Source: Gammaproteobacteria bacterium
GTDB taxonomy: Bacteria; Pseudomonadota; Gammaproteobacteria; GCA-001735895
DNA length: 64,000 bases
NCBI GenBank assembly: GCA_050298595.1
Contig: JBNKUM010000100.1
Location: 1-64,000 of the forward strand
Reading direction: 5' to 3'
A program made the translations under genes and the position numbers. Of this stretch, positions 1 through 64,000 are shown in pieces. Below the pieces are notes generated by a model that worked only from the letters and a program-made list of their open reading frames with translations, was not told the DNA's origin and made no database searches. Within the stretch, counting starts at the first letter, position 1. Every line of letters begins with the position of its first letter.

Positions 1-156
1 TTTCAAGAAGCTGAACCCTTGATTTCTAGATTCTCGCTTAGGAATGTCAATAAACCGCGATCTGTCCCCTATTATTGCTATTTCAGCTCAGATATCAGAG
101 GCGGCTCCGGTGACCATATACGTTTTTCCAGATCGTTCTAATATGGTAATCCTCAC

Positions 157-1602
157 TTAAAATGGGTAATGTTGGTTTGGATCTTCGATGGTCACCCAAC
201 GAATGGATGTAAATGAATCAATTGCCGGTTTACCACCGAAACGGCCGTAGCCACTGTCCTTAACTCCACCGAATGGCATTTGCGCTTCATCAGCTACAGT
301 CGGGCCGTTAATGTGACAGATACCGCTTTCAATCTGATCAGCGACCGCCAGAGCACGCTGTATGTCGCTGCTGTAAACTGAGGCCGATAATCCATATGCA
401 GTGTCATTTGCCACACGTATAGCTTCTTCATCACTAGAAACTCGTATTACAGGTTTAACGGGGCCAAAGCTTTCTTCAGAATATATTTTCATGTCGGGAG
501 TGACATTATCGATTAGCGTAGCTTCAACAATCGTTCCTTGACGATTACCTCCGGCTATAACTTTACCGCCCTTAGAGGTTGCATCCTGAATGATGGCGTC
601 CATTTTCTCAGCAGCTTCCATCGTTACTAAAGAACCCAAAACAACCATATCTCGAGGATTGCCTGCAGGCAGTGCATTCGCTTTTGCAGCAAAAGCTTCT
701 ATAAACTGATCAGCAATGCCTTCATGCACGATAAGTCGCTCAGTTGACATACAAATCTGTCCTTGATTCATGAATGAACCAAATGCAGCTCCATTCACGG
801 CAGCTTCAACATCAGCATCGTCTAAAATGATCATCGGTGCTTTGCCGCCTAACTCTAAAAGCACAGGTTTAAGTTGTTCGGCTGCTCTTTGCGCAATAAT
901 CCGACCAATGCTGGTAGATCCTGTGAAGTTGATATGGCGTACTTCAGGCGTGGAGATTAATGCAGCGACAATTTCTGCTGCATCTTCCGGCGCATTGGTT
1001 ATTACATTCAGCACGCCATCTGGAAAACCTGCCGCCTTAAAGGCTTCACCAATCGCCAGATGAGTTGCCGGACATAACTCGGAGGCCTTGAGTATCACTG
1101 TGTTACCACAGGCTATGGCCATTGCTACCGCTCGAACACCTAAAATTACCGGTGCATTCCACGGTGCAATGCCCAGACAAACACCTAATGGTTTACGCTG
1201 AGACATGGATAAAGTGCCAGGTTTGTTTGCAGGAATCACCTCACCGGTGATTTGAGTGGTCATTGAAGCTGCCTCTCGCAGCATTCCGGCAGCTAACATG
1301 CAATTAAAACCACCCCATGGTCCTGTTGATCCTGTTTCAGTGATCATGGTCTGAATGATCTGATCAGTCATTCCTTCTAATTCATCCGCAGCTTTAAGTA
1401 ATAAAGTTCGACGTTCGGTGGGTCCCGTTTTAGACCATGCCGGGAAAGCTTGTGCTGCCGCTTTTGCTGCTTTTAGTGCATCTTCTACGGAAGCTGCAGC
1501 AGCTGTTGTTGCCACTTCGCCAGTCACAGGGTCACGGCGTTCATAGGTTCGATCATTAGTAGCAGCTACTTCTGAGCCACCAATCAGTAGTGATTTTTTC
1601 AT
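157..1602 (-). CDS. NAD(P)-dependent aldehyde dehydrogenase (aromatic aldehyde/vanillin-salicylaldehyde DH-like)
   Basis: 481 aa; PWNAP, FTGST, LELGGK (catalytic Glu), GQICMS (catalytic Cys), EESFGP and PFGG motifs. Confidence 0.93.
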   Translation of the reverse strand: MKKSLLIGGSEVAATNDRTYERRDPVTGEVATTAAAASVEDALKAAKAAAQAFPAWSKTGPTERRTLLLKAADELEGMTDQIIQTMITETGSTGPWGGFNCMLAAGMLREAASMTTQITGEVIPANKPGTLSMSQRKPLGVCLGIAPWNAPVILGVRAVAMAIACGNTVILKASELCPATHLAIGEAFKAAGFPDGVLNVITNAPEDAAEIVAALISTPEVRHINFTGSTSIGRIIAQRAAEQLKPVLLELGGKAPMIILDDADVEAAVNGAAFGSFMNQGQICMSTERLIVHEGIADQFIEAFAAKANALPAGNPRDMVVLGSLVTMEAAEKMDAIIQDATSKGGKVIAGGNRQGTIVEATLIDNVTPDMKIYSEESFGPVKPVIRVSSDEEAIRVANDTAYGLSASVYSSDIQRALAVADQIESGICHINGPTVADEAQMPFGGVKDSGYGRFGGKPAIDSFTSIRWVTIEDPNQHYPF

Positions 1603-1689
1603 ACGGGTTCCTCTTTTGTGGTTTTTATTTCAACACTTTGCCAGGTCGACAAAAATGTCACTATTTTGCTATGAAACATGAAGGTGAAG

Positions 1690-2274
1690 CTATTTCATGA
1701 GTATCTGTTTTACTAAGCCAGCAACTTGCCGCGCTCTACCAGGGTTTGGATGCGTCCCTGCAAGTACTCTGAGTCCCCAGATATTGTTCATGAGAAATGC
1801 CGCGAGAGCCTCACAATCGACACCGGATCCCAACTCACCTTTTTCTTGTGCTTTATTTAACGCAGAAAGAAAAATCGATTCAATCTCTGCAAAGTGTTTT
1901 TTGATATGTTCGCGCACCTCAACATCGCGCCTGGAGAGTTCCAGTACGGTATTAACCAGAAAGCAACTATTCTGTTCAGAACGTGATTCGATAATGTCTA
2001 CCAGTTGGTCAAAATACTCTTCGATGGCACGCAAGGGTGAGTCAGCGTTTTTCAGGTGTTGACGCAATTTATCTGCGCTGTTTGCGCCATATCGGTCCAG
2101 GGTGGCTAGAAAGAGCCCTTGTTTAGACTCAAATGCTGCGTATAGGCTACCCGGCTTCAGCTTAGTCGTTTCAACAAGGTCAGCCATACTGGTAGCACAA
2201 TAGCCATGCTCCCAGAAAGCTTGCATAGCCTTGTCCAAAACCCTGTCGCGATCGAATTGTATTGGTCTCGCCAT
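1690..2274 (-). CDS. TetR/AcrR family transcriptional regulator (NemR/ComR-like)
   Basis: N-terminal MARP..FD..HTH with GSLYAAFESK; C-terminal CFLVNT motif. Confidence 0.93.
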   Translation of the reverse strand: MARPIQFDRDRVLDKAMQAFWEHGYCATSMADLVETTKLKPGSLYAAFESKQGLFLATLDRYGANSADKLRQHLKNADSPLRAIEEYFDQLVDIIESRSEQNSCFLVNTVLELSRRDVEVREHIKKHFAEIESIFLSALNKAQEKGELGSGVDCEALAAFLMNNIWGLRVLAGTHPNPGRARQVAGLVKQILMK

Positions 2275-2319
2275 TTCTGCACCGAATAGTTAAAAAACTG
2301 ATTGCCTGGCCATTCTAAC

Positions 2320-2398
2320 GTTATTGAATGATTACTCAAAATAATACTTGAGCATTCATTCAATAACAAGTAGTATTGTTGAGCGTTCATTCAATAAC
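2320..2398. promoter_or_regulatory. Three copies of a 20-bp operator, probably bound by the TetR protein
   Basis: TTGAGnnnTCATTCAATAAC at 2348-2367 and 2379-2398, and inverted at 2320-2339, between the divergent tetR and peroxiredoxin-like genes. Confidence 0.75.
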
Positions 2399-2424
2399 TC
2401 AATGACCACTAATAGGAGCTAACC

Positions 2425-3072
2425 ATGCAAACTCTGCAATCCACGATCGATCAATATAACGCTGCAAAAAGAGAATCAATGCCGGCCGAAGTACTGGAAA
2501 CCATGGCCAGAGCCATGTCCGAACTCAAAGACTCTGGAATTGAAAACCAGGTACTTCGAGCAGGAGATCGCATTCCAGAATTCAGCCTTCCCAATCAGCA
2601 CGGAGAGATACGCCGCTTTGCGGATTATCTTGCAGAATCCCCGGTTGTACTGAATATTTATCGTGGTGGCTGGTGTCCTTATTGCAACTTCGAAATGAAG
2701 GCACTAGCTGATGCATTGCCTGAGATTGAGGCTGCTGGCGCTCGCCTCATAGGAATGTCACCCGAAACCCCTGAGCGTGCTCAGGACACCGCAGCGCGAA
2801 ATAATATCGGGATCGAGATTCTCAGCGACGCTGGTAATGTCGTCAGTGAGAAAATGGGCCTGGTGTTTAGCCTGGCGGAAGAGTTGCGTCCGATCTACCT
2901 CGGGGCCGGGCTCGATATTCCTGCTTACAACGGTGACGATACCTTTATGTTACCAGTACCGGCCACATACATCGTAGGATCGGACGGGGTTATCAAATTC
3001 GATTTCGTTAATGCTGACTACACTCAGCGCCTGGAACCACAGGATATTGTTGCGATTCTTAACAAAATGTAA
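2425..3072 (+). CDS. Peroxiredoxin-like AhpC/TSA family redoxin
   Basis: YRGGWCPYC motif, LPVPATY and DYTQRLEP C-terminus; RBS AGGAG upstream. Confidence 0.9.
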   Translation: MQTLQSTIDQYNAAKRESMPAEVLETMARAMSELKDSGIENQVLRAGDRIPEFSLPNQHGEIRRFADYLAESPVVLNIYRGGWCPYCNFEMKALADALPEIEAAGARLIGMSPETPERAQDTAARNNIGIEILSDAGNVVSEKMGLVFSLAEELRPIYLGAGLDIPAYNGDDTFMLPVPATYIVGSDGVIKFDFVNADYTQRLEPQDIVAILNKM

Positions 3073-3444
3073 CTGACTAGATCCGCTGATGAGACTATCA
3101 GAAGCCCATGCCAGTATGGTGAGCTTCTTCTTTTAATTTGTACCAGTGACTGCAGCCTCCGTATCCTGTACGAAAGCTATAGTGAAGCCCAATGTCGGCA
3201 CATTCCTGCCTATTGCACCGCACAATACGAATGTCTGCTAAGGAAAAGGAGCTATTCATATTCTGACCTTAAATGACTACTGACGACTCTGTACACCGGA
3301 AAAAATGGTGAGCCTATAGGGTATAAAATTATCGGGCGGCTACTGGAAAATCTGTCAATAACTGCACGAATATCATGGTATTGGAACAGCAAGCGTTATA
3401 GGCGTAATATATAGTCTCCATGCGTAAAGATTAAGGAATTAATA

Positions 3445-3501
3445 ATGTCGCATTCAAAAGGATTTACCCCATTGCTTAAAGCAGACATAGCTTTGTTCTG
3501 A
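3445..3501 (+). CDS. 18-aa leader mini-ORF (MSHSKGFTPLLKADIALF) coupled to the TPR gene
   Basis: AAGGA upstream of ATG 3445; its TGA overlaps the ATG at 3501 (TGATG). Confidence 0.4.
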   Translation: MSHSKGFTPLLKADIALF

Positions 3502-4934
3502 TGGGAACATTTGATCAACAGAACCAGCACGTTGAGCATCAGCAAAATGCTGACACCATCAATAATTATGGTGTGCCCTTTGAGCAATACAAAGCAGACC
3601 TGACAGAGAAGGAAAAAGAGATTCGCTGCCTGCTGAAAAATGCAGCCCTGGACGAGAGGGAGAAAGCAGAACTCAATCAAAAACTTGCAAGGCTTGAGCA
3701 ACTCCGTCTGGATGAGCGAGCGAGTTACGAAGCCCATAAGAAAGACCTGGAAGAACGACTGAATCGCTTAGATCAACTCAGCGGAAAGGTTCCAGAAAAG
3801 CTCATTAAAGAAGCTAAACTCGCACTGGCAAAAGGCGATAACGTAAAAGCAGACCAACTCTTTAGCCAGGTAGAAGAGCAGGCAGATCCACATATAGCCG
3901 CTGCCGCAGAAGCGGCTTACCAGCGTGGCAAATTGTCACAAGATGCCCTTCAATATCATGAAGCATTCCAGCACTACCAACGCGCCATTCAACTAACCCC
4001 GAACAATCCAGAATATCTGGAATCAGCAGCATCAATGGCAAAAACCGTGGCGCAATACTCCAAAGCGATCGATTGGAATGAACAGGCGCTTAAACTCTAC
4101 CTCGAACAGAATGGCGAAGATTCAGCAGATGTAGCGGGGCTCAGGAATAACCTGGGTTTAGCCTGGCAGGCGCTCGGCAAGTATGAGAAGGCGATCGGTT
4201 ATTATGAGCAGGCACTGGCAAGTAACCTCAAGACCTACGGCGAGGACCATCCAGATGTGGCGATTAACCGCAACAACCTGGGCTTAGCCTGGTATGTCCT
4301 CGGCAAGTATGAGAAGGCGATCGCTTATTACGAGCAGGCACTGGCGAGTGGCCTCAAGACCTACAGTGAGGACCACCCCAGTGTAGCCACACGTCGCAAC
4401 AACCTGGGCTTAGCCTGGTATGCCCTCGGCAAGTATGAGAAGGCGATCGCTTATTACGAGCAGGCGCTGGCAAGTGACCTCAGGACCTACGGTGAGAACC
4501 ACCCCAGTGTAGCCAGTGACCGCAACAACCTGGGTTCAGCCTGGCATGCCCTCGGCAAGTATGAGAAGGCGATCGGTTATTTTGAGAAGGCGCTAGAGAG
4601 TGACCTCAAGACCTACGGTGAGGACCACCCTGATGTGGCGATTGAACGCAACAACCTGGGTATGGTCTGGAAGGCCCTCGGCGAGCATGACAAGGCGATC
4701 GGTTATTTGGAGCAGGCGCTAGAGAGTGACCTCAAGACCTACGGCGAGGACCACCCTGATGTGGCGATTGACCGCAACAACCTGGGTATGGCCTGGAAGG
4801 CCCTCGGCAAGTATGAGAAGGCGATCGGTTATCATGAACAGGCACTGGCGACTTTTCGAAAAGTACTGGGTGAAGACCATCATAGAACCATTGCCGCAGC
4901 TAACAATCTCGAAGCTGCCAGGGCTCAGCAATAG
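3501..4934 (+). CDS. Tetratricopeptide repeat protein with Q/N-rich N-terminal motif (paralog 1)
   Basis: 477 aa; six 42-aa kinesin-light-chain-type TPR units (NNLG.AW..LG.YEKAI.YYEQAL...LKTYGEDHP); coiled-coil-like N-terminal half. Confidence 0.93.
   Translation: MGTFDQQNQHVEHQQNADTINNYGVPFEQYKADLTEKEKEIRCLLKNAALDEREKAELNQKLARLEQLRLDERASYEAHKKDLEERLNRLDQLSGKVPEKLIKEAKLALAKGDNVKADQLFSQVEEQADPHIAAAAEAAYQRGKLSQDALQYHEAFQHYQRAIQLTPNNPEYLESAASMAKTVAQYSKAIDWNEQALKLYLEQNGEDSADVAGLRNNLGLAWQALGKYEKAIGYYEQALASNLKTYGEDHPDVAINRNNLGLAWYVLGKYEKAIAYYEQALASGLKTYSEDHPSVATRRNNLGLAWYALGKYEKAIAYYEQALASDLRTYGENHPSVASDRNNLGSAWHALGKYEKAIGYFEKALESDLKTYGEDHPDVAIERNNLGMVWKALGEHDKAIGYLEQALESDLKTYGEDHPDVAIDRNNLGMAWKALGKYEKAIGYHEQALATFRKVLGEDHHRTIAAANNLEAARAQQ
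4128..4883 (+). repeat. Intragenic tandem array of six 126-bp units
   Basis: Recurring AACAACCTGGG...GAGAAGGCGATCG...CTCAAGACCTAC every 126 bp. Confidence 0.95.
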
Positions 4935-5001
4935 CTGGAAAACAAAAGGTTTTTAAATACTCGGATAGCATTCAAATCAAACCACTGGGAGGTAAATAGT
5001 C

Positions 5002-5340
5002 ATGGCTACTTTCAATCAACAGGGACAATCTGTACACACCCAATATAACGCCGAAACGATTAATTTTAATAAGGTGAGTACAGCCGATGATTTTCGGCAA
5101 CAATTGCTAAGTGTCCAGAGCGAATTGCTAAAAGCGAGGGAAGCAGGGGCGGTAACAGATGATCAGGCCATTGATGCTGAATACCAATTGAATAAAGCAT
5201 TGGCTCAGGCTAAAAAGCCTGCGCCAGACAGGAAAACATTGGTAGAGCATTTATCCTCTGCTAAAGACCTGGTCTCCGGAGTCAGTGGATTAGCAACGGC
5301 TATCGCTGGTGCAATTACAGCGGTTGGCGTGTTGTTCTGA
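5002..5340 (+). CDS. Small hypothetical protein with Q/N-rich N-terminal motif, helical core and hydrophobic C-terminal helix
   Basis: 112 aa; strong RBS GGGAGG; stop overlaps the next ATG; first 21 aa align with the TPR proteins' N-termini. Confidence 0.85.
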   Translation: MATFNQQGQSVHTQYNAETINFNKVSTADDFRQQLLSVQSELLKAREAGAVTDDQAIDAEYQLNKALAQAKKPAPDRKTLVEHLSSAKDLVSGVSGLATAIAGAITAVGVLF

Positions 5341-6773
5341 TGGGAACGTTTGATCAACAGAACCAGCATGTTGAGCATCAGCAAAATGCTGACACCATCA
5401 ATAATTATGGCGTGCCCTTTGAGCAATACAAAGCAGAACTGACAGAGAAGGAAAAAGAGATTCGCCGCCTGCTGAAAAATGCTGCCCTGGACGAGAGGGA
5501 GAAAGCAGAACTCAATCAAAAACTTGCCAAGGTTGAACAACTCCGTCTGGATGAGCAAGCGAGCTACGAAGCCCATAAGAAAGACCTGGAAGAACGACTG
5601 AATCGCTTAGATCAACTCAGCGGAAAGGTTCCAGAAAATCTCATTAAAGAAGCTAAACTCGCACTGGCAAAAGGCGATAACGTAAAAGCTGACCAACTCT
5701 TTAGCCAGGTAGAAGAGCAGGCAGATCCACATATAGCCGCTGCCGCAGAAGCGGCTTACCAGCGTGGCAAATTGTCAGAAGATGCTATTCAATATCATGA
5801 AGCTTTCCAGCACTACCAACGAGCTATTCTACTAACCCCGGACAATCCAGAATATCTGGCATCAGCAGCATCAATGGCATATACCCTCGCGCAATACTCC
5901 AAAGCGATCGACTGGAATGAACAGGCGCTTGAACTCTACCTCGAACAGGATGGCGAAGATTCAGCAGATGTGGCGCGGCTCAGGAACAACCTGGGTTTAG
6001 CCTGGTATGCCCTCGGCGAGTATGAGAAGGCGATCGGTTATTTGGAGAAGGCACTGACAAGTGTCCTCAAGACCTACGGTGAGGACCACCCTCATGTAGC
6101 TATTTATCGCAGCAACCTGGGCTTAACATGGCAGGCCCTCGGCAAGTATGACAAGGCGATCGGTTATTTTGAGCAGGCGCTGGCGAGTGGCCTCAAGACC
6201 TATGGCGAGGACCATCCAAATGTGGCGATTAACCGCAACAACCTGGGTTCAGCCTGGCATGGCCTCGGCGAGTATGATAAGGCGATCGGTTGCTATGAGC
6301 AGGCGCTGGCGAGTGACCTTAGGACCTACGACGAGGATCACCCCAGTGTAGCCCGTGATCGCAACAACCTGGGTTTGGCCTGGAAGAACCTCGGCGAGTA
6401 TGAGAAGGCGATCGCTTGTTACGAGCAGGCGCTGTCGAGTGACCTCAAGACCTATGGTGAGGACCACCCCAGTGTAGCCCGTGACCGCAACAACCTGGGT
6501 TCAGCCTGGCATGGCCTCGGCAAGTATGAGAGGGCGATCGGTTATTATGAGCAGGCACTGGCGAGTGACCTCAAGACCTACGGTGAGGAACACCCTGATG
6601 TAGCCACACGTCGCAACAACCTGGGTTTGGCCTGGAAGAACCTCGGCGAGTATGAGAAGGCGATCGCTTATTACGAGCAGGCGCTGGTATCTTTACGAAA
6701 AGTACTGGGTGAAGACCATCCTTATACAAAACAAGCAACAAAAAATCTCGAAGCTGCCAGGGCTCAGCAATAG
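5340..6773 (+). CDS. Tetratricopeptide repeat protein with Q/N-rich N-terminal motif (paralog 2)
   Basis: 477 aa; N-terminal half nearly identical to 3501-4934; six 42-aa TPR units with different variable residues. Confidence 0.93.
   Translation: MGTFDQQNQHVEHQQNADTINNYGVPFEQYKAELTEKEKEIRRLLKNAALDEREKAELNQKLAKVEQLRLDEQASYEAHKKDLEERLNRLDQLSGKVPENLIKEAKLALAKGDNVKADQLFSQVEEQADPHIAAAAEAAYQRGKLSEDAIQYHEAFQHYQRAILLTPDNPEYLASAASMAYTLAQYSKAIDWNEQALELYLEQDGEDSADVARLRNNLGLAWYALGEYEKAIGYLEKALTSVLKTYGEDHPHVAIYRSNLGLTWQALGKYDKAIGYFEQALASGLKTYGEDHPNVAINRNNLGSAWHGLGEYDKAIGCYEQALASDLRTYDEDHPSVARDRNNLGLAWKNLGEYEKAIACYEQALSSDLKTYGEDHPSVARDRNNLGSAWHGLGKYERAIGYYEQALASDLKTYGEEHPDVATRRNNLGLAWKNLGEYEKAIAYYEQALVSLRKVLGEDHPYTKQATKNLEAARAQQ
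5967..6722 (+). repeat. Intragenic tandem array of six 126-bp units
   Basis: Same unit as 4128-4883. Confidence 0.95.
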
Positions 6774-7315
6774 CTGGAAAATTTTGATAAAAACTTGCTG
6801 GTAGACATAAAAACCGATAGGCAATCAGCGAGAGGGATAGCGAGGGAGACAGCGGATTCGCCATACAAATAACGGTGGATAGAATCAAACAAAAGCATAA
6901 AGGGACAGAGTACAAAAGCAGTAAATAAGCCCATGATATCTTTTTCCTGTTGCCCCGAACCTCCGATGTAACTCTGAAACTGAGGGATGTTCTCGCAGTT
7001 CATAGAACCCGAAGAAAAAGCCCGAGTCAGAATCTTCTCGATATCTTTAGCAGAGTAAGGACGGCTGTTAGAAAAAGAAAAACAGGTTTTGTCTTCTTCC
7101 TGGAAATCAAGGGCAGACTTCTTGAAGCGTTTTTTACGACAAAAATGTATGGCTCCACATGCTGCCGCCTCTTTCTCAGTCCCTAGAATAATGATTTGCG
7201 TTACCAGATAAATGCCCCCACCTATATCCATTATCCCGGCAATGAATTCAGGGATAGATCCAGAAATAATGGCTAAAAAGGATATAGAAGACAGGAATAC
7301 TTCCATATTCAGCAA
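6764..7315 (-). CDS. Doubtful hypothetical ORF, possibly a membrane protein or a degenerate gene
   Basis: 183-codon open frame with hydrophobic stretches; no recognisable motif and a weak start. Confidence 0.25.
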   Translation of the reverse strand: MLNMEVFLSSISFLAIISGSIPEFIAGIMDIGGGIYLVTQIIILGTEKEAAACGAIHFCRKKRFKKSALDFQEEDKTCFSFSNSRPYSAKDIEKILTRAFSSGSMNCENIPQFQSYIGGSGQQEKDIMGLFTAFVLCPFMLLFDSIHRYLYGESAVSLAIPLADCLSVFMSTSKFLSKFSSYC

Positions 7316-7539
7316 AAGTATTTATTACCCCCTGAAAAAATAGATAGTTCAAGTTTTTCAAATAGTTTAACTCCTTGTTACCGGTGGAAAAAAGCCACTT
7401 TATCTGAGTTTTTTAACGGGCTTTCAAGGTGCGGCATCTTATGATTATTAACGACCAGAGTTGATATTAAAAACAGCAAAAATCAGGCCATGAATATAAC
7501 ATTGTGTTTCGATGGTTATATTTCCTTGATGCATGTAAG

Positions 7540-7589
7540 GCGTTACTGAATGGTAACGCTTGATAGTTTTAGGTTCCGATTGGGTAACC
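7540..7589. promoter_or_regulatory. Putative enhancer (UAS) pair for a sigma54 activator
   Basis: GCGTTAC-TGAATG-GTAACGC at 7540-7559 and GGTTcC-GATTGG-GTAACC at 7572-7589. Confidence 0.65.
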
Positions 7590-7686
7590 AAAATACATAA
7601 GTCGGAGGTTTATCGTATGCATTCAGTCTTCGAAAAGTGAGGCAGATACTGACTCGCAGATATAAATATAGTGAAATGAAGTTCCA

Positions 7687-7702
7687 TGGCGCGAATATTG
7701 CT
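7687..7702 (+). promoter_or_regulatory. Sigma54 -24/-12 promoter of moaA
   Basis: TGGCGCGAATATTGCT fits TGGC-N7-TTGCW with exact GG-N10-GC spacing. Confidence 0.8.
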
Positions 7703-7732
7703 CAGGGTTATAGGTAAAAGTAATTAAAAAAT

Positions 7733-8719
7733 ATGAATAATCAATTAATAGATCAATGCGGGCGACATATTAATTATCTGCGGCTTTCAGTGACAGATCG
7801 TTGTGATCTGCGTTGCAAATACTGTATGCCCAAAGGTTTCAGGGATTTTTCTGCACCTCAGGAGTGGTTGAATTTTGATGAGATAGAAAAAACGGTGTCA
7901 TTGTTTGCACAGGCTGGTATTGAGCATCTACGCATTACCGGGGGAGAACCACTGGTACGTGAAAACATCGATCAGCTCATTCAACGCCTCTCCATTATTC
8001 CAGGGATAAAGGATTTGTCTTTATCGACCAACGCGGTACGTCTTGAAAAATATGCCGAAAGATTGAAACAGGCGGGTGTGCAACGATTGAATGTCAGTCT
8101 CGATTCACTGGATGAACATCGCTATGCAGAGATCACTGGTGGTGGAAAATTAAGCAAGGTTTTAAATGGGCTGCAACAGGCGAAACAGTTGGGTCTGGGC
8201 CCGATCAAAATTAATTGTGTGTTAATGAAAGGTTTCAATGAAGATGAAATTGATCAAATGCTTGAATATTGTGCAAAGCATGGTTTCACCCTGAGGTTGA
8301 TTGAAACTATGCCTATTGGCGATACTGGACGCTCTGCTCAATCCCAATATATGAGTCTCAATATCATCAAGGATCAGCTAAGTCAAAAATACGATTTGAT
8401 CCCTGATCTTATGCCTGGGGCAGGGCCGGCACGCTATTTTCGTTTGCAGGGCAGTTCTACCAGGATTGGATTTATTACACCTATTTCTCAGCATTTTTGT
8501 GAAACCTGTAATCGTTTAAGGCTTTCCTGTGAAGGCGATATTTTTACCTGCCTGGGTGATGAAACACGTTATCCATTGGGGCAGTATCTACGTGCAGGGC
8601 AAAGTGATGCTCAGATGCTGGAGCATATCCATAAGGCGATTAATCTCAAGCCAGAGAAGCATGAATTTAAAAATGATCGACAGAGAGTTGTCCGCCTGAT
8701 GTCGATGACGGGTGGATAG
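7733..8719 (+). CDS. moaA: GTP 3',8-cyclase MoaA (radical SAM)
   Basis: YLRLSVTDRCDLRCKYC, ITGGEP, FCETCNRLR...C and C-terminal MSMTGG. Confidence 0.97.
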   Translation: MNNQLIDQCGRHINYLRLSVTDRCDLRCKYCMPKGFRDFSAPQEWLNFDEIEKTVSLFAQAGIEHLRITGGEPLVRENIDQLIQRLSIIPGIKDLSLSTNAVRLEKYAERLKQAGVQRLNVSLDSLDEHRYAEITGGGKLSKVLNGLQQAKQLGLGPIKINCVLMKGFNEDEIDQMLEYCAKHGFTLRLIETMPIGDTGRSAQSQYMSLNIIKDQLSQKYDLIPDLMPGAGPARYFRLQGSSTRIGFITPISQHFCETCNRLRLSCEGDIFTCLGDETRYPLGQYLRAGQSDAQMLEHIHKAINLKPEKHEFKNDRQRVVRLMSMTGG

Positions 8720-8830
8720 CTGAGTCCGTTAGCAAACACTAACGTGATGCTTGCACTGTCGTTTGTAGTTTCTCAAATTTGGTTGCCAGTGCTACCGTCA
8801 TTTTTTCTTAATAGAGAAAATGTCTCAGTT
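8718..8830 (+). ncRNA. Candidate structured RNA (four-way junction) in the moaA 3' region
   Basis: Closing stem 8718-8724/8824-8830 enclosing hairpins 8727-8744, 8753-8792 and 8799-8822; G-U pairs favour the + strand. Confidence 0.45.
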
Positions 8831-8862
8831 AACCGGGTGTTTCTCAACATCCGGTTTTTTTT
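8831..8862 (+). terminator. Rho-independent terminator
   Basis: AACCGGGTGTT-TCTC-AACATCCGGTT followed by a T run. Confidence 0.85.
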
Positions 8863-8928
8863 GAGTGAAACAAATGTGGGTTCCGTGATAATTTGAACTT
8901 GAATTAAGTGAGTAGAAGAGTATCAAAA

Positions 8929-9384
8929 ATGGCGCAATATAGCTTTGTAGAAGATCCGCGGGGTGGCGTAGGGATGGAAATAATCGCCAGGGATCATGAT
9001 GATATGTTTAATGCTGCGACTGCAGCCTTATGTCTTTACATGTGGGATCAGGACACTGTAGAGGAGCGTGAAGAGGTCGAGGTTTCATGGTATGGATTCG
9101 ATATACCAACGACGGTAGTGGGGCTGCTTTCTGAAATTCTGTTCCGGATGGATAATGATGGTTGGGTGTTTAAACGTTTTGTAACGCGCAGTATTGAAGA
9201 AGTTGATGATCTGGATGAGCGGCATAGGAAAAAACAGTTAAAAATTACAGGTACCGCCTATGGCGAAAAGTACCGAGCTGATAAACATATTCCACGTTTT
9301 CCTGTACAGGCAATATTATTGCCCAGGCTCAAGGTAAAAAAAGTTGAACAAGGGGTGCGCCTCTATTGCGTGCTGGATGCATGA
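8929..9384 (+). CDS. Archease-like protein with divergent signature motifs
   Basis: Colinear with the archease pattern (F.AA..AL, LL.E.LF..D..G..F, TAYGE...KH, terminal VLD); ATG 8929 preferred over GTG 8908. Confidence 0.7.
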   Translation: MAQYSFVEDPRGGVGMEIIARDHDDMFNAATAALCLYMWDQDTVEEREEVEVSWYGFDIPTTVVGLLSEILFRMDNDGWVFKRFVTRSIEEVDDLDERHRKKQLKITGTAYGEKYRADKHIPRFPVQAILLPRLKVKKVEQGVRLYCVLDA

Positions 9385-9394
9385 TTTTTATCGT

Positions 9395-9464
9395 GTTACT
9401 AAAAAGTAACGCTTCCAGGCATTTCCAGAGATTTTTTACCATTGCTCCGTTACTGATTGGTAAC
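9395..9464. promoter_or_regulatory. Putative enhancer (UAS) pair for a sigma54 activator
   Basis: GTTAC-TAAAAA-GTAAC at 9395-9410 and GTTAC-TGATTG-GTAAC at 9449-9464, the same motif as upstream of moaA. Confidence 0.7.
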
Positions 9465-9560
9465 CATGAATTCGTAATATCCACATGAATTGCGATGTAA
9501 TTATTTGCTAATAAATAATTAACCATAAAATACAGTCACTTAAGTTTGTTTTTTCTCCTT

Positions 9561-9576
9561 TGGCATAAGGGTTGCT
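9561..9576 (+). promoter_or_regulatory. Sigma54 -24/-12 promoter of the molybdoenzyme operon
   Basis: TGGCATAAGGGTTGCT with exact GG-N10-GC spacing. Confidence 0.8.
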
Positions 9577-9666
9577 TAGAGTAATCAAACTTCATTGTTT
9601 TCAATGGGGTTATTACATACGCACCGAAATATTTCGGTCGAATAAAAATCCTTAGGAGGAATTCTT

Positions 9667-10389
9667 ATGTCAGTTGGTCTCCAGGCTGAACCATCTTTAG
9701 GAGTACCGGGTAAAAAGCGCTGGGCCATGGTTATCGACCTACGTCGTTGTATAGGTTGTATGGCCTGTGTCTGCGCAGATAAGGCTGAATATGATGTCCC
9801 ACTTGGCGTGTGGCGCACCATGGTTAAAGTCAAAGATACCGGAACTTACCCTAATACCAAGCGTCATTTTATGCCGCGACTTTGTAATCATTGCGATAAT
9901 CCACCTTGTGTACGTAACTGCCCAACAGAGGCAACTTATAAACATGAAGATGGTTTTGTATTGCAAAGATATGATCGCTGTATCGCTTGCAGAACCTGTA
10001 TTGCTGCTTGCCCTTATAACGCACGTCATGTCCTTCCAAAAAACAGGGACAGAGTAAAAATTAGTGGCGTTATTGATAAGTGCACATTCTGTAATCATCG
10101 CGTTGAAAAGGGGCTTGCCCCTGCCTGTGTGCAGACCTGTCTAGGTCGTTCGAGAATTTTTGGTGACCTTAATGATCCGAAAAGTGAAGTGTCTCGTCTG
10201 GTTGCTCGTCACAAAACGGTCGTGTTAAAGCCTGACAAAGGTACCTCACCACAGGTTTATTATGTAAAGCCTGATCGAGCAATGACTGAGCAGGTATTCA
10301 GTGCCCCGAAATCTTATGCAGCGCGTGCTGATGAAGCAGCGTTCTATAAGCATAACCGTGGCAGTAAATTCTTTTCTGGCGTTCTATAG
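9667..10389 (+). CDS. Four-cluster 4Fe-4S electron transfer subunit (PsrB/NrfC/TtrB/ArrB family)
   Basis: CIGCMAC, CNHCDNPPC, CIACRTC and CTFC motifs; RBS AGGAGG. Confidence 0.95.
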   Translation: MSVGLQAEPSLGVPGKKRWAMVIDLRRCIGCMACVCADKAEYDVPLGVWRTMVKVKDTGTYPNTKRHFMPRLCNHCDNPPCVRNCPTEATYKHEDGFVLQRYDRCIACRTCIAACPYNARHVLPKNRDRVKISGVIDKCTFCNHRVEKGLAPACVQTCLGRSRIFGDLNDPKSEVSRLVARHKTVVLKPDKGTSPQVYYVKPDRAMTEQVFSAPKSYAARADEAAFYKHNRGSKFFSGVL

Positions 10390-10399
10390 GAGACATATC

Positions 10400-11287
10400 A
10401 TGTTTGAATACATGGACTACAACATCGCTCCTTGGGGGCACGAAATTGTCATTTACTTTTTTCTGATTGGTGCTGCAGCAATGACGTTTGTATATGCTGC
10501 TGCACCGGCGGTATTTGGTGATACGCTCGGTGGCGCAGCTAAGGCCATGGAGCCTTTCCAGAAAACGGGAATGATTATCTCATTGATATTGCTGCTTGTC
10601 TGTGCACCGCTACTGATCACTGATCTGGGTCAGCCGGGGCGCTTCCTGTACCCGATTATCCATTTTCACTGGACTTCGCCATTGTCCTGGGGTTCTTTGT
10701 TTCTACCACTGTTTGGTGCCTGTATCGTGGGTTACTACTTTGGTCTGCTAAAAGAGAATGCCGGCTTAATGCGCCTGACCGGTATTCTTGGGTCATTGCT
10801 GGCCTTATCTATGCCTTTATATACGGGGCTGGATTTGATGGTGAATCAGTCGCGTGAATTGTGGAGTAACCCAACAATACCTTTGCTGTTTGTTATTTTG
10901 TCGGTCAGTTCAGGTACCGCTGTGGTAGCAGTAACGCAAATGCTTCGAGGCGGAATAAATGAAAAGGTGGCAGAGTTTCTGCACCTGTTTTTATATATCT
11001 CGTTGTCTGTCACATTGGCACTATTTCTCGCTGAGTGGGTGGTGTTAAATTATGGATCAGGTGAAAAACAGCAGGCCTATGCCATCATCAATCAGCAGTT
11101 TTCTATGCAGTGGTGGGGCTTAACATTCTTTGTCGGAATTCTGATCCCTCTGGCGATGATCGCTGTTCCAAGAATTGGCCGTAATCCGATGGTGTTGACA
11201 CTTGCGTCTGTGCTGAGTCTGGTGGGTGCTTTTACCTTCAGAGAAGTATTGATCTACGCAGGTCAACTTACCATGATCAATTTCTAA
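10400..11287 (+). CDS. NrfD/PsrC family membrane anchor / quinol-interacting subunit
   Basis: WG..I..YFFL.G, DLGQP.RF, SPLSWG and YTG motifs; ~8 TM segments; ATG 10400 has RBS AGGAG. Confidence 0.92.
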   Translation: MFEYMDYNIAPWGHEIVIYFFLIGAAAMTFVYAAAPAVFGDTLGGAAKAMEPFQKTGMIISLILLLVCAPLLITDLGQPGRFLYPIIHFHWTSPLSWGSLFLPLFGACIVGYYFGLLKENAGLMRLTGILGSLLALSMPLYTGLDLMVNQSRELWSNPTIPLLFVILSVSSGTAVVAVTQMLRGGINEKVAEFLHLFLYISLSVTLALFLAEWVVLNYGSGEKQQAYAIINQQFSMQWWGLTFFVGILIPLAMIAVPRIGRNPMVLTLASVLSLVGAFTFREVLIYAGQLTMINF

Positions 11288-11299
11288 GGAGATATAATA

Positions 11300-13969
11300 A
11301 TGAACGAAACATTAAAATTTTCCAGACGCTCCTTCATGAAATTGGGTGGAGCGATTGGAGGGGCTGCTTCGGTGGTTACTTTAGGTAGCAGCCGCCTGGA
11401 AGCGATGGAACAGGATCTGGGCGGAAAAGACTTTTCGCCTACCACGGGTGCCGCTAGAACGGCGGTACCTTATACCTGCCTGGCCTGTAATATCGAAGAC
11501 GGTGGTGTGGCTTATGTAGAGAATGGTCGCATCGTTAAGCTTGAAGGTAATATGGATCATCCAAATACGCGCGGAAAACTGTGCGCCAAGGGTAATTCCG
11601 GTTATCTGCATGTGTACGACCCTGATCGTATCATGACGCCTCTATTACGCACCGGTAAGCGTGGAGAGGGTAAGTGGAAGCGTATCTCTTACGCTGAAGC
11701 GGCCACGATTCTGGCAGGTAAATTGCGGGAAGTGATTGATCGCTCTAATGAGCATGATGATCCGGCAATTCTGAATGAAATAGTGTTCAAATATGGTCGT
11801 GATAGAACGGGTGGTGCGGTTGGTCGATTTATGCACGCGCTTGGCTCCAATACAATTATCAATCATACAAATATCTGTGAATCTTCCAAAAAAGTTGGTC
11901 TTGAGCCTTCATGGGGACCAGATATTGAGTCATGCGACTGGGCGAATACTAAATACATACTGAACTTTGGTTCAAATGTACTTGAAACGGCTTATTTCAT
12001 GAACCCGAATGCGCAGCGCCTGGTTGATGGCGTGGTCGGTAACAAAGCCAAGCTGGTAAGCTTTGATGTGCGCATGTCGAATACATCAGGTTTTGCCGAT
12101 GAGGCTTTTTATCCATACCCTGGCACCGATGGTGCCATCGCCCTGGCCATGTGCCATGTGATTATGAATGAGGGGCTGTATGACGCGGATTTTATCCGTG
12201 ACTGGACCAATGTCAGTGTTGAACAGTTGATCGATCATCTGAAGCCGTATACGCCTGAGTATGCAGAAGATGAGTCTGGTATCCCGGCTAAGGATATACG
12301 TCGTATTGCTCGCGAATTTGCCACTACCAAGCCGGCAACAACATTCTCCTATCGTGGTCCTGCCAAGCACATTTGGGGTGCTTATCAGGAAGCCTCAATT
12401 CATATGATTAATGTGATCACGGGCAATGTTGAAAAGAAAGGTGGTTATTGTCTGCCACGTGGTATGGGCTGGCCTCAACCACAGCCTGAGCCACCCAAGG
12501 GTAAGGCTGCAAGTGTACTGGCTGCGCCACCACTATATCCATTAGCCTCGCATCATGTTTCAACGCATGCACCCTATATGATTAAAAAAGGTGAAGCCAG
12601 GGTATCGGTGTGGATGTCTTACTACGATAACCCGGTTTACACCTATCCTTCGAGTCATGTATGGGATGATCTGCTGCGTGATGAAACAACCATTCCGTTT
12701 TTCACATCATTCAGTCCCTATATGTCTGAAACAACCGAACTGGCCGATCTGATTATTCCGGATGTGACCTATCTTGAACGACATGATCCCGAGTCTATGC
12801 CTAGTGGATTATATCCCTGTCTATCCATTCGCCAGCCGGTCACCAAGCCATTGGCGGGTACACAGGAGTTCCGTCAAACGCTGATAGATGTGATGCAAAA
12901 GGTCGATCCAGATGGCTCTCTGGGGATGAAGAAATACTTTGCTTTCAATACGGTTGAAGACTGGATGAAAGCTCATTTTGATAATATCCCCGGCCTGAAA
13001 GAAGAAGGTGGCTGGAACCACATGAAGAAAAAAGGAGTTTGGCCTATCTACGGTGAAGTGGATAAGACTAGCGCCAAGCTGGTCGATAGAAATGGCAATG
13101 AAGTAGAGCCAGAGTATGGTCTGTATACCAAAGAATTGTCTGCGGCTGATATGTCAGGTGCCACAGTCGATAGTGAAGGTCTGATCATGAAAGATGGAAA
13201 AGTAATCGGAGTGAATGCCAACGGCAAAAACATGGTGGGTTTTGGAACACCTTCTCACCGGATTGAAATCTATAAAGAAAGCTTTAAGAAATATGGATTC
13301 AATCCTATGCCGGTTTATAAGCGACTGGAATCTCGTAACAAGAAGCCGGATGAACTGGTGCTCACTACCTATAAGGTGAATGTGCATACGCAAAGTCGAA
13401 CCGCTTCGCTGAAGTTTCTGGCCGAGCTGTACCATAAAAATCCAGCCTGGATTAACCCAAAAACAGCCAATTCTAGAGGTATTAAGGATGGTGATTTGAT
13501 CAGGGTGACTTCAACGCTGGGGCATATTGTGACTCGTGCTCATGTGACACAGGGTATCCATCCTGATGTGGTAGCGATTTCAACCGCCTGTGGTCATAAC
13601 GCCTATGGTCGCCTGGCCCAGCTGAAACAGAAACAGCAGGCTGCTGACTGGGCGCAAGGTGGTGATCCGGATATCACCAATAATGTCTGGTGGGATGATA
13701 AAGGGGTGCATCCGAATCCCATTATCAAGCTCGCCGTTGATCCTATTGGTGGTTCGCAGGGTTGGTACGATACTGTCGTTACCGTATCCAAAGCTCAAGC
13801 CGGAGATAAATATGGTGATACCCAGGCGAGTGTTGAGGAATCTATGAAGGATTATGAAGAGACACTACGTTATGCCTATAACGGTGATTTGCATCGTAAA
13901 CACCATCAGGAAGTGGATATAGACTGGGATAATTTACCACATCCAGCTATGTCATCTGGCGGTCATTAA
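11300..13969 (+). CDS. Periplasmic molybdopterin oxidoreductase catalytic subunit, DMSO-reductase family (Arr/Arx/Anr/Ttr-related; possibly AnrA-like)
   Basis: Tat signal SRRSFMK; N-terminal FeS motif C-x2-C-x3-D-x27-C; NHTNICE (candidate Mo-ligand Cys); PGTDGA; C-terminal bis-MGD binding domain. Confidence 0.92.
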   Translation: MNETLKFSRRSFMKLGGAIGGAASVVTLGSSRLEAMEQDLGGKDFSPTTGAARTAVPYTCLACNIEDGGVAYVENGRIVKLEGNMDHPNTRGKLCAKGNSGYLHVYDPDRIMTPLLRTGKRGEGKWKRISYAEAATILAGKLREVIDRSNEHDDPAILNEIVFKYGRDRTGGAVGRFMHALGSNTIINHTNICESSKKVGLEPSWGPDIESCDWANTKYILNFGSNVLETAYFMNPNAQRLVDGVVGNKAKLVSFDVRMSNTSGFADEAFYPYPGTDGAIALAMCHVIMNEGLYDADFIRDWTNVSVEQLIDHLKPYTPEYAEDESGIPAKDIRRIAREFATTKPATTFSYRGPAKHIWGAYQEASIHMINVITGNVEKKGGYCLPRGMGWPQPQPEPPKGKAASVLAAPPLYPLASHHVSTHAPYMIKKGEARVSVWMSYYDNPVYTYPSSHVWDDLLRDETTIPFFTSFSPYMSETTELADLIIPDVTYLERHDPESMPSGLYPCLSIRQPVTKPLAGTQEFRQTLIDVMQKVDPDGSLGMKKYFAFNTVEDWMKAHFDNIPGLKEEGGWNHMKKKGVWPIYGEVDKTSAKLVDRNGNEVEPEYGLYTKELSAADMSGATVDSEGLIMKDGKVIGVNANGKNMVGFGTPSHRIEIYKESFKKYGFNPMPVYKRLESRNKKPDELVLTTYKVNVHTQSRTASLKFLAELYHKNPAWINPKTANSRGIKDGDLIRVTSTLGHIVTRAHVTQGIHPDVVAISTACGHNAYGRLAQLKQKQQAADWAQGGDPDITNNVWWDDKGVHPNPIIKLAVDPIGGSQGWYDTVVTVSKAQAGDKYGDTQASVEESMKDYEETLRYAYNGDLHRKHHQEVDIDWDNLPHPAMSSGGH

Positions 13970-13976
13970 AACTGAT

Positions 13977-14004
13977 AACACCCTGGCAGTCATGTCAGGG
14001 TGTT
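13977..14004 (+). terminator. Intercistronic stem-loop (partial terminator or mRNA stabiliser)
   Basis: AACACCCTGGCA-GTCA-TGTCAGGGTGTT followed by CTTATT. Confidence 0.6.
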
Positions 14005-14022
14005 CTTATTCAGGGGAGCGAT

Positions 14023-14793
14023 ATGCAAACAAATATAACAAATAGCACTGAAGCACAAAGTGGCAGCGAGCAGTCAATGATTAATCAGGCCTTACATAAT
14101 AGAGTGGAAAATGTACTGTCCTTGAGCGGTCTTTTTGGTTTTTTTAGTCGCTGTATTGAGCAGGAAGCGGATGCTGAATTTTTACATATGTTACGTAATG
14201 AATTGAGGCCCTCGATTGAGGAATCGGGACTTCAGTTTGATGAAAGTTTCTATACGGTACCAATAGACGAGTTAAAGGAGATACTGGCAGAAGAATTTAC
14301 CGGCTTATTTGTCGCGCCGGGCTGTGTCAGTCCCTACGCATCGGTTTTTGAAACCGGTTGTATGTTCAAGGAGCCAGCGGATAAAGCACTCAACGCTTAT
14401 CAGCAGGCTGGCTGGGATTATAAAAACGTCTACAGCGGTGAATTTCCGGATCATATAGGTACAATGCTGGGTTTTTATGGAATCCTGTGTGCTACCGAGG
14501 CAGACAGTCTTGATGCGGGTGATGTAGAGTCTGCAGACAGGATTAAGGCAGTTCGAGAATCATTTTTAGTTGAACAGTTGGGACGATGGGGGCCGGGGTG
14601 GTGTCATCTGGCTGCACAGGCCGCCAACCTGACTTTCTATAAACAGATTTTGACTATGGTTGAGCAAACATTATGGTCAGAATTGACGCAGATGGTTGAT
14701 CGACGTGAATTGAAGGCGCTGGCTGAACTGAATAAGCGCGAACCCAAGCGTATGGATTATGATGCCGACTTCAGAAAGGCATCAGGATTATGA
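14023..14793 (+). CDS. TorD/DmsD family molybdoenzyme maturation chaperone
   Basis: EFTGLF, PYASVF and EFPDHIG motifs; directly follows the catalytic subunit. Confidence 0.92.
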   Translation: MQTNITNSTEAQSGSEQSMINQALHNRVENVLSLSGLFGFFSRCIEQEADAEFLHMLRNELRPSIEESGLQFDESFYTVPIDELKEILAEEFTGLFVAPGCVSPYASVFETGCMFKEPADKALNAYQQAGWDYKNVYSGEFPDHIGTMLGFYGILCATEADSLDAGDVESADRIKAVRESFLVEQLGRWGPGWCHLAAQAANLTFYKQILTMVEQTLWSELTQMVDRRELKALAELNKREPKRMDYDADFRKASGL

Positions 14794-15932
14794 GTCAACA
14801 GGCTTTGCGAGTATTAGTGGTTGAAGCCTCGGGTCGAGGCTTTCTCAATCACTATTCTCATGCATTAGCGCTGGGATTGCATCAGCAAGGTGTCGAGGTT
14901 GAGTTGTTAACCGGCGAGCGTGATGAGCTGGTTGGCTGGAATGTGCCATTCCCCAAACAGTCCTGCATTCAGTCAGGTCGTAAAGGGTGGCGTTGTGTGC
15001 GAGAAAAAATCGCTCGTAGCAAACCCGATGTCGTACATTTTCAGTGGGTTGATAATCCGCTAGCTGTTTATCGCTTGCTGCGATGGATGAAGCGACGTGG
15101 TATTAAGGTCGTGTATACCCCACATAATGTATTACCGCATGAAAAAAGGTGGATACTGATGCCATTTTATCGCTTGCTTTATCAAGCGATGGATAAGGTA
15201 GTAGCGCGTGACATGCATATTGCCTGGGCATTAGAAGAGCTGCTGGATGTGCACAAGGAAACTATTGAGCACATACCAGGAAGCCCCAATTTATTAGCAA
15301 CTCGTTTCACTGAATGTGACGATTCTCTATTCCCTGATAAAACAACGGGTGAAAAACGCATACTGTTCTTTGGTCATGGCTGTAGCCGTAAGGGGCTGGA
15401 TATGTTACTTAAGCTATTCAGCGAAAATGACTGGCCTGAGCAATATCACTTGCTGCTAGCAGGTGAGGGCGTGTTATCAAAGGTGCCTGAGTCATTGCTG
15501 ATGTCTGCCAGAAAGAAAATAAAAATCACAGCAGTGCATCAATATATTGCGCCCAATCAGGTCGCTAATTTATTTTCCAGTGCAAATCTATTGGTTATGC
15601 CTTATATCAAGCAATGCAAAAGCCCATTACTTGATTTGGCTGCTGCATTAAATTTACCTGTGCTGAAATCAAACCGGGTTGAAGGTGCAGATTTTCGTGA
15701 ACATATCCATGGCTTGACTTTTTCACATGATGACCCTGATGCATTGTTAACTCACCTGAGAAATTTTGAATGGGTGAGTAAAGTGAAAATTAATTTGCAT
15801 AGTCTGGGAACTGCTGAGGCATCAATTCAACGTTTGGCATTTGGGCATAAAAACCTGTATCAGTCGCTTATGAATATGCGGGGCGTTGATATTCACGATG
15901 CGCTATTAACACATAATAAAGCAACCGTTTAA
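14790..15932 (+). CDS. GT-B fold glycosyltransferase (GT4-like)
   Basis: PDVVHFQW, VYTPHNVLPHE, LFFG....KGLD and LVMPY motifs. Confidence 0.85.
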   Translation: MSQQALRVLVVEASGRGFLNHYSHALALGLHQQGVEVELLTGERDELVGWNVPFPKQSCIQSGRKGWRCVREKIARSKPDVVHFQWVDNPLAVYRLLRWMKRRGIKVVYTPHNVLPHEKRWILMPFYRLLYQAMDKVVARDMHIAWALEELLDVHKETIEHIPGSPNLLATRFTECDDSLFPDKTTGEKRILFFGHGCSRKGLDMLLKLFSENDWPEQYHLLLAGEGVLSKVPESLLMSARKKIKITAVHQYIAPNQVANLFSSANLLVMPYIKQCKSPLLDLAAALNLPVLKSNRVEGADFREHIHGLTFSHDDPDALLTHLRNFEWVSKVKINLHSLGTAEASIQRLAFGHKNLYQSLMNMRGVDIHDALLTHNKATV

Positions 15933-16008
15933 AATCAGGTGAAAATAGAAAATGTGCAGGCTTTGAATAGCCCGCAATCTTTAAAAAGAATTAACCAACT
16001 GAGGGTTT

Positions 16009-16422
16009 ATGTCAGGAGCAGGTAACACGATTATATTAATAGCCCATGATAATAAGGTCGCTGATTTGATCAAGTTAATGGGTAGTAAAAAACACGTGTT
16101 TGAACAATACCGCTTATTGGCTACCACCGAAACAGGTGAAGCCATTGAGCAGGCATTGGGGCTTGAAGTCACACACGTGTTTTCCGGTAAAAAAGGGGGA
16201 GAGATTCAATTGTGTGGACTGGTTTGTACCAATTCAGTCAGAGCAGTTTATTTCATTCGGGATGCGGTTAATCCGGCATATGATGAACCCGATATTTCTC
16301 CATTCTATCGTGCTTGTGATATCAATAATGTACCACTTGCTTCCAACATGGTAAGTGCAGTTGCGCTGACTCACTGGTTGGGAAGAAAAATTCCTGAGCC
16401 AGCAAAAGTGGCTAGCCAATGA
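16009..16422 (+). CDS. Methylglyoxal synthase-like protein with altered catalytic residues
   Basis: LIAHD.K, LAT..TG, SG..GGE.Q, F.RD, EPD and R.CD..NVPLA.N align with MgsA. Confidence 0.8.
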   Translation: MSGAGNTIILIAHDNKVADLIKLMGSKKHVFEQYRLLATTETGEAIEQALGLEVTHVFSGKKGGEIQLCGLVCTNSVRAVYFIRDAVNPAYDEPDISPFYRACDINNVPLASNMVSAVALTHWLGRKIPEPAKVASQ

Positions 16423-16423
16423 G

Positions 16424-17587
16424 TTGTTTATGCGATTAATGAACCAGCAGCAGGCCGGCGAGGTTTTATCATTATCAGATCTCATCATTGAAGATGAAAT
16501 GTGTATCAATCTTCGTGGCCGCATGATGCATTGCACCGCATGTAGTGATACCTGTCCTTCACAGGCGCTGACTTTAAGTGTCGATGGCATTGAACTTGAT
16601 AAGGAAAAATGTACCAGTTGTAATAGCTGTCTGCCATCCTGTGCAGCGGGTGCGTTAAGATCTAGTGGGTTTATCCCATCACGTTTTCTGGAAACACTAA
16701 AAGGTAAGCAGGAGATCCATTTTCATTGTCGCAACAGCAAGGATAAAGGGGGCGGTGTAGTCATTCCCTGTCATGCTGTGCTGGATGCGCGTTTACTGGC
16801 ATCGATTAGAGCGGAAGGATTTAGCGATGTAAAGATGCATGGTCTCGATCAATGCAGGGACTGTGATCTGGGTGATGCGCGTACACACATCAAAAATATT
16901 ATCGAGATTACTCAGTCCTGGATGGGTGAAAATGCTGCTAGCCTGGATTTAAAACCAGAACAAAACGATGCTAAAACAAAAGATCGTGAATTTCAGGATC
17001 AGACACATTTGGATCGACGCTCATTTTTACGTTTTGGTGGTGCGAAAACGGTTAACCATGTCGTCGAGTGGCTTGTACCTGCGCTGATGCAGGATGAAGA
17101 GGATGAAGAAGAGTTATTACCTTTTTATCAGGCGAGTGAATTTCCTCAACGAGCGGCAGCGTATCTGGCAGCTCTGATCCAGCGCATTGAACAGGTACCG
17201 TGGGCATCCGAAACTAATCTACCCTGGCAGATACGTACTGTTAACGAGGATTGTAGTGGCTGTTTGTCCTGTGGAGAGCGTTGTCCGACTGGCGCATTAA
17301 ATGCCGAAGAAACACCAGACTCAAGAAACCTGTCATTTGATCCTTCGTTGTGTACAGACTGCAAACTGTGCGAAAAGATTTGTCCGGAAAATGCGATAAC
17401 AGTGAGTAGTGCTAATAGTGTTGAAGATGTTTTAGCGGGCAGTGTCCTGATCATGCATATGGGTCAGACAGGTTGTAAACAATGTGGCGGGGCATTTATT
17501 CCCGCGCAAACTGATGAAGATATCTGTCCGATCTGCCGTAATGAACAGGATCTGGATGAAGAGTGGATGGAGATGCTATCTGAATAA
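16424..17587 (+). CDS. Polyferredoxin-like 4Fe-4S protein (ArxB2-like accessory)
   Basis: Four CxxCxxxCP-type groups, a C-terminal CxxC..CxxC and an internal RRSFL motif; start may be ATG 16430. Confidence 0.85.
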   Translation: MFMRLMNQQQAGEVLSLSDLIIEDEMCINLRGRMMHCTACSDTCPSQALTLSVDGIELDKEKCTSCNSCLPSCAAGALRSSGFIPSRFLETLKGKQEIHFHCRNSKDKGGGVVIPCHAVLDARLLASIRAEGFSDVKMHGLDQCRDCDLGDARTHIKNIIEITQSWMGENAASLDLKPEQNDAKTKDREFQDQTHLDRRSFLRFGGAKTVNHVVEWLVPALMQDEEDEEELLPFYQASEFPQRAAAYLAALIQRIEQVPWASETNLPWQIRTVNEDCSGCLSCGERCPTGALNAEETPDSRNLSFDPSLCTDCKLCEKICPENAITVSSANSVEDVLAGSVLIMHMGQTGCKQCGGAFIPAQTDEDICPICRNEQDLDEEWMEMLSE

Positions 17588-17858
17588 AAAGGCTGCGCTA
17601 CCTGTATTGATTGTGTTGCTGATATTGAGTGGGATTTACTGGTGGTGGCAACAGCCTGAAACGCCACAACAGATGTTTGAGGTTCGATGTGCAAGTTGCC
17701 ATGAATTGCAGATTGAGAAGTTATGTGAATTTCCGAGTGAATTACGTGCTGACATCGTAGATGTGATGCGTAGGGATCATGGTGCTGCTGAAGTAATCAG
17801 TGAGCATGAAGCAAGATTGATACAACAATACTTTAGGGGAGAATTCCGATGTCGGTGA
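17556..17858 (+). CDS. Small membrane-anchored monoheme cytochrome c
   Basis: Hydrophobic anchor followed by CASCH; start codon uncertain. Confidence 0.7.
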   Translation: MKSGWRCYLNKKAALPVLIVLLILSGIYWWWQQPETPQQMFEVRCASCHELQIEKLCEFPSELRADIVDVMRRDHGAAEVISEHEARLIQQYFRGEFRCR

Positions 17859-18913
17859 ATTTTGATCAATACCAAAGTCTCGAAGAAGATATTTTACAGT
17901 GTCTGAGTGAAATATATGCCGGTGAAAATGGCCCCGATATTGTCTCTTCAGGTCAGATTTATGATGTGGTTGTGACCGCAGGTGCAGCGAGAATTTTACT
18001 GGACCCTCAGCATATTCCTAATGACTCTGAGGAGATGCTGGCAGAGGCTATTACGCCTCTGGTTGAGTCCATTCCTGGCATTGATCGAGTGATTGTTAAG
18101 CCGCGTCCAAAGTCCATCGCGCAACGCGAATCCATACCGGGTATAAGGCATGTCGTTGGTATACATAGTGGCAAGGGCGGTGTAGGCAAATCGACGGTAA
18201 CTGCTAATCTGGCCGTTGCATTAGCTCGTCAGGGTTTGTCGGTCGGACTGCTGGATGCTGATGTGTATGGTCCTTCGGCACCCACATTGATGGGTATCAA
18301 GGGTCGTGCTGAAACTTCTGAAGCAGCAGAGAAGATCGAGCCGATTATGGCTCACGGCGTAAAAGTGATGTCGTTGGGCCTGTTGCTACCTGAGGATCAG
18401 GCGCTTATCTGGCGGGGGTCTTTGATCGATGAAGGATTGCCGCAATTATTCAATGATATTGCATGGGGAGAGCTGGATATTCTGCTGGTGGATTTGCCCC
18501 CGGGAACTTCCGATGTGCATCTATCGGTAGCGCAGAGTGTGGCCCTGTCAGGTGTCATCACGGTGACCGCTCCGGGGCAGGTCTCCATTGATGACGTGCG
18601 CAGGGGGTTGGAAATGTTCGCAGATATTGCTGTGCCAAGCCTCGGGCTGGTGGAAAATATGTCTGGCGTTTTGTGCAAAAAATGTCATCACAAAGGGGAT
18701 TTGTTTGGCCAGGGTGGTGCGCAGGAATTATCACAGATGACGGGCATACCGCTGTTGACGACATTGCCTTTTATGCCAGTGGTAGCGTTGGGCTCAGATA
18801 ATGGCTTACCGGTAGCTACAGAAGATAGCGGCGTGGGAGCTGATTTTTATGAACTGGCCAGTTTGCTGTCATCAAAACTGCAGCTCAATCAAATGAGAGA
18901 GGTGTTGCAATGA
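17849..18913 (+). CDS. Mrp/ApbC/NBP35 family Fe-S cluster carrier ATPase (copy 1)
   Basis: SGKGGVGKST, DADVYGPS, DLPPGT and ENMS..CKKC. Confidence 0.93.
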   Translation: MSVNFDQYQSLEEDILQCLSEIYAGENGPDIVSSGQIYDVVVTAGAARILLDPQHIPNDSEEMLAEAITPLVESIPGIDRVIVKPRPKSIAQRESIPGIRHVVGIHSGKGGVGKSTVTANLAVALARQGLSVGLLDADVYGPSAPTLMGIKGRAETSEAAEKIEPIMAHGVKVMSLGLLLPEDQALIWRGSLIDEGLPQLFNDIAWGELDILLVDLPPGTSDVHLSVAQSVALSGVITVTAPGQVSIDDVRRGLEMFADIAVPSLGLVENMSGVLCKKCHHKGDLFGQGGAQELSQMTGIPLLTTLPFMPVVALGSDNGLPVATEDSGVGADFYELASLLSSKLQLNQMREVLQ

Positions 18914-19842
18914 AAGATTTTGCAGAATTCCCCGTTCAGATAGAGGTCAACAACACTATCCAGACTTCTGAAGACCCCTGGTATGCGCAACCTCAGGAGC
19001 CTCTTGAGGGTATTGCCAATGTCGTGTTGGTCGCAAGTGGTAAAGGGGGGGTAGGTAAGTCTACGGTTACTGTGAATCTCGCCTGTGCGCTGGCTCAGGC
19101 AGGCAAGCGCGTAGGTATACTGGATGCCGATCTGTATGGTCCGTCGATCACACGTATGATGGATACCGACGCTGAGCTACCCGTGAACGAAGATGGCTTT
19201 ACGATGCCGATTGAGAAGCATGGTGTGCACACCGTTTCGGTGGGTAATGTGATGCCACCAGAAGCAGCACTAGTCTGGAAGGGCCCACTGGTAACCCAGA
19301 CTTTATTACAAATGTTTAGAGATATTGCCTGGCCGGAGCTTGATATATTGCTTGTCGATCTACCGCCGGGTACGGGTGATGTGCCGTTAACGATTGTTGA
19401 GCAGATTCCTGTTACGGGCTGTGTGCTGGTGACTACGCCGCAAAAGTTATCGGTGGTCGATGCATCAAGAGGTATCTCGATGTTTCATGATCTGGATATC
19501 CCGGTTTTTGGGGTGGTGGAAAATATGAATCAGTATGTCTGCCCTTGCTGTGGAGAAGTACAGGAGTTATTCCCAGATGGTGCAGCACAGCTGCTAGCAG
19601 AACGAAAACATGTCAAATATCTGGGTGGGATCCCGCTCGACCCAAATGGCCAGCAGGCTGCCGATCAGGGAGCGCCGCTAGTATTATCAAGCCCGGACTG
19701 TATGGCAGCTCAGGCTTTTATAGCTCTCGCGAATGAGGTCGATGCCGCGATCAATAAAGAACGGGCATCTCAAATTTATAATGCCGATCCACAGGTGCAG
19801 GCAAACCATGAAATTTTCTGGGAAAACTTATTAGATGATTAA
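18910..19842 (+). CDS. Mrp/ApbC/NBP35 family Fe-S cluster carrier ATPase (copy 2)
   Basis: SGKGGVGKST, DADLYGPS, DLPPGTGD, TTPQ and ENM...CPCC. Confidence 0.93.
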   Translation: MKDFAEFPVQIEVNNTIQTSEDPWYAQPQEPLEGIANVVLVASGKGGVGKSTVTVNLACALAQAGKRVGILDADLYGPSITRMMDTDAELPVNEDGFTMPIEKHGVHTVSVGNVMPPEAALVWKGPLVTQTLLQMFRDIAWPELDILLVDLPPGTGDVPLTIVEQIPVTGCVLVTTPQKLSVVDASRGISMFHDLDIPVFGVVENMNQYVCPCCGEVQELFPDGAAQLLAERKHVKYLGGIPLDPNGQQAADQGAPLVLSSPDCMAAQAFIALANEVDAAINKERASQIYNADPQVQANHEIFWENLLDD

Positions 19843-19851
19843 GGTGATCGT

Positions 19852-20604
19852 ATGAATAAATCAGCAAAACTTCTTGTGCAACATCAGCCGGGCGCTGCCG
19901 ATGAGGAGCTGGAATATACATGGATGGAGGGTGCAGATGCTTTCATCATAGACCCCTGTGACTGCGATGTTGAAACCGTGAATGCGATTCCAGTAGATGA
20001 GATGATGATAATATCCAGTGATCCTGGAAATACGCTTCATTTACAACAGGATAAAACATGCCGCTGGGTTTGCGATGAGGGTTTGCAGAAGACTGCAGAA
20101 TTACGTGATGAGTGGAAAGAATCAGAGTGGATTCCAAAATTAACGGTTTTTCGCCCTCATACCAGTTATCGATTCTCTGGTCCTGCCATCGGTGAAGGGT
20201 TTTCATTCTACATTCCTGATACCTCTACGATCAGAGGCTGGCGCGTCACCGATGGGGATATTTTATTGTCTGAAGCCGTACAGAAAGCCAGAGCATTGGG
20301 ATTTACTTCAGTCTGGTTGCATTCCCTTGATGCGGAAAATGAAGCCAAAGGGCTGGAGCTGGAAATGCTGGATAGAACTGAAGGGAGTGAGTTGAATGTC
20401 TGGTTGTCTGGGGGGATATCTAACCCTCAGCATCTAAAAAATATGGTTCGTGTAGGAGGAGCCAGCGCAGCCGTGGTAGACAGTGAATTTGCCAGGACGC
20501 ATGGAATAGAGGCATTAAACGAGGCTCTGCTTCCTGTCGCAGCGGAACCCGTTACTGCCGAAGTTAATTTTGTCTGTGGCCAGGGCTGTAGCCCTGCTGT
20601 ATAG
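19852..20604 (+). CDS. Divergent HisA/HisF-like TIM-barrel protein
   Basis: C-terminal half matches the HisA/HisF pattern (G...V.L.S.D......G.EL, SGGI...HL, GA.AAVV); N-terminal half not recognisable. Confidence 0.65.
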   Translation: MNKSAKLLVQHQPGAADEELEYTWMEGADAFIIDPCDCDVETVNAIPVDEMMIISSDPGNTLHLQQDKTCRWVCDEGLQKTAELRDEWKESEWIPKLTVFRPHTSYRFSGPAIGEGFSFYIPDTSTIRGWRVTDGDILLSEAVQKARALGFTSVWLHSLDAENEAKGLELEMLDRTEGSELNVWLSGGISNPQHLKNMVRVGGASAAVVDSEFARTHGIEALNEALLPVAAEPVTAEVNFVCGQGCSPAV

Positions 20605-20607
20605 CTT

Positions 20608-21075
20608 GTGACTAAATTGTGGGTAGTGATACTGCTGGGCGTTTTATATAGTGGCTATCTATTGGCGCAAGGCTATACTGAAATTTCAGCTGCGGAGTTA
20701 TTGAGCTGGCAGCAAAACGGTAAGTCAATGATGTTGCTGGATGTGCGCGGTCGCGATGCTTACTCAAAAGCAACACTTTCGGGTGCTATCAATGGTGGGT
20801 TAGACCCAAAAGGTTTTCTACCGGGCAGCAATCGCGCCCCGGTGGTTTTAATTATTCCCAAAAGCGCTGAAAAGGGTTTCACCAGGTCCTGGGTAGATCG
20901 ATTAAAAAATGCTCATCTGGATGTTTACGTGTTCAGTGCTGGTATCAATGAATGGATCGCGCAGGGTGGTCAGGTCTATGAACCTGAGACTTATTATTCG
21001 AAACCGGGTACGGTTCCCTTTCGAATCCCAAAAGGACTTTGTGAAGAAGGAGAACCGGCGCAGATATTTGAATGA
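20608..21075 (+). CDS. Exported rhodanese-like domain protein
   Basis: Signal peptide, LLDVR...Y....L.GA.N and GI.EW...G; no Cys in the expected active-site loop. Confidence 0.75.
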   Translation: MTKLWVVILLGVLYSGYLLAQGYTEISAAELLSWQQNGKSMMLLDVRGRDAYSKATLSGAINGGLDPKGFLPGSNRAPVVLIIPKSAEKGFTRSWVDRLKNAHLDVYVFSAGINEWIAQGGQVYEPETYYSKPGTVPFRIPKGLCEEGEPAQIFE

Positions 21076-21932
21076 TACGACTCTTATTGGCCAGGTTTTT
21101 AGCGGTTTGTGTTATTTTGCTTCCTGTCAAAGTGATATCAGATATTAATGTCCCGCTATGTGAGAGCTGTCATTCCGAGCAGACTGAATCCTATCAACGC
21201 AGTAAAATGGCTATCGCTGCGCAAACCGTTACTTTTATTAATGAGTGGAATCAAAAAGGTCAACCTGATCGCTGTTTTAATTGCCATTCACCCTCTTTAA
21301 CTCAAGGGGTAGTATGTACTGACTGCCATCAGGGCGCTAATCATCCCTTTAATTTAGCAACGGATATCAATATTTGCAGCCGCTGCCATGATGCACCCGG
21401 TGAAATAACGCTAAGAAGCTACTATCAGTCACCTTCATCTAGAAAAGGTGAGCGCTGTAGTGCCTGTCATTTGAATATCAAAGTATCAGGGCATGAGTTT
21501 TTAGGCCCATCAACACCTGGTTTTTTAAAGGGGGTTGCCAGACTGGACATTGCCTTAAGAATAGAAGGCGATGACACAATAGCAATTGTGAGCATTAATC
21601 ATAATGCAGGTCATGCTGTACCTGGAGGCACTACGGGAAGATCAGTCTGGTTGTTAGCTGATCAGTTTAATGATGCTGGAGAAGTTATGAGGCTATCAGA
21701 AACACGTTTTGGTTGGCAGGATCATCAGCAGCAAGGGTGGAAAGATAACACTTTGCCTGCTGGTTGTAGTACTGTGGTTGAAATACCTGTAGATTCTGAT
21801 CCGAAATTAGATAAATTACGTGTTAAACTGATTTACCGGTTTGAACCGGGTTTATTACAATCAAAAGATACAAAACAATTCACTCTAGATGAACTCATCT
21901 ATCAACTAGAGGGACGTGGTGCATCACGATGA
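21072..21932 (+). CDS. Periplasmic pentaheme cytochrome c
   Basis: Signal peptide plus CESCH, CFNCH, CTDCH, CSRCH and CSACH; AGHAVPGG motif. Confidence 0.88.
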   Translation: MIRLLLARFLAVCVILLPVKVISDINVPLCESCHSEQTESYQRSKMAIAAQTVTFINEWNQKGQPDRCFNCHSPSLTQGVVCTDCHQGANHPFNLATDINICSRCHDAPGEITLRSYYQSPSSRKGERCSACHLNIKVSGHEFLGPSTPGFLKGVARLDIALRIEGDDTIAIVSINHNAGHAVPGGTTGRSVWLLADQFNDAGEVMRLSETRFGWQDHQQQGWKDNTLPAGCSTVVEIPVDSDPKLDKLRVKLIYRFEPGLLQSKDTKQFTLDELIYQLEGRGASR

Positions 21933-21959
21933 ATGCAAAAAACTGGGTGAGATTTTAAA

Positions 21960-22841
21960 ATGAAAAAAGCTGTAGTTTTATTCACGCAGTTTTCAATCAC
22001 TCTTTTAATGAGCTTATTCATATGGCTCTATTCGGCTAGCTCTTCACTAGCTATAAGTGATACGAAAACATATAAAATTGGATTAACACCTGTATTCCTT
22101 ACAGATAGAACCTCCTTTATTCATGATTGGCAAAACTATCTTTCTAAAAAGTTGAATGCATCGGTAAAATTTGTTCAGCGTCAAACCTATCAGGAAGTGA
22201 CAGATTTGTTGATGTCAGGTGATCTGGATGCGGCGTGGTTATGTGGGTTTCCCTATGTGGTTAATAAAAGTGAATTTAAACTGCTGTCTGTACCCACTTA
22301 TAAAGGAGAGCCTCTTTATCAATCCTATTTGATTGTTCCTGCAACCGATAAAGACACAAAGAATATTGAAGACCTGAAAAATAAGGTGTTTGCTTACTCT
22401 GACCCTAATTCAAATTCAGGGTATCTGGTTCCCCAGGTGGATATGATTAAAGCAGGTATCAATCCCAGAACTTATTTTAATAAAACTTTCTTTGCATGGT
22501 CACATCAGGATGTCGTAAGGGCGGTCGCTGATGGAGTTGCCCATGCAGGTGCTGTAGATGGGTATGTCTGGGATACGATAGAAAGCATTGACCCACGATT
22601 AGCCAGTCAAACCAGAGTGGTTACCCGATCTCAGAAATTTGGTTTCCCACCATTTGTCGTAAAGCGAGGTATTTCCAGTACGAGTGAGTCAGCTCTTAGG
22701 CAGTCATTACTCAATATGAATAATGATAAGGATGGGCAGGCCTTGTTGAAAAGATTGAATATCGATAGTTTCATCATGGGTGATGATGAACTTTATGAAG
22801 GCATATCAAATTTCGTTAATATTCTTAAGGAAAATAGATGA
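21960..22841 (+). CDS. Periplasmic oxyanion-binding sensor, PhnD-like (AioX/ArxX/AnrX family)
   Basis: GLTPVF, AWLCGFPY, Y.SYLIV, DP.SNSG, H..V..AVA.G and VDGYVW motifs. Confidence 0.85.
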   Translation: MKKAVVLFTQFSITLLMSLFIWLYSASSSLAISDTKTYKIGLTPVFLTDRTSFIHDWQNYLSKKLNASVKFVQRQTYQEVTDLLMSGDLDAAWLCGFPYVVNKSEFKLLSVPTYKGEPLYQSYLIVPATDKDTKNIEDLKNKVFAYSDPNSNSGYLVPQVDMIKAGINPRTYFNKTFFAWSHQDVVRAVADGVAHAGAVDGYVWDTIESIDPRLASQTRVVTRSQKFGFPPFVVKRGISSTSESALRQSLLNMNNDKDGQALLKRLNIDSFIMGDDELYEGISNFVNILKENR

Positions 22842-24277
22842 ATATTGGTGATATCAGTTATCGGGTCAAAGTACCAATATTGCTAACTGGAGTTATTTTA
22901 CTTACCGTCACTGCGGTAGCTTTCGCGCTTAGCTGGCGTGCTTATGAAGATTTAAGAGTAGAAATGTTTAGAAATGCGGTTGAGATTGGTAGTGTCTTAT
23001 CCAATAGTTTACCAGATGCCATGTTGCGTGATGACTTGTGGAGCGCTTATCGCATGGTAAGAGCAGCCGAGGGTTGGGCGGATGAGGCATCTAATCGCCT
23101 GTTAATAGTGCTCGATATGAATGGTCTTATTTATGTTTCAAATAAGCCCAGAGAGCTTTCAGCTACGACGCCCTTAAGAACACATGGAGCTGAATTTGCA
23201 CGCATTGAGTCAACGCTGTTATCTCTGAGTGGCGAGCTTAAACCACGCTCTTATGAGCATGATGGAGATGTCAATATCTATGTTATTTTGCCCATGTTGA
23301 GTGATGGTGTGGCCGTAGGAAATATTGTTATTGGATACGATAAAAAATTATTCTGGCCTCGGCTGATTGATATTATTGAAAGGGTGGTTATTTCTGCTTT
23401 TATTGTGGCAATAGTCTTATTGCCATTTGGCTGGTTCTTAGGTAATAGAATAGTCTCACCATTGAGTAAGCTAAATCAATGTATGTCAAAAATTGGACGA
23501 GTTAAACCCGAAGAAATTGTGTGTGATTTAGAATTGGGGGACGATGAGATAGGGCAGTTGGGTGAAAGTTTTAAAAGAATGTTAGGGGAGCTAGATGAAA
23601 AAGAAAAAATGGAAGTTAATATGCTGGCATCTGAGCGCTTGGCGGCGATTGGTCGGTTAACAGCGGGTGTTGCACATGAGATTAACAATCCGCTAGGTGG
23701 CATGTTAAACGCACTGAATACTTTTCGTAAATATAGCAATACCGATGAATTAGGACACGATACTTTTAAGTTGATTGAACGAGGTTTGGAGCAAATTAGA
23801 GATACGGTTTCTGCGCTTTTAGTTGAGGCTAATCCTAGAAGTCACGACCTGATGCCGGCAGATATTGAAGATGTACATACGTTGTTATTACCGGTCCTGC
23901 GTGAGAATGATGTGTCATTGGTCTTGATCAATGAACTGAAAGAATCTGTAAATTTACCCTCTACGCCTATTCGTCAAATATTAATGAACCTGGCTTTAAA
24001 CGCAATTCAGGCTTCTCACAAAGATAAAGAGGTTCAATGTATGGTGACATCTACAAACAATACTTTACGTCTGATTGTTGAAAATGAAGGGCCAGAAATT
24101 CCACGCGAAAAAATGCTGCATTTATTCGAACCTTTTTTGCAGGATGCAACCGGTAATGGATTAGGATTGTGGGTGACCTATCAACTGGTGTTGCAGTTGG
24201 ATGGAATTATTGAAGTGAAATCCGTAGCGGGTAAAACAAAGTTTGATGTCTCGTTTACAACCAGGAAAATGGCATGA
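22838..24277 (+). CDS. Membrane sensor histidine kinase (AioS/ArxS-like)
   Basis: Two TM segments, HAMP domain, AHEINNPL H-box, N-box and GLGL G-box. Confidence 0.93.
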   Translation: MNIGDISYRVKVPILLTGVILLTVTAVAFALSWRAYEDLRVEMFRNAVEIGSVLSNSLPDAMLRDDLWSAYRMVRAAEGWADEASNRLLIVLDMNGLIYVSNKPRELSATTPLRTHGAEFARIESTLLSLSGELKPRSYEHDGDVNIYVILPMLSDGVAVGNIVIGYDKKLFWPRLIDIIERVVISAFIVAIVLLPFGWFLGNRIVSPLSKLNQCMSKIGRVKPEEIVCDLELGDDEIGQLGESFKRMLGELDEKEKMEVNMLASERLAAIGRLTAGVAHEINNPLGGMLNALNTFRKYSNTDELGHDTFKLIERGLEQIRDTVSALLVEANPRSHDLMPADIEDVHTLLLPVLRENDVSLVLINELKESVNLPSTPIRQILMNLALNAIQASHKDKEVQCMVTSTNNTLRLIVENEGPEIPREKMLHLFEPFLQDATGNGLGLWVTYQLVLQLDGIIEVKSVAGKTKFDVSFTTRKMA

Positions 24278-25605
24278 ATAACTCATCTAGATTATGTCTT
24301 GTAGAAGATGATGAAATTATGCGTATCTCGCTTTGCCAGAGATTTAATTTAGAATGTATTCCCTGTGATTGTTATGACACGGCAGGTGCAGCCTTATTGG
24401 CACTTAAAGAAAATCATTACGATCTGCTCATTAGTGATATCAAACTCCCTGACATGAGTGGAGAGGCGCTCTACAAATCATTGCTGGATTCTGATCAAAT
24501 ACCGCCACCTACCATATTTATTACGGGCTATGGCACCATAGATCAGGCTGTGGAGTTATTAAAGCTTGGTGCGAGTGACTATATCAGTAAACCATTTGAT
24601 CTTGATGATTTGTTATTCAAGTTGAGAGAGCTATGTCCTTCCCTTTTTAACACTGAAGGATCAGACGATACAGAATTGGGCGTTTCATCACAGATGAGAG
24701 GCGTGGTGGCAACTCTAAACCGTCTCGCAGAACATGACGTAGATGTGTTGATAACAGGTGAGTCCGGAGTTGGTAAAGAGTATGCAGCAAAGTATTTCGC
24801 AGATAAATACAGAAGCAGTTCTGAGGAACCTTTTATTGCCATTAATTGCGCCGCGTTACCCGAAGATCTTTTAGAGGCCGAATTATTCGGACATGAAAAA
24901 GGTGCGTTCACTGGTGCAGTAAAGCAGCGCAGGGGTGTTTTTGAGCAAGCGCATGGTGGAGTGCTTTTCCTTGATGAGATAGGCGAAACCACACCACGCA
25001 TGCAAGCTAAATTATTACGCTGTATACAGGAGAGGGTTATTCAACGTATTGGTGGCGAGGATTTGATATCGGTTAACGTTAGACTGATTTACGCTACCAA
25101 CCAGGATCTATTCGCAATGGTAGATCAGGGAACATTCCGTGAAGATTTATTTTACAGAATTAATGTGGCGCATGTTGTCATTCCCCCATTAAGGGAAAGA
25201 AAGGCAGATATCATTTGGCTGGCGCATAAAGTTGTGGAGGAGCATGGGAAGAAATATCAGCAACGTAAGATAATATTGCCAATAACTGAGCGATTTCTGG
25301 AAAAGCAACTGTGGCCTGGCAATTTGAGGGAGTTAAAAAATACCCTCGAAAGGGTCTGTATATTAAGTAATCAGGAGATTATTGGGCCTAAAGATTTTTA
25401 CCCACCAGATCCAGTGGTTAATGAATCTATGGGAAGTACCACATTGAAAGATTCTATGGATCAGTATGAGATGAATCTATTACAGGAAACTCTGGAGCAT
25501 CATGAGTGGAGAATTATTGAATCGGCGGATAGCCTGGGCATAAGTCGTAAAAGTTTGTGGGAGAAAATGAAGCGTTATGGGATTCCTCAATCTAAACAGG
25601 ATTAG
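24274..25605 (+). CDS. Sigma54-dependent response regulator (AioR/ArxR-like, NtrC family)
   Basis: Receiver domain, GESGVGKE, GAFTGA, FLDEIGE, WPGNLREL and Fis-type HTH. Confidence 0.95.
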   Translation: MNNSSRLCLVEDDEIMRISLCQRFNLECIPCDCYDTAGAALLALKENHYDLLISDIKLPDMSGEALYKSLLDSDQIPPPTIFITGYGTIDQAVELLKLGASDYISKPFDLDDLLFKLRELCPSLFNTEGSDDTELGVSSQMRGVVATLNRLAEHDVDVLITGESGVGKEYAAKYFADKYRSSSEEPFIAINCAALPEDLLEAELFGHEKGAFTGAVKQRRGVFEQAHGGVLFLDEIGETTPRMQAKLLRCIQERVIQRIGGEDLISVNVRLIYATNQDLFAMVDQGTFREDLFYRINVAHVVIPPLRERKADIIWLAHKVVEEHGKKYQQRKIILPITERFLEKQLWPGNLRELKNTLERVCILSNQEIIGPKDFYPPDPVVNESMGSTTLKDSMDQYEMNLLQETLEHHEWRIIESADSLGISRKSLWEKMKRYGIPQSKQD

Positions 25606-25773
25606 CTATTAAATTTTCCGAGCTACATACTGAGCTATGCCATACAGGCCTATGTGAAGGTTGTTTCCACTTTCGATTTTTTGCAATTAAGATATCAAAT
25701 TGAAATTATTTGAATGTATCAAAGTTTCCAATCATTCTGACTAATCAATATTACCCCGGTTTTATTTGCTAGT

Positions 25774-28578
25774 TCAGGAGGTCATTTCCTCGCTGTAGAA
25801 CAGGTAGGCGTTACGTCCGCCCTCCTTGACATGATACATGGCAGTATCTGCATTGCGTAGAATCTCGTCTGCGTCTTTTCCATGCTGCGGGAAAAGGCTA
25901 ATGCCTATGCTGCAGGATGCGAAAATCTCTTTGCCTTTAATAAGTATGGGGTGCTGGAATTTTTTCATCAGCTTGTCTATGACGGTCTCTGCATCCTGAG
26001 GGCTATTCATATCTTCCAGTATCATGACAAATTCATCTCCGCTGATTCTTGCAACCGTGTCCCCGTCTCGTACTTCCTGCTTTAATCGAATACTCACCTC
26101 TTGAAGCAGCTCATCCCCAGCGTGATGACCCAGAGTGTCGTTGATATTTTTAAATCGATCCAGATCGATAAAGGCTACCGCTAAACTCGTATTATGTCTT
26201 TTAGCCTGGCGGATGCTTTGTTTTAGGCGTTCATCAAATAGTAAGCGATTGGGCAGGTCAGTTAATGCGTCGTGGTGTGCCAGATAATCCAGTCTTTGCT
26301 GCGTTTGTTTAATGGATGTGATGTCAGAAAAAGCGGCAACATAACCCTGTGTTTCTCCATTGTCGTCAGGAATTGAACTGATGTGCAGGAGTTGAGGGTA
26401 TATCGCACCATCCTTGCTGCGGTTCCAGATTTCGCCTTTCCACTTTCCGCTTTTAGAAATAGATTTCCACATGTCATGATAAAATTTCGCATCATGTTTT
26501 TCTGATTTCAGCATATTTGGGTTTTTACCTATAGCCTCTTCGCGACTATACCCGGTTATTTCTGTGAACGACTGGTTGACATCCAGAATGATAGGCGTCA
26601 GATCAGTAATAATAATGCCTTCATAGGCGCTGGAAAATACCGTTGCCGCCTGTTTCAGTTTGGCGTTGATGGCTCTTTCCTCGTTGATGTTGGTGGAAAT
26701 CCCAAAGCGAACCATGCGTTGATCGTCCCACTCAATGGCTTTATCTACGCAGCGATACCAATTCCCGGTGAGTGGATTCTGGTATTCCCATGTATAGCTT
26801 TTACCCAGGTTTTCACCGAATATCTTGTCGTTGGTGCAGAATGAGCAGGGGGCGTTTTTCCCCTGTATTACCTGATAACACTTTTTACCGAAGGGTTCCC
26901 CCCAAATTTTTTTAAATTGAGGGTTAATATAGAGAAGTTCGTAAGTTTCTGGATCAGCAACATAGATGAAATCTTCACGACTCTCAAACATAGCGCTGAG
27001 CTGAATGTTACTTCTAGCGAGAGCTCGTTCAGATTGTTTAAGCTTGGTGATGTCGACAAAAGAGATAACGACTTCCGACACCTTGCCCTGATTATTGTAG
27101 ATAGGCATGCCGTTAACTAATAGCCAGGTGGTTGAAGGTTGATTTGTTTCTCCTAGTCCAATGACGTAGTCTTTTAAAGGGCGCCCGGATTCAATCACTC
27201 TCTTGACTGGATAATCTTTCAGCACCAGTCGTTTTCCAACACTGTCAGTGAATTGCCATTGTGTATCCTCGGCTGTGGAACCAATCATTTGTTGGCTCAC
27301 CAGGCCTAGAATTTGATTGGCTTTAGTATTGCTCAATAAAATCGAAGTATCAGCAGCATGTACAACAACGCCTGCATGCAGGCTATCGAAAAGGCTGCTG
27401 AGCCGATCTGTAGTCTTTTTCAATTGATGAGTACGCTCATTAATGTGTTCTTCCTGAAGTAGCAGGGTCTGTTCCAGCTCATGCGTCAAGGACTGATTCT
27501 GTCGCATCTTCAGAATCAATAAAATCATCATGATGCCCTGAATAACAATGACGGTGATGCCGATAATGATCTCGTATAAATGTGCCTCTAATAGCGTTGA
27601 TTGCTTACCTATAAGCTCGATTTGTGGCGGAAGCTTAGTGATATCAATGCCGTGTTTCCGCAATAAATTCCAGTCAAATAGCAGGGTGCTTTTTGCGGGT
27701 ACAATGCGTGGTGGATTAAAGGGTCCTGACTTTAGAGCTAACAGACCCTCCTGTAGCATTTGAATGCCTACATCTTCACCTTTTGCGACCATGCCGCCAG
27801 TGGCACCAGAGCCAATCATGGTTTCATGAAAAGCAAAGATGGGAAAAGAAGCGACTTTGGATATTTTTTCCAGAGCGGACTCAGGAATCATGCGATTGCC
27901 TTCGCCATCACTAAAAATCAGGCTATAGAAGCCAACTGAGTCACTGGGCAGGGAGGCAACTTCAGTCAACAGTTGAGAGAATGGCATATCTATTCGTTCA
28001 ACAGGTATATCAAGATCGGGTGGAAGACTGTTTTCAACCATGTCCATGGATAACCTGGAACCGGGGTGCGTGGTATCACCAATCAGGTAGATTTGATTTG
28101 GTTTAACGGCTGATAAGGCTATATCGATGGTGCGTGGCATATTCTGTGCGTATTCGATGAAGCTATAGGCCAGTGGTTTATGGTTTTCTGGAACAGATCT
28201 GGTTTCACCAACCATCGGTATATCCGGCATTAGTGGATAGATATAGTTATTGTAAAAATCGAAGATAACGGGGGAGCCTGATACCAGAATGAGGTCAGGC
28301 TTACTGTTTAGAAACTGTTCGGCCCTGGTGCTAAAGTAATTGTGAAGCTTATGGGGGTCAGTGAAACGTTGATCTTCAATCGACTGAATATCAAGCAGGA
28401 TAGTATTGGATTGCCTGGCACCCTCAAAGGCCAGACCATCGATTTTTGATTTAACGTAGGGGTAGGTAACATCCAGTGAAACTAATACCAGCACGCGAAT
28501 CTCTTGATCTGCCTGTAACGGAAGGGCTATGCCTATCAACAGCACGAGCCCAAGTGCGGAGAGTTTTATATGTCCCAT
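25774..28578 (-). CDS. Membrane sensor with periplasmic ligand-binding region, PAS domains and a GGDEF-family domain
   Basis: Signal/TM segments, three PAS-like segments, HDALTDLPNR, DLDRFK.INDTLGH and SGDEF. Confidence 0.92.
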   Translation of the reverse strand: MGHIKLSALGLVLLIGIALPLQADQEIRVLVLVSLDVTYPYVKSKIDGLAFEGARQSNTILLDIQSIEDQRFTDPHKLHNYFSTRAEQFLNSKPDLILVSGSPVIFDFYNNYIYPLMPDIPMVGETRSVPENHKPLAYSFIEYAQNMPRTIDIALSAVKPNQIYLIGDTTHPGSRLSMDMVENSLPPDLDIPVERIDMPFSQLLTEVASLPSDSVGFYSLIFSDGEGNRMIPESALEKISKVASFPIFAFHETMIGSGATGGMVAKGEDVGIQMLQEGLLALKSGPFNPPRIVPAKSTLLFDWNLLRKHGIDITKLPPQIELIGKQSTLLEAHLYEIIIGITVIVIQGIMMILLILKMRQNQSLTHELEQTLLLQEEHINERTHQLKKTTDRLSSLFDSLHAGVVVHAADTSILLSNTKANQILGLVSQQMIGSTAEDTQWQFTDSVGKRLVLKDYPVKRVIESGRPLKDYVIGLGETNQPSTTWLLVNGMPIYNNQGKVSEVVISFVDITKLKQSERALARSNIQLSAMFESREDFIYVADPETYELLYINPQFKKIWGEPFGKKCYQVIQGKNAPCSFCTNDKIFGENLGKSYTWEYQNPLTGNWYRCVDKAIEWDDQRMVRFGISTNINEERAINAKLKQAATVFSSAYEGIIITDLTPIILDVNQSFTEITGYSREEAIGKNPNMLKSEKHDAKFYHDMWKSISKSGKWKGEIWNRSKDGAIYPQLLHISSIPDDNGETQGYVAAFSDITSIKQTQQRLDYLAHHDALTDLPNRLLFDERLKQSIRQAKRHNTSLAVAFIDLDRFKNINDTLGHHAGDELLQEVSIRLKQEVRDGDTVARISGDEFVMILEDMNSPQDAETVIDKLMKKFQHPILIKGKEIFASCSIGISLFPQHGKDADEILRNADTAMYHVKEGGRNAYLFYSEEMTS

Positions 28579-28848
28579 ATGAATACATTATTACCCAGGA
28601 ACTGAATCCTTTGATTTAGAATAATGCGCCCGTATTGTTCGCCAGAAGGGTGTTTTAACTTCGGCCCTAAAATATATCTTAGATTAGTTTGCTCGAATTT
28701 CCTGTTTAAATGTTTTTATAAAGCGCTGAAGGCTGGGAACGTATTGTTGCATATAACGCAATTATGTTTCTTATAAATTTACCTTTATACCGATAAATAA
28801 AACAAATAGATTTTGATTATCTTGTTAAAAATCGAGGAGAGCATAGTT

Positions 28849-29550
28849 ATGTTAACGGTCAGAAGAGCAGGCGAACGCGGTCACTTCAAGAATGAGTGGC
28901 TGGATAGTAATCATACATTTTCATTTGGTGAATATCATGATCCGCAGCATATGGGCGTATCAGTACTGCGTGTGATCAATGATGATCGAGTTATTCCGGG
29001 GGCGGGATTCCCCACCCATCCGCATAACAATATGGAAATTGTAAGTTATGTTCTTGAGGGTGAGCTTGCACATAAAGATAGCATGGGTAATGGCAGCGTC
29101 ATTCGACCGGGAGATGTACAACGCATGTCCGCTGGAACAGGCATAACGCATTCTGAGTTTAATCCGTCAGATCAAAACGCTACACACTTTTTACAGATCT
29201 GGTTACTGCCAGATAGGCGTGGAGTCACCCCAGGCTACGAGCAAAAGTTTTTTAGTGTAGAAGATAAGCAGGGGCAATTCAGGTTGCTGGTTTCTCAGGA
29301 TGGTCGGGATGGTTCGATTAGTGCAAATAGCGATGTATTGTTATATGGGGCCGTAGTGGATCGGTCGCAGCAGTTAAGCTACGAAGTTAAAAGCAATAGA
29401 GTAGTGTATGTGCATGTGGCAAAAGGCAGTGTCAGTATAAACGGAGAATCACTTGGTGCAGGGGATGGAATCACGATTGAAGGAGAGCTTGCTGTAAAGT
29501 TACTGGGCACAAATGAGGCGGAGGTGCTGTTGTTTGATTTACCCGGGTAA
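28849..29550 (+). CDS. yhhW: Pirin family protein (YhhW-like)
   Basis: HTFSF, GFPTHPH, MSAGTGITHSE and FLQIW; ATG 28849 has RBS GAGGAG. Confidence 0.92.
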   Translation: MLTVRRAGERGHFKNEWLDSNHTFSFGEYHDPQHMGVSVLRVINDDRVIPGAGFPTHPHNNMEIVSYVLEGELAHKDSMGNGSVIRPGDVQRMSAGTGITHSEFNPSDQNATHFLQIWLLPDRRGVTPGYEQKFFSVEDKQGQFRLLVSQDGRDGSISANSDVLLYGAVVDRSQQLSYEVKSNRVVYVHVAKGSVSINGESLGAGDGITIEGELAVKLLGTNEAEVLLFDLPG

Positions 29551-29858
29551 AAGTTAGGGCACCTCTCGAACCAGAAAGAATTGAGCTATCAAGACCATAA
29601 AGGATAAATCTGGGGAACTTTATTCGTTTTCAATGTGGCTTCTGAGGTAAGACTGTTTTATCCTACACGGTTCTGTTTGCTGGCCAGGAAATAGTCAGCT
29701 ACGTATTAAGTGTGTTTTCGCCTCAGCGGCTACTGATTCTGTTTCCCGCAGAATGGCTTATAGCCCCGCTGACAAGTTACGGCGAAACTTTTTAAATTTC
29801 TCATCTGTTGAGCCGAGATGCTTCTTGCAACCCGGTACGGATTTGTTGAGGTTAGTGT

Positions 29859-32800
29859 ATGAACCAGTCAGGATTGCCTCCAAAACAGGGCCTATATGAC
29901 CCTGCTAATGAGCATGATGCCTGTGGCGTAGGATTTGTTGCCAATATTAAGGGTGTTAAAAGTCACGATATCGTAAGTCAGGGATTACAGATCCTGGACC
30001 GATTAACCCATCGCGGTGCTGTTGGAGCCGATCCTCTGGCAGGCGATGGTGCTGGTATTTTGTTACAGATACCCGATGAATTCTTCCGTGCAGAGTCCGG
30101 TATTACGCTGCCAGAGTATGGTTCGTATGCGGTTGGTATGGTATTTTTGCCCCAAAATGATGCATCTCGACAGCAGGCGCAGGATCAGTTGGCTCGCCTG
30201 GTAGAAGAAGAGGGGCAGTCTGTGCTGGGCTGGCGTGATGTTCCTGTTGATAACAGTGGTCTCGGAGAGAGTGTGCTGCCGCTTGAGCCGGTAGTACAGC
30301 AGGTTTTCATCGGGCGTGGTGATAGTTGTGCCGATCAGGATGCCTTCGAACGCAAATTATTTGTCATCCGTAAGCAGATAGACAGGCAAATCCGCATGTC
30401 GAATCTGGAAGGCTGTGAAACCTTCTATATTACCTCTCTGTCTTCTCGCACCATTACCTATAAAGGTATGTTGCTGGCTGGACAGGTTGGAGAATATTTT
30501 GCCGATCTGAGTGACCCCCGTGTTAAATCTGCATTGGCGCTGGTGCACCAGCGTTTCTCCACCAATACCTTTCCAACCTGGGATCTGGCACAGCCATTTC
30601 GCATGATCGCGCATAATGGTGAAATTAATACCTTACGCGGTAACGTAAACTGGATGGCCGCTCGTCGTCATACCATGGCGTCCAGTATTCTGGGCGAAGA
30701 TCTGTCCAAGGTCTGGCCATTAATCCCCGAAGGCCAGTCTGATTCAGCATGTTTTGATAATGCGCTGGAATTACTGGTTTCCGGTGGTTATTCACTGGCA
30801 CATGCCATGATGATGCTGATACCGGAAGCCTGGTCAGGAAATCCCTTAATGGATCAGGATAGGCGCGCTTTTTATGAATACCATGCTGCCCTGATGGAGC
30901 CCTGGGATGGCCCTGCAGCGGTTGCTTTTACTGATGGACGTCAGATTGGTGCAACGCTAGATCGTAATGGTCTGCGTCCAGCACGTTATCTGGTGACCAG
31001 CGATGATTTAATCGTGATGGCATCTGAAATGGGTGTACTGGATATTCCAGAAGAAAAAATCGTCAAAAAATGGCGTCTGCAACCGGGCAAGATGTTTCTG
31101 GCCGACCTGGAAACCGGACGTATCATTGACGATTCGGAGATTAAGGCGGAGCTCAGTTCATCTCACCCCTACCAGAAATGGCTGGATCAAACCCAGATCT
31201 ATCTGAACCGACTGCCTTCCAGTGTACCGCCGATGGCACCTCAGGGTGCAACCTTGCTGCGCTGTCAGCAGAACTTTGGCTATACCTCTGAAGATCTGAA
31301 ATTTCTGCTGCTGCCGATGGTGCTAACCGGTCAGGAAGCCACCGGTTCAATGGGAACAGATACGCCTCCCTCGGTGCTGTCGCTGCGCGCAAAACATTTG
31401 TCGACCTATTTTAAACAGAATTTTGCCCAGGTTACGAACCCTCCTATCGATCCTATCCGTGAAGAACTGGTCATGTCGTTGGTGTCGCTGATCGGGCCAC
31501 GACCTAATCTGCTGGGTTTCGATGAAGCAGGCACGCATAAGCGTCTGGAAGTTGACCAGCCTGTATTGACTAATAAGGATCTGGAGCGTATCCGTCATGT
31601 TGAAACCTATTCGGGCGGTGCTTTTCGTGTACAAACTATAGCGATTACCTATCCGGCAGAGCAGGGGGCAGCCGGTATGAAGGATGCACTGGACCAGTTA
31701 TGTGCCAGGGCTGAATCAGTAGTGTACGAAGGCTTTAATATTATCATCCTGTCTGATCGTTCAGTGAATGCCGACAATGTTGCTATTCCTGTATTACTGG
31801 CCACATCCGCAGTCCATCAGCATCTGATTAGAAAAGGGCTGCGTACGCGTTCGGGTCTGGTGGTGGAAACAGGTGGAGCCCTTGAGGTTCATCATTTTGC
31901 GACATTGGCGGGTTATGGCGCCGAGGCAATCAACCCTTATCTGGCTTTCGATACCATTCCGATGTTGAAGGATGAATTTCCTGATGACCTGACCTTTGAT
32001 GAAGCCCAGTCGCGTTACATCAAGGCGATTGGTAAAGGATTGAAGAAGGTTATGTCGAAGATGGGTATCTCTACCTATCAGTCTTACTGTGGCGCGCAGA
32101 TTTTTGATGCCGTGGGTCTGTCATCCGAATTTGTTGAACAGTATTTTACTGGCACAGCGACCCGCATTGAGGGTATAGGTCTGGCTGAAGTGGCGGATGA
32201 TACCCTGCGCTGGCACGACAAGGGTTATGGCAATGCGATGATTTATCAGCAACATCTTGATGTAGGTGGTGACTATGCCTACAGGCTGAGAGGTGAAGAT
32301 CATGTGTGGACGCCAGAAACCATTTCGAAATTACAGCATGCGACGCGTAAGAATGACTGGTCGACCTTCGAGCAATATTCAAAAGCCATTAATGAGCAGG
32401 ACAGGCTGTTACTGACCTTGCGTGGATTATTCGAATTCAATTTCGATGCTACAGCCGTGCCGCTAGAGGAAGTTGAACCGGCCAAAGAAATCGTCAAACG
32501 CTTTGCCACCGGAGCGATGTCTTTCGGTTCTATCTCTGCCGAAGCGCATTCGACGCTCGCGATTGCGATGAATTCTATCGGTGGCAAGTCGAATACCGGT
32601 GAAGGTGGAGAAGAGGTAGAACGTTTTGCACCTCTGCCAGATGGCAGCATGAACCCCATGCGTTCGGCTATCAAACAGGTTGCTTCCGGACGTTTTGGTG
32701 TAACCACTGAATATCTGGTGAACTCTGACGATATACAGATCAAGATGGCACAGGGTGCCAAGCCGGGTGAAGGTGGTCAGTTGCCGGGTCATAAAGTTAA

Positions 32801-34499
32801 TCAGCAGATTGCACGGGTGCGTCATTCGACTCAGGGTGTTGGTCTGATTTCACCACCACCGCATCACGATATCTACTCAATCGAGGATCTGGCGCAACTA
32901 ATCCATGATCTGAAAAATGTACAACCTGCTGCGCGCATCAGCGTGAAGCTGGTTTCCGAGGTGGGTGTAGGTACGGTTGCTGCAGGTGTTTCCAAGGCGC
33001 ATGCCGATCATGTCACGATCTCGGGTTACGATGGTGGCACCGGCGCAAGCCCTCTGACTTCGCTCAAGCATGCCGGTTCCCCCTGGGAAATCGGGCTGGC
33101 TGAAACCCATCAGACACTGGTATTGAATCGTCTGCGTAGTCGTATTGCGGTACAGGTCGATGGTGGTCTGCGAACTGGACGTGATGTCGTGATAGGTGCC
33201 TTACTGGGTGCTGATGAATTTGGTTTTGCCACGGCGCCGCTGATTGTAGAAGGCTGCCTGATGATGCGTAAGTGCCATCTCAATACCTGTCCGGTGGGAG
33301 TCGCTACTCAGGATCCTGAACTGCGTCGCCGCTTTACCGGCAAGCCCGAGCATGTGGTGAATTATTTCTTCTTCGTTGCAGAAGAGGTGCGCCGTCTAAT
33401 GGCCAGTCTGGGGTATCGAAAATTCGAAGACATGATTGGTCAGGTAGATCGTCTGGATATGCGTAAGGCGATACAGCATTCTAAAGCCAGTGGACTGGAT
33501 TACAGTAGCCTGCTGTATAAGCCGCAGGCGTCTGAAGGTGACTCTATCTATCATACTGAAGCACAGGATCACGGGCTTGATCAGGCTCTGGATAATGAAT
33601 TGATCCGTCAGGCTCAGCCCGCACTGGAAAAGGGCGAAGCGGTCAGGATTGATATCGATATCCATAACTACAACCGAACCTTTGGCACCATGTTGTCAGG
33701 TCGTCTGGCCGAGAAATATGGCCATGCAGGATTGCCCGATGATACGGTTTACATCAAGGCCAAAGGCACAGCCGGTCAATCATTAGGCGCCTGGTTAACC
33801 CAGGGTGTGACCATTGAGCTGGAAGGTGAAGGTAATGACTATGTTGGCAAGGGGCTGTCTGGTGGTCGTCTGGTGATCTACCCACCCAGAGAATCTGCAA
33901 TTGGCAAGGCTGAAGAGAATATCATAGTCGGTAATACCGTCATGTATGGTGCAATCTGTGGTGAAAGTTATTTCAACGGCGTCGCCGGTGAGCGCTTCTG
34001 TGTGCGTAACTCGGGTGCAACGGCCGTGGTTGAGGGTGTCGGTGATCATGGTTGTGAATACATGACTGGTGGTGTCGTAGTTTGTCTGGGATCAACGGGT
34101 CGTAACTTCGCAGCTGGTATGTCGGGCGGTATCGCCTATGTACTCGATACAGCCGGTGATTTCGAGCAACGTTGTAATCTGGCCCAGGTCGAACTTGAAC
34201 CGATCGAAGAAGAAGATATTGCGCTGGAGAAACTGGATCATCAGGGCGGTGATCTGGAAACGCATGGTCGCGTCGATGTCAGTCACGATATGACACGCTT
34301 TGATGCAATCCGCCTCAAGCAGTTGATCGAGAATCATCAGCATTACACCAATAGTAGTGTCGCTGCGAATATCCTTGAAAACTGGGATGAATACCTGCCC
34401 AGATTTGTCAAGGTCATGCCGGTCGAATATCGTCGTGCCTTGAAGGAGATGCAATTACGTCAACAAGCCACCACAGATGCTGTTACAGGAGGCCAATAA
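29859..34499 (+). CDS. gltB: Glutamate synthase large subunit
   Basis: [35 protein letters not shown] and CHLNTC. Confidence 0.98.
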
Positions 34500-34501
34500 T
34501 C

Positions 34502-35956
34502 ATGGGTAAGCCAACAGGTTTCATGGAATACGATCGTCAGGACCGCACATACGGACCGGTAGGCGACCGTCTTAATCATTACAATGAGTTTGTTATTGAA
34601 CTGTCTCCCAGTGAGATGAATCAACAGGCTGCGCGTTGTATGGATTGTGGAATACCTTTCTGCCATTGCGGTTGTCCAGTGAATAACATCATCCCCGACT
34701 GGAATGATCTGGTGTATAAGGGGCAGTGGCAGGAAGCGATCTCTTTACTGCACTCAACCAATAACTTCCCTGAGTTTACTGGCCGCATCTGCCCCGCGCC
34801 GTGTGAGGCTTCCTGTACGCTAAACATTCAGGATGCTCCGGTAACGATCAAAACGATTGAATGCGCTATCGTTGATCATGCCTGGCAGGAAGGCTGGATA
34901 CAGCCAGAGGTGGCTGAACACAGAACCGATAAAAAGATTGCTGTAGTTGGCTCAGGACCAGCAGGTATGGCCGCTTCACAACAACTTGCGCGTGCCGGTC
35001 ATCTGGCGATCCTGTTTGAAAAGGAAGATCAGATTGGTGGTCTTTTGCGCTACGGTATCCCTGATTTTAAACTCAACAAAAAGCTCATTGATCGCCGTAT
35101 GGGCCAGATGCGTACCGAAGGGGTGAAATTCCGCTGTAATACCCATATCGGTGTGGATGTGCCTGCGCAAACCCTGCTGGATGATTTTGATGCGGTGATA
35201 CTAGCGGGTGGTTCTGAAGTACCACGCGACCTGGCTGTACCAGGTCGAGAGTTGAAAGGCGTACATTTTGCCATGGATTTTCTACGCGCTAACAGCAAGG
35301 TGATACAGGATAGACCCGAAGCCTTAGATCATTTAATCAGTGCTACCGGTAAACATGTGGTGGTGATTGGTGGTGGTGATACCGGCTCTGATTGTATTGG
35401 CACATCCAATCGTCATGGCGCGTTATCGGTCACCCAGATTGAAATCATGCCACAACCGCCGGAGAAAGAAGATAAAAGCATTACCTGGCCCGAATGGCCC
35501 AACAAGATGCGTACCTCCAGTTCGCAGGAAGAGGGCTGTGAACGCATGTGGTCTGTGGCCACCAAAGCGTTTATCGATGACGGTGAGGGCAATGTGAAAG
35601 CCGTACAATGCATCAGGGTTGAATGGAGCCAGGATGATCAGGGACGCTGGAATATGTCTGAGGTCGCGGGTTCTGAATTCGAACTTCAGGCCGACCTGGT
35701 GACTCTGGCTATGGGCTTTGTACATCCGGTGCATGCTGGCATGCTGGAGCAACTGGGAGTGGATCTGGATGCGCGTGGTAATGTTGCTGCAACTACAGAA
35801 GGTGAAGGTTGTTACCAGACTTCAGTACCTCAGGTGTTTACTGCCGGTGATATGCGCAGAGGCCAGTCGCTGGTGGTGTGGGCTATCCGTGAAGGACGCC
35901 AGTGCGCACGTGCGGTGGATGAGTATCTGATGGGGCAGAGCGACCTGCCTGCCTGA
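34502..35956 (+). CDS. gltD: Glutamate synthase small subunit
   Basis: [23 protein letters not shown] and [14 protein letters not shown]. Confidence 0.98.
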
Positions 35957-35990
35957 GGTAAAGTGTAAATCTTTATCCGATGTGCTTCAG

Positions 35991-36017
35991 ACCGCCAGCA
36001 AAAAAGCTGGCGGTTTT
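35991..36017. terminator. Terminator hairpin between convergent gltD and zwf
   Basis: ACCGCCAGC-AAAAAA-GCTGGCGGT-TTT. Confidence 0.8.
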
Positions 36018-36030
36018 GCTTATGAGCGAG

Positions 36031-37527
36031 TTAATCACACTCATAACAATTCTCTATCTCCAGACTATGCCGCCATTGCTGCTCAGCCTTATCGAAAATT
36101 CTGCGGCTTTCTTTTGGCCCCCAACTGCCAGCCGGGTAGGTGTGTATATAGTCCCGTTCTGTTGACCAGCTACGCAAAATCGGGTCAACCACAGCCCACA
36201 GATATTCCACTTCATCGTAACGCAGAAAAAGTGAGCGGTCGCCTTCGATGACATCGAGCAGTAAATCTTCGTAGGCATCGGTTTTTTGTTCGCCTAAATG
36301 GTGAAAGCTGGCATCAAGTGAGGTTTGACGGGTTTTCATTTCCAGACCGGGTTCTTTCACGGTCATTTGCATACGTAGGCTATCTTCGGGCTGGATGCCT
36401 AAAATAACCCAGTTACGATGCATTTGTTCAACATTGGTGTGTCTGAAAAATTGCTTGGGTGGTTTACGAAAACAGATAGAAACAGATGACTGATCTTTAG
36501 CCATTGCCTTGCCTGTGCGCAAATAAATGGGTACACCTCGCCAGCGCCAGTTGTCTATATAGATTTTTAGGGCGGCATAGGTTTCGGTGACACTTTCCGA
36601 GGATATATTGTCTTCCTCTCGGTAACCCTTAACTGTTTTACCATTTACCTGACCTTTCGTGTACTGGGCACGAAAGCTATGGGCATCAACAGCATTCTGT
36701 GGAATTGGGCGTATGGATTTAAGTACCTTAACTTTTTCATCACGTAATGACTCTGCTTCCATATCGACTGGAGGTTCCATGGTTACCAGCGTTAACAGCT
36801 GCAGAAGGTGTGATTGAATCATGTCGCGCATAGCGCCGGTACCATCGTAAAAATTGCCACGACTACCGACGCCAAAACTTTCTGAATGGGTGATTTGAAT
36901 ATGATCGATATAATTTCGATTCCATAGAGGTTCCATCATTACATTGGCGAAACGAAAAACCAGCACGTTTTGCACGGTTCCCTTACCCAGATAGTGGTCA
37001 ATGCGGTAAATCTGATCTTCAGTGAGGTATCGAGATAATCGGTGATGTAGGGCTTTGGCACTTTCCAGGTTATAGCCAAAAGGTTTTTCAACAACAACGC
37101 GTTTCCATCCATGTGTCTCATCCATCAAGTTCGCCTTGCTGAGGTTTTCTACCACCAGACCAAATTCAGCCGGGCGAATTGACATATAGTAAATGACATT
37201 GCCTGGGTAGGTGCAATCGGCACATAGCTCTTTTTCAAGTCTCTGGTACATATCAAAATCATTTAAATCACCCTCAAAGTAATCGATACGCTCTGCAAAG
37301 CGTTTAAACAGGGTTTCATCGATACCACCTCGCGCCTTGACCTCAACCCATTGATGGATTTGCTCAATGCAATAATCCTGTGTCCAGTCGCGCCGTCCGA
37401 TAAATATGATGCGTGTTTGATCTGACAATTTTGCGGCACAATCAAGATGATACAGAGCGGGCATAAGCTTGAGTCGGGACAGGTTGCCTGTTGCGCCGAA
37501 AATGACATAGGTGCAGTGATCAATCAT
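36031..37527 (-). CDS. zwf: Glucose-6-phosphate 1-dehydrogenase
   Basis: GATGNL, EKPFG, RIDHYLGK and WRGVP.YLRTGK. Confidence 0.97.
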   Translation of the reverse strand: MIDHCTYVIFGATGNLSRLKLMPALYHLDCAAKLSDQTRIIFIGRRDWTQDYCIEQIHQWVEVKARGGIDETLFKRFAERIDYFEGDLNDFDMYQRLEKELCADCTYPGNVIYYMSIRPAEFGLVVENLSKANLMDETHGWKRVVVEKPFGYNLESAKALHHRLSRYLTEDQIYRIDHYLGKGTVQNVLVFRFANVMMEPLWNRNYIDHIQITHSESFGVGSRGNFYDGTGAMRDMIQSHLLQLLTLVTMEPPVDMEAESLRDEKVKVLKSIRPIPQNAVDAHSFRAQYTKGQVNGKTVKGYREEDNISSESVTETYAALKIYIDNWRWRGVPIYLRTGKAMAKDQSSVSICFRKPPKQFFRHTNVEQMHRNWVILGIQPEDSLRMQMTVKEPGLEMKTRQTSLDASFHHLGEQKTDAYEDLLLDVIEGDRSLFLRYDEVEYLWAVVDPILRSWSTERDYIHTYPAGSWGPKESRRIFDKAEQQWRHSLEIENCYECD

Positions 37528-37555
37528 AAGATTCTCGTAAAACTAAAGAGTAATG

Positions 37556-39004
37556 TTAAACATCGTAACGCGAAGATGAGACATCTCCGCCGCTTCCTGT
37601 CCAGTTGGTATGAAAGTATTCGCCACGCGGTTTATCGACGCGTTCGTAGGTGTGAGCACCAAAATAATCGCGCTGCGCCTGCAGCAGGTTAGCGGGTAAT
37701 CGGCCTCTACGGTAACCATCATAAAAGGAAAGCGCTGAGCTGAAGGTGGGAACGGGTATGCCGAGCTGTATCGCTAGTTGTACCGTTTTTCGCCAGCCGG
37801 GTTCTGCCTGTTTGATGGCGCTGCTAAAAAATGAATCCAGCAGCAGGTTTTCTAGCTGAGGATTTTTCTCATAAGCCTGTTTAATGTTTTTCAGAAAAGC
37901 ACTGCGAATAATACAGCCACCGCGCCACATCAGGGCTATGGCACCATAATCCAGTGTCCAGCCGTATTCCCTGGCTGCCTCTCGCATCAGCATAAAACCC
38001 TGAGCGTAGGAAATGATTTTAGAGGCATATAAGGCATCATGCAGATCGCTGATCACCTGTTTCTGATCGCCTGTCCATTCAACTGCCGGGCTTCCGAGCA
38101 CTGTCTCTGCTTTTACTCGCTCATCTTTGATGGCGGACAGGCAACGTGCAAATACGGCTTCTCCAATCAGGGTAAGCGGGATGCCCAGATCCAGTGCATT
38201 GATACCGGTCCATTTACCGGTGCCTTTCTGCCCGGCGCTATCCATGATTTTATCCAGTAACGGTGATCCATCTTCATCCTTGACCGGTAATATGTTGGCG
38301 GTGATTTCGATCAAGTAAGAGTCCAGTACACCCTGGTTCCACTCTGAAAATACATCATGCATGGCGTCAACATCGATACCGAGACCTTCACCCATTAAAT
38401 GATAGGCTTCACAGATGAGTTGCATGTCACCGTATTCAATGCCGTTATGCACCATCTTGACATAATGCCCTGAGCCTTCTTCGCCTACCCATTGGCAGCA
38501 GGCATCGCCATCTACTTTGGCTGAGATGGCCTGGAATATATCTTTTACATGAGGCCAGGCCTCAGGGTTGCCACCGGGCATGATAGAGGGACCGTGGCGC
38601 GCACCTTCTTCACCGCCGGAAACGCCACTACCTATATACAGCAAGCCCTGCTGTTCCAGTTCTTTACTGCGTCGTACCGTATCGGTAAACAGTGAGTTAC
38701 CGCCATCGATAATAATGTCACCTTTGTCCAGTAAAGGGATCAACTGCTGGATGAAGTGGTCAACCACTTCACCTGCCTTAACCATCAACATGACCTTGCG
38801 GGGTGATTTGAGTGATGCAATAAATGTCTCTAATGAATGAAACCCTGTGACATTGCTACCACTAGCGGCACCCGCAAGAAATTCATCTACCTTGTGTGTT
38901 GTTCGGTTGTAGACCGAGACCTTGAAACCATGATCATTCATATTCATGACCAGGTTCTGCCCCATCACAGCCAGACCGATTAAACCGATATCAGCATCAG
39001 ACAT
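37556..39004 (-). CDS. gnd: 6-phosphogluconate dehydrogenase, decarboxylating
   Basis: [22 protein letters not shown] and [10 protein letters not shown]. Confidence 0.97.
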
Positions 39005-39175
39005 TATTTATTCCTTTGGTTTACTTTTGATATCAGTATATGGGCTTTGTTATTCGGCGGGCAACCATTTAGATGATATTCAGGGGTACAAAATACAGCT
39101 CGAGCTGCTGGTCCCTCTTGCATTGATGGCCATTTTAATCCAGTCTTCAATCTGTAGATTATAGGTGATCAAATT

Positions 39176-39442
39176 ATGGCTAGTGGTTGGGCTCCAGACG
39201 GAGCTGTGCAGGATCAAATAGATGCCAGCGTAGATGATGCGGTAAAACAGGCGCGTAGTCGCTTACCTAAAGGTGAAGGGCTGTCCCATTGCGAAGAATG
39301 TGCTGCTGAGATTCCTTTAGCACGTCGTAACGCGATCCCAGGTGTACGCCTGTGTGTGGGCTGCCAGTCGATACTCGATGAACAGCAGAGCTGCAATCAG
39401 GGCTATAACCGGCGCGGCAGTAAGGATAGTCAGTTGCGCTAG
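39176..39442 (+). CDS. ybiI: DksA/TraR C4-type zinc finger protein (YbiI-like)
   Basis: MASGWA.DGAVQDQI, CxxC...CxxC and NRRGSKDSQLR. Confidence 0.9.
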   Translation: MASGWAPDGAVQDQIDASVDDAVKQARSRLPKGEGLSHCEECAAEIPLARRNAIPGVRLCVGCQSILDEQQSCNQGYNRRGSKDSQLR

Positions 39443-39578
39443 GTCTGGCGAGGTACTATAAAAGACCAGTTATTATGCGGTGTAAAAGAATATTTATTCG
39501 CCTCGCTCTGAGAATTCATGGGTGAATGATTCAGAGCCTCTTTTTAAATTTTAAAACTCTCCAACACGAGGATTATTA

Positions 39579-40205
39579 ATGGCTATTCATGTCGCCAGTC
39601 ACCCCCTGATTCAACATAAGTTGGGTCTGCTTAGAAAAGATGGCATCAGTACCAAAAGTTTCCGCCAGCTTGCCAGTGAAGTTTCCATGCTGCTTACCTA
39701 TGAAGCCACCAATGATTTACCGCTGGAAACCACAACCATTAAGGGATGGGATGGAGATGTCACCATTCAGCAGATTAAAGGAAAAAAAATAACCATCGTG
39801 CCTATCTTGAGAGCTGGTCTGGGTATGCTTGATGGTGTAGTCGAGCTTATTCCCAGTGCCCGCATCAGCGTGGTCGGGCTGTATCGCAATGAAGAAACTC
39901 TGGAACCGGTGCCCTATTTTGAAAAGCTCGTTGCCAATATGGAAGAGCGTATGGCCCTGATAGTTGATCCTATGCTCGCTACTGGCGGCTCATTCAATGC
40001 AGCGGTAGACATGGTTAAAAAAACGGGTTGTAAGGATATCCGTGGGCTTTTTCTGGTTGCGGCACCCGAAGGCATCGAAGCCGTCCAAAAACAACACCCG
40101 GATGTTGAGATTTATATCGCCGCCGTCGATGATCATTTGAATGAAAACGGATATATCATCCCCGGCCTCGGTGATGCCGGTGACAAGTTGTTTGGCACCA
40201 AATAG
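39579..40205 (+). CDS. upp: Uracil phosphoribosyltransferase
   Basis: [23 protein letters not shown] and PGLGDAGD. Confidence 0.97.
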
Positions 40206-40233
40206 ATTTTAGTAAACCTTTGAGAATAAATTG

Positions 40234-41475
40234 ATGAATTCAGCAAGCAGTACACAAAATCCTCTTCAAAATGCCATCCTGGGTGCTCAAATGCTATTTG
40301 TAGCTTTTGGTGCACTGGTGCTGGTGCCGATATTGACCGGCCTTGACCCCAATGTCGCATTGTTTACCGCCGGTATGGGTACCCTGATATTCCAGCTGGT
40401 CACCAGACGTCAGGTTCCCATATTCCTGGCATCTTCTTTTGCTTTTATTGCGCCGATTATTTACGGTGTAAAAACCTGGGGCATTGCTTCAACCATGTCA
40501 GGTTTAATAGCTGCAGGTTTGCTGTATGCGCTATTGAGTGGATTGATCAAGCTTAAGGGCGCTGAAATAATTGACCGCTATCTGCCACCGATAGTGGTAG
40601 GGCCTGTCATTATCGTCATTGGCCTGAGCCTTGCTCCGGTAGGGATTTTCATGGCGCTTGGGAAAACTGGGGATGGTTCTTTTGAGCTGGTTGCTCATGA
40701 TACGGCACTGACTATTTCAATGATTACTCTGGTGACTACTATTCTGGCGTCTTTCCTGGGTAAAGGTATGTTTAAGCTGATTCCGATTTTAATCGGCATT
40801 ATTGTTGGGTATATCACTTCGCTGTTTTTTGGCATTGTAAAGTTTGATGCAGTAGCCAGTGCGGCCTGGTTTTCTATGCCCCAATTTACTGCGCCGGAAT
40901 TTAATCTGGAAGCGATTCTGTATATCGTCCCAATCGCTATAGCTCCAGCCATAGAGCATGTGGGTGATATGGTTGCCATTAGCGCTGTTACCGGCAAAGA
41001 CTTTATTAAAAAGCCGGGGCTGCACCGCACGCTGCTGGGTGATGGGCTGGCTACTTCTGCGGCTGCTTTAGTTGGTGGTCCGCCAAATACTACGTATTCC
41101 GAAGTGACTGGTGCAGTGGCACTGACCAAAGCCTTTAATCCAGTAATTATGACCTGGGCGGCAGGCTTCGCAATTTTTCTGTCTTTTTCAGGCAAAACTG
41201 GAGCGATATTACAAAGCATACCTACACCGGTTATGGGTGGCATCATGACGCTGATGTTTGGTGCGATTGCAGCCATCGGTATGAATTCGCTGGTACGTTC
41301 AGGTGAAGATTTATCTGAAACCAGAAACATGGTCATTACCTCTCTGGTACTGGTATTTGGTCTGGGCGGTATGGCGCTGAACTATGGTGAATTCACCTTA
41401 CAGGGCATAGGCCTGTCGGCAATGGTTGCGATAGCGCTGAACATTATCCTGCCCAGGGCGAAAGCTGAAGCATAA
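40234..41475 (+). CDS. uraA: Uracil permease (NCS2 family)
   Basis: [19 protein letters not shown] and PNTTYSE; follows upp. Confidence 0.93.
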
Positions 41476-41480
41476 GGCGC

Positions 41481-41518
41481 CTATAGCGATCAGGTAACGA
41501 CCTGGTCGCTATAGTTTT
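41481..41518 (+). terminator. Rho-independent terminator after uraA
   Basis: CTATAGCGATCAGGT-AACG-ACCTGGTCGCTATAG-TTTT. Confidence 0.8.
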
Positions 41519-41543
41519 CTCTATTGAATCAGATGACCAGCTT

Positions 41544-42224
41544 ATGGATTTGTTAGCCTTAGAACAGACACTCAAGGAAAGCCTACAGGATCACAGGCTT
41601 GATCAGGACGAGAAAGCCGTATTCAAGGCATTTTCAGAAACCCTTGATGATGAGGCATTAAGTTTTATACGTAATAAGGCTTTTGAGCTGAGCCGACCAG
41701 CCATTGAGTCAGGTGGCGCAGAGGCTATAAAGGTACTCAACTGGCTGCAGCGGGTGGTCAAAGCTATTCAGCCACAAAAACCAGCCGTCATCGAATCTGA
41801 GGCTTATTTCAGTCCGGGCAACAGTTGCAGAAACAGGATTAATAGCCTGTTACGAGCGGCCAGTAAGTCCGTTGATATCTGTGTGTTTACCATCTCAGAT
41901 AATGAAATTACCCAGTCGATTATAAAAGCACATCAGCGTGGTGTTGTGGTCACCATCATCAGTGATAACGACAAAGCCAGTGACACTGGAAGCGATATTC
42001 AGTTTTTAATGGATAAAGGCGTCAAAGTCCTGCTCGACCAATCGCCTTATCACATGCACCATAAGTTTGCGATATTTGATCAGCGAATTCTCTTGAATGG
42101 AAGCTTTAACTGGACGCTTAGTGCGACACAGTTAAATGAAGAAAATATACTGCTGACTTCTGATCCGAAGCTGGTATCAGCATTTTCGGAACAGTTTGAA
42201 AATTTGAAGAAAAATTTTTCTTAA
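41544..42224 (+). CDS. Phospholipase D family nuclease-like protein (single HKD, Nuc/Zucchini type)
   Basis: MHHKFAIFD, GSFNWT and N.EN motifs with a helical N-terminal extension. Confidence 0.88.
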   Translation: MDLLALEQTLKESLQDHRLDQDEKAVFKAFSETLDDEALSFIRNKAFELSRPAIESGGAEAIKVLNWLQRVVKAIQPQKPAVIESEAYFSPGNSCRNRINSLLRAASKSVDICVFTISDNEITQSIIKAHQRGVVVTIISDNDKASDTGSDIQFLMDKGVKVLLDQSPYHMHHKFAIFDQRILLNGSFNWTLSATQLNEENILLTSDPKLVSAFSEQFENLKKNFS

Positions 42225-42261
42225 GGTGGCTTTCTGTGGCTGGAGTGATTACCAGCCCCTG

Positions 42262-42828
42262 TTAACAGGCTTTGGCAAGGATTGCCGCCAGTTCAGGCCG
42301 GTTTAATGCAATCTCTTCGTCGCTCAGCCCTTCCAGTGAATGGGGGTACTTAAGCCATTGCTCCGTTTCATAAAGATAATAATCGGGCGCGCGATCAGTT
42401 TGATTGCGGGTGGGTTTGTAATAAGGCACTGCAATTCTGATATCGCCTGGGGTGTTGCGTCTGGCCTGTTTTTTAATGTGATCAATAACCGCCTGGATGG
42501 TTTTGCCGGTGTCGAACACATCATCTACTAACAGAAGTCTATCTTCGTTACTACAGTTTTTTATCAGATAGTTGATGCCGTATACGGCGACTTCTTTGGC
42601 AGTGCTATCGACGTTGGCACTGGAGTAATAGGCAGTGCGAATAGCGATATGGTCTGTTTTGATATTGTGATACTGCAAAAACTCCTGCACCGCTATACCC
42701 ATTGGTACGCCGCCACGCCATAGGGCTACAATAAAGGTTGGCCTAAAGCCGCTATTAATTACCTGTGCTGCTAGCTTGAAAGAGTCTTCCAGCAGTGTCT
42801 GGGCATTCAGGTAGAGCTTATCGCCCAT
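42262..42828 (-). CDS. Type I phosphoribosyltransferase (purine PRTase-like)
   Basis: LWRGG and the PRPP loop LLVDDVFDTGKT. Confidence 0.9.
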   Translation of the reverse strand: MGDKLYLNAQTLLEDSFKLAAQVINSGFRPTFIVALWRGGVPMGIAVQEFLQYHNIKTDHIAIRTAYYSSANVDSTAKEVAVYGINYLIKNCSNEDRLLLVDDVFDTGKTIQAVIDHIKKQARRNTPGDIRIAVPYYKPTRNQTDRAPDYYLYETEQWLKYPHSLEGLSDEEIALNRPELAAILAKAC

Positions 42829-42908
42829 GATAAAACCTCATGAATAGGGTGAAAGTGATTCATTTTCTCAGTAGTATCTTCAGCACTGAAAAAAAGGTTA
42901 GACAGAAA

Positions 42909-43484
42909 ATGAGCAAGCAGTTTATCAAGGAGCAGCAGCTACTGGAAGATTCATTCCGCCTGGCGGTGGAAATATATAACAGTGGTTTTCGACCAACGGT
43001 TATTGTGGGCCTGTGGCGTGGAGGTAGTACGGTGGGGATTTATGTTCAGGAGTGCCTGCAACATCTGGGTGTGAAAACGCGCCACTTAGCCGCACGTACC
43101 TCTTATGAAGGTGCAGAGAGTTATCAGGACATGGTGGATAATCATGCGGATATCAAGATTCATGGGCTGCAATACCTGTATGAAACGCTGGAGTACGATG
43201 ATGCCCTGTTGATCGTAGATGATGTATTTAATTCCGGGCTCAATATTGATGCGGTGATCAACAAGCTGTCGTCCAGGACAAAACGTAATATGCCTGACGA
43301 AACGCGAGTGGCGACCATCTGGTTCAAGCCTGATAATAATCGTACGGATCGCAATCCAGATTACTATCTGCATACAACCAGCGACTGGCTGGTATTGCCC
43401 TATGAATTAACTGGCCTGGACTATGAAGAACTGATTACAAATAAACCGTTTTTGAAGCAGATACTGGAAAGTGTGAAGCCTTAA
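42909..43484 (+). CDS. Type I phosphoribosyltransferase (purine PRTase-like), paralog of the divergent neighbour
   Basis: LWRGG and LIVDDVFNSG; start at ATG 42909 by alignment with the paralog. Confidence 0.88.
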   Translation: MSKQFIKEQQLLEDSFRLAVEIYNSGFRPTVIVGLWRGGSTVGIYVQECLQHLGVKTRHLAARTSYEGAESYQDMVDNHADIKIHGLQYLYETLEYDDALLIVDDVFNSGLNIDAVINKLSSRTKRNMPDETRVATIWFKPDNNRTDRNPDYYLHTTSDWLVLPYELTGLDYEELITNKPFLKQILESVKP

Positions 43485-43516
43485 CATTCGGCAAACAACT
43501 GGAGTAACAAACCACT

Positions 43517-44362
43517 ATGAAACTATTGCGTTATGGTAAGGCGGGTGAAGAAAAGCCAGGCTTGCTGGACAGTAAGGGTATTATGCGCGATCTTTCCAAT
43601 ATCGTTAAAGATATCGATGGATCGACCCTGTCTCCTGACTCACTGGCGCGCCTCAAAGCGATAGATCCAGCAACTCTGCCAGTGGTTGATGGTTCTCCGC
43701 GCCTTGGCTCCTGCATTGCAAAGCCGGGGAAATTTGTGGCTATTGGACTCAATTATTCCGATCACGCAAAGGAAACTAACTCGCCCATTCCCAAAGAACC
43801 GGTTGTATTCTACAAGGCAGATACCTGCATCAGTGGGCCTGATGACAATATCATTCAACCACGCAATTCCACCAAACTGGACTGGGAAGTTGAAATTGCC
43901 ATAGTCATCGGTAGCAAAGCGCAATATCTTGATGAGGTGCAGGCCGAGCAGGCGATTGCTGGTTACTGTATCGTCAACGATGTTTCTGAACGCAGTTTTC
44001 AAATTGATCGTGGAGGGAGTCAATGGTCCAAGGGTAAAGGATGCGATAGCTTTGGTCCGACTGGCCCATGGCTGGTAACCCCGGATGAAATCGAAGACGT
44101 GCAAAATCTCGCCATGTGGCTGGACGTGAATGGCAAGCGTATGCAAACCGGTAATACCAGTACGATGATTTTCAACTGCGTATATCTGGTCAGCTATCTA
44201 AGTCAATTTATGACTTTAATGCCGGGCGATATTGTCACCACAGGCACCCCGCCAGGGGTAGCTCTGGGTATGCATCCATCGCCCTGGTTGCAACCAGGGG
44301 ATGTGATTAATCTGGGCATAGACGGCCTCGGTGAGCAACGTCAAACAGTGGTTGGATGGTAG
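43517..44362 (+). CDS. Fumarylacetoacetate hydrolase family protein
   Basis: GLNY.DH, DWEVE, NDVSER, KG.D.F.P.GP and TGTPPGV. Confidence 0.93.
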   Translation: MKLLRYGKAGEEKPGLLDSKGIMRDLSNIVKDIDGSTLSPDSLARLKAIDPATLPVVDGSPRLGSCIAKPGKFVAIGLNYSDHAKETNSPIPKEPVVFYKADTCISGPDDNIIQPRNSTKLDWEVEIAIVIGSKAQYLDEVQAEQAIAGYCIVNDVSERSFQIDRGGSQWSKGKGCDSFGPTGPWLVTPDEIEDVQNLAMWLDVNGKRMQTGNTSTMIFNCVYLVSYLSQFMTLMPGDIVTTGTPPGVALGMHPSPWLQPGDVINLGIDGLGEQRQTVVGW

Positions 44363-44397
44363 CAAGTGTAAATTAATAAAAAGTACGGTTTCTACTT

Positions 44398-45003
44398 ATG
44401 TCTAAACGTCATTCCCTGTTATCGTGCAATCACTGGATTTTTGATATGGATGGCACACTCACTATCAGCCAGCACGATTTTGCATACATCCGCAAAAAGC
44501 TGGGTCTGCCGCAAGCTGTTCCCATTCTGGAAGCGCTGAATGCGATGCCCTTACAACAGGCAGAGCCTCTGTGGGAAATGCTGAATGACCTGGAGCTCTA
44601 CTATGCAGGCAACGCGACGATTATGCATGGCGTGAGGCCTGTGCTCGAGCGGCTTTATGCCCGCGGTGCCCAACTCGCGATCCTTACGCGCAATACCATG
44701 CCGGTAGTTAAGCTAACCTTACAGGCCTGTGGTATCGATCATTTTTTTCCGCAACATCACCTACTCGATCGTGACTCCTGTAAACCCAAACCATCCCCTG
44801 AGGGTGTTCATCATTTACTTCAGCTCTGGGGTGCAGAGCCCGAAGATGCAGTTATGGTAGGAGATTACCTGTATGATTTGCAGGCAGGCAAGGGTGCGGG
44901 GGTAACCACCATCCATATTGATCCAGAAGGTATGTTTGCCTGGCCCGAGATGAGCGATATCTGTATTCGCGAGTTTGCCGAAATAGAAGACTATATCGGC
45001 TGA
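44398..45003 (+). CDS. HAD superfamily hydrolase
   Basis: FDMDGTL, LTRN, KP.P and MVGDYLYD. Confidence 0.92.
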   Translation: MSKRHSLLSCNHWIFDMDGTLTISQHDFAYIRKKLGLPQAVPILEALNAMPLQQAEPLWEMLNDLELYYAGNATIMHGVRPVLERLYARGAQLAILTRNTMPVVKLTLQACGIDHFFPQHHLLDRDSCKPKPSPEGVHHLLQLWGAEPEDAVMVGDYLYDLQAGKGAGVTTIHIDPEGMFAWPEMSDICIREFAEIEDYIG

Positions 45004-45229
45004 TCATGGCTCAAAATCATGGCCTGTTGATGGTTTTTTTAAAAAACTGGAATAAGAAAGGGTTACGAGTGGTCCCGTCAACTGAGGCTATGTTTTTTTT
45101 GGCTTAAAAGCGACTTGGGGAGTAAGATCCACTAATAGCATTTTATATCTGAGCAATTTGGAAACTATTTTCCATTAATAGTGCATTTTCCGAGCTAGAA
45201 AAAATTCTGACGAATTCAAGGGGACGAAA

Positions 45230-47716
45230 ATGAAAAAAATCGATGCGGTTAAAGAAAAGAATTCTTTTTCTTCATATTTTAATAGTAAGGATGTTGAGGG
45301 AATAAAAAAAACTATATTGAACCACCTGTTAAGCTTTCAGGGGCGAGATCCACAGCGTGCGGGTACTCCAGATGTTTATAAAGCTCTTGCCTATACTATG
45401 AGGGATTTTCTGGTTGAAAACTGGATTAATACTCAGCAAAGTTATTACACTAAAAAACAAAAGCGGGTCTATTATCTATCCCTGGAATTCTTAATAGGTC
45501 GCTCCCTGGGAAACAGCCTTTTCAACATGGGGTTTTACGATAAGGTTAACCAGGCCGTTGAGGAGCTCGGTTTTGATTTAGCAGCGGTACGTGAAGAGGA
45601 AGAAGATGCTGCATTAGGTAATGGTGGCCTGGGTCGATTAGCGGCGTGTTTTATGGACTCCATCGCCACCATGAAAATTCCTGGTTATGGCTATGGTATT
45701 AATTACGATTTTGGCCTGTTTCATCAAAATTTTATTGATGGCTATCAGTTTGAAAGCCCCGATAACTGGCTGCGTTATGGCTCGCCCTGGGAGTTTGACC
45801 GAACACACCCCTTATATGCGGTCAAATTTTATGGCAATGTCAGTAGTTTTATTGATAAAAAAGGTCATTACCGCTCTGAATGGGTTAACACAGAGACTGT
45901 GATGGCTAATCCCTGCGATGTTTTAATACCGGGATATGGCAATAATAATGTTATCAATATGCGGCTGTGGCGTGCCAAAGCATCTAGAGAGCTGGACTTA
46001 AATTATTTTGGTAAAGGAGATTATATTGGGGCCGTACAAAATAAAGTTCAATCAGAAACCATATCAAAATTACTCTATCCACCTGATGATGAAAGTGCTG
46101 GGCGAGAGTTGAGGTTAAAGCAGCAATACTTTTTCGTTGCAGCAACATTTCAGGATATTTTCAGGCGTTACGTGAAGCACAATAAAGGATTTGATAACTT
46201 CAGTGATAAAGTTGCGGTCCAGCTGAATGACACCCATCCCTCTATCGCAATTCCAGAGTTGATGCGCCTGTTCATGGATGAGCATGGCATGGGTTGGGAA
46301 GAGTCCTGGGATATCTGTGTCAAGACTTTTGCCTATACCAATCACACTCTTATGCCGGAAGCGTTAGAGACCTGGACTGTAGAGCTGTTTGGAAAAGTAC
46401 TGCCGCGACATTTACAGATAGTCTACGAAATTAATCATCGATTTTTAGATCAGGTTGCCAAGAAATATCCCGCGCAGAATGCATTGCTCAGAAATATGTC
46501 AATCATCGATGAAGGCCCTCCCCAGCGAGTGCGTATGTCTCATTTGGCTATAGTTGGCAGTCATTCGGTGAATGGTGTCGCAGAGCTGCATACGGAACTG
46601 ATAAAAACAAGACTGTTTAAAGATTTTCATCAGTTTTATCCAGAACGATTTAACAATAAAACAAATGGTATTACGCCCAGAAGGTGGCTACTTAAATGCA
46701 ACACGAGATTATCTTCCCTGATTATCGAAAACATTGGCGACGGGTGGATCACGGAGCTTGAGCAGCTTAAACAACTTGAAAAGTTCGCCGAAGATGCAGC
46801 GTTTCAGGACAAGTTTCATGCCGCCAAACTGGCCAATAAACAACGCCTGGCATCGGTTATTAAGCGCTTGTGTAGTGTTGAGGTAAATATTGACTCATTA
46901 TTCGATGTGCAGGTGAAGCGAGTGCACGAATATAAGCGGCAGCTTTTGAATCTATTGCATGTTATTGCACTGTATCAGCGTATTGTTACCAGACCTGATG
47001 AGAATGTTGTCCCGCGTACGGTCATTTTTGCTGGCAAGGCAGCTCCTGGCTATAAGAAAGCCAAGTTGATTATTAAACTTATCAACTCTGTTGCAGAAGT
47101 TGTTAACAACGACCCTCGGGTTGGGGATAAGCTAAAAGTCGTTTTTATCCCAAATTATGGGGTGTCACTGGCAGAAAAAATTATCCCGGCGGCAGATCTG
47201 TCTGAGCAAATCTCCACTGCTGGAACAGAGGCTTCAGGCACGGGAAATATGAAGTTTGCACTCAATGGCGCCTTGACCATTGGTACACTTGATGGAGCCA
47301 ATATTGAAATAAGGGAAGAAGTTGGCAAAGAAAATATTTTCATATTTGGTCTGACGGCAGAACAAGCCGAGTGGGAAAAGCGATCTCCCAAGCGCTCGCC
47401 CCAACAAATCTATCAACAAAGCGAAGAAATTCGCCAGGTTATTGATGCTATTGGGCAGGGTTGTTTTTCAAAAGAGGATAAACACCTTTTTCAGCCAATT
47501 TATGATGACCTGATGAATCATTACCGAGACCCGTATCTGCACTTGATGGATTTAGAACAGTACCTGCGCTGTCAGGAGAGGGTCGAACAAACTTATCTAG
47601 ATAAAAAACAATGGTGCAAAATGGCCATTCTTAATGTGGCCAGGATGGGCAAGTTTTCAAGTGATCGTACCATTCGGCAATATGCGGAGGAAATCTGGGG
47701 GATTGAAGTGGAGTGA
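45230..47716 (+). CDS. glgP: Glycogen/starch phosphorylase
   Basis: LGNGGLGRLAACF, LNDTHP, KRVHEYKRQ and EASGTGNMK. Confidence 0.97.
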   Translation: MKKIDAVKEKNSFSSYFNSKDVEGIKKTILNHLLSFQGRDPQRAGTPDVYKALAYTMRDFLVENWINTQQSYYTKKQKRVYYLSLEFLIGRSLGNSLFNMGFYDKVNQAVEELGFDLAAVREEEEDAALGNGGLGRLAACFMDSIATMKIPGYGYGINYDFGLFHQNFIDGYQFESPDNWLRYGSPWEFDRTHPLYAVKFYGNVSSFIDKKGHYRSEWVNTETVMANPCDVLIPGYGNNNVINMRLWRAKASRELDLNYFGKGDYIGAVQNKVQSETISKLLYPPDDESAGRELRLKQQYFFVAATFQDIFRRYVKHNKGFDNFSDKVAVQLNDTHPSIAIPELMRLFMDEHGMGWEESWDICVKTFAYTNHTLMPEALETWTVELFGKVLPRHLQIVYEINHRFLDQVAKKYPAQNALLRNMSIIDEGPPQRVRMSHLAIVGSHSVNGVAELHTELIKTRLFKDFHQFYPERFNNKTNGITPRRWLLKCNTRLSSLIIENIGDGWITELEQLKQLEKFAEDAAFQDKFHAAKLANKQRLASVIKRLCSVEVNIDSLFDVQVKRVHEYKRQLLNLLHVIALYQRIVTRPDENVVPRTVIFAGKAAPGYKKAKLIIKLINSVAEVVNNDPRVGDKLKVVFIPNYGVSLAEKIIPAADLSEQISTAGTEASGTGNMKFALNGALTIGTLDGANIEIREEVGKENIFIFGLTAEQAEWEKRSPKRSPQQIYQQSEEIRQVIDAIGQGCFSKEDKHLFQPIYDDLMNHYRDPYLHLMDLEQYLRCQERVEQTYLDKKQWCKMAILNVARMGKFSSDRTIRQYAEEIWGIEVE

Positions 47717-47807
47717 ATTGAAATTGGTATATAAAGAGTGTGAGGGCAAGTTGTCGTCTTCTTCTCAATGGTTGCTGGGTCAATAAGAGTGCGTGGATAT
47801 GTGGATT

Positions 47808-47891
47808 ATCCTGGAATCCGCAGTTGGACGAGTTGTCGTGCGATTGAGGTGGTGTAGATCAAGGCGTGCGGTCAACTGCGGAATCCAGGAT
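47808..47891. repeat. Short element bounded by 19-bp inverted repeats (REP/MITE-like)
   Basis: ATCCTGGAATCCGCAGTTG at 47808-47826 versus CAACTGCGGAATCCAGGAT at 47873-47891, one mismatch. Confidence 0.6.
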
Positions 47892-47902
47892 TATATTCCA
47901 GG

Positions 47903-48068
47903 CTAGATCAATTGATGGGAAAAAGTAAGGGCGTTATGCCCGTGAGCGCGCTTCGTGAGTTGCCAGCAGTCAGCAACCCTTTTCAGCAGTCGTTCAAATT
48001 CAACTGGCTTAACCCGGTAGTCGTTGGCTCCCGCCACCATGCAGGCTAGCTATATGCTCGGGTTGCAT
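47903..48068 (-). pseudogene. Remnant of a CheY-like receiver domain
   Basis: Minus strand reads MQPEHIA/(frameshift)/ACMVAGANDYRVKPVEFERLLKRV, matching the receiver C-terminal GA.DY..KP motif. Confidence 0.6.
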
Positions 48069-48469
48069 GCATATCCCTCTATTCCTCAGTAATAATACGA
48101 CCATAGCGTATGATTATTGGGTGTTTACTCCACTCGAGATAATCAATATATATTATTTTCCCCATGGATATAATGCATCTTCCAATATATTGAGCCAAAG
48201 TAATAGGCGTGTTCAGCTTGAGAGCTAATGCAGAATGCGTATATCGAATTATTCAATGGGAAAAATCAGAGACGAATGTTTGACTGAGTGCAATAGATTT
48301 AATTGGGCTACAGCTAAAAGTTAGACTCTTCGGCGCTGTTAAAATTGTGTAAAAAAATTGCCCCGTCGTTTGGATATGTCTCCTGATTACATTCCTGCTG
48401 TCTGAACGCGATTTAAATGGTTGTTGGGCTATAAGACTGGGCTGGACTACTTCACCAGATGTTCGCACC

Positions 48470-48499
48470 GCTGCGCTATGCCAAATGGCATAGCGCAGC
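48470..48499. terminator. Perfect 14-bp stem-loop downstream of the membrane-PilZ gene
   Basis: GCTGCGCTATGCCA-AA-TGGCATAGCGCAGC. Confidence 0.65.
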
Positions 48500-48534
48500 A
48501 GTAATGATTTAATAGATATACATCGTTGAATAAA

Positions 48535-50502
48535 TCAGGCCAGGGCGGGAAGGTTCAAACTCTTCTGCAGCATGGACCAGTTTTCAATGTTTTCGAAAAG
48601 CAGATGAAGCCGTGAGCCTCGCTTCCCCATGACTTTGGCTTTGGCCCATGTATGACCATCTTGACTGCTTAAATAAACAGGAGTATCGCGCATAGCCTGT
48701 TCACCTCGGAGTATCTCCGTGTCCTGTATGTTTATAAGTGCTCCTTCAGGGGATATATTCAGGGTTTCCGCCTCAGAGACTTCCTGATCTGCTATTTTAA
48801 GCTTAAGTGTGCGGTGTGCAATACGACGGCCATATTTTCTGCGCTGGCGTAAGCGACCAAATCCGATGGCAAGGTTAACCGATATACCAAGTAAAAAACC
48901 AATTATACAAAGCACATAGACCTTGGGGTCAATAGTTTGCCCCTGGATTGGCTCGAATATGATATTTAAAGTTTTGTCATGTGCATAAAGATAAACAAGG
49001 TAAATCAAGCCAGAGGTAGCTAAGCCCTGTGATATAGCCCCGGCAGTCCTAGTCAGGTAGAACTTTATTCTGCTATTGTCGGGTCGGCTGCTGGAGTCAA
49101 GTCTGAATGCAGTGTAAACTGCTGTTAGAAAAACAATGGACGACCAGGCTAGTACAGAACGAATGCTTGGAATGAGATTTATCTCCTCTCCTTTAATCTG
49201 ATTTATAGTAAATACAATTGTGAGTAGCACCAATGCACCAAGTATATAGGAAGACAGGGCTACTATGAAATAAATGGCCCAGGGACGGGCACGATACAGG
49301 CCCTGTTCTAGTACTGTGGGCCATGCATCGCCATGGGTGGAAAGGTATCGCTTTGCCATTAATACCAGTAACATTGGCATGACCATAAAAGGAGTGCCAT
49401 AGCCAATCCATGAAGCAACATCCCCAAATGATAAGTCCTGAGGTAGAGGGATACCTGTGACTTTGAGTATAAAAAAGGCAGCAATACTGCCTATCAAAAT
49501 TGAACCAAACACAGCATAGATAATCAAGACCAGGGTATTCCAGGGTATGGGAAATTCATTATGCTCACTAGCAAGGTAACCCACTTGATCAAGGTAAGTG
49601 TCCACCATGCTATCGGATTTACCCGATAAATAGAGCAGGCAACTGATCAGTCTATAACTACGGTTGAGCGTAATATCCAGGCCGGTCTCTAGTCTTAATT
49701 TCTCTTCTCCAGAAATGTCTCCAGCCTTATATTTTATCATCAATTTGAATAACTGCTGGTACTGCGTGTCGATAGAGCTGTAGTGCAGTTCAGGATTCTG
49801 GATGTAGCTTTTGAAGGGAAACTGGAGTGTCCAGATCTCCACAAAATAGAGCAGGTAGCTAAGTTTTGCCCAGCGCGCCTCAAGTGTCCAGGCGCCTAGT
49901 TCAAAATCTTCTGCAGTCAGGTCGCGGCGGCTCACCTGGCCAGCCTCACTCAGAAATCTTTGATCGATTAATAACTTTTCGATCATGGCTTGTTTATAGC
50001 AAGGTTTGCCGTTTTTAATGCGGCGGTATATTGCTCTACCTTTATAAGGGATCTGGGCCTTTTTATGCAGGTAGAGTTTTGATTTTTCAAGTAAGTCCTT
50101 GATCCAGGGTAAATTAGGAGCCATACCTGTAATGATCAAGGTAGCCAGGATTATTTTTTCCCTGACGTTAACTGGGGCAGCAGCGTTGTCTGCAGCAGCA
50201 GAGGCGCTGCCTGTTAAGTTAGCATCGACTGCGGCGGTGGCTGAGTTGAAATCAGGCAGGAATAGCACCAGAAGTATATACAGGCTTTCGGCAACCAATA
50301 TGAAGGCGGCCCGGAAAAAATTATATTCGAAGCGTTCGGTCAGATAGCTGGGGAGCGCGGGCTCAAGCATTTCATCGTTAGTATTGCCTGGGGTTGCGTG
50401 ATCCTCATCGACAAAACTATAGCCGGGTTGGTTAAAAAAATTAGAGGCAAAAACAAAAACAACAATACATCCGATCAAAAAGTAGATATATGTTAGATCC
50501 AT
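48535..50502 (-). CDS. Multi-pass membrane protein with a C-terminal PilZ domain
   Basis: About 9 hydrophobic segments; RRKYGRR (RxxxR) followed by NISPEG (D/NxSxxG). Confidence 0.8.
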   Translation of the reverse strand: MDLTYIYFLIGCIVVFVFASNFFNQPGYSFVDEDHATPGNTNDEMLEPALPSYLTERFEYNFFRAAFILVAESLYILLVLFLPDFNSATAAVDANLTGSASAAADNAAAPVNVREKIILATLIITGMAPNLPWIKDLLEKSKLYLHKKAQIPYKGRAIYRRIKNGKPCYKQAMIEKLLIDQRFLSEAGQVSRRDLTAEDFELGAWTLEARWAKLSYLLYFVEIWTLQFPFKSYIQNPELHYSSIDTQYQQLFKLMIKYKAGDISGEEKLRLETGLDITLNRSYRLISCLLYLSGKSDSMVDTYLDQVGYLASEHNEFPIPWNTLVLIIYAVFGSILIGSIAAFFILKVTGIPLPQDLSFGDVASWIGYGTPFMVMPMLLVLMAKRYLSTHGDAWPTVLEQGLYRARPWAIYFIVALSSYILGALVLLTIVFTINQIKGEEINLIPSIRSVLAWSSIVFLTAVYTAFRLDSSSRPDNSRIKFYLTRTAGAISQGLATSGLIYLVYLYAHDKTLNIIFEPIQGQTIDPKVYVLCIIGFLLGISVNLAIGFGRLRQRRKYGRRIAHRTLKLKIADQEVSEAETLNISPEGALINIQDTEILRGEQAMRDTPVYLSSQDGHTWAKAKVMGKRGSRLHLLFENIENWSMLQKSLNLPALA

Positions 50503-51015
50503 GACATTATCTCCTGTAGTTTATAGCGATATCTCAGTGTGGAAAAACTGCGCCACAGTCATTCTATAATAGGTAACCGTGTATCCGGGAGTAAAGCTAA
50601 TCCATTTTGAGTATCCAGGGTTTCTATTATTAGTAAGTACGCCCTTTTAAAAACGAAAGCACTACGATTTATATAAACAAAGCATGCGCTTAAGCTTAAT
50701 CAAGGATCAAATAGAAAAATTTAATAGCATTAACAAGGTCATAAAGCGATTAGTGGAAAAACCTGTGGGATTAGTCAATAGGTTCGAGTTATCTATTGGA
50801 GGCATAGTGCAGAGAAGGATATTGACTCTGGATTTTAGAAGGAAAATGCCAGGCTGGTTTTTATTCAGGCCTACAAATTGTAATGGCTATATAACGACCG
50901 GTGTAGGAAGCATTTCTTTTGCCCCTTTTTTTGCCATAAAATAAAATCAGATCAGGGTCGGAAATTAATTCAGGTCAAATATTGGTTCAAATTACGAGTC
51001 ATATTTTAAGATTAT

Positions 51016-51927
51016 TCAACAGCTCCTGTTTACTTCGAACAAAACTTTTAACCACCGTAGATCCTCAGGACCAAGGCTAGCTTTTTTGTGTAAGTCAGGG
51101 GTTTCGTAAACCTCTTTATATACATGGCAGATGGCAACTTCTGTTAATTTTCGCCACCTTTCGTCGTTAAGCTCTGGGATGCTGCCATTAGCTAAATTTG
51201 GATCTAGCAAGGGATCGTGTTCAGTTTCAGTAGTGTGTAGCGCTAATTCTAGTTCCTGTAATATTGGGTTTACTACTCGCAGGGTATTTGAATTCTCGAA
51301 TTCTTTAGTCACTGTAGCTTCTGCTTCCCTGATAGATCTATCGAGCTGATATTTACTGAGTTTTTCACCTGTCGGGCGTAATCCATACTTATTCAGCAAG
51401 CCCCCCAGGCCTGGAAGCAATGCTTTTGCGGCGATACCAGCACCGACCAGTGGGTTTGCTATAGCGGCTAATCCACCAACAAGAAGCATCCCATAGGTTA
51501 ATTTTTTGTCCAGAGCATCAATGTCGTTTGCCAGGGATTGAAGGCTGTTTAGGTTGTCTTTTCTTTTATCAAGCACAATCTCAATTGCGCTTTGTTGCAT
51601 ATACTCCTTGAGCATAGCCTCAGAATGCTCGTTGGCGAAATGAAACACTCTTCTTTTTGGAAGCTTATTAATTTCAGGGACTGATTCTGGCAGGCACCTC
51701 ATGGTATGCAATGCGAATTTGTGCTCTGAAAGATTATATGGAATTACGAAATAGTGTTTTTCATCATACTGTATGTGCTCATATTTGCTTGATGTCTCTA
51801 CAGAAACAAATATTGGCAGTCCATTAATTTTTTCTTTTACCAAAGAAAGTCCTGATGTGATTTCATCACTCGCTTTATCGGCGGTCAAGCGAACAGTTTC
51901 TATGCTTTTTTCTATTAGTTCTTTCAT
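51016..51927 (-). CDS. Hypothetical protein with a central Gly-rich hydrophobic segment
   Basis: 303-codon ORF with natural composition; no family recognised. Confidence 0.8.
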   Translation of the reverse strand: MKELIEKSIETVRLTADKASDEITSGLSLVKEKINGLPIFVSVETSSKYEHIQYDEKHYFVIPYNLSEHKFALHTMRCLPESVPEINKLPKRRVFHFANEHSEAMLKEYMQQSAIEIVLDKRKDNLNSLQSLANDIDALDKKLTYGMLLVGGLAAIANPLVGAGIAAKALLPGLGGLLNKYGLRPTGEKLSKYQLDRSIREAEATVTKEFENSNTLRVVNPILQELELALHTTETEHDPLLDPNLANGSIPELNDERWRKLTEVAICHVYKEVYETPDLHKKASLGPEDLRWLKVLFEVNRSC

Positions 51928-52117
51928 GAGATCATTTTAGCCACTTAATTTGAATAGAGCTTAAAGCAGATTATGTTGCATGCGCAAATATTGTGGCAGG
52001 TTGCAAAAATAATCGTCTTTATGGGGTTTTCTGCATTCTTAACACCAATATCTTGGAGTGTTTAATGCCTGCTTCCAGGAAGATGACTAAATATGAAAAT
52101 ATTCTCAAAAATAATTC

Positions 52118-52165
52118 TTGACATATTATGTCAATGATTGGTACCTTACGTGACATAATATGTCA
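52118..52165 (+). promoter_or_regulatory. Sigma70-type promoter overlapped by two palindromic operators
   Basis: TTGACATATTATGTCAA at 52118-52134 (contains -35 TTGACA) and TGACATAATATGTCA at 52151-52165; candidate -10 TACCTT at 52142-52147. Confidence 0.75.
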
Positions 52166-52179
52166 AGCAAGGAGTTATC

Positions 52180-52587
52180 ATGAGTGTATTACAAGATTTA
52201 TCCAAACATCTATCAGATTGCGAATATAAGGGTTATCGCTTTAATTGTTTACCGATGAATAGCGGGCAGGAGGTTTTAAGGGTTGAGGTAAGCGGGCTTG
52301 AAGAAATCCCGATTTTCATCACTGTGACCGACACTCAAATTTTATGTATTTCTTATCTATTCACCAAACAGGAAATACACTCAGAACTGGAGGCTGAATT
52401 AAATCAATATCTACTGGAGCTTAACGTACCCATGCCCTTGAGTTCTTTTGCTCTGGTGGATGATTATTACACCATTTTTGGAGCACTCGATCGTAAGTCT
52501 AATAATGAAAGCATTACCCAGGAATTGATTACACTGGCTGCTAATTCGATCGATACGCTACAGGCTTTAGAAGATTACATTAAGTAA
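52180..52587 (+). CDS. yjfI: YjfI/DUF2170 family protein
   Basis: QIL...YL, L.LN..MPLSSF and Y.IFGAL motifs; precedes a PspA homologue. Confidence 0.8.
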   Translation: MSVLQDLSKHLSDCEYKGYRFNCLPMNSGQEVLRVEVSGLEEIPIFITVTDTQILCISYLFTKQEIHSELEAELNQYLLELNVPMPLSSFALVDDYYTIFGALDRKSNNESITQELITLAANSIDTLQALEDYIK

Positions 52588-52628
52588 GCAGTTTGTTATT
52601 TGGAATTTAAATTAAGAGGAAGATAAAA

Positions 52629-53315
52629 ATGAACGTGATGAAAAAATTATTAACATCTTTACGCGGCGGAGCCAGAGAACTGGGTGAAGCTATTGTCGAT
52701 ACGCAGGCCATGAGAATTTTTGAACAGGAAATCGAAGATTCAAAAGCCAGTCTGACCGAAGCAAAAGTAGGCTTAACCGAAATCGTCGCAAAAAAAATGG
52801 CTACCGAAAGAAAGCTATCAGACATTAAATTGAAAATAGCAGAAAACGAAGGCTATGCGGTGAAAGCGCTGGAGAAATCAGATGAAGCCCTTGCGCTGGA
52901 AGTCGCAGGAAAAATTGCAAAACTGGAAGCCTCCGCCGAAGAAGTGAGTAATGAGCTAGTCAGTTATGATCAGAATGTGACGCTATTGAAGTCTCAGATT
53001 CAGGAAGCCGAAAAAATAATCGCCGAACATGAAAGAGAGCTGGCGATGGCCAAGGCGAGAGAGTCGGTTCAACAGGCAACTAAATCGGTCACGCAAACAG
53101 TCACAGCCAATGATACCTCTATTAGTTCAGCTCGAGAATCGTTAGAAAGAATCAAGCAGAAGCAACAATCTGAACAGGATAGACTCAACGCTGGTATTCA
53201 ATTGCGCAAAGAGCTAGCTGGTGATGTTCTGGATGATAAGTTGAAAGCCGCTGGGATAAAAAAGGAGAAGCATTCTGCCGAAGATGTTCTGGCAAGGTTA
53301 AGAGCAAAAAATTAA
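52629..53315 (+). CDS. PspA/IM30 (ESCRT-III-like) family protein, YjfJ-like
   Basis: Coiled coil; KL.T.LRG...E.GEAI.D, EQEI, AL....E.LA.EVA and C-terminal VLARL. Confidence 0.92.
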   Translation: MNVMKKLLTSLRGGARELGEAIVDTQAMRIFEQEIEDSKASLTEAKVGLTEIVAKKMATERKLSDIKLKIAENEGYAVKALEKSDEALALEVAGKIAKLEASAEEVSNELVSYDQNVTLLKSQIQEAEKIIAEHERELAMAKARESVQQATKSVTQTVTANDTSISSARESLERIKQKQQSEQDRLNAGIQLRKELAGDVLDDKLKAAGIKKEKHSAEDVLARLRAKN

Positions 53316-53339
53316 ACCAGAGCGCAACGGGAACAGTTG

Positions 53340-53666
53340 ATGAAAAAGAGTAAACCTGAAAGGTGGGAAAAAGAAAAGAAAGCGATTAAGGCTACGCAGG
53401 TCGCTTTCGATATTTCCACCGAGGCGCAGAAAAAGCTAAAGTTAATGGCCAGTCAAAATGATTTGTCACCTTCGGATCAAATGCGCGAGATTTTAGGCCT
53501 GCCTCGTAAAAAGCCCGTTCGACCCAGGTTGACCATTTCTCTGACCGTTAAAGACTATGAGTTTTTAGCTGGCATTTATAAGCTCGACCCAGAAGATAAA
53601 CTGGCTATTAAAGAGAGAGCAGCCAGAGAGATCATTGCAAAAGTAATGGAACAGGAAAAGCAATAG
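53340..53666 (+). CDS. Small basic protein with a ribbon-helix-helix-like pattern
   Basis: TQVAFDI strand followed by two helices (LKLMA...LSPSDQMREIL); second similar RLTISL strand. Confidence 0.7.
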   Translation: MKKSKPERWEKEKKAIKATQVAFDISTEAQKKLKLMASQNDLSPSDQMREILGLPRKKPVRPRLTISLTVKDYEFLAGIYKLDPEDKLAIKERAAREIIAKVMEQEKQ

Positions 53667-53670
53667 TCTG

Positions 53671-54243
53671 ATGCGAAAGGCAATGGGTGACTATAAGTTA
53701 TTACTTATTTATATAGTCATATTATGGAGTGTAGAAATAGTGAACCTGCTTTTAAATCATAATTTAAATCAGTTCGCACTACGCCCCAGAGAAGTGAGTA
53801 ATTTATACGGTGTTATATCGATGCACTTTCTGCACAATGGTGTGGGGCATTTGTTATCAAATACCATACCGTTGTTGATACTGGGTTTTTTCGTCAGTGC
53901 ACTCAATAAATTGCGTAGTGTTACTTTTTTAATCATGCTTTTGACTGGCTTACTGGTCTGGCTTTTTGCAAGAGATGGACTACACGCTGGGGCTTCAGGG
54001 TTAGTCATGGGGTACTGGGGATATCTGATCAGTAATGCATATTTTAACCGCAGTTTCAAGAATATAACGATTGCAGTTATCACTCTGTTAATCTATAGCG
54101 GTGCGGTCTTCACATTGTTTGACTTCCGCGCAGGAATAAGTTTTGAAGGACATATATTCGGATTCATGTCAGGTGTTTTCTGTGCCTGGCTATGGGCACA
54201 AAAGAAGCAGAAAGTAATACGTAAAACAGTTCGAGGAAATTAG
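53671..54243 (+). CDS. Rhomboid family intramembrane serine protease
   Basis: FLH....HL.SN, GASG and GHIFG motifs. Confidence 0.9.
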   Translation: MRKAMGDYKLLLIYIVILWSVEIVNLLLNHNLNQFALRPREVSNLYGVISMHFLHNGVGHLLSNTIPLLILGFFVSALNKLRSVTFLIMLLTGLLVWLFARDGLHAGASGLVMGYWGYLISNAYFNRSFKNITIAVITLLIYSGAVFTLFDFRAGISFEGHIFGFMSGVFCAWLWAQKKQKVIRKTVRGN

Positions 54244-54245
54244 TA

Positions 54246-54914
54246 ATGGATGATTTTTTAGTCAATATAAGCAGTTTTCCAACGGTGATCTATACCACAT
54301 TACTGGTGGTTGTGGTCGGATACTGGCTGCTCGCGTTTACCGGGACTTTTGATCTGGACGCGTTTGATGTGGGCGTAGATATAGATATGGATATGGACCT
54401 GGATGGTGACGTTGGTGATTTAGGTGGAATCGCAGGGCTATTGACCACTTTAGGCTTAACGGGTGTACCGATCACTATCGTGATTAGCCTGCTATTACTC
54501 AATGCATGGATTGTGTGCTATTTCCTGAGCCTGTTAATCCCGGCTTTCCCGCAGTTTATTTCATTGATACAGCTTGCAATAAATATTGGCGTAGCCATTG
54601 GTAGTTTTATGGTATCGATTCCGCTCACGGCGACAATGATAAAGCCTATGAAAGGATTATTTAGAAAAGTAAACCAGGCTCCTATATCAAAGTCCCTGTT
54701 AGGAGCGACCTGCCGCATTAGAAGTAGCCGTGCGGATGCTGAATTTGGTGAAGCCGAATGTATGCTTGAGGGTGCGAGTTTGATCGTAAAGGTCAGGGCA
54801 GTGGGTGATCAAACTTTTGCCACCGGGGACAGGGTGGTAGTGATTGAGCACAATAAAGAGAAACAGGTTTTTAACGTGGTCAGCGAACAAGAGTTCAAAG
54901 ATCAATTAGATTAG
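54246..54914 (+). CDS. yqiJ: YqiJ/NfeD-like membrane protein with C-terminal OB fold
   Basis: TM segments, acidic D-rich loop, GVP.TI and an OB-like C-terminus; precedes flotillin. Confidence 0.8.
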   Translation: MDDFLVNISSFPTVIYTTLLVVVVGYWLLAFTGTFDLDAFDVGVDIDMDMDLDGDVGDLGGIAGLLTTLGLTGVPITIVISLLLLNAWIVCYFLSLLIPAFPQFISLIQLAINIGVAIGSFMVSIPLTATMIKPMKGLFRKVNQAPISKSLLGATCRIRSSRADAEFGEAECMLEGASLIVKVRAVGDQTFATGDRVVVIEHNKEKQVFNVVSEQEFKDQLD

Positions 54915-54977
54915 CAAAGCATTAAGGTTGAACAGACTTATATTTAACAAGAAAACATATATTTAGGAGCTTTACCG

Positions 54978-56972
54978 ATGGAATTACTATTACCAATACT
55001 AACTTACGGCGGCATTTTATTAATCGCAATTGTCGCATTAGCGATGATATTCAGTGCCTTTTATAAAAAAGTACCTCAGGGATATGCACTTATCGTTAAC
55101 GACATGTCATCACAACCCAAGGTACACTTTACAGGAGGACTGGTCTGGCCTGTCATTCACAAGATGGAGGTCATGAAGATCTCGCTCATTACTCTGGAAA
55201 TAGACCGCAGAGGGAAGGATGGGTTGATTTGTCAGGATAATCTTCGTGCAGATATCATCGTGGCATTTTATCTGAGAGTGAACGAAACCAGAGACGATGT
55301 TCTTCGAGTCGCCAAGTCAATTGGTGTAGATCGGGCATCAGATAAAGATGCGGTAGACGAATTATTTGGTGCCAAGTTTTCCGAGGCATTAAAGACCGTG
55401 GGTAAAAACATGGTATTTCTTGACCTGTTTGAAAACAGAATAAAGTTCAGAGAAAAGATTATTCAGGTTATTGGTGATGACCTGAATGGTTATGTATTAG
55501 AAGATGTTGCGATTGATTATCTGGAGCAAACACCAAAGTCTCAGCTTGACCCCAGTAATATTCTTGATTCAGAGGGTATTCGAAGAATCACTGAAATCAC
55601 CGCTATTCAAAATATACAGACCAATCGTCTGGAAAAGGATGAAGCCCTTGCCATTACCAAAAAGAATGTCGAAACTCGCGAAGCCATGCTGGCTTTAGAG
55701 CGTCAGCAAATTGATGCAGAGTCAAAACAGAAACGTGAGATAGAGACAGTACAGGCGCGTGAAGCAGCAGAAACTAAAAAGGTTCAGGAAGAAGAGCGTC
55801 TTAAAGCAGAGCAATCCACTATCGAAACCAATGAACAACTCGAAATACGTAACCAGGTCAAAATACGCCAGGTCGAAATAGCCGAACAAAACCGTGAGCG
55901 TGCCGTAGTAATCGAAAAAGAAAAGGTCATCCGTGCGCAGAAAATGGAAGAGGTCAATCGACAGCGCGAAGTTGAATTAGCGATTATAGAAAAAGACAAG
56001 GCGCTGGAAGAAGAAAAGAAAATCATCGCACAGACTATTAGTGAAAGAATTGCTGTTGAAAAGAAAGTCACGGAAGAAGAAGAGCGTATCAAAGAAGTGA
56101 AAGAAGTTTCTGAAGCTGATCGTAAGAAACAGGTAGTTGTTCTGGCAGCCGAGGCTTCGGCTCAGGAAGAACTGGTACACACCGTCATGCGAGCAGAGGC
56201 AGATGAAAAGAAAGCAACACATAAAGCCCGCGAAATCAATGTTATGGCACAGGCTGAATTAGAAGCGGCCTCCAAAAAAGCAGAAGCTGAGAAGAAATTA
56301 GCCGAAGGTACACAGGCAATAGCCGCCGCCACCGGGCTGGCCGAGGCGCGCGTTATGGAAGCCAAAGCAGATGCCAAAGAGAAGGAAGGCATCGCCGAAG
56401 CGCACGTTCAGGAAGCGAAAGCCATTTCATCCGAAAAAGCCGGTTTGGCTGAAGCCAGAGTGCTGGAAGAAAAATTATTCGCAGAAGCGCGCGGTAATGA
56501 GGAAATGGGTAAGGCTGAAGCCGTAGCCAACAAGGAAATCGGTATGAGTAATGCTGAAGTTTTACGTGAGAAAGGTAAGGCTGAGGCCGATGCTCTGGTA
56601 GAGAAGTTTGCAGCCATGAACAACATGAACACAGAGTCCCGTGAGTTCGAAGAATTCCGCCTCAATCTGGAAGTTCATCTACAGGAAGTCATGGCGTCCA
56701 TTGCAGCCAATAAAGATATCGCGAGTGATCAGGCCAGCGTTCTGGCTGCAGCGCTTGAAAAAGCGAATATCGATATCGTCGGTGGACAGGGCGACTACTT
56801 CGATAAACTTGCCAAAGGTATGGGCGCTGGTAATGCAGTGAACGGTTTCATTGAGAAAAGCCCGATAGTACAGGCCTTGATGGAAAAGCTACTGGGTGGT
56901 GCAAGCACTATACCCAGGACCATTCCTGGGTCAGATAAAGGTGACACCAAGGTCGATAAGAAGACTTCTTAA
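54978..56972 (+). CDS. yqiK: Flotillin/SPFH (band 7) family protein, YqiK-like
   Basis: N-terminal TM, SPFH domain (GLIC.DN.RADI, KFSEALKTVGK) and long EA-rich coiled coil. Confidence 0.9.
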   Translation: MELLLPILTYGGILLIAIVALAMIFSAFYKKVPQGYALIVNDMSSQPKVHFTGGLVWPVIHKMEVMKISLITLEIDRRGKDGLICQDNLRADIIVAFYLRVNETRDDVLRVAKSIGVDRASDKDAVDELFGAKFSEALKTVGKNMVFLDLFENRIKFREKIIQVIGDDLNGYVLEDVAIDYLEQTPKSQLDPSNILDSEGIRRITEITAIQNIQTNRLEKDEALAITKKNVETREAMLALERQQIDAESKQKREIETVQAREAAETKKVQEEERLKAEQSTIETNEQLEIRNQVKIRQVEIAEQNRERAVVIEKEKVIRAQKMEEVNRQREVELAIIEKDKALEEEKKIIAQTISERIAVEKKVTEEEERIKEVKEVSEADRKKQVVVLAAEASAQEELVHTVMRAEADEKKATHKAREINVMAQAELEAASKKAEAEKKLAEGTQAIAAATGLAEARVMEAKADAKEKEGIAEAHVQEAKAISSEKAGLAEARVLEEKLFAEARGNEEMGKAEAVANKEIGMSNAEVLREKGKAEADALVEKFAAMNNMNTESREFEEFRLNLEVHLQEVMASIAANKDIASDQASVLAAALEKANIDIVGGQGDYFDKLAKGMGAGNAVNGFIEKSPIVQALMEKLLGGASTIPRTIPGSDKGDTKVDKKTS

Positions 56973-56990
56973 TCTGACTTAATGCCAATC

Positions 56991-57026
56991 TATCTGAGCA
57001 CTCCAGCTATGCAGAGTGCCCAGATA
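56991..57026 (+). terminator. Intercistronic stem-loop
   Basis: TATCTGAGCACTC...GAGTGCCCAGATA with one mismatch and no clear U tract. Confidence 0.45.
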
Positions 57027-57062
57027 CTATCTAAAGACTGTAACTAATGGCAGGGAATACTC

Positions 57063-60000
57063 GTGACAGATCAAACTGAACACACAACGATATCCGAACA
57101 GGCTGTTGCCGAGGGTGGCGCTTACGAAGTGATACGCCAGCGTTTAAGCGAACAGCAGCATTCACTGGATAGCCTGGTCAGCGACATTAATAACGCACGA
57201 CAACAGGAGTTTGGCAGCACCGAGATGAAAGTGCTAGGGCGCATGCGGCTGAGAACCGAAAATAACTGTCAGGCAAAGGATCTGGTAGTAGTCGGCGAGT
57301 ATGTGCTGTTTGGCTATAACGTGCATATCGGGCTGAGAAAAGAAACGCGTATCGAAGATGTGCTTGCGCTGTTCACCCTGGATGAAAAAGAGGGCGAATA
57401 CGATCTAAGATCGGTACCAGTTAAAGATTCATTTCTGGCCGATAGTCGATTTAAAACCGACTTCGAAGAACTATATGCCTATTATAAAGATACCGCGCTA
57501 TCCCAGTTAGTGCTGAAAAATAACAGGCTACTCGCATCCTTCCAGATCGGTGAAAAGCTCACCGACGTGCGTGTCTTTCGCTGGCAGGTATCAACCGATG
57601 GTCAACAGATAGATTATATCGATAACCGTGGCGAACGTGATATCCAGTTACCGGCCAGTCACGATTTTGAATGGGTGGAGTGCCAGCGCGATGATGTTGT
57701 TGACGGACGTAATCCACATATCAATATTCTGGATACCCTGTTTGTCGACGCCTCACGCGGCGATATTACGATTAAGGTAGAAAACAATACCAATGTTGGA
57801 CTGGGTATTTATTCTGAACCCGTAGAAGAAGAAAACCAGTCGCTGGACGATGCTGAATTCTACTACGCCGATCTTAATCAGATTATTTTATTAAAGATAA
57901 AACCCTATCGAGAAGAGAGCTACCGCTACCTGGTATTTAATCGAAATAACCAGAATGTGCAACGCATAGACGCCATCGGCAATGCCTGTTTACAGCTGCC
58001 CGAAGATCACGGCATCATTTTTCCGGGCGGCTATTATCTAATCAGCGGGGAAATGAAAACATTCGATGACAATCTCGAAAATCTGGTGTTCAAACGGTCA
58101 ATGCGTTCACCTAACGGCGAAGATGTTCTGTATGTGTTCTACCAGCCCGAATCAAATGCCATTGTACTGTATGGATACAATCTGATTGAAAAGACATTGC
58201 AAAACCCATTAAAGGGCCATGGTTATGGATTTTACGAAGATGGACGCATGATCATCTTTTATGCAGACGATGAACCTAACCGGGTGCATCCATTGCAAAT
58301 CTGGCAAACGCCTTATTACAGCGAAAGCCACGCCAGCGCACAACCGGTCTCACAGAGCTTTTATGGAAAAATAGGTAATGCCGAACTGGTTCGAGGTATC
58401 TCCGAGTTATATAGCATCAGCAAGAGCATGTTATTAGAGGATGTATCAGCGGATCACTACCACAGACTCAGTCAATCTTGTAATCAGATATTCGATACCT
58501 ATTACTGGTTGGATTCACCCGAGCTGGCATCCATCGCCAGGTTGCTGCGGCAGATTGAAAGCACCGCCGAACTGGTGATAGACGAATATGAAAAAGTAGA
58601 AAGTATCCGTGCTCAATCGACTAAGGCATTGACTGAAGCAGAGGCAACTCAACTCGAGATTATTCGACATATCAAACCCGACAGTTGGCACACTCCACAG
58701 GAATTTGTCGATGGATTATTCAGCATAAGACAACATCGTGGTCACCTGATGACGATAAAGTCCTATCGCTATATCGATGCCGACCGGATACAGCAGTTAG
58801 ATGCCGACATCGCAGCGATTGAGCAGGAATTAAATCAGCAAACGGTAGCATTCCTGGCTTCTGAAGGTGCATTAAAAAGCTATTACAAAGTGCTGGAGAC
58901 TGTTGCAGCTGAACGTGTTAAATGCAGAACGAATGCTGAACTAAAACCCCACGTGGAAACTCTGCAGAAACTGGCGCAATCACTGGACCTGATTTCTGAA
59001 ATGATGGCGACACTAAAGGTAGACGATGCGACCATTCATACTAGAATTGTCGATGCAGTTTCCGAACTGTATAGCCGCCTCAATCAGCAAAAAGCCGAAC
59101 TGGAACATCAACGTAAAACCATGGGCAGCGCAGAAGCCACGGCTCAGTTCTCGGCGCGAATCAAACTATTAAGCCAGAGCATACACAATGCACTGGGCAT
59201 GTCGACGACACCGACCAAAAGTGATGAACAGTTTTCCAGGCTTCTGGTGCAGCTGGAAGAACTGGAAGGTGAATTCGGAGATTATGATGATTTTATCGCT
59301 GACATTATAAAAAAACGCGAAGAAATATTTGAGACCTTTGAAGAACATAAACAGGGACTCATTGATGCACAGCAACGCAAGGCACAGTCTCTGGCCGATG
59401 CTGGAGAGCGCATATTGCAAAGTGTGCAGCGGCGGGTAAAGCGTTTCTCCACTCAGGATGAATTAAACACCTTCTTTAGTGCCGATAGTCTGGTCAGAAA
59501 AATTAGCGATATTATCGAAAAATTAAAGACCCTGGACGATAGCGTAAAAGCGGAAGATCTGGATGCAAAATTAAAAGCAATCAGAGAGCAATCGATTCGC
59601 GCATTGCGTGATAAAAGCGATCTGTATGAAGAGGGCGGTCAGGTCATAAAACTAGGCCCAAGACACAAGTTTTCCGTTAATACTCAGGAGCTGGACTTAA
59701 CCATTCTACCGAAGGACGATGAGTTATTTATCCGCCTGACTGGCACCGACTATTTTGAAGCTCTGGACAATACTGAACTAAACGACATGCGCAGCTATTG
59801 GGCTATGCAGACACCTTCTGAAAGCGCTCAGCTTTATCGCGCCGAATATCTGGCCTATAGCATTTTGAAAGCAGCTGAAAATAATCAGAAGGATCTTAAC
59901 TGGCAAACATTAAGCAGTGCGACTGTAGACCTGACTCAAATGGTGAAACTGGTAGTCTCCTATGCCGCAGCGCGTTATAAAGAGGGCTACGAAAAAGGCA

Positions 60001-62342
60001 TACACGATCATGACGCCAGTCTAATTCTGCAAAAAATAGTGCCAGTGTACCAAAGCGCCGGTGTCTTCAAATACTCACCATCAGCGCGTGGGCTGGCAGC
60101 AATTTACTGGGCCAACTGTCAAAATGGCGATCTACAGAAATCATGGCATCAGCGCGCCAGAAATGCAGCGCAGATGACGACCTTATTTTCAGATAATAAT
60201 GCCAAACATATTCTGAGTAATGAAATAGCCATAGATTTGTCACAGTTTGTTATCCAACACCAGCTACCTGATGATAAACGACTACTGAACAATGCCAGTG
60301 AATATCTAACTGATGAGTTATCACAGGAACGCGTCAGTTTCGCAACCACCAAATATGCACGCCAGCTATGCGATGAATTCATCACTCATTTAAAGACGCA
60401 TGATATTTGGCGTGATTATCAAAAAGCACTGGGTGATATGAAAGGACAGGTAGGTAAACGCTGGACTTTGGCACAAAGCTGGTTAAAAGCATATATACAG
60501 TCCCAGCAAAAACTTCAGTACAAAAGCTTTGTGGTAGAAGCCATTGGTATTTTAAACGCAGAACAAAGGATAGACCGCAGTGATCGTGAAAGCGATATTC
60601 AATTCACTATCGAAGGATTACTTGGTACGCATGAAAAGATAGAGAATCGTCAACTGACCATCCAGCTCGATGAATTTCTGGATAATAATCGTACACATCA
60701 CGAACATGTGATTCCTACTTACGAAAACTACCTGGAGAAACGTCACCAGATTATTAACCAAAAGAGACAGGAATTAAGGCTGGAAGAATTTAAGGCAAAA
60801 CCACTGTCATCTTTTGTCAGGAACAAACTCATCAATGAAGTTTATCTTCCGCTAATTGGCGACAACCTGGCGAAACAGATAGGTACGGTTGGCGATAAAA
60901 AGCGTACTGACTTAATGGGTCTGCTATTAATGATCTCCCCGCCAGGTTACGGTAAAACTACCTTAATGGAATACGTTGCCGACCGGCTCGGACTCATTTT
61001 CATGAAGATAAACTGTCCGGTCATAGGCCACTCAATTACCTCGATAGACCCACAACAGGCAGATAATAGTGCATCCCGACAGGAGCTGGAAAAACTAAAT
61101 CTGGCATTAGAAATGGGTAACAACGTGATGTTATATCTGGATGATATTCAACATACGAATAGCGAATTTCTGCAAAAATTTATTTCTCTAACAGATGGCA
61201 CAAGACGAATCGAAGGTGTCTGGAAAAACCAGCCCAGGACATACGACATGCGAGGTAAAAAGTTTTGTGTCGTCATGGCAGGCAACCCTTATACCGAATC
61301 GGGTGAGGCTTTTAAGATACCCGATATGCTCGCTAACCGGGCAGACATATACAACCTGGGTGATGTGCTCAGTGGCAAAGAAGAAGTGTTCGGGCTTAGC
61401 TATATCGAAAACTCATTAACCTCAAATCAAATACTGGCACCGCTCGCGACACGAGCAATGGATGACGTTTATAAATTCATCGACATGGTCAATGGTGTCA
61501 CTGTTGCGACTACCGATTTTTCGCATCAGTATTCTCAGGCAGAGATTAAGGAAATTGTTGATGTATTACAGAAAATGAAAACCATTCAGAGTGTAGTGTG
61601 GAAGGTGAACCAGGCCTACATAGCCTCTAGCGCACAGGATGATAAATACCGAACCGAACCCGTGTTTAAGCTACAGGGCTCGTATCGAAACATGAATAAA
61701 ATGGCGGAAAAGATATCATCGATCATGACCGAAGATGAGTTAATGCGCCTTGTTGATGATCACTATCAGGGCGAGTCTCAATTGCTCACTACTGGCACCG
61801 AAGCAAACCTGCTTAAGTTGGCTGAAATCAGAGGGAATATGACTGAAGCCCAACAGCAACGCTGGGCTCAAATCAAATCAGATTTCATGCGCAATAAAGC
61901 CATGGGTGGAGATGATGCAGATACCGGAGCCAAAATTGTGGTACAGCTTAATGATCTGGTTGGTGGTATTAATTCCTGGCGTGATAGCGTTGAAAAATCT
62001 CGTAGTGAAGAGAATGAAGAAAAGATTCGAGAGTTGGCTATTAGCAGAAAACAAAGTCATAAGTCATTATCAGATATTGCCAAAGCTATCAATCAACTGG
62101 TTGACAATATACACGCGGGCATTCAGGAAGAAAGCACGAATGACTCAGCAAAAACATTATCCGATAAACTGGCTGACGTACTTGAAAACACGCTTCAACC
62201 TTTAGTTCGAATTATGAATGGAAAGCTGGATTTAGATCTGGGTACACATAAAAATATGTCAGAGATAAATCGAAAATTAGATCTCATTGGTAAGCAATTC
62301 AAAGCCGAAACTTCAGCAAAAAAAACATCACAGACTAAGTAA
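57063..62342 (+). CDS. Large flotillin-associated AAA+ ATPase (often annotated DNA repair ATPase, DUF3686)
   Basis: 1759 aa; beta-rich N-terminus, coiled coil, Walker A SPPGYGKTT, Walker B MLYLDD, AGNPY and LANRAD. Confidence 0.88.
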   Translation: MTDQTEHTTISEQAVAEGGAYEVIRQRLSEQQHSLDSLVSDINNARQQEFGSTEMKVLGRMRLRTENNCQAKDLVVVGEYVLFGYNVHIGLRKETRIEDVLALFTLDEKEGEYDLRSVPVKDSFLADSRFKTDFEELYAYYKDTALSQLVLKNNRLLASFQIGEKLTDVRVFRWQVSTDGQQIDYIDNRGERDIQLPASHDFEWVECQRDDVVDGRNPHINILDTLFVDASRGDITIKVENNTNVGLGIYSEPVEEENQSLDDAEFYYADLNQIILLKIKPYREESYRYLVFNRNNQNVQRIDAIGNACLQLPEDHGIIFPGGYYLISGEMKTFDDNLENLVFKRSMRSPNGEDVLYVFYQPESNAIVLYGYNLIEKTLQNPLKGHGYGFYEDGRMIIFYADDEPNRVHPLQIWQTPYYSESHASAQPVSQSFYGKIGNAELVRGISELYSISKSMLLEDVSADHYHRLSQSCNQIFDTYYWLDSPELASIARLLRQIESTAELVIDEYEKVESIRAQSTKALTEAEATQLEIIRHIKPDSWHTPQEFVDGLFSIRQHRGHLMTIKSYRYIDADRIQQLDADIAAIEQELNQQTVAFLASEGALKSYYKVLETVAAERVKCRTNAELKPHVETLQKLAQSLDLISEMMATLKVDDATIHTRIVDAVSELYSRLNQQKAELEHQRKTMGSAEATAQFSARIKLLSQSIHNALGMSTTPTKSDEQFSRLLVQLEELEGEFGDYDDFIADIIKKREEIFETFEEHKQGLIDAQQRKAQSLADAGERILQSVQRRVKRFSTQDELNTFFSADSLVRKISDIIEKLKTLDDSVKAEDLDAKLKAIREQSIRALRDKSDLYEEGGQVIKLGPRHKFSVNTQELDLTILPKDDELFIRLTGTDYFEALDNTELNDMRSYWAMQTPSESAQLYRAEYLAYSILKAAENNQKDLNWQTLSSATVDLTQMVKLVVSYAAARYKEGYEKGIHDHDASLILQKIVPVYQSAGVFKYSPSARGLAAIYWANCQNGDLQKSWHQRARNAAQMTTLFSDNNAKHILSNEIAIDLSQFVIQHQLPDDKRLLNNASEYLTDELSQERVSFATTKYARQLCDEFITHLKTHDIWRDYQKALGDMKGQVGKRWTLAQSWLKAYIQSQQKLQYKSFVVEAIGILNAEQRIDRSDRESDIQFTIEGLLGTHEKIENRQLTIQLDEFLDNNRTHHEHVIPTYENYLEKRHQIINQKRQELRLEEFKAKPLSSFVRNKLINEVYLPLIGDNLAKQIGTVGDKKRTDLMGLLLMISPPGYGKTTLMEYVADRLGLIFMKINCPVIGHSITSIDPQQADNSASRQELEKLNLALEMGNNVMLYLDDIQHTNSEFLQKFISLTDGTRRIEGVWKNQPRTYDMRGKKFCVVMAGNPYTESGEAFKIPDMLANRADIYNLGDVLSGKEEVFGLSYIENSLTSNQILAPLATRAMDDVYKFIDMVNGVTVATTDFSHQYSQAEIKEIVDVLQKMKTIQSVVWKVNQAYIASSAQDDKYRTEPVFKLQGSYRNMNKMAEKISSIMTEDELMRLVDDHYQGESQLLTTGTEANLLKLAEIRGNMTEAQQQRWAQIKSDFMRNKAMGGDDADTGAKIVVQLNDLVGGINSWRDSVEKSRSEENEEKIRELAISRKQSHKSLSDIAKAINQLVDNIHAGIQEESTNDSAKTLSDKLADVLENTLQPLVRIMNGKLDLDLGTHKNMSEINRKLDLIGKQFKAETSAKKTSQTK

Positions 62343-62908
62343 AGCAGTAAGCTATGTCAGAGATTTGTATTAACCGGACAAATTAATATTCCGTCGATGA
62401 ATTAAAACTCATTATTGATGAAATAAATGCCTCCTGCCTCCAATCTGGTAAAAGATACAGCATCACTTTTTTCTTAGAATCGAGTCAGATAAACAATATC
62501 CGACACGGTTTATCCAAACCAGAAATATTTTTACGCTTATTTTTTAACTGAAGTATTGGCCGAATAATTAGAGTTTAACTTTATTCCAAATAGCAGGGGC
62601 AAAAATTGTCTTTTGGTTGATATGACTATGGGTGTCGTACGCTAAATAGCTAATATGATTTTTAAGTCAAAGCTGTTTTACTAATTATAAGAAGACTGCC
62701 AATTATCTAAATTTTATCTGCAAATATTATTCATCACAGGATATTTGTATTTAGGAAGCGTCTTGCCGGGTAATTTTATTTTAAAAACCTGAAGATATTC
62801 GAATTTACTTGTAAGTTCGGTTTTCAATATTTAATAAAACACCAGTAATTAAACCTTTCAACCTCCTAAAGGGAAGTGTAGAACTCAAAAGACAATCATG
62901 GAAACAAA

Positions 62909-64000
62909 ATGGACCTGATAAAAAACATAAAAGCAATAATCCTGTTCACGCTCATAGGATTAACATTAATCGCATGTGGCAGCAGCGCAGTAGATGAGGG
63001 TGGTGCCAGAGAAACAAGCGTAAGCTTTGATTACCAACTATCTTCCATCTACAGTGGGCAAGATCTAACAACAAGAGCCAGGTTATCTAATAAAGGAGTA
63101 AAAATATATACAGGTGATCTATTAGCAAAAAACATAACCTTGGGTGAAGAAGAGATTCATCCCTGGTCGGCATATATTGATGAGGATAGCTTCGCCGTTA
63201 CGTCAAATAAAACAATTACACTAAAGCCAGGAAGCTATGAGTTTGTATTGACCCTTGCAAACGGTAATAACCAATATGTCAGTGAAACAGTGTATGAGAT
63301 AAAAGACTTTGATCAGGTTAATATTCCATTTAACCTGAAACCCGTACTAGGAGATCTTGTTACTGATGTAAACATAGTAGCTGAGATACCCTCATTTAAA
63401 TTTGTATATGATGTAGGTGAGATGAGTGGTTACGATAGTCCAAAGATAGGCATTAAAATAGATGATGATAGTGAGAAATACTTTAACATCAATCCAGCAA
63501 CTGGACTAAGTGACGCCTATGTAAATATCCCCGCTGGGGATCATAATATTGCGCTAAACTTTTATGATGGAAATATCTATCGGGGAAGATCTTCAAAATA
63601 TCCATCACCCTTAACTATCATCCCAAAAGAGTATATAAATATAGACCTCGTACCGCTTTACGGAGAAGCAACGCTGGGATTTGATGTTGATGGTTCCTCA
63701 CTAAACCTGCTGGTAAATATACCGAGTCAGATAGTAACTGAAGCCCTGTCGTTATCAAACCTTCAAACAATCATTAGATATACAGGAGTCAATGGAAGTG
63801 GAGAGAAAGAAATTTCTGTAGTAGCTTATGGAAATGATTATCAGGGCAGCGCAACACTGGGAGATGTTAAATATGGAGACTTCTCTTTTAGTTTAGAATT
63901 TCGAGATATCACTGATAACAACGAAGTAATAGGAAGCTGTGATATAGATACATTTATAGTAGATCAAAATAATAAAACAGTCTTCTGCGATGTAACACTA
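62909..64000 (+). CDS. Lipoprotein, beta-rich, truncated by the window end
   Basis: ATG 62909 reads MDLIKNIKAIILFTLIGLTLIAC-GSS (lipobox LIAC); no stop seen where I translated it; absent from the ORF track, consistent with no stop inside the window. Confidence 0.8.
   Translation, partial: MDLIKNIKAIILFTLIGLTLIACGSSAVDEGGARETSVSFDYQLSSIYSGQDLTTRARLSNKGVKIYTGDLLAKNITLGEEEIHPWSAYIDEDSFAVTSNKTITLKPGSYEFVLTLANGNNQYVSETVYEIKDFDQVNIPFNLKPVLGDLVTDVNIVAEIPSFKFVYDVGEMSGYDSPKIGIKIDDDSEKYFNINPATGLSDAYVNIPAGDHNIALNFYDGNIYRGRSSKYPSPLTIIPKEYINIDLVPLYGEATLGFDVDGSSLNLLVNIPSQIVTEALSLSNLQTIIRYTGVNGSGEKEISVVAYGNDYQGSATLGDVKYGDFSFSLEFRDITDNNEVIGSCDIDTFIVDQNNKTVFCDVTL

Follow-up and report, generated by a model that had tools for sequence, protein, structure and literature searches.

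A Q/N-rich N-terminal motif shared by two TPR proteins and a small four-helix protein in a gammaproteobacterium: a predicted BASS-type module with a non-canonical layout

The window analysed here is a stretch of 64,000 nucleotides from a gammaproteobacterial contig (GenBank accession number JBNKUM010000100.1). It includes three genes on the same strand, encoding a TPR protein (TPR1), a 112-aa protein and a second TPR protein (TPR2), with the small helical protein lying between two repeat-domain sensor candidates (Table 1).

Table 1. Features of the TPR1-small protein-TPR2 locus, numbered as in the window
Feature	Position	Strand	Comments
Mini-ORF, 18 codons	3445-3501	+	Own TGA overlaps the TPR1 ATG (TGATG); tentative
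TPR1, receptor paralogue 1	3501-4934	+	477 aa; N-terminal motif, two helices and TPR array
Receptor-side motif, TPR1 residues 1-21	3501-3563	+	Motif HMM 22.2 bits
Six 42-aa TPR_10/TPR_12 repeats of TPR1	4116-4871	+	126-nt period; high internal conservation, few hypervariable positions
Shine-Dalgarno-like GGGAGG	4987-4992	+	9 nt 5' of the small-gene ATG; read from sequence
Small protein (predicted effector)	5002-5340	+	112 aa; N-terminal motif and four-helix domain
Effector-side motif, small-protein residues 1-24	5002-5073	+	Disordered in AF2; conserved across the family
Four-helix domain	5083-5337	+	Helices 28-47, 53-70, 77-90 and 95-111; AF2 mean pLDDT 83.4
C-terminal hydrophobic helix	5281-5337	+	Last 19 residues; uncharged; Gly/Ala/Ser/Thr-rich; mean Kyte-Doolittle 1.98
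TPR2, receptor paralogue 2	5340-6773	+	477 aa; predicted translational coupling to the small gene
Receptor-side motif, TPR2 residues 1-21	5340-5402	+	Motif HMM 22.1 bits; AF2 pLDDT <50 for residues 1-29
Coiled-coil-like helices 27-45 and 52-91 of TPR2	5418-5612	+	AF2; occupy the NTPase place of NLRs
Six 42-aa TPR repeats of TPR2	5955-6710	+	126-nt period

The original prediction placed two receptors around one small gene that is coupled to TPR2 by a TGATG junction, and both points hold. The ORF coordinates verify a one-base overlap at position 5340, where the TGA of the small gene shares one base with the TPR2 ATG, and the receptor gene has been duplicated, TPR1 and TPR2 being 82 % identical. 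The duplicated segment starts at approximately 3493, and the copies of this repeat, D2 (3493-3792 and 5332-5631), are 96 % identical and start 8 nt 5' of each receptor ATG. The mini-ORF ahead of TPR1 may be a relic of such a coupling junction, but this assignment is tentative. Neighbouring genes in the window include an aldehyde dehydrogenase gene, a TetR gene, a peroxiredoxin-like gene and moaA, and a defence island was not recognisable around the trio from the ORF annotation and Pfam content of the window. The small protein was present in 1 of 60 related genomes, and its distribution is therefore accessory.

Only TPR-type families were found among the Pfam matches of TPR1 and TPR2. In the AF2 receptor model, a disordered N-terminus is followed by helices 27-45 and 52-91 and then by the TPR array. 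An NTPase domain was found in neither receptor by Pfam search or in the AF2 model, in agreement with the earlier statement that NACHT and NB-ARC are missing, and the two helices correspond to the coiled-coil-like segment that had been proposed to take their place. This segment is conserved in homologues P0024-P0040. Within the 42-aa repeats of TPR1, 16 of the 42 positions are invariant, and entropy values above 1.3 bits were obtained for positions 5, 8, 9, 15, 18, 19, 30, 35 and 37. The dN/dS ratio at the variable positions, which were picked from the same data, was 0.83, i.e. not >1. TPR1 and TPR2 are predicted ligand sensors, and as a small number of hypervariable positions account for most of the divergence between their arrays, their targets are probably different or variant.

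TPR1 and TPR2 both begin with MGTFDQQNQHVEHQQNADTIN, and the small protein begins with MATFNQQGQSVHTQYNAETIN. On recounting, 13 of 21 residues are identical, and the motif is N-terminal in both partners, as first reported. Different codons are used for 9 of the 13 identical residues and 38 of 63 nucleotides are identical, which bears out the claim that the match is held at the protein level. The AF2 models of TPR2 and the small protein leave the motifs disordered and outside the folded domains, and direct reading of the sequence revealed no hydrophobic core or signal-peptide features. A comparison with RHIM, which had been recommended, leaves the window motifs distinct: the G-phi-Q-phi-G core (BASS3/RHIM-like) is absent by direct reading and there was no RHIM Pfam match.

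When the initial Met is left out, the motifs match at 12 of 20 positions, and the best of 1,847,728 other 21-residue segments from own-genome ORFs of >=100 aa scored 9 of 20. An HMM built from small-protein N-termini only recovered TPR1 and TPR2 with E values of ~3e-4 from 56,617 own-genome ORFs (scores in Table 1). The runner-up scored 11.1 bits (E 0.9), and this search found no further ORF with the motif in the 5.49-Mb genome. The motif is composed of 15-20 % Q, 12 % N, 0.2-0.3 % P, 0.6 % L and 1.5 % K, compared with 4.6, 4.5, 4.0, 10.3 and 4.8 %, respectively, for the genome. Both this composition and the length of ~20-25 aa fit the published description of BASS motifs, for which enrichment of Q, N and G and depletion of P, L and K are reported (bioRxiv 10.1101/2020.01.06.895854).

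The expectation that homologues would be linked and would keep the shared motif was borne out. Related loci numbered 89, of which 82 continue for >=150 nt beyond the 3' end of the small gene. With a cut-off of >=8 bits, the HMM places the motif at the start of the next same-strand ORF in 66 of these 82, although metagenome loci are often near-identical and the locus counts are therefore not independent. HMM noise among 6,282 ORFs did not exceed 5.5 bits, and for 9 of the 16 loci missed by the HMM a divergent motif is visible by eye. The small gene is joined to its partner by ATGA in 39 loci and by TGATG in 10. Motif identity averaged 11.5 of 24 residues within own pairs and 8.0 of 24 between non-own partners (15 representative pairs), and the observed value was not attained in any of 10,000 permutations. 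Where rare variants occur (such as the QVGIQSNSGGDI form and GRDQY repeats), both members of the pair carry them. Among 36 partners, 21 were STAND/NLR proteins (17 NACHT, 3 NB-ARC and 1 nSTAND5), and relatives from Chloroflexota, Cyanobacteria and Bacteroidota have NACHT or NB-ARC partners. Conservation of the pairing extends across phyla.

The small protein had no significant Pfam, NCBIfam or PADLOC family match, EAD10 and HeLo included, and a relative with a solved structure was not found by sequence or by fold. The fold search returned generic helical bundles, with no match to HeLo, MLKL or Bab (best E 0.84). The C-terminal ~100 positions of the profile for the PADLOC candidate PDC-M14B gave weak matches to one related small protein (L004, E 1.4e-5) and to family members P0056 (E 3.9e-7) and P0058 (E 8.3e-6), but the window protein did not match the PDC-M14B profiles at E <= 0.01. 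PDC-M14B is ~265 aa, with an extra N-terminal part, and is a candidate phage-defence system only; the name PDC-M14 was not found in the literature text.

The four-helix domain defines a family of 540 clusters at 50 % identity (E <= 0.001), and the following counts refer to the 149 representatives that were listed. Stand-alone proteins of <=135 aa account for 79 of them, and in another 61 the motif and four-helix domain are C-terminal in a longer protein, with the motif placed after the N-terminal domain and directly before the four-helix domain. The N-terminal domains of these 61 include AbiTii (21), caspase (4), EAD1 (2), CHAT (1) and EAD7 (1). The motif precedes the four-helix domain in all 22 of the A1 members that bear an N-terminus (23 members in all). 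AbiTii is elsewhere fused to C-terminal HEPN effectors (as described in PMC3710099), and the four-helix domain thus appears to be placed where effectors sit, for example behind AbiTii. The small protein is the predicted effector of the trio. The C-terminal helix of the 149 has a median Kyte-Doolittle value of 1.04 and a median of 3 charged residues, and is uncharged with a value of >=1.6 in only 5. It is mostly amphipathic in the family and not transmembrane-like, and a role in membrane insertion is therefore weaker beyond the lineage of the window.

The receptor and the motif also recur in other contexts. An Oceanospirillum locus is arranged as in the window. A Kangiella locus (L182) encodes a homologous CC-TPR receptor (coiled-coil-like helices and TPR array; 50 % identity), and the product of the gene upstream is a helical protein of 132 aa in which the N-terminal helix is hydrophobic; it has a C-terminal motif with a GVQIG core and weak EAD10 and RHIM matches. 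The receptor N-terminus matches the C-terminal motif of this protein at 8 of 14 residues, and the homologous receptor therefore appears to be paired canonically with a Bell/RHIM-type effector, an indication that modules are swapped. The core motif of the window family recurs in canonical contexts as well. It is C-terminal in a helical ORF that precedes a NACHT gene (L214), lies close to the C-terminus of a caspase (L184) and, in a Methanosaeta MAG (L194), follows a helical domain and precedes NB-ARC; in L194, a one-residue indel lowers the HMM score to 3.8 bits.

The closest comparisons are with systems in which amyloid signalling has been described. The Bell/NLR pairs with BASS1-10 (Dyrka et al. 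2020; bioRxiv 10.1101/2020.01.06.895854) are, as that source presents them, collinear adjoining genes that often overlap. A ~20-25-aa motif, Q/N/G-rich and P/L/K-poor, is found both in a small helical protein and right at the N-terminus of the repeat-domain receptor, and the TPR repeats are strongly conserved internally. A short motif common to the products of adjacent collinear genes is likewise present in the window and in its relatives. However, by the same account, the receptor motif is carried by an NB-ARC or NACHT protein that has TPR or WD repeats, whereas the window receptors combine the N-terminal motif with TPR repeats and lack the NTPase. The effector motif of Bell, TIR and CHAT proteins is C-terminal, whereas here it is N-terminal (or, in longer relatives, internal) and precedes the domain. 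Bell and Babybell (EAD10) proteins are recognised by sequence similarity, a helical bundle and an N-terminal hydrophobic helix that has an acidic residue at position 2-3; the window protein does not conform and is not a Bell domain, its hydrophobic helix being C-terminal. The window comes from a relative of the gammaproteobacterial family Sedimenticolaceae.

The Bab/Agp pair (BASS11), an antiphage abortive infection system of E. coli ECOR25, is described (bioRxiv 10.1101/2024.11.07.622273) as adjoining genes of a proteobacterium for a ~110-aa helical protein and a receptor that has TPR but no STAND NTPase and carries the shared motif N-terminally, all as in the window. In Bab, the hydrophobic helix is N-terminal and the motif C-terminal, the reverse of the window protein. 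Agp contains GreA/B-C and PIN domains in addition, but the window receptors consist of helices and TPR repeats only. The window has two receptor paralogues. HET-S/NWD2 and other fungal pairs (PMC13506858; bioRxiv 10.1101/2020.01.06.895854 and 10.1101/2024.11.07.622273), as characterised there, resemble the proposed system in templating by the receptor motif, in a helical membrane-targeting death domain and in pseudo-repeated motifs, which occur in some members of the small-protein family. They differ in having the opposite effector domain order; the host here is bacterial, and comparison by sequence and by fold brought up no resemblance to them. In the EAD adaptor pairs, as described by Kaur et al. 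(2020; PMC7159879), the common element is a globular adaptor domain, present in the effector protein and N-terminally in the NTPase. The window proteins instead share a disordered ~21-aa motif and have no EAD Pfam match; within the family, EAD1 and EAD7 are confined to 3 of the 61 longer proteins, as additional N-terminal domains.

One relative of the motif has been studied experimentally. A peptide covering residues 5-29 of the Methanothrix soehngenii NLR AEB69175.1 is reported to be amyloid-like, with cross-beta FTIR bands and Congo-red binding (PMC8086366). Its motif, classed among the other BASS outside families 1-10, has a core, FDQRGQKV...Q.N.AGD, that by eye is common to the window family and takes the same form in L194. 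In that report, its partner is a Bell protein and the orientation is canonical, unlike in the window.

The shared motif, the conserved pairing, the NLR partners and the amyloid-like behaviour of the related peptide together lead us to propose that the trio is a BASS-type regulated-cell-death or conflict module of non-canonical layout, with amyloid templating and a membrane-active small protein. We assign this reading a probability of about 0.6. On sequence grounds, it supports the original interpretation of the locus as an analogue of amyloid immune pairs with a different architecture.

Any motif for a specific interaction would be expected to show conserved pairing and co-variation just as much, and the shared motif could instead be a non-amyloid docking tag acting by beta-strand addition or as a short linear motif, with sensor and effector forming a 1:1 or small complex without templating. 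The AF2 models, which give the motif disorder and no beta structure, are in keeping with this. However, the composition and length are those of published BASS motifs, and tandem pseudo-repeats of the motif in some family members (P0020-type, L070 and L078) recall those described for HET-s and BASS1/4/6 (bioRxiv 10.1101/2020.01.06.895854). Aggregates of the peptide that shares this core bear a cross-beta signature (PMC8086366), and the homologous Kangiella receptor employs a RHIM-like motif. We consider a docking tag unlikely.

The role of the four-helix protein may also have been misread. It could be a regulator or cap, solubilising or inhibitory for nucleation, or an adaptor, with killing left to fused caspase or AbiTii-linked domains or to unlinked proteins. 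Its position behind AbiTii, caspase, CHAT and other domains in the 61 longer representatives, the amphipathic and charged C-terminal helix of most of the family, and the lack of fold similarity to known pore formers are consistent with such a role. Against it, the 79 stand-alone representatives include no other effector candidate in the pair when beside an NLR, the C-terminal slot is the effector slot in AbiTii proteins (as given in PMC3710099), the equivalent Kangiella gene encodes a Bell/Bab-like domain, and the window variant has an uncharged hydrophobic helix of 19 residues. We regard a regulator or adaptor as quite improbable.

A sorting, secretion or degradation signal on three co-exported or co-regulated proteins would explain why each of the three window proteins has a disordered motif right at its N-terminus, but such a signal is very improbable. 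As regards the secretion signal raised in the original prediction, 61 of the 149 listed representatives carry the motif internally. The motif is also C-terminal or nearly so in L214 and L184, is partnered with NACHT and NB-ARC proteins and lacks signal-peptide features, and a shared export machine does not require pair-by-pair co-variation.

If the trio is a BASS-type module, ligand binding would cause receptor molecules to cluster; as an NTPase oligomerisation module is absent, clustering would use the helical/coiled-coil segment or a multivalent ligand. The clustered N-terminal motifs would nucleate a cross-beta (beta-arch) assembly, which would in turn template the motif of the small protein. 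Refolding or stacking would then free or concentrate the four-helix domain, whose C-terminal helix may attack the membrane, killing or arresting the cell. That the motif templates an amyloid, that the membrane is the target and that the module serves immunity is our reading of the features described above. More broadly, the motif and four-helix module might represent a large, undescribed class of amyloid-controlled death effectors, with a minimum of 540 clusters at 50 % identity, that mirrors the HeLo/Bell/Bab topology, with an N-terminal switch and a C-terminal membrane helix, and is driven by NLRs or by NTPase-free TPR sensors. We put this at somewhat below even odds.

In the accounts of amyloid receptor-effector signalling in bioRxiv 10.1101/2020.01.06.895854 and 10.1101/2024.11.07.622273, a single geometry is presented, with the motif N-terminal in the receptor and C-terminal in the effector, and the membrane helix N-terminal in the effector. 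The locus, with ~540 related clusters, points to a second geometry and to a second, uncharacterised predicted effector domain that is combined with NLR, caspase, CHAT, AbiTii and EAD domains. This part of the repertoire is missed by screens based on Bell C-termini and NB-ARC/NACHT neighbours. As a compact gammaproteobacterial three-gene system, the trio could be transferred to E. coli, where the orientation of the amyloid switch, fold nucleation by an NTPase-free receptor and the ligands of the TPR paralogues could be addressed. If the broader reading of the module as an effector class is correct, templated amyloid signalling would need only ligand-induced clustering and no NOD engine, and duplicated, diversifying receptors with one effector would constitute a minimal immune network of many sensors and one executioner in a unicellular proteobacterium.

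The first 21 residues of the 112-aa small protein, the predicted effector, share 13 identities with those of both flanking TPR proteins (TPR1 and TPR2, paralogous predicted sensors). Nine of the 13 are encoded by different codons, in agreement with the original prediction, which noted different codons for most of the shared residues. When the initial Met is excluded, 12 of 20 residues are identical, and among 1.85 million other windows of this genome the highest count is 9 of 20. An HMM built from the N-termini of small-protein homologues recovered only the three ORFs of the trio from the 5.49-Mb genome (57, 22.2 and 22.1 bits; next best 11.1). The shared motif is thus confirmed and is not a product of chance.

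The features of the locus are listed in the table, together with those of three fetched loci. A GGGAGG box lies 9 nt 5' of the ATG of the small gene, and the TGA of this gene overlaps the ATG of TPR2 in a TGATG junction. Promoter and terminator scans returned site numbers not above those for shuffled sequence.

Features of the trio, its surroundings and three fetched loci (positions are those of the window unless a locus number is given)
Feature	Position	Strand	Description
Mini-ORF	3445-3501	+	18 codons; ends in TGATG on the TPR1 ATG; AAGGAA box upstream
TPR1	3501-4934	+	ORF, 477 aa
TPR repeat regions	4001-6500		GC 53-57% (genome mean 45%)
Small protein gene	5002-5340	+	ORF, 112 aa
TPR2	5340-6773	+	ORF, 477 aa
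183-aa ORF	6764-7315	-	Hydrophobic ends; converges on TPR2
Low-GC stretch	7001-7500		GC 38% (genome 45%)
moaA and following genes	7733-13969		moaA, 4Fe-4S protein, polytopic membrane protein, 889-aa molybdopterin oxidoreductase
Split small gene (Ktedonobacter robiniae)	L010:3185-6637		N- and C-terminal parts about 3 kb apart, with ORFs between
Resolvase gene (Oceanospirillum MAG)	L181:5729-6280		Adjoins the module
Effector and receptor pair (Kangiella MAG)	L182:3512-4750		Resembles a BASS3-like pair without NTPase

The original prediction implied that the motif should recur in adjacent gene pairs across genomes, and this was borne out. Ten genome loci (Ktedonobacteria, Microcoleus, Anaerolineae and Bacteroidota) and 79 metagenome loci were fetched, of which seven of the 89 were excluded because fewer than 150 nt were available downstream, leaving 82. 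Small-protein N-termini alone were used to build a 25-position HMM, which was searched against 6,282 stop-to-stop ORFs of at least 40 aa from the fetched loci and the first 12 kb of the window. Scores were bimodal: those of about 9 bits or more belonged to the small protein or to the beginning of the next ORF downstream, and all others were 5.5 bits or less. The next same-strand ORF begins with the motif in 66 of the 82 loci, and the partner start overlaps the stop of the small gene as ATGA in 39 loci and as TGATG in 10. Among the 16 misses, a divergent motif was visible by eye in nine and none in seven. The pair in Ktedonobacter racemifer (L004) has large ORFs upstream, and in Ktedonobacter robiniae the small gene is split and has a short partner ORF of 135 aa; the latter locus is probably disrupted.

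The two copies of the motif also vary together. As near-identical metagenome contigs were common, the 72 pair rows were first reduced to the 47 pairs that were not identical, and these in turn to 15 representatives. Identity between a small protein and its own partner was 11.5/24 for the 15 representatives (8.0/24 for non-own pairs) and 11.2/24 for the 47 pairs (9.4/24 for non-own pairs); in both sets none of 10,000 permutations reached the observed value, though such permutation tests can be inflated by relatedness. Rare variants, namely an inserted GGDITIG-type repeat and GRDQY repeats, were found on both sides of the same pair. Partner domains were scanned in 36 proteins, comprising 33 that were complete and non-redundant, TPR2, and those of two loci added by hand (L008 and L009). 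NACHT was found in 17, NB-ARC in three, nSTAND5 in one and TPR families in about eight, and the small gene therefore typically neighbours an NLR-like protein.

A word-indexed search found 23 relatives of the small protein. Their alignment (A1) has a conserved N-terminal motif, MATFNQQGQxVxxQYNAETINFG, followed by a helical domain. Q14 and N16 of the motif are invariant. An exhaustive profile search extended the family to 540 clusters at E <= 0.001, with 346 at E <= 1e-10. Among 149 newly listed representatives, 79 are no longer than 135 aa, and 61 are at least 190 aa long and end, at the C-terminus, in the whole module of motif and helical domain. The N-terminal parts of these long forms include AbiTii (21), caspase (4), EAD1 (2), CHAT (1), EAD7 (1) and DUF2513 (1); the others mostly lack a Pfam family. 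AbiTii is described as an N-terminal domain ahead of HEPN effector domains (PMC3710099), and the four-helix domain accordingly occupies an effector slot. Three caspase- or CHAT-related proteins (P0050, P0056 and P0059) have two different motif types in tandem: the FDQRGQ motif and four-helix domain are immediately preceded by another stretch, which is glycine-rich, GNVSGG-like and of beta type.

In the model of the small protein (mean pLDDT 83), the N-terminus is disordered, with pLDDT below 50 at residues 1-14, and four helices follow at residues 28-47, 53-70, 77-90 and 95-111. The final 19 residues carry no charge and are strongly hydrophobic (mean Kyte-Doolittle 1.98). Foldseek found nothing in the PDB at E <= 0.001, only generic helical bundles, and the A1 profile had no match below E 0.57 among PDB sequences. 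The small protein of the window has no significant match in Pfam, NCBIfam or PADLOC, and ESM Atlas returned only clusters of hypothetical proteins. The PADLOC candidate PDC-M14B matches the domain weakly in relatives and does not match the small protein of the window. The UniRef label 'DUF4404' on one relative (P0019) was not reproduced by Pfam, with none of the 23 A1 members matching at E <= 0.01.

In Pfam, TPR1 and TPR2 match no NTPase family; their only matches are to TPR-type families (TPR_12, E 5e-74 and 1e-64). The AF2 model of TPR2 (mean pLDDT 84) is disordered over residues 1-29, has helices at 27-45 and 52-91, and continues as an uninterrupted TPR array from about residue 99 to the C-terminus. 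A complex prediction for TPR2 residues 1-140 (alignment A3) and the small protein (A1) scored 0.23, below the mark of 0.32, without controls, and counts neither for nor against the pairing. The high GC of the TPR repeat regions could reflect either repeat composition or foreign origin.

The two TPR proteins are 82% identical. The duplicated segment extends from 8 nt 5' of each start codon to about 15 nt beyond the stop, and these limits indicate that the TPR gene was duplicated without the small gene. Remnants of another small gene upstream of TPR1 were ruled out, as similarity begins only 8 nt before the ATG. The mini-ORF might have kept TPR1 translationally coupled since the duplication. Divergence is uneven along the gene (dS 0.116 and dN 0.034 for codons 1-205; dS 0.34 and dN 0.154 for codons 206-477). 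Overall dN/dS is below 1 and positive selection is therefore not claimed. Each paralogue has six 42-aa repeats, across which 16 of the 42 positions are invariant and variation is concentrated at positions 5, 8, 9, 15, 18, 19, 30, 35 and 37. The dN/dS was 0.83 at the variable positions and 0.21 elsewhere, a purely descriptive comparison as the positions were picked from the same data. NLR-type repeats are described as having this pattern, in which internal conservation is strong and a few positions vary.

Residues 1-140 of TPR2 have 17 relatives (55-96% identity). All of them are TPR proteins, and for three a source is given, labelled in each case as a Gammaproteobacteria MAG. Ten have the same N-terminal motif, two have variants and one has another N/G-rich segment. 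In the remaining four (P0028, P0035, P0038 and P0040), a hydrophobic segment and, after it, another type of G/N/V-rich stretch stand in place of the motif, and these receptors may have a membrane element fused directly to them. Since the N-termini differ in this way, the segment ahead of the conserved receptor helix is an exchangeable cassette.

Two genomic loci provide the decisive evidence. In an Oceanospirillum MAG (L181), the gene for the same 112-aa protein overlaps by one base that of a 440-aa receptor with coiled-coil-like helices and a TPR array. A Kangiella MAG (L182) has a homologous receptor (50% identity over residues 21-140) that follows a different protein of 132 aa, with a hydrophobic N-terminal helix, a C-terminal GVQIG-type motif and weak matches to EAD10 (E 9.5e-5) and RHIM (E 0.0063, residues 112-126). 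The receptor N-terminus matches this motif at 8 of 14 residues (E 0.002, single comparison). It follows that effector and motif were swapped together on one receptor backbone, which gives the small protein of the window the functional position of a canonical Bell/Bab-like effector. The L181 resolvase and the L004 upstream ORFs hint at carriage by mobile elements.

Among named relatives, Sedimenticolaceae and other Gammaproteobacteria MAGs stand nearest to the host. A search of 60 other related genomes found the small protein in one, which belongs to the same genus and has this locus beside moaA; the module is therefore an accessory element. Across five same-genus genomes the locus is kept in one (G001); elsewhere the flanking genes are on other contigs or divergent, and this synteny gave no island boundaries. 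No defence genes flank the trio. The 183-aa ORF, situated in the low-GC stretch, has no Pfam family (best SapA, E 0.033) and may belong to the same inserted segment as the trio. The genes from moaA onwards are an ordinary respiratory cluster, whose molybdopterin oxidoreductase is 84-85% identical to Sedimenticola proteins.

[quoted passage not shown] The motif composition in this family agrees with that bias. In the Bab/Agp system (BASS11), an abortive infection system of E. coli, the effector is described as 109 aa long and the TPR-GreA/B-C-PIN receptor as lacking a STAND NTPase (bioRxiv 10.1101/2024.11.07.622273). A methods paper of 2025 and a review of 2026 still place the motif at the N-terminus of the receptor and the C-terminus of the effector. 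The literature searched, outside which lie the BASS supplementary tables that could list such pairs, contains no account of this family of effectors, nor of any effector whose motif is N-terminal. Full-text search with motif strings gave one relevant match, in Methanothrix soehngenii: the peptide at the N-terminus of the NLR AEB69175.1, which has the FDQRGQKV core in common with this family. That peptide is reported to fall outside BASS1-10 and to show cross-beta FTIR bands and Congo-red staining (PMC8086366).

Scanning with the 8-residue core pattern gave 64 stretches, and 63 new loci were analysed. These added 13 motif-plus-four-helix proteins; 36 of the 63 lacked motif context, with about 17 chance matches expected by rough arithmetic. 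In other loci, the motif lies at the C-terminal end of a helical ORF ahead of a Zn-ribbon-NACHT gene (L214), on a caspase (L184), or between a helical N-domain and NB-ARC (L194, Methanosaeta MAG). We conclude from these loci that the motif type is a portable cassette, used also in the canonical orientation.

The original prediction of amyloid-type signalling withstood every computational test able to refute it. The trio falls outside the defined Bell/NLR class, as effectors of that class carry a C-terminal motif on a Bell domain, unlike the small protein of the window, and receptors of that class have a NOD (the receptor NTPase module), whereas TPR1 and TPR2 do not. We infer that the proteins would form amyloid and that the trio would be toxic, have a membrane target and act against phage. 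We file it as a putative signalling set that would work like a BASS/HET-S-type amyloid pair.

Follow-up and report, generated by a model that had tools for sequence, protein, structure and literature searches.

A cluster of molybdoenzyme genes on a gammaproteobacterial contig raises the question of which substrate its enzyme acts on and in which direction. Within the window (the whole stretch of DNA that was analysed, 64 kb), positions 7733–25605 form an island of 18 genes, all co-oriented on the + strand, in the order moaA, archease, B-C-A-D, nine accessory genes and X-S-R. The earlier note had correctly placed moaA, B-C-A-D with its chaperone, the accessory genes and the X-S-R trio on this strand and had recognised their co-orientation, but it counted 17 genes, eight of them accessory, having overlooked the small mono-haem cytochrome at 17484–17858, the ninth gene between D and X. 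A synteny survey recovered the identical order in related loci of Gamma- and Alphaproteobacteria, indicating that the arrangement is not a product of chance. The observation of the island is confirmed, and its gene content, conservation, sensor type, promoter architecture and phylogenetic position are established.

The relatives were classified into tiers. Tier 1 (A 71–100% identical) retains the entire accessory block; Tier 2 (A 55–58% identical) retains only X-S-R, B-C-A-D and the HisF-like, rhodanese-like and ArxB2-like ferredoxin genes; Tier 3 lacks X-S-R and likewise the Mo-ligand Cys. The features of the island and its control regions are:

7542–7557, + strand: putative R-binding palindrome GTTACTGAATGGTAAC, lying 145 nt ahead of the sigma-54 promoter of moaA
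7687–7702, + strand: sigma-54-type promoter TGGCGCGAATATTGCT, 31 nt before the moaA start codon
7733–8719, + strand: moaA, GTP 3',8-cyclase (TIGR02666, 370.5 bits, cut-off 284)
8831–8856, + strand: terminator-like hairpin and T-run 3' of moaA (11 base pairs, tail TTTTTTGAGT)
8908–9384, + strand: archease-like protein (PF01951, 1.4e-19); true start probably the ATG at 8929
9395–9464, + strand: palindromes GTTACTAAAAAGTAAC (9395) and GTTACTGATTGGTAAC (9449), putative tandem upstream activating sites of the B promoter
9561–9576, + strand: sigma-54-type promoter TGGCATAAGGGTTGCT, 91 nt before the B start codon
9667–10389, + strand: B, four-cluster (4x[4Fe-4S]) electron-transfer subunit (PF13247)
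10301–11287, + strand: C, NrfD/PsrC-type membrane quinone/quinol subunit (PF03916, 2.6e-40); true start probably an internal Met near 10400
11300–13969, + strand: A, TAT-exported Mo-bisPGD catalytic subunit (MopB), 889 aa
14023–14793, + strand: D, TorD/NarJ-family chaperone for A (PF02613, 9e-19)
14790–15932, + strand: GT4-family glycosyltransferase, Tier 1 only
16009–16422, + strand: methylglyoxal-synthase (MGS)-like protein, Tier 1 only (NF003559, 100 bits, cut-off 84)
16424–17587, + strand: ArxB2-like polyferredoxin with internal RRSF motif
17484–17858, + strand: small mono-haem cytochrome c (CASCH) with membrane helix anchor; true start probably within this reading frame
17849–18913, + strand: Mrp/NBP35-type Fe-S carrier ATPase (PF10609, 8.5e-85) with N-terminal FeS_assembly_P domain (PF01883), Tier 1 only
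18910–19842, + strand: second Mrp/NBP35-type ATPase, Tier 1 only (PF10609, 8.2e-90)
19852–20604, + strand: HisA/HisF-related TIM-barrel protein, also in Tier 2 (PF00977, 1.3e-6)
20608–21075, + strand: periplasmic rhodanese-like protein without catalytic Cys, also in Tier 2
21072–21932, + strand: periplasmic penta-haem cytochrome c, Tier 1 only
21960–22841, + strand: X, AioX/ArxX-type (PhnD-like) periplasmic arsenite-sensor protein (AioX, 6esk, E 7e-66)
22838–24277, + strand: S, HAMP/HisKA/HATPase sensor kinase
24274–25605, + strand: R, activator with receiver, sigma-54 AAA+ and Fis-type HTH domains (PF00158, 7.7e-64)

The hairpin behind moaA implies that the block is transcribed not as a single unit but as two or three at the least. 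Three palindromes of the form GTTAC-N6-GTAAC occur in the window against 0.04 expected, a count reached in 0 of 100 shuffles. In the 600 nt upstream of B, such palindromes occur in 34/37 Tier-1, 43/70 Tier-2 and 0/32 Tier-3 loci, and in Azoarcus KH32C an element nearly identical to the moaA promoter, TGGCGCGAATGTTGC, stands upstream of B. Control regions of aio in Hydrogenophaga BPS33 and of arx in Sulfuricella also contain palindromes of the GTTAC-N6-GTAAC type, and aioBA operons accompanied by aioXSR carry a −24/−12 promoter with two palindromes 100–200 nt upstream (PMC3834237).

Sequence comparison placed X closest to AioX of strain NT-26, ahead of ArrX (E 1e-38) and PhnD/PtxB (1e-15 or weaker). 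The protein keeps 7/7 AioX pocket residues (Y88, C106, Y131, S161, S163, H192 and D210; residue list from PMC5908839), and its hydrophobic signalling loop, GLTPVFL, is exactly that of AioX. A different, polar loop is found in eight X proteins encoded beside Ttr-like enzymes of Desulfobacterota and in one beside the unassigned 933-aa enzyme of locus L210. Phylogenetic analysis split these 9 polar-loop rows from the 16 AioX, ArxX, Tier-1 and Tier-2 rows (98% SH-aLRT), among which AioX and ArxX are interleaved with X of both tiers. In calorimetry with ten anions, arsenite alone was bound by AioX and ArxX (PMC5908839).

Subunit A contains both motifs quoted in the earlier note (FKYGRDRTGG and INHTNICESSKK), an FS0 motif C60-x2-C63-x3-D67-x27-C95, and Cys192 as the putative Mo ligand inside NHTNICESSKK. 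Its scores fall below the cut-offs of the NCBIfam models PhsA (367 bits, cut-off 694), ArrA (179, 1600) and TtrA (109, 1750) and of the AioA model TIGR02693 (30, 359); a PDB search gave 198 bits for PsrA versus 141 for ArrA. Around Cys192, the H-T-x-x-C-x4-K of A aligns with H-S-x-x-C-x4-K of ArrA, the Lys at +5 being common to A and ArrA-type reductases and not to ArxA. Two trees placed A in its own well-supported clade, outside the ArrA/ArxA and PhsA clades, and the motifs RGRY and GRGWG were not found in A. The proposal that the enzyme is neither ArrA nor ArxA thus stands. Subunit B is likewise matched below cut-off, with TtrB (210 bits, cut-off 416), DsrO (198) and ArrB (187) as its best models.

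The clade of A has no characterised member, although something of its lineage is on record: Duval et al. (2008; BMC Evol Biol 8:206; PMC2500031), in the portion of the paper that treats it, set out an 'Unk' clade of uncharacterised molybdoenzymes related to Arr, Psr/Phs and Ttr, with B-C-A order and a TAT signal on A. Matched by description, that clade probably includes Tier 2, which occurs in Aromatoleum, Dechloromonas, Thauera and Azoarcus. Unlike 'Unk' as described in that portion, the island has the X-S-R link and the Tier-1 accessory block; no account of the Tier-1 accessory set emerged from a literature search, in line with the earlier claim.

Comparison with Arx was based on plasmid pSCD of Sulfuricella denitrificans skB26 and a plasmid of Cereibacter azotoformans ORIO (arxXSR and arxB2ABCD). 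The island resembles these in having an X-S-R of one orthologous group with a sigma-54-dependent R, an ArxB2-type polyferredoxin, a TorD chaperone, an NrfD anchor, an adjoining moaA, a TAT-exported, Cys-ligated A, and ars genes close by. The polyferredoxin aligns full-length and collinearly with ArxB2 of Sulfuricella skB26 (25% identity over 385 aa, E 4e-24), and arxB2 has been called specific to arx clusters (PMC6549141). In contrast, island A shows only ~28–30% identity to ArxA and falls outside the Arr/Arx clade, carries YGRDR where Arx has GRGWG, and has Asp at the position of the third FS0 Cys; the gene order is B-C-A-D rather than B2-A-B-C-D, and Tier 1 adds the GT4, MGS-like, two Mrp ATPase, two cytochrome c and archease genes. 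Relative to Aio (aioXSR of the strain NT-26 and Hydrogenophaga sp. BPS33 plasmids), X is 41–43% identical with pocket and loop in common, a sigma-54 promoter is again preceded by tandem palindromic sites, GTTAC-N6-GTAAC in Hydrogenophaga also, and the cluster includes a gene for a c-type cytochrome. However, AioA belongs to a distant lineage of MopB proteins and is paired with a Rieske protein, whereas the island has no Rieske gene and its enzyme is anchored to the membrane by NrfD.

Collectively, the AioX/ArxX-like X, the ArxB2 homologue, the GTTAC-N6-GTAAC sites at two sigma-54 promoters and the flanking ars genes point to arsenic, bearing out the metalloid link first proposed. Genes for arsC, arsA, arsD or acr3 lie within ~10 kb at 17/120 related loci (4/41 Tier-1 and 13/79 Tier-2), and in Azoarcus KH32C a complete ars operon adjoins the cluster. 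The host genome encodes DsrA, but AioA, an ArxA/ArrA-type enzyme and NarG were not found in it. Because an arsenite-type sensor is coupled to a periplasmic molybdenum enzyme of a widespread uncharacterised lineage, the island is probably a hitherto unrecognised redox system for arsenic (or antimony) in sulfur-oxidising bacteria. We give about an even chance to its encoding an arsenite-induced enzyme of the respiratory chain, an arsenite (or antimonite) oxidase, of which the substrate and most of all the direction are what we infer. In the periplasm X would bind As(III), or perhaps Sb(III), and signal via kinase S to R, the sigma-54 activator, which would act from GTTAC-N6-GTAAC sites on two promoters, that of moaA and that of a B-to-R operon. 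The predicted product combines TAT-exported A, with Cys192 as Mo ligand, four-cluster ferredoxin B and NrfD-type quinone subunit C. A would most likely convert arsenite to arsenate, with antimonite as an alternative substrate, and B may hand the electrons on to the quinone pool, to the mono-haem and penta-haem cytochromes c of the island, or to both. Cofactor maturation would fall to MoaA, D and the pair of Mrp ATPases, perhaps with the archease as well, and the ArxB2-like ferredoxin, HisF-like and Cys-motif rhodanese-like proteins form one conserved module. With an arsenite oxidase, the sulfur-oxidising host would gain a further electron donor together with detoxification.

Several observations count against this reading. 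In overall sequence A is nearer PhsA/PsrA than ArrA, and its Lys at +5 is, by alignment, an ArrA-like trait that ArxA lacks. With the queries used, no match to Acr3, ArsA or thioredoxin-type ArsC turned up in the host genome (98.6% complete), and ars genes were not found within ~10 kb of 103/120 related loci. An Anr- or Arr-like respiratory reductase, carrying electrons from quinol through C and B to A and reducing antimonate or arsenate in the periplasm, would have X-S-R sense the reduced product or metalloid generally; we regard it as unlikely. Its model, an analogy drawn in the earlier note, is the antimonate reductase Anr of Geobacter sp. SVR, reportedly encoded by anrXSRBAD, in which an X-S-R trio, a feature shared with the island, precedes a B-A-D molybdoenzyme operon, although anr is said to have neither a C subunit nor accessory genes. 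Since anrXSR reportedly controls a reductase yet responds to Sb(III), which is said to induce anrA, the X-S-R trio alone does not fix the direction. The shared Lys would fit a reductase, as would a deltaproteobacterial variant (L121) in which a NapC/NirT-type quinol dehydrogenase replaces C, recalling the CymA used by arsenate-respiring Shewanella, and the presence among the carriers of Sedimenticola selenatireducens, an oxyanion respirer. However, the loop and tree position of X match oxidase-linked AioX/ArxX and not the sampled reductase-linked X proteins. Carriers are largely lithotrophs and phototrophs oxidising sulfur or iron, many of them obligate or typical lithotrophs (Gallionella, Sideroxydans, Ferrigenium, Sulfuricella, Thiodiazotropha). 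Betaproteobacterial carriers are expected to possess ubiquinone only, which leaves little driving force for arsenate reduction. Given the oxidase-type sensor and the lithotrophic and phototrophic hosts, 'respiratory' in the reductase sense, as the earlier note had it, is not favoured.

A Psr/Phs/Ttr/Srr-type enzyme for sulfur, selenium or thio-arsenic compounds (for example thiosulfate, tetrathionate, polysulfide, selenite or thioarsenate), which recruited an AioX-like sensor and whose rhodanese-like partner handles sulfane sulfur, is decidedly unlikely. Such a partner in the periplasm is reminiscent of Sud of Wolinella, but the island protein lacks the catalytic Cys. The hosts oxidise sulfur. 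PhsA (E. coli plasmid) and Thermus PsrA (2vpw) are the best family and structure matches of A, and Psr shares the three-subunit plan with an NrfD-type anchor; yet the family scores are far under their cut-offs, A forms a separate clade, the Psr/Phs gene order is A-B-C, Psr/Phs (Thermus PsrA included) lack the His and Lys flanking the Mo-ligand Cys, and the phs locus examined has no X-S-R. The order B-C-A is that of ttr, as given in part of PMC2500031, and of srd, and TtrB is the best model of B, but for Ttr/Srd and Ttr-like arsenate reductases (a relative in Anaeromyxobacter sp. PSR-1, L289) identity in A to the queries used is only 22–28%, and they stand far off in the tree. Ttr-like enzymes (~1075 aa, Desulfobacterota) also have an X-like sensor and sigma-54 regulator in front, although their X proteins are the separate, reductase-linked group with the polar loop. 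Tier 3, which lacks X-S-R, also lacks the Mo-ligand Cys, a further point against such an enzyme. Least probable, and in our view improbable, is a specifically anaerobic antimonite oxidase for which arsenite is a weak inducer or substrate only. A Tier-2-type cluster adjoins arx in loci L187 and L135, so the two enzymes could act on different substrates, which suggests a role non-redundant with arsenite oxidation, and the active-site motif is unlike both Arr and Arx; against this, X is interleaved with AioX and ArxX, and the adjoining resistance genes are generic ars genes.

The accessory genes of the preferred arsenite (or antimonite) oxidase show their own patterns of conservation. The island moaA is a second copy, 43% identical to another on host contig C56, and a housekeeping Mrp is encoded on contig C86. 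The archease-like gene is kept upstream of B in some Tier-1 loci. The GT4 gene, whose product gave no match in a PDB sequence search, was matched in 34/41 Tier-1 and 0/38 Tier-2 loci, and the MGS-like protein scores 86 bits against Thermus MGS, with GGD changed to GGE and HEPD to DEPD. An internal RRx[FL] motif marks the polyferredoxin (31/35 Tier-1, 48/63 Tier-2 copies), and a C-terminal IP-x3-C-[EQ] motif the rhodanese-like protein (22/27 and 52/58). The small cytochrome is present in 34 Tier-1 loci and keeps CXXCH in 33 of them, and the penta-haem cytochrome has five CXXCH motifs in 22/22 Tier-1 copies.

The region 7733-25605 forms one co-oriented block in the ORF listing and in the Pfam/NCBIfam scans of the window, stops at a PAS-GGDEF gene on the minus strand (25774-28578), and is flanked by housekeeping genes (gltBD, zwf, gnd and glycogen phosphorylase). 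The earlier note had counted 17 genes, eight of them accessory; with a small ORF at 17484-17858 counted in, the figures become 18 and nine. This ORF encodes a membrane helix and a CASCH haem motif. A terminator-like hairpin lies after moaA, and the catalytic subunit A combines a TAT signal with Fe4S4, Molybdopterin and Molydop_binding domains.

Gene content of the island, in order along the + strand (7733-25605)
Island start, + strand: moaA, archease-like gene (ORF listing, Pfam/NCBIfam)
Enzyme genes: B (4x[4Fe-4S]), C (NrfD-type), A (catalytic, 889 aa), D (TorD/NarJ-like) (Pfam/NCBIfam)
Accessory genes after D: GT4 glycosyltransferase, methylglyoxal-synthase-like (MGS-like) gene (16009-16422), 387-aa polyferredoxin, small ORF (17484-17858)
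Next accessory genes: two Mrp/NBP35 ATPases, HisA/F-like TIM barrel, rhodanese-like gene, multihaem cytochrome c
Island end: X (PhnD-like sensor protein), S (HAMP kinase), R (sigma-54 activator)

A first genome scan with A recovered 79 loci, and further scans added more; after removal of repeated contigs, 160 loci with a long A match fell into three groups, for which all presence counts are lower bounds because contig ends cut many loci. Tier 1 (A at least 70% identical to window A; 41 loci) is hosted by Sedimenticolaceae, including Sedimenticola selenatireducens and S. hydrogenitrophicus, and by Ca. Thiodiazotropha, Allochromatium, Thiocystis, Rhodobacteraceae, Rhodospirillales and Kiloniellaceae. 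Its layout reads B-C-A-D-GT4-MGS-polyferredoxin-small cytochrome-Mrp-Mrp-HisF-rhodanese-cytochrome-X-S(-R), with GT4 matched in 34 of the 41 loci and the Mrp pair in 33; wherever either is missing a contig edge comes first, except at one locus (L014) with no GT4 match. The small ORF is present in 34 Tier-1 loci, 33 of which keep CXXCH, and the multihaem cytochrome carries five CXXCH motifs in all 22 Tier-1 copies. Tier 2 (A 49-65% identical; 79 loci) occurs mostly in Betaproteobacteria (Rhodoferax, Polaromonas, Dechloromonas, Thauera, Sulfuricella, Gallionella and Sideroxydans), and in Azoarcus sp. KH32C the cluster resides on plasmid pAZKH. Here a divergent R-S-X set comes first, followed in this order by B-C-A-D, DUF309-like, HisF-like, rhodanese-like and polyferredoxin genes and one more small gene; GT4, MGS, Mrp and cytochrome genes were found in none of the 38 Tier-2 loci tabulated.

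Tier 3 (A about 30-45% identical; 40 loci) consists of B-C-A only. These nearest relatives of the Tier-1 and Tier-2 enzymes, carried by Thioploca, Marithrix, Magnetococcales and Zetaproteobacteria, have operons without D, X-S-R or HisF/rhodanese partners, and the Mo-ligand Cys is absent from the representatives aligned (loci L089-L092, L095, L096, L105, L112, L114, L118 and others; proteins P0122, P0124, P0128, P0129 and P0130). Such operons may represent non-catalytic, Qrc/ACIII-like quinone modules. X was present in 33/41 Tier-1, 61/79 Tier-2 and 0/40 Tier-3 loci. At six loci (L109, L110, L113, L048, L024 and L027), two X-S-R sets lie side by side next to the B-C-A-D operon. A deltaproteobacterial cluster (L121, 4888-15021) without X and without C is arranged as S-R-small gene-B-A-D-ArxB2-like-c554-like cytochrome-NapC/NirT; the replacement of C by the c554-like cytochrome and NapC/NirT protein shows that the electron connection is modular.

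Against NCBIfam models, A scored 179.4 bits for ArrA (NF041714; equivalog cut-off 1600), 367 bits for PhsA (NF012032; cut-off 694) and 109.5 bits for TtrA (NF011567; cut-off 1750), each below the cut-off. Among solved structures, A came closest to PsrA of Thermus (198 bits), then to ArrA of Shewanella (141 bits). Among 1.8 billion cluster representatives the closest was 48% identical, and ten related representatives that were looked up bore generic names only. Two trees were computed. The first (FastTree, 146 rows) took in, of the 150 listed representatives, the 123 that reach 650 aa, along with samples of both tiers and a set of references (plasmid PhsA, two ArxA and two ArrA-type sequences); the second was a quick IQ-TREE tree with 41 rows. 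The ArrA-type rows are genome matches that show the RGRY motif and score under the family cut-off, with no biochemically characterised ArrA among them, and neither tree contains a named PsrA, SrrA, SrdA, TtrA or AnrA.

Both programs recovered Tier 1 as a single clade (100%), nested in a clade of Tier 1, Tier 2, one Cys-bearing representative and a Cys-less group (IQ-TREE 100%, FastTree 99%). In the IQ-TREE topology this clade belongs to a larger one (100%), which stands apart both from the clade with PhsA (94%) and from that with Arr/Arx (10 rows, 100%), with no firm branching order among the three; the clade holding window A counts 22 rows (100%). FastTree likewise puts A outside the PhsA and the Arr/Arx clades. 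(R/K)GRY is the ArrA motif, seen here in the ArrA-type rows (L082 and L083, as RGRYS) and in 6cz7; the window reads KYGRDR at this position, and YGRDRTGG where both ArxA sequences read YGRGWGA. With A outside the Arr/Arx clade in both trees, the ArrA cut-off missed, and the RGRY and GRGWG motifs absent, the proposal that the enzyme is neither ArrA nor ArxA holds, and both motifs of A that the earlier note quoted are present in the sequence.

The Tier-1/Tier-2 family has signatures of its own. The pair K[YW]GR[DN]R[ST]GG and [NGH]HT[NSD][IV]CESSKK occurs in 62 of 72 parsed A sequences within a fixed search window, which perhaps missed the other ten because of over-long N-terminal ORF calls. The FS0 motif (C60-x2-C63-x3-D67-x27-C95 in window A) keeps its C-x2-C-x3-D form in 70/72 sequences, two giving no pattern match, and the Asp position is Cys in PhsA, ArxA and ArrA-type sequences. 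Around the putative Mo ligand (Cys192), the window and ArrA align as H-T/S-x-x-C-x4-K; PsrA lacks the His and the Lys, and ArxA lacks the Lys. In ArrA these residues presumably bind arsenate.

The sensor protein X matched NT-26 AioX with an E-value of 7e-66, ahead of ArrX (1e-38) and of PhnD/PtxB (1e-15 or weaker), and is 39-46% identical to plasmid-encoded AioX, ArxX and Tier-2 X proteins. According to PMC5908839, the AioX pocket comprises Y88, C106, Y131, S161, S163, H192 and D210; a hydrophobic loop (53-61), shorter and more polar in ArrX, closes on arsenite in AioX/ArxX, and arsenite was the sole ligand of both among ten anions. In the alignment, window X keeps all seven pocket residues, and its loop, GLTPVFL, equals that of AioX; other Tier-1 and Tier-2 X proteins read G[LVI]T[PA]V[FIMLV][LVI]. 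In the X tree, which left out the row of Thauera locus L062 (wrong ORF), the AioX and ArxX rows lie scattered among the X proteins of Tiers 1 and 2.

For contrast, 401 genomes were sampled from the phylum to which the Thermodesulfobacteriota MAG L108 belongs. Of these, 46 have an X-like gene (E 1e-25 or better), and 20 such regions were fetched (L200-L219; genomes G425 to G660). Eight adjoin a Ttr-like A of about 1075 aa, one lies beside a Tier-2-type A and one beside a 933-aa A (L210); ten showed no such A gene within reach. In the first eight, X together with a long kinase and a sigma-54 regulator stands in front of the molybdoenzyme. The named relative of this Ttr-like A comes from Anaeromyxobacter sp. 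PSR-1 (55% identity), a strain to which 2020 work by Muramatsu and colleagues is said to be linked. Ttr-like As(V) reductases are ascribed to Muramatsu et al. 2020, as cited in PMC12949373. The Ttr-like-linked X proteins carry AVAAM[IT]SPxET instead of the hydrophobic loop and Thr at position 163, and the nine rows formed by them and the L210 X separate from 16 AioX/ArxX/Tier-1/Tier-2 rows with 98% split support.

Regulatory DNA sites show the same affinity. Sigma-54-type promoters lie directly upstream of moaA (7687-7702) and of B (9561-9576), and three copies of the perfect palindrome GTTAC-N6-GTAAC are positioned 112-166 nt upstream of these two promoters; three copies in 64 kb compare with 0.04 expected, a count reached in 0/100 shuffles. 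A relaxed palindrome within 600 nt upstream of B was found in 34/37 Tier-1, 43/70 Tier-2 and 0/32 Tier-3 loci. The strict sigma-54 pattern, which is unrefined, occurred upstream of B in 6/37 Tier-1 and 16/70 Tier-2 loci, and Azoarcus KH32C has two palindrome copies with a nearly identical promoter. Between aioB and aioX of Hydrogenophaga sp. BPS33, and in the Sulfuricella arx control region, the palindrome is of the same type; strain NT-26 and Cereibacter use another palindrome. According to Li et al. 2013 (PMC3834237), 12/12 aioBA operons with aioXSR combine a -24/-12 element with a pair of palindromes that lie 100-200 nt upstream. The island displays the features of Arx/Aio-type regulation together: a periplasmic AioX/ArxX-type binding protein whose pocket includes Cys106 and whose loop is hydrophobic, a kinase with a HAMP domain, an activator of the sigma-54 class, and palindromic sites upstream of a sigma-54 promoter. 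Four features place the regulatory system with Aio/Arx: the phylogeny of the protein, its ligand pocket with the loop, the class of regulator and the DNA site.

Two more features tie the cluster to arsenic. From end to end, the polyferredoxin can be aligned with Sulfuricella ArxB2 (25% identity, E 4e-24), with an internal RRxF motif in common; no arxB2 homologue has been described in aio or arr clusters (PMC6549141). An arsC, arsA, arsD or acr3 gene is found no more than about 10 kb away in 4/41 Tier-1, 13/79 Tier-2 and 1/40 Tier-3 loci, and in Azoarcus KH32C a helix-turn-helix (ArsR-like) regulator gene, arsC, arsD, arsA and acr3 abut the cluster's regulator gene. The periplasmic rhodanese-like protein lacks the catalytic Cys and ends in a conserved IP-x3-C-[EQ] (22/27 Tier-1 and 52/58 Tier-2 copies). 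The MGS-like protein scores above the NCBI methylglyoxal synthase cut-off, with GGD changed to GGE and HEPD to DEPD; we take these positions to be catalytic, and with such substitutions the protein may differ in activity. Searches of the ESM Atlas with the HisF-like and GT4 sequences gave generic family names only, and the PDB sequence search gave marginal HisF matches and none for GT4. The literature searches yielded no description of the Tier-1 accessory block, in line with the earlier note, and no functional study of the Tier-1/Tier-2 clade.

The host genome (98.6% complete) has a single island copy, with a second moaA and a housekeeping Mrp elsewhere. Its DsrA scores above the family cut-off; AioA above cut-off, NarG and Arr/Arx-type matches were absent, as were matches to the Acr3, ArsA and thioredoxin-type ArsC queries used. 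In two other genomes an ArxA gene lies beside a Tier-2-type cluster (L187, 18661-20508, minus strand; L135, 1610-4060), so that both enzymes co-occur.

The arx order is arxB2-A-B-C-D and phsABC runs A-B-C, whereas the window has B-C-A-D with the ArxB2-like gene downstream; B-C-A is common to ttr and the window. The anr cluster of Geobacter sp. SVR, antimonate reductase genes that the earlier note offered as one analogy, is reportedly ordered X-S-R-B-A-D without a membrane subunit, unlike the island's B-C-A-D, nine genes and then X-S-R, and the four genome scans and two protein searches returned neither AnrA nor any Geobacter or Desulfuribacillus locus. A candidate counterpart is the 'Unk' clade of Duval et al. 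2008 (PMC2500031), which comprises uncharacterised Arr/Psr/Ttr-related enzymes with B-C-A order and a TAT signal on A, including divergent branches from Azoarcus EbN1 and Dechloromonas; the window has this gene order and the TAT signal. The antimonite oxidase NaoABC is NapA-like (PMC11521347) and was discarded as a relative for that reason, and the Thioalkalivibrio SoeABC-like candidate is a different, cytoplasmic system (PMC6620896).

To our knowledge, every characterised enzyme under an Aio/Arx-type sensor acts on arsenic. Combined with the Aio/Arx kind of regulation and the ArxB2 partner, this leads us to read the island as encoding a redox enzyme for As or Sb that is induced by arsenite and works, most probably, as an oxidase. 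The oxidase direction is suggested by the oxidase-type sensor and by the lithotrophic and phototrophic hosts. It is weakened by the ArrA-like Lys in A, by the overall likeness of A to Psr/Phs, by the co-location of arx with Tier-2-type clusters in L187 and L135, and by the Anr precedent, reportedly a reductase under X-S-R control.

A further step from this arsenite-induced oxidase is to regard Tier 1 and Tier 2 as a third independently recruited arsenite-oxidase lineage after Aio and Arx, with an Asp-ligated FS0 and an Aio/Arx-type arsenite sensor; we give this somewhat short of an even chance. Its signature would then tentatively be K[YW]GR[DN]R...HT[NS][IV]CESSKK. With similar reserve, the lineage could be common among Proteobacteria that oxidise sulfur or iron, purple sulfur bacteria and the lucinid symbionts of Thiodiazotropha among them, and if so, aioA/arxA-based surveys would miss the enzyme. 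The Tier-1 form might carry its own cofactor-maturation and cytochrome module, and GT4, MGS-like and HisF-like proteins possibly point to chemistry not yet tied to arsenic metabolism, both suggestions being about as tentative as the lineage itself.

As far as we know, only Aio and Arx are credited at present with anaerobic and light-driven arsenite oxidation, and surveys of the environment are confined to counting their genes. If the lineage oxidises As(III) or Sb(III), arsenic cycling would be under-counted in sulfidic sediments, groundwater and chemosynthetic symbioses. Among the source names of the protein-search matches, the Tier-1/Tier-2 family is often annotated 'thiosulfate/polysulfide reductase', which misdirects sulfur-cycle inventories. 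The FS0 Asp and the conserved trio of HisF-like, rhodanese-like and ArxB2-like proteins pose biochemical puzzles. Cultured carriers of Tier 1 (Sedimenticola selenatireducens, S. hydrogenitrophicus and Allochromatium humboldtianum) and Tier 2 (Azoarcus sp. KH32C, Thauera aminoaromatica S2, Hydrogenophilus thermoluteolus and Sulfuricystis spp.) make the question directly testable.

Elsewhere in the window, a 655-aa ORF with no Pfam match (48535-50502) neighbours the gene for a 1759-aa protein (57063-62342) with DUF3686 ('ATPase involved in DNA repair'), DUF7902 and an AAA domain. Two tandem paralogous TPR proteins of 477 aa are encoded at 3501-4934 and 5340-6773, immediately before the island.
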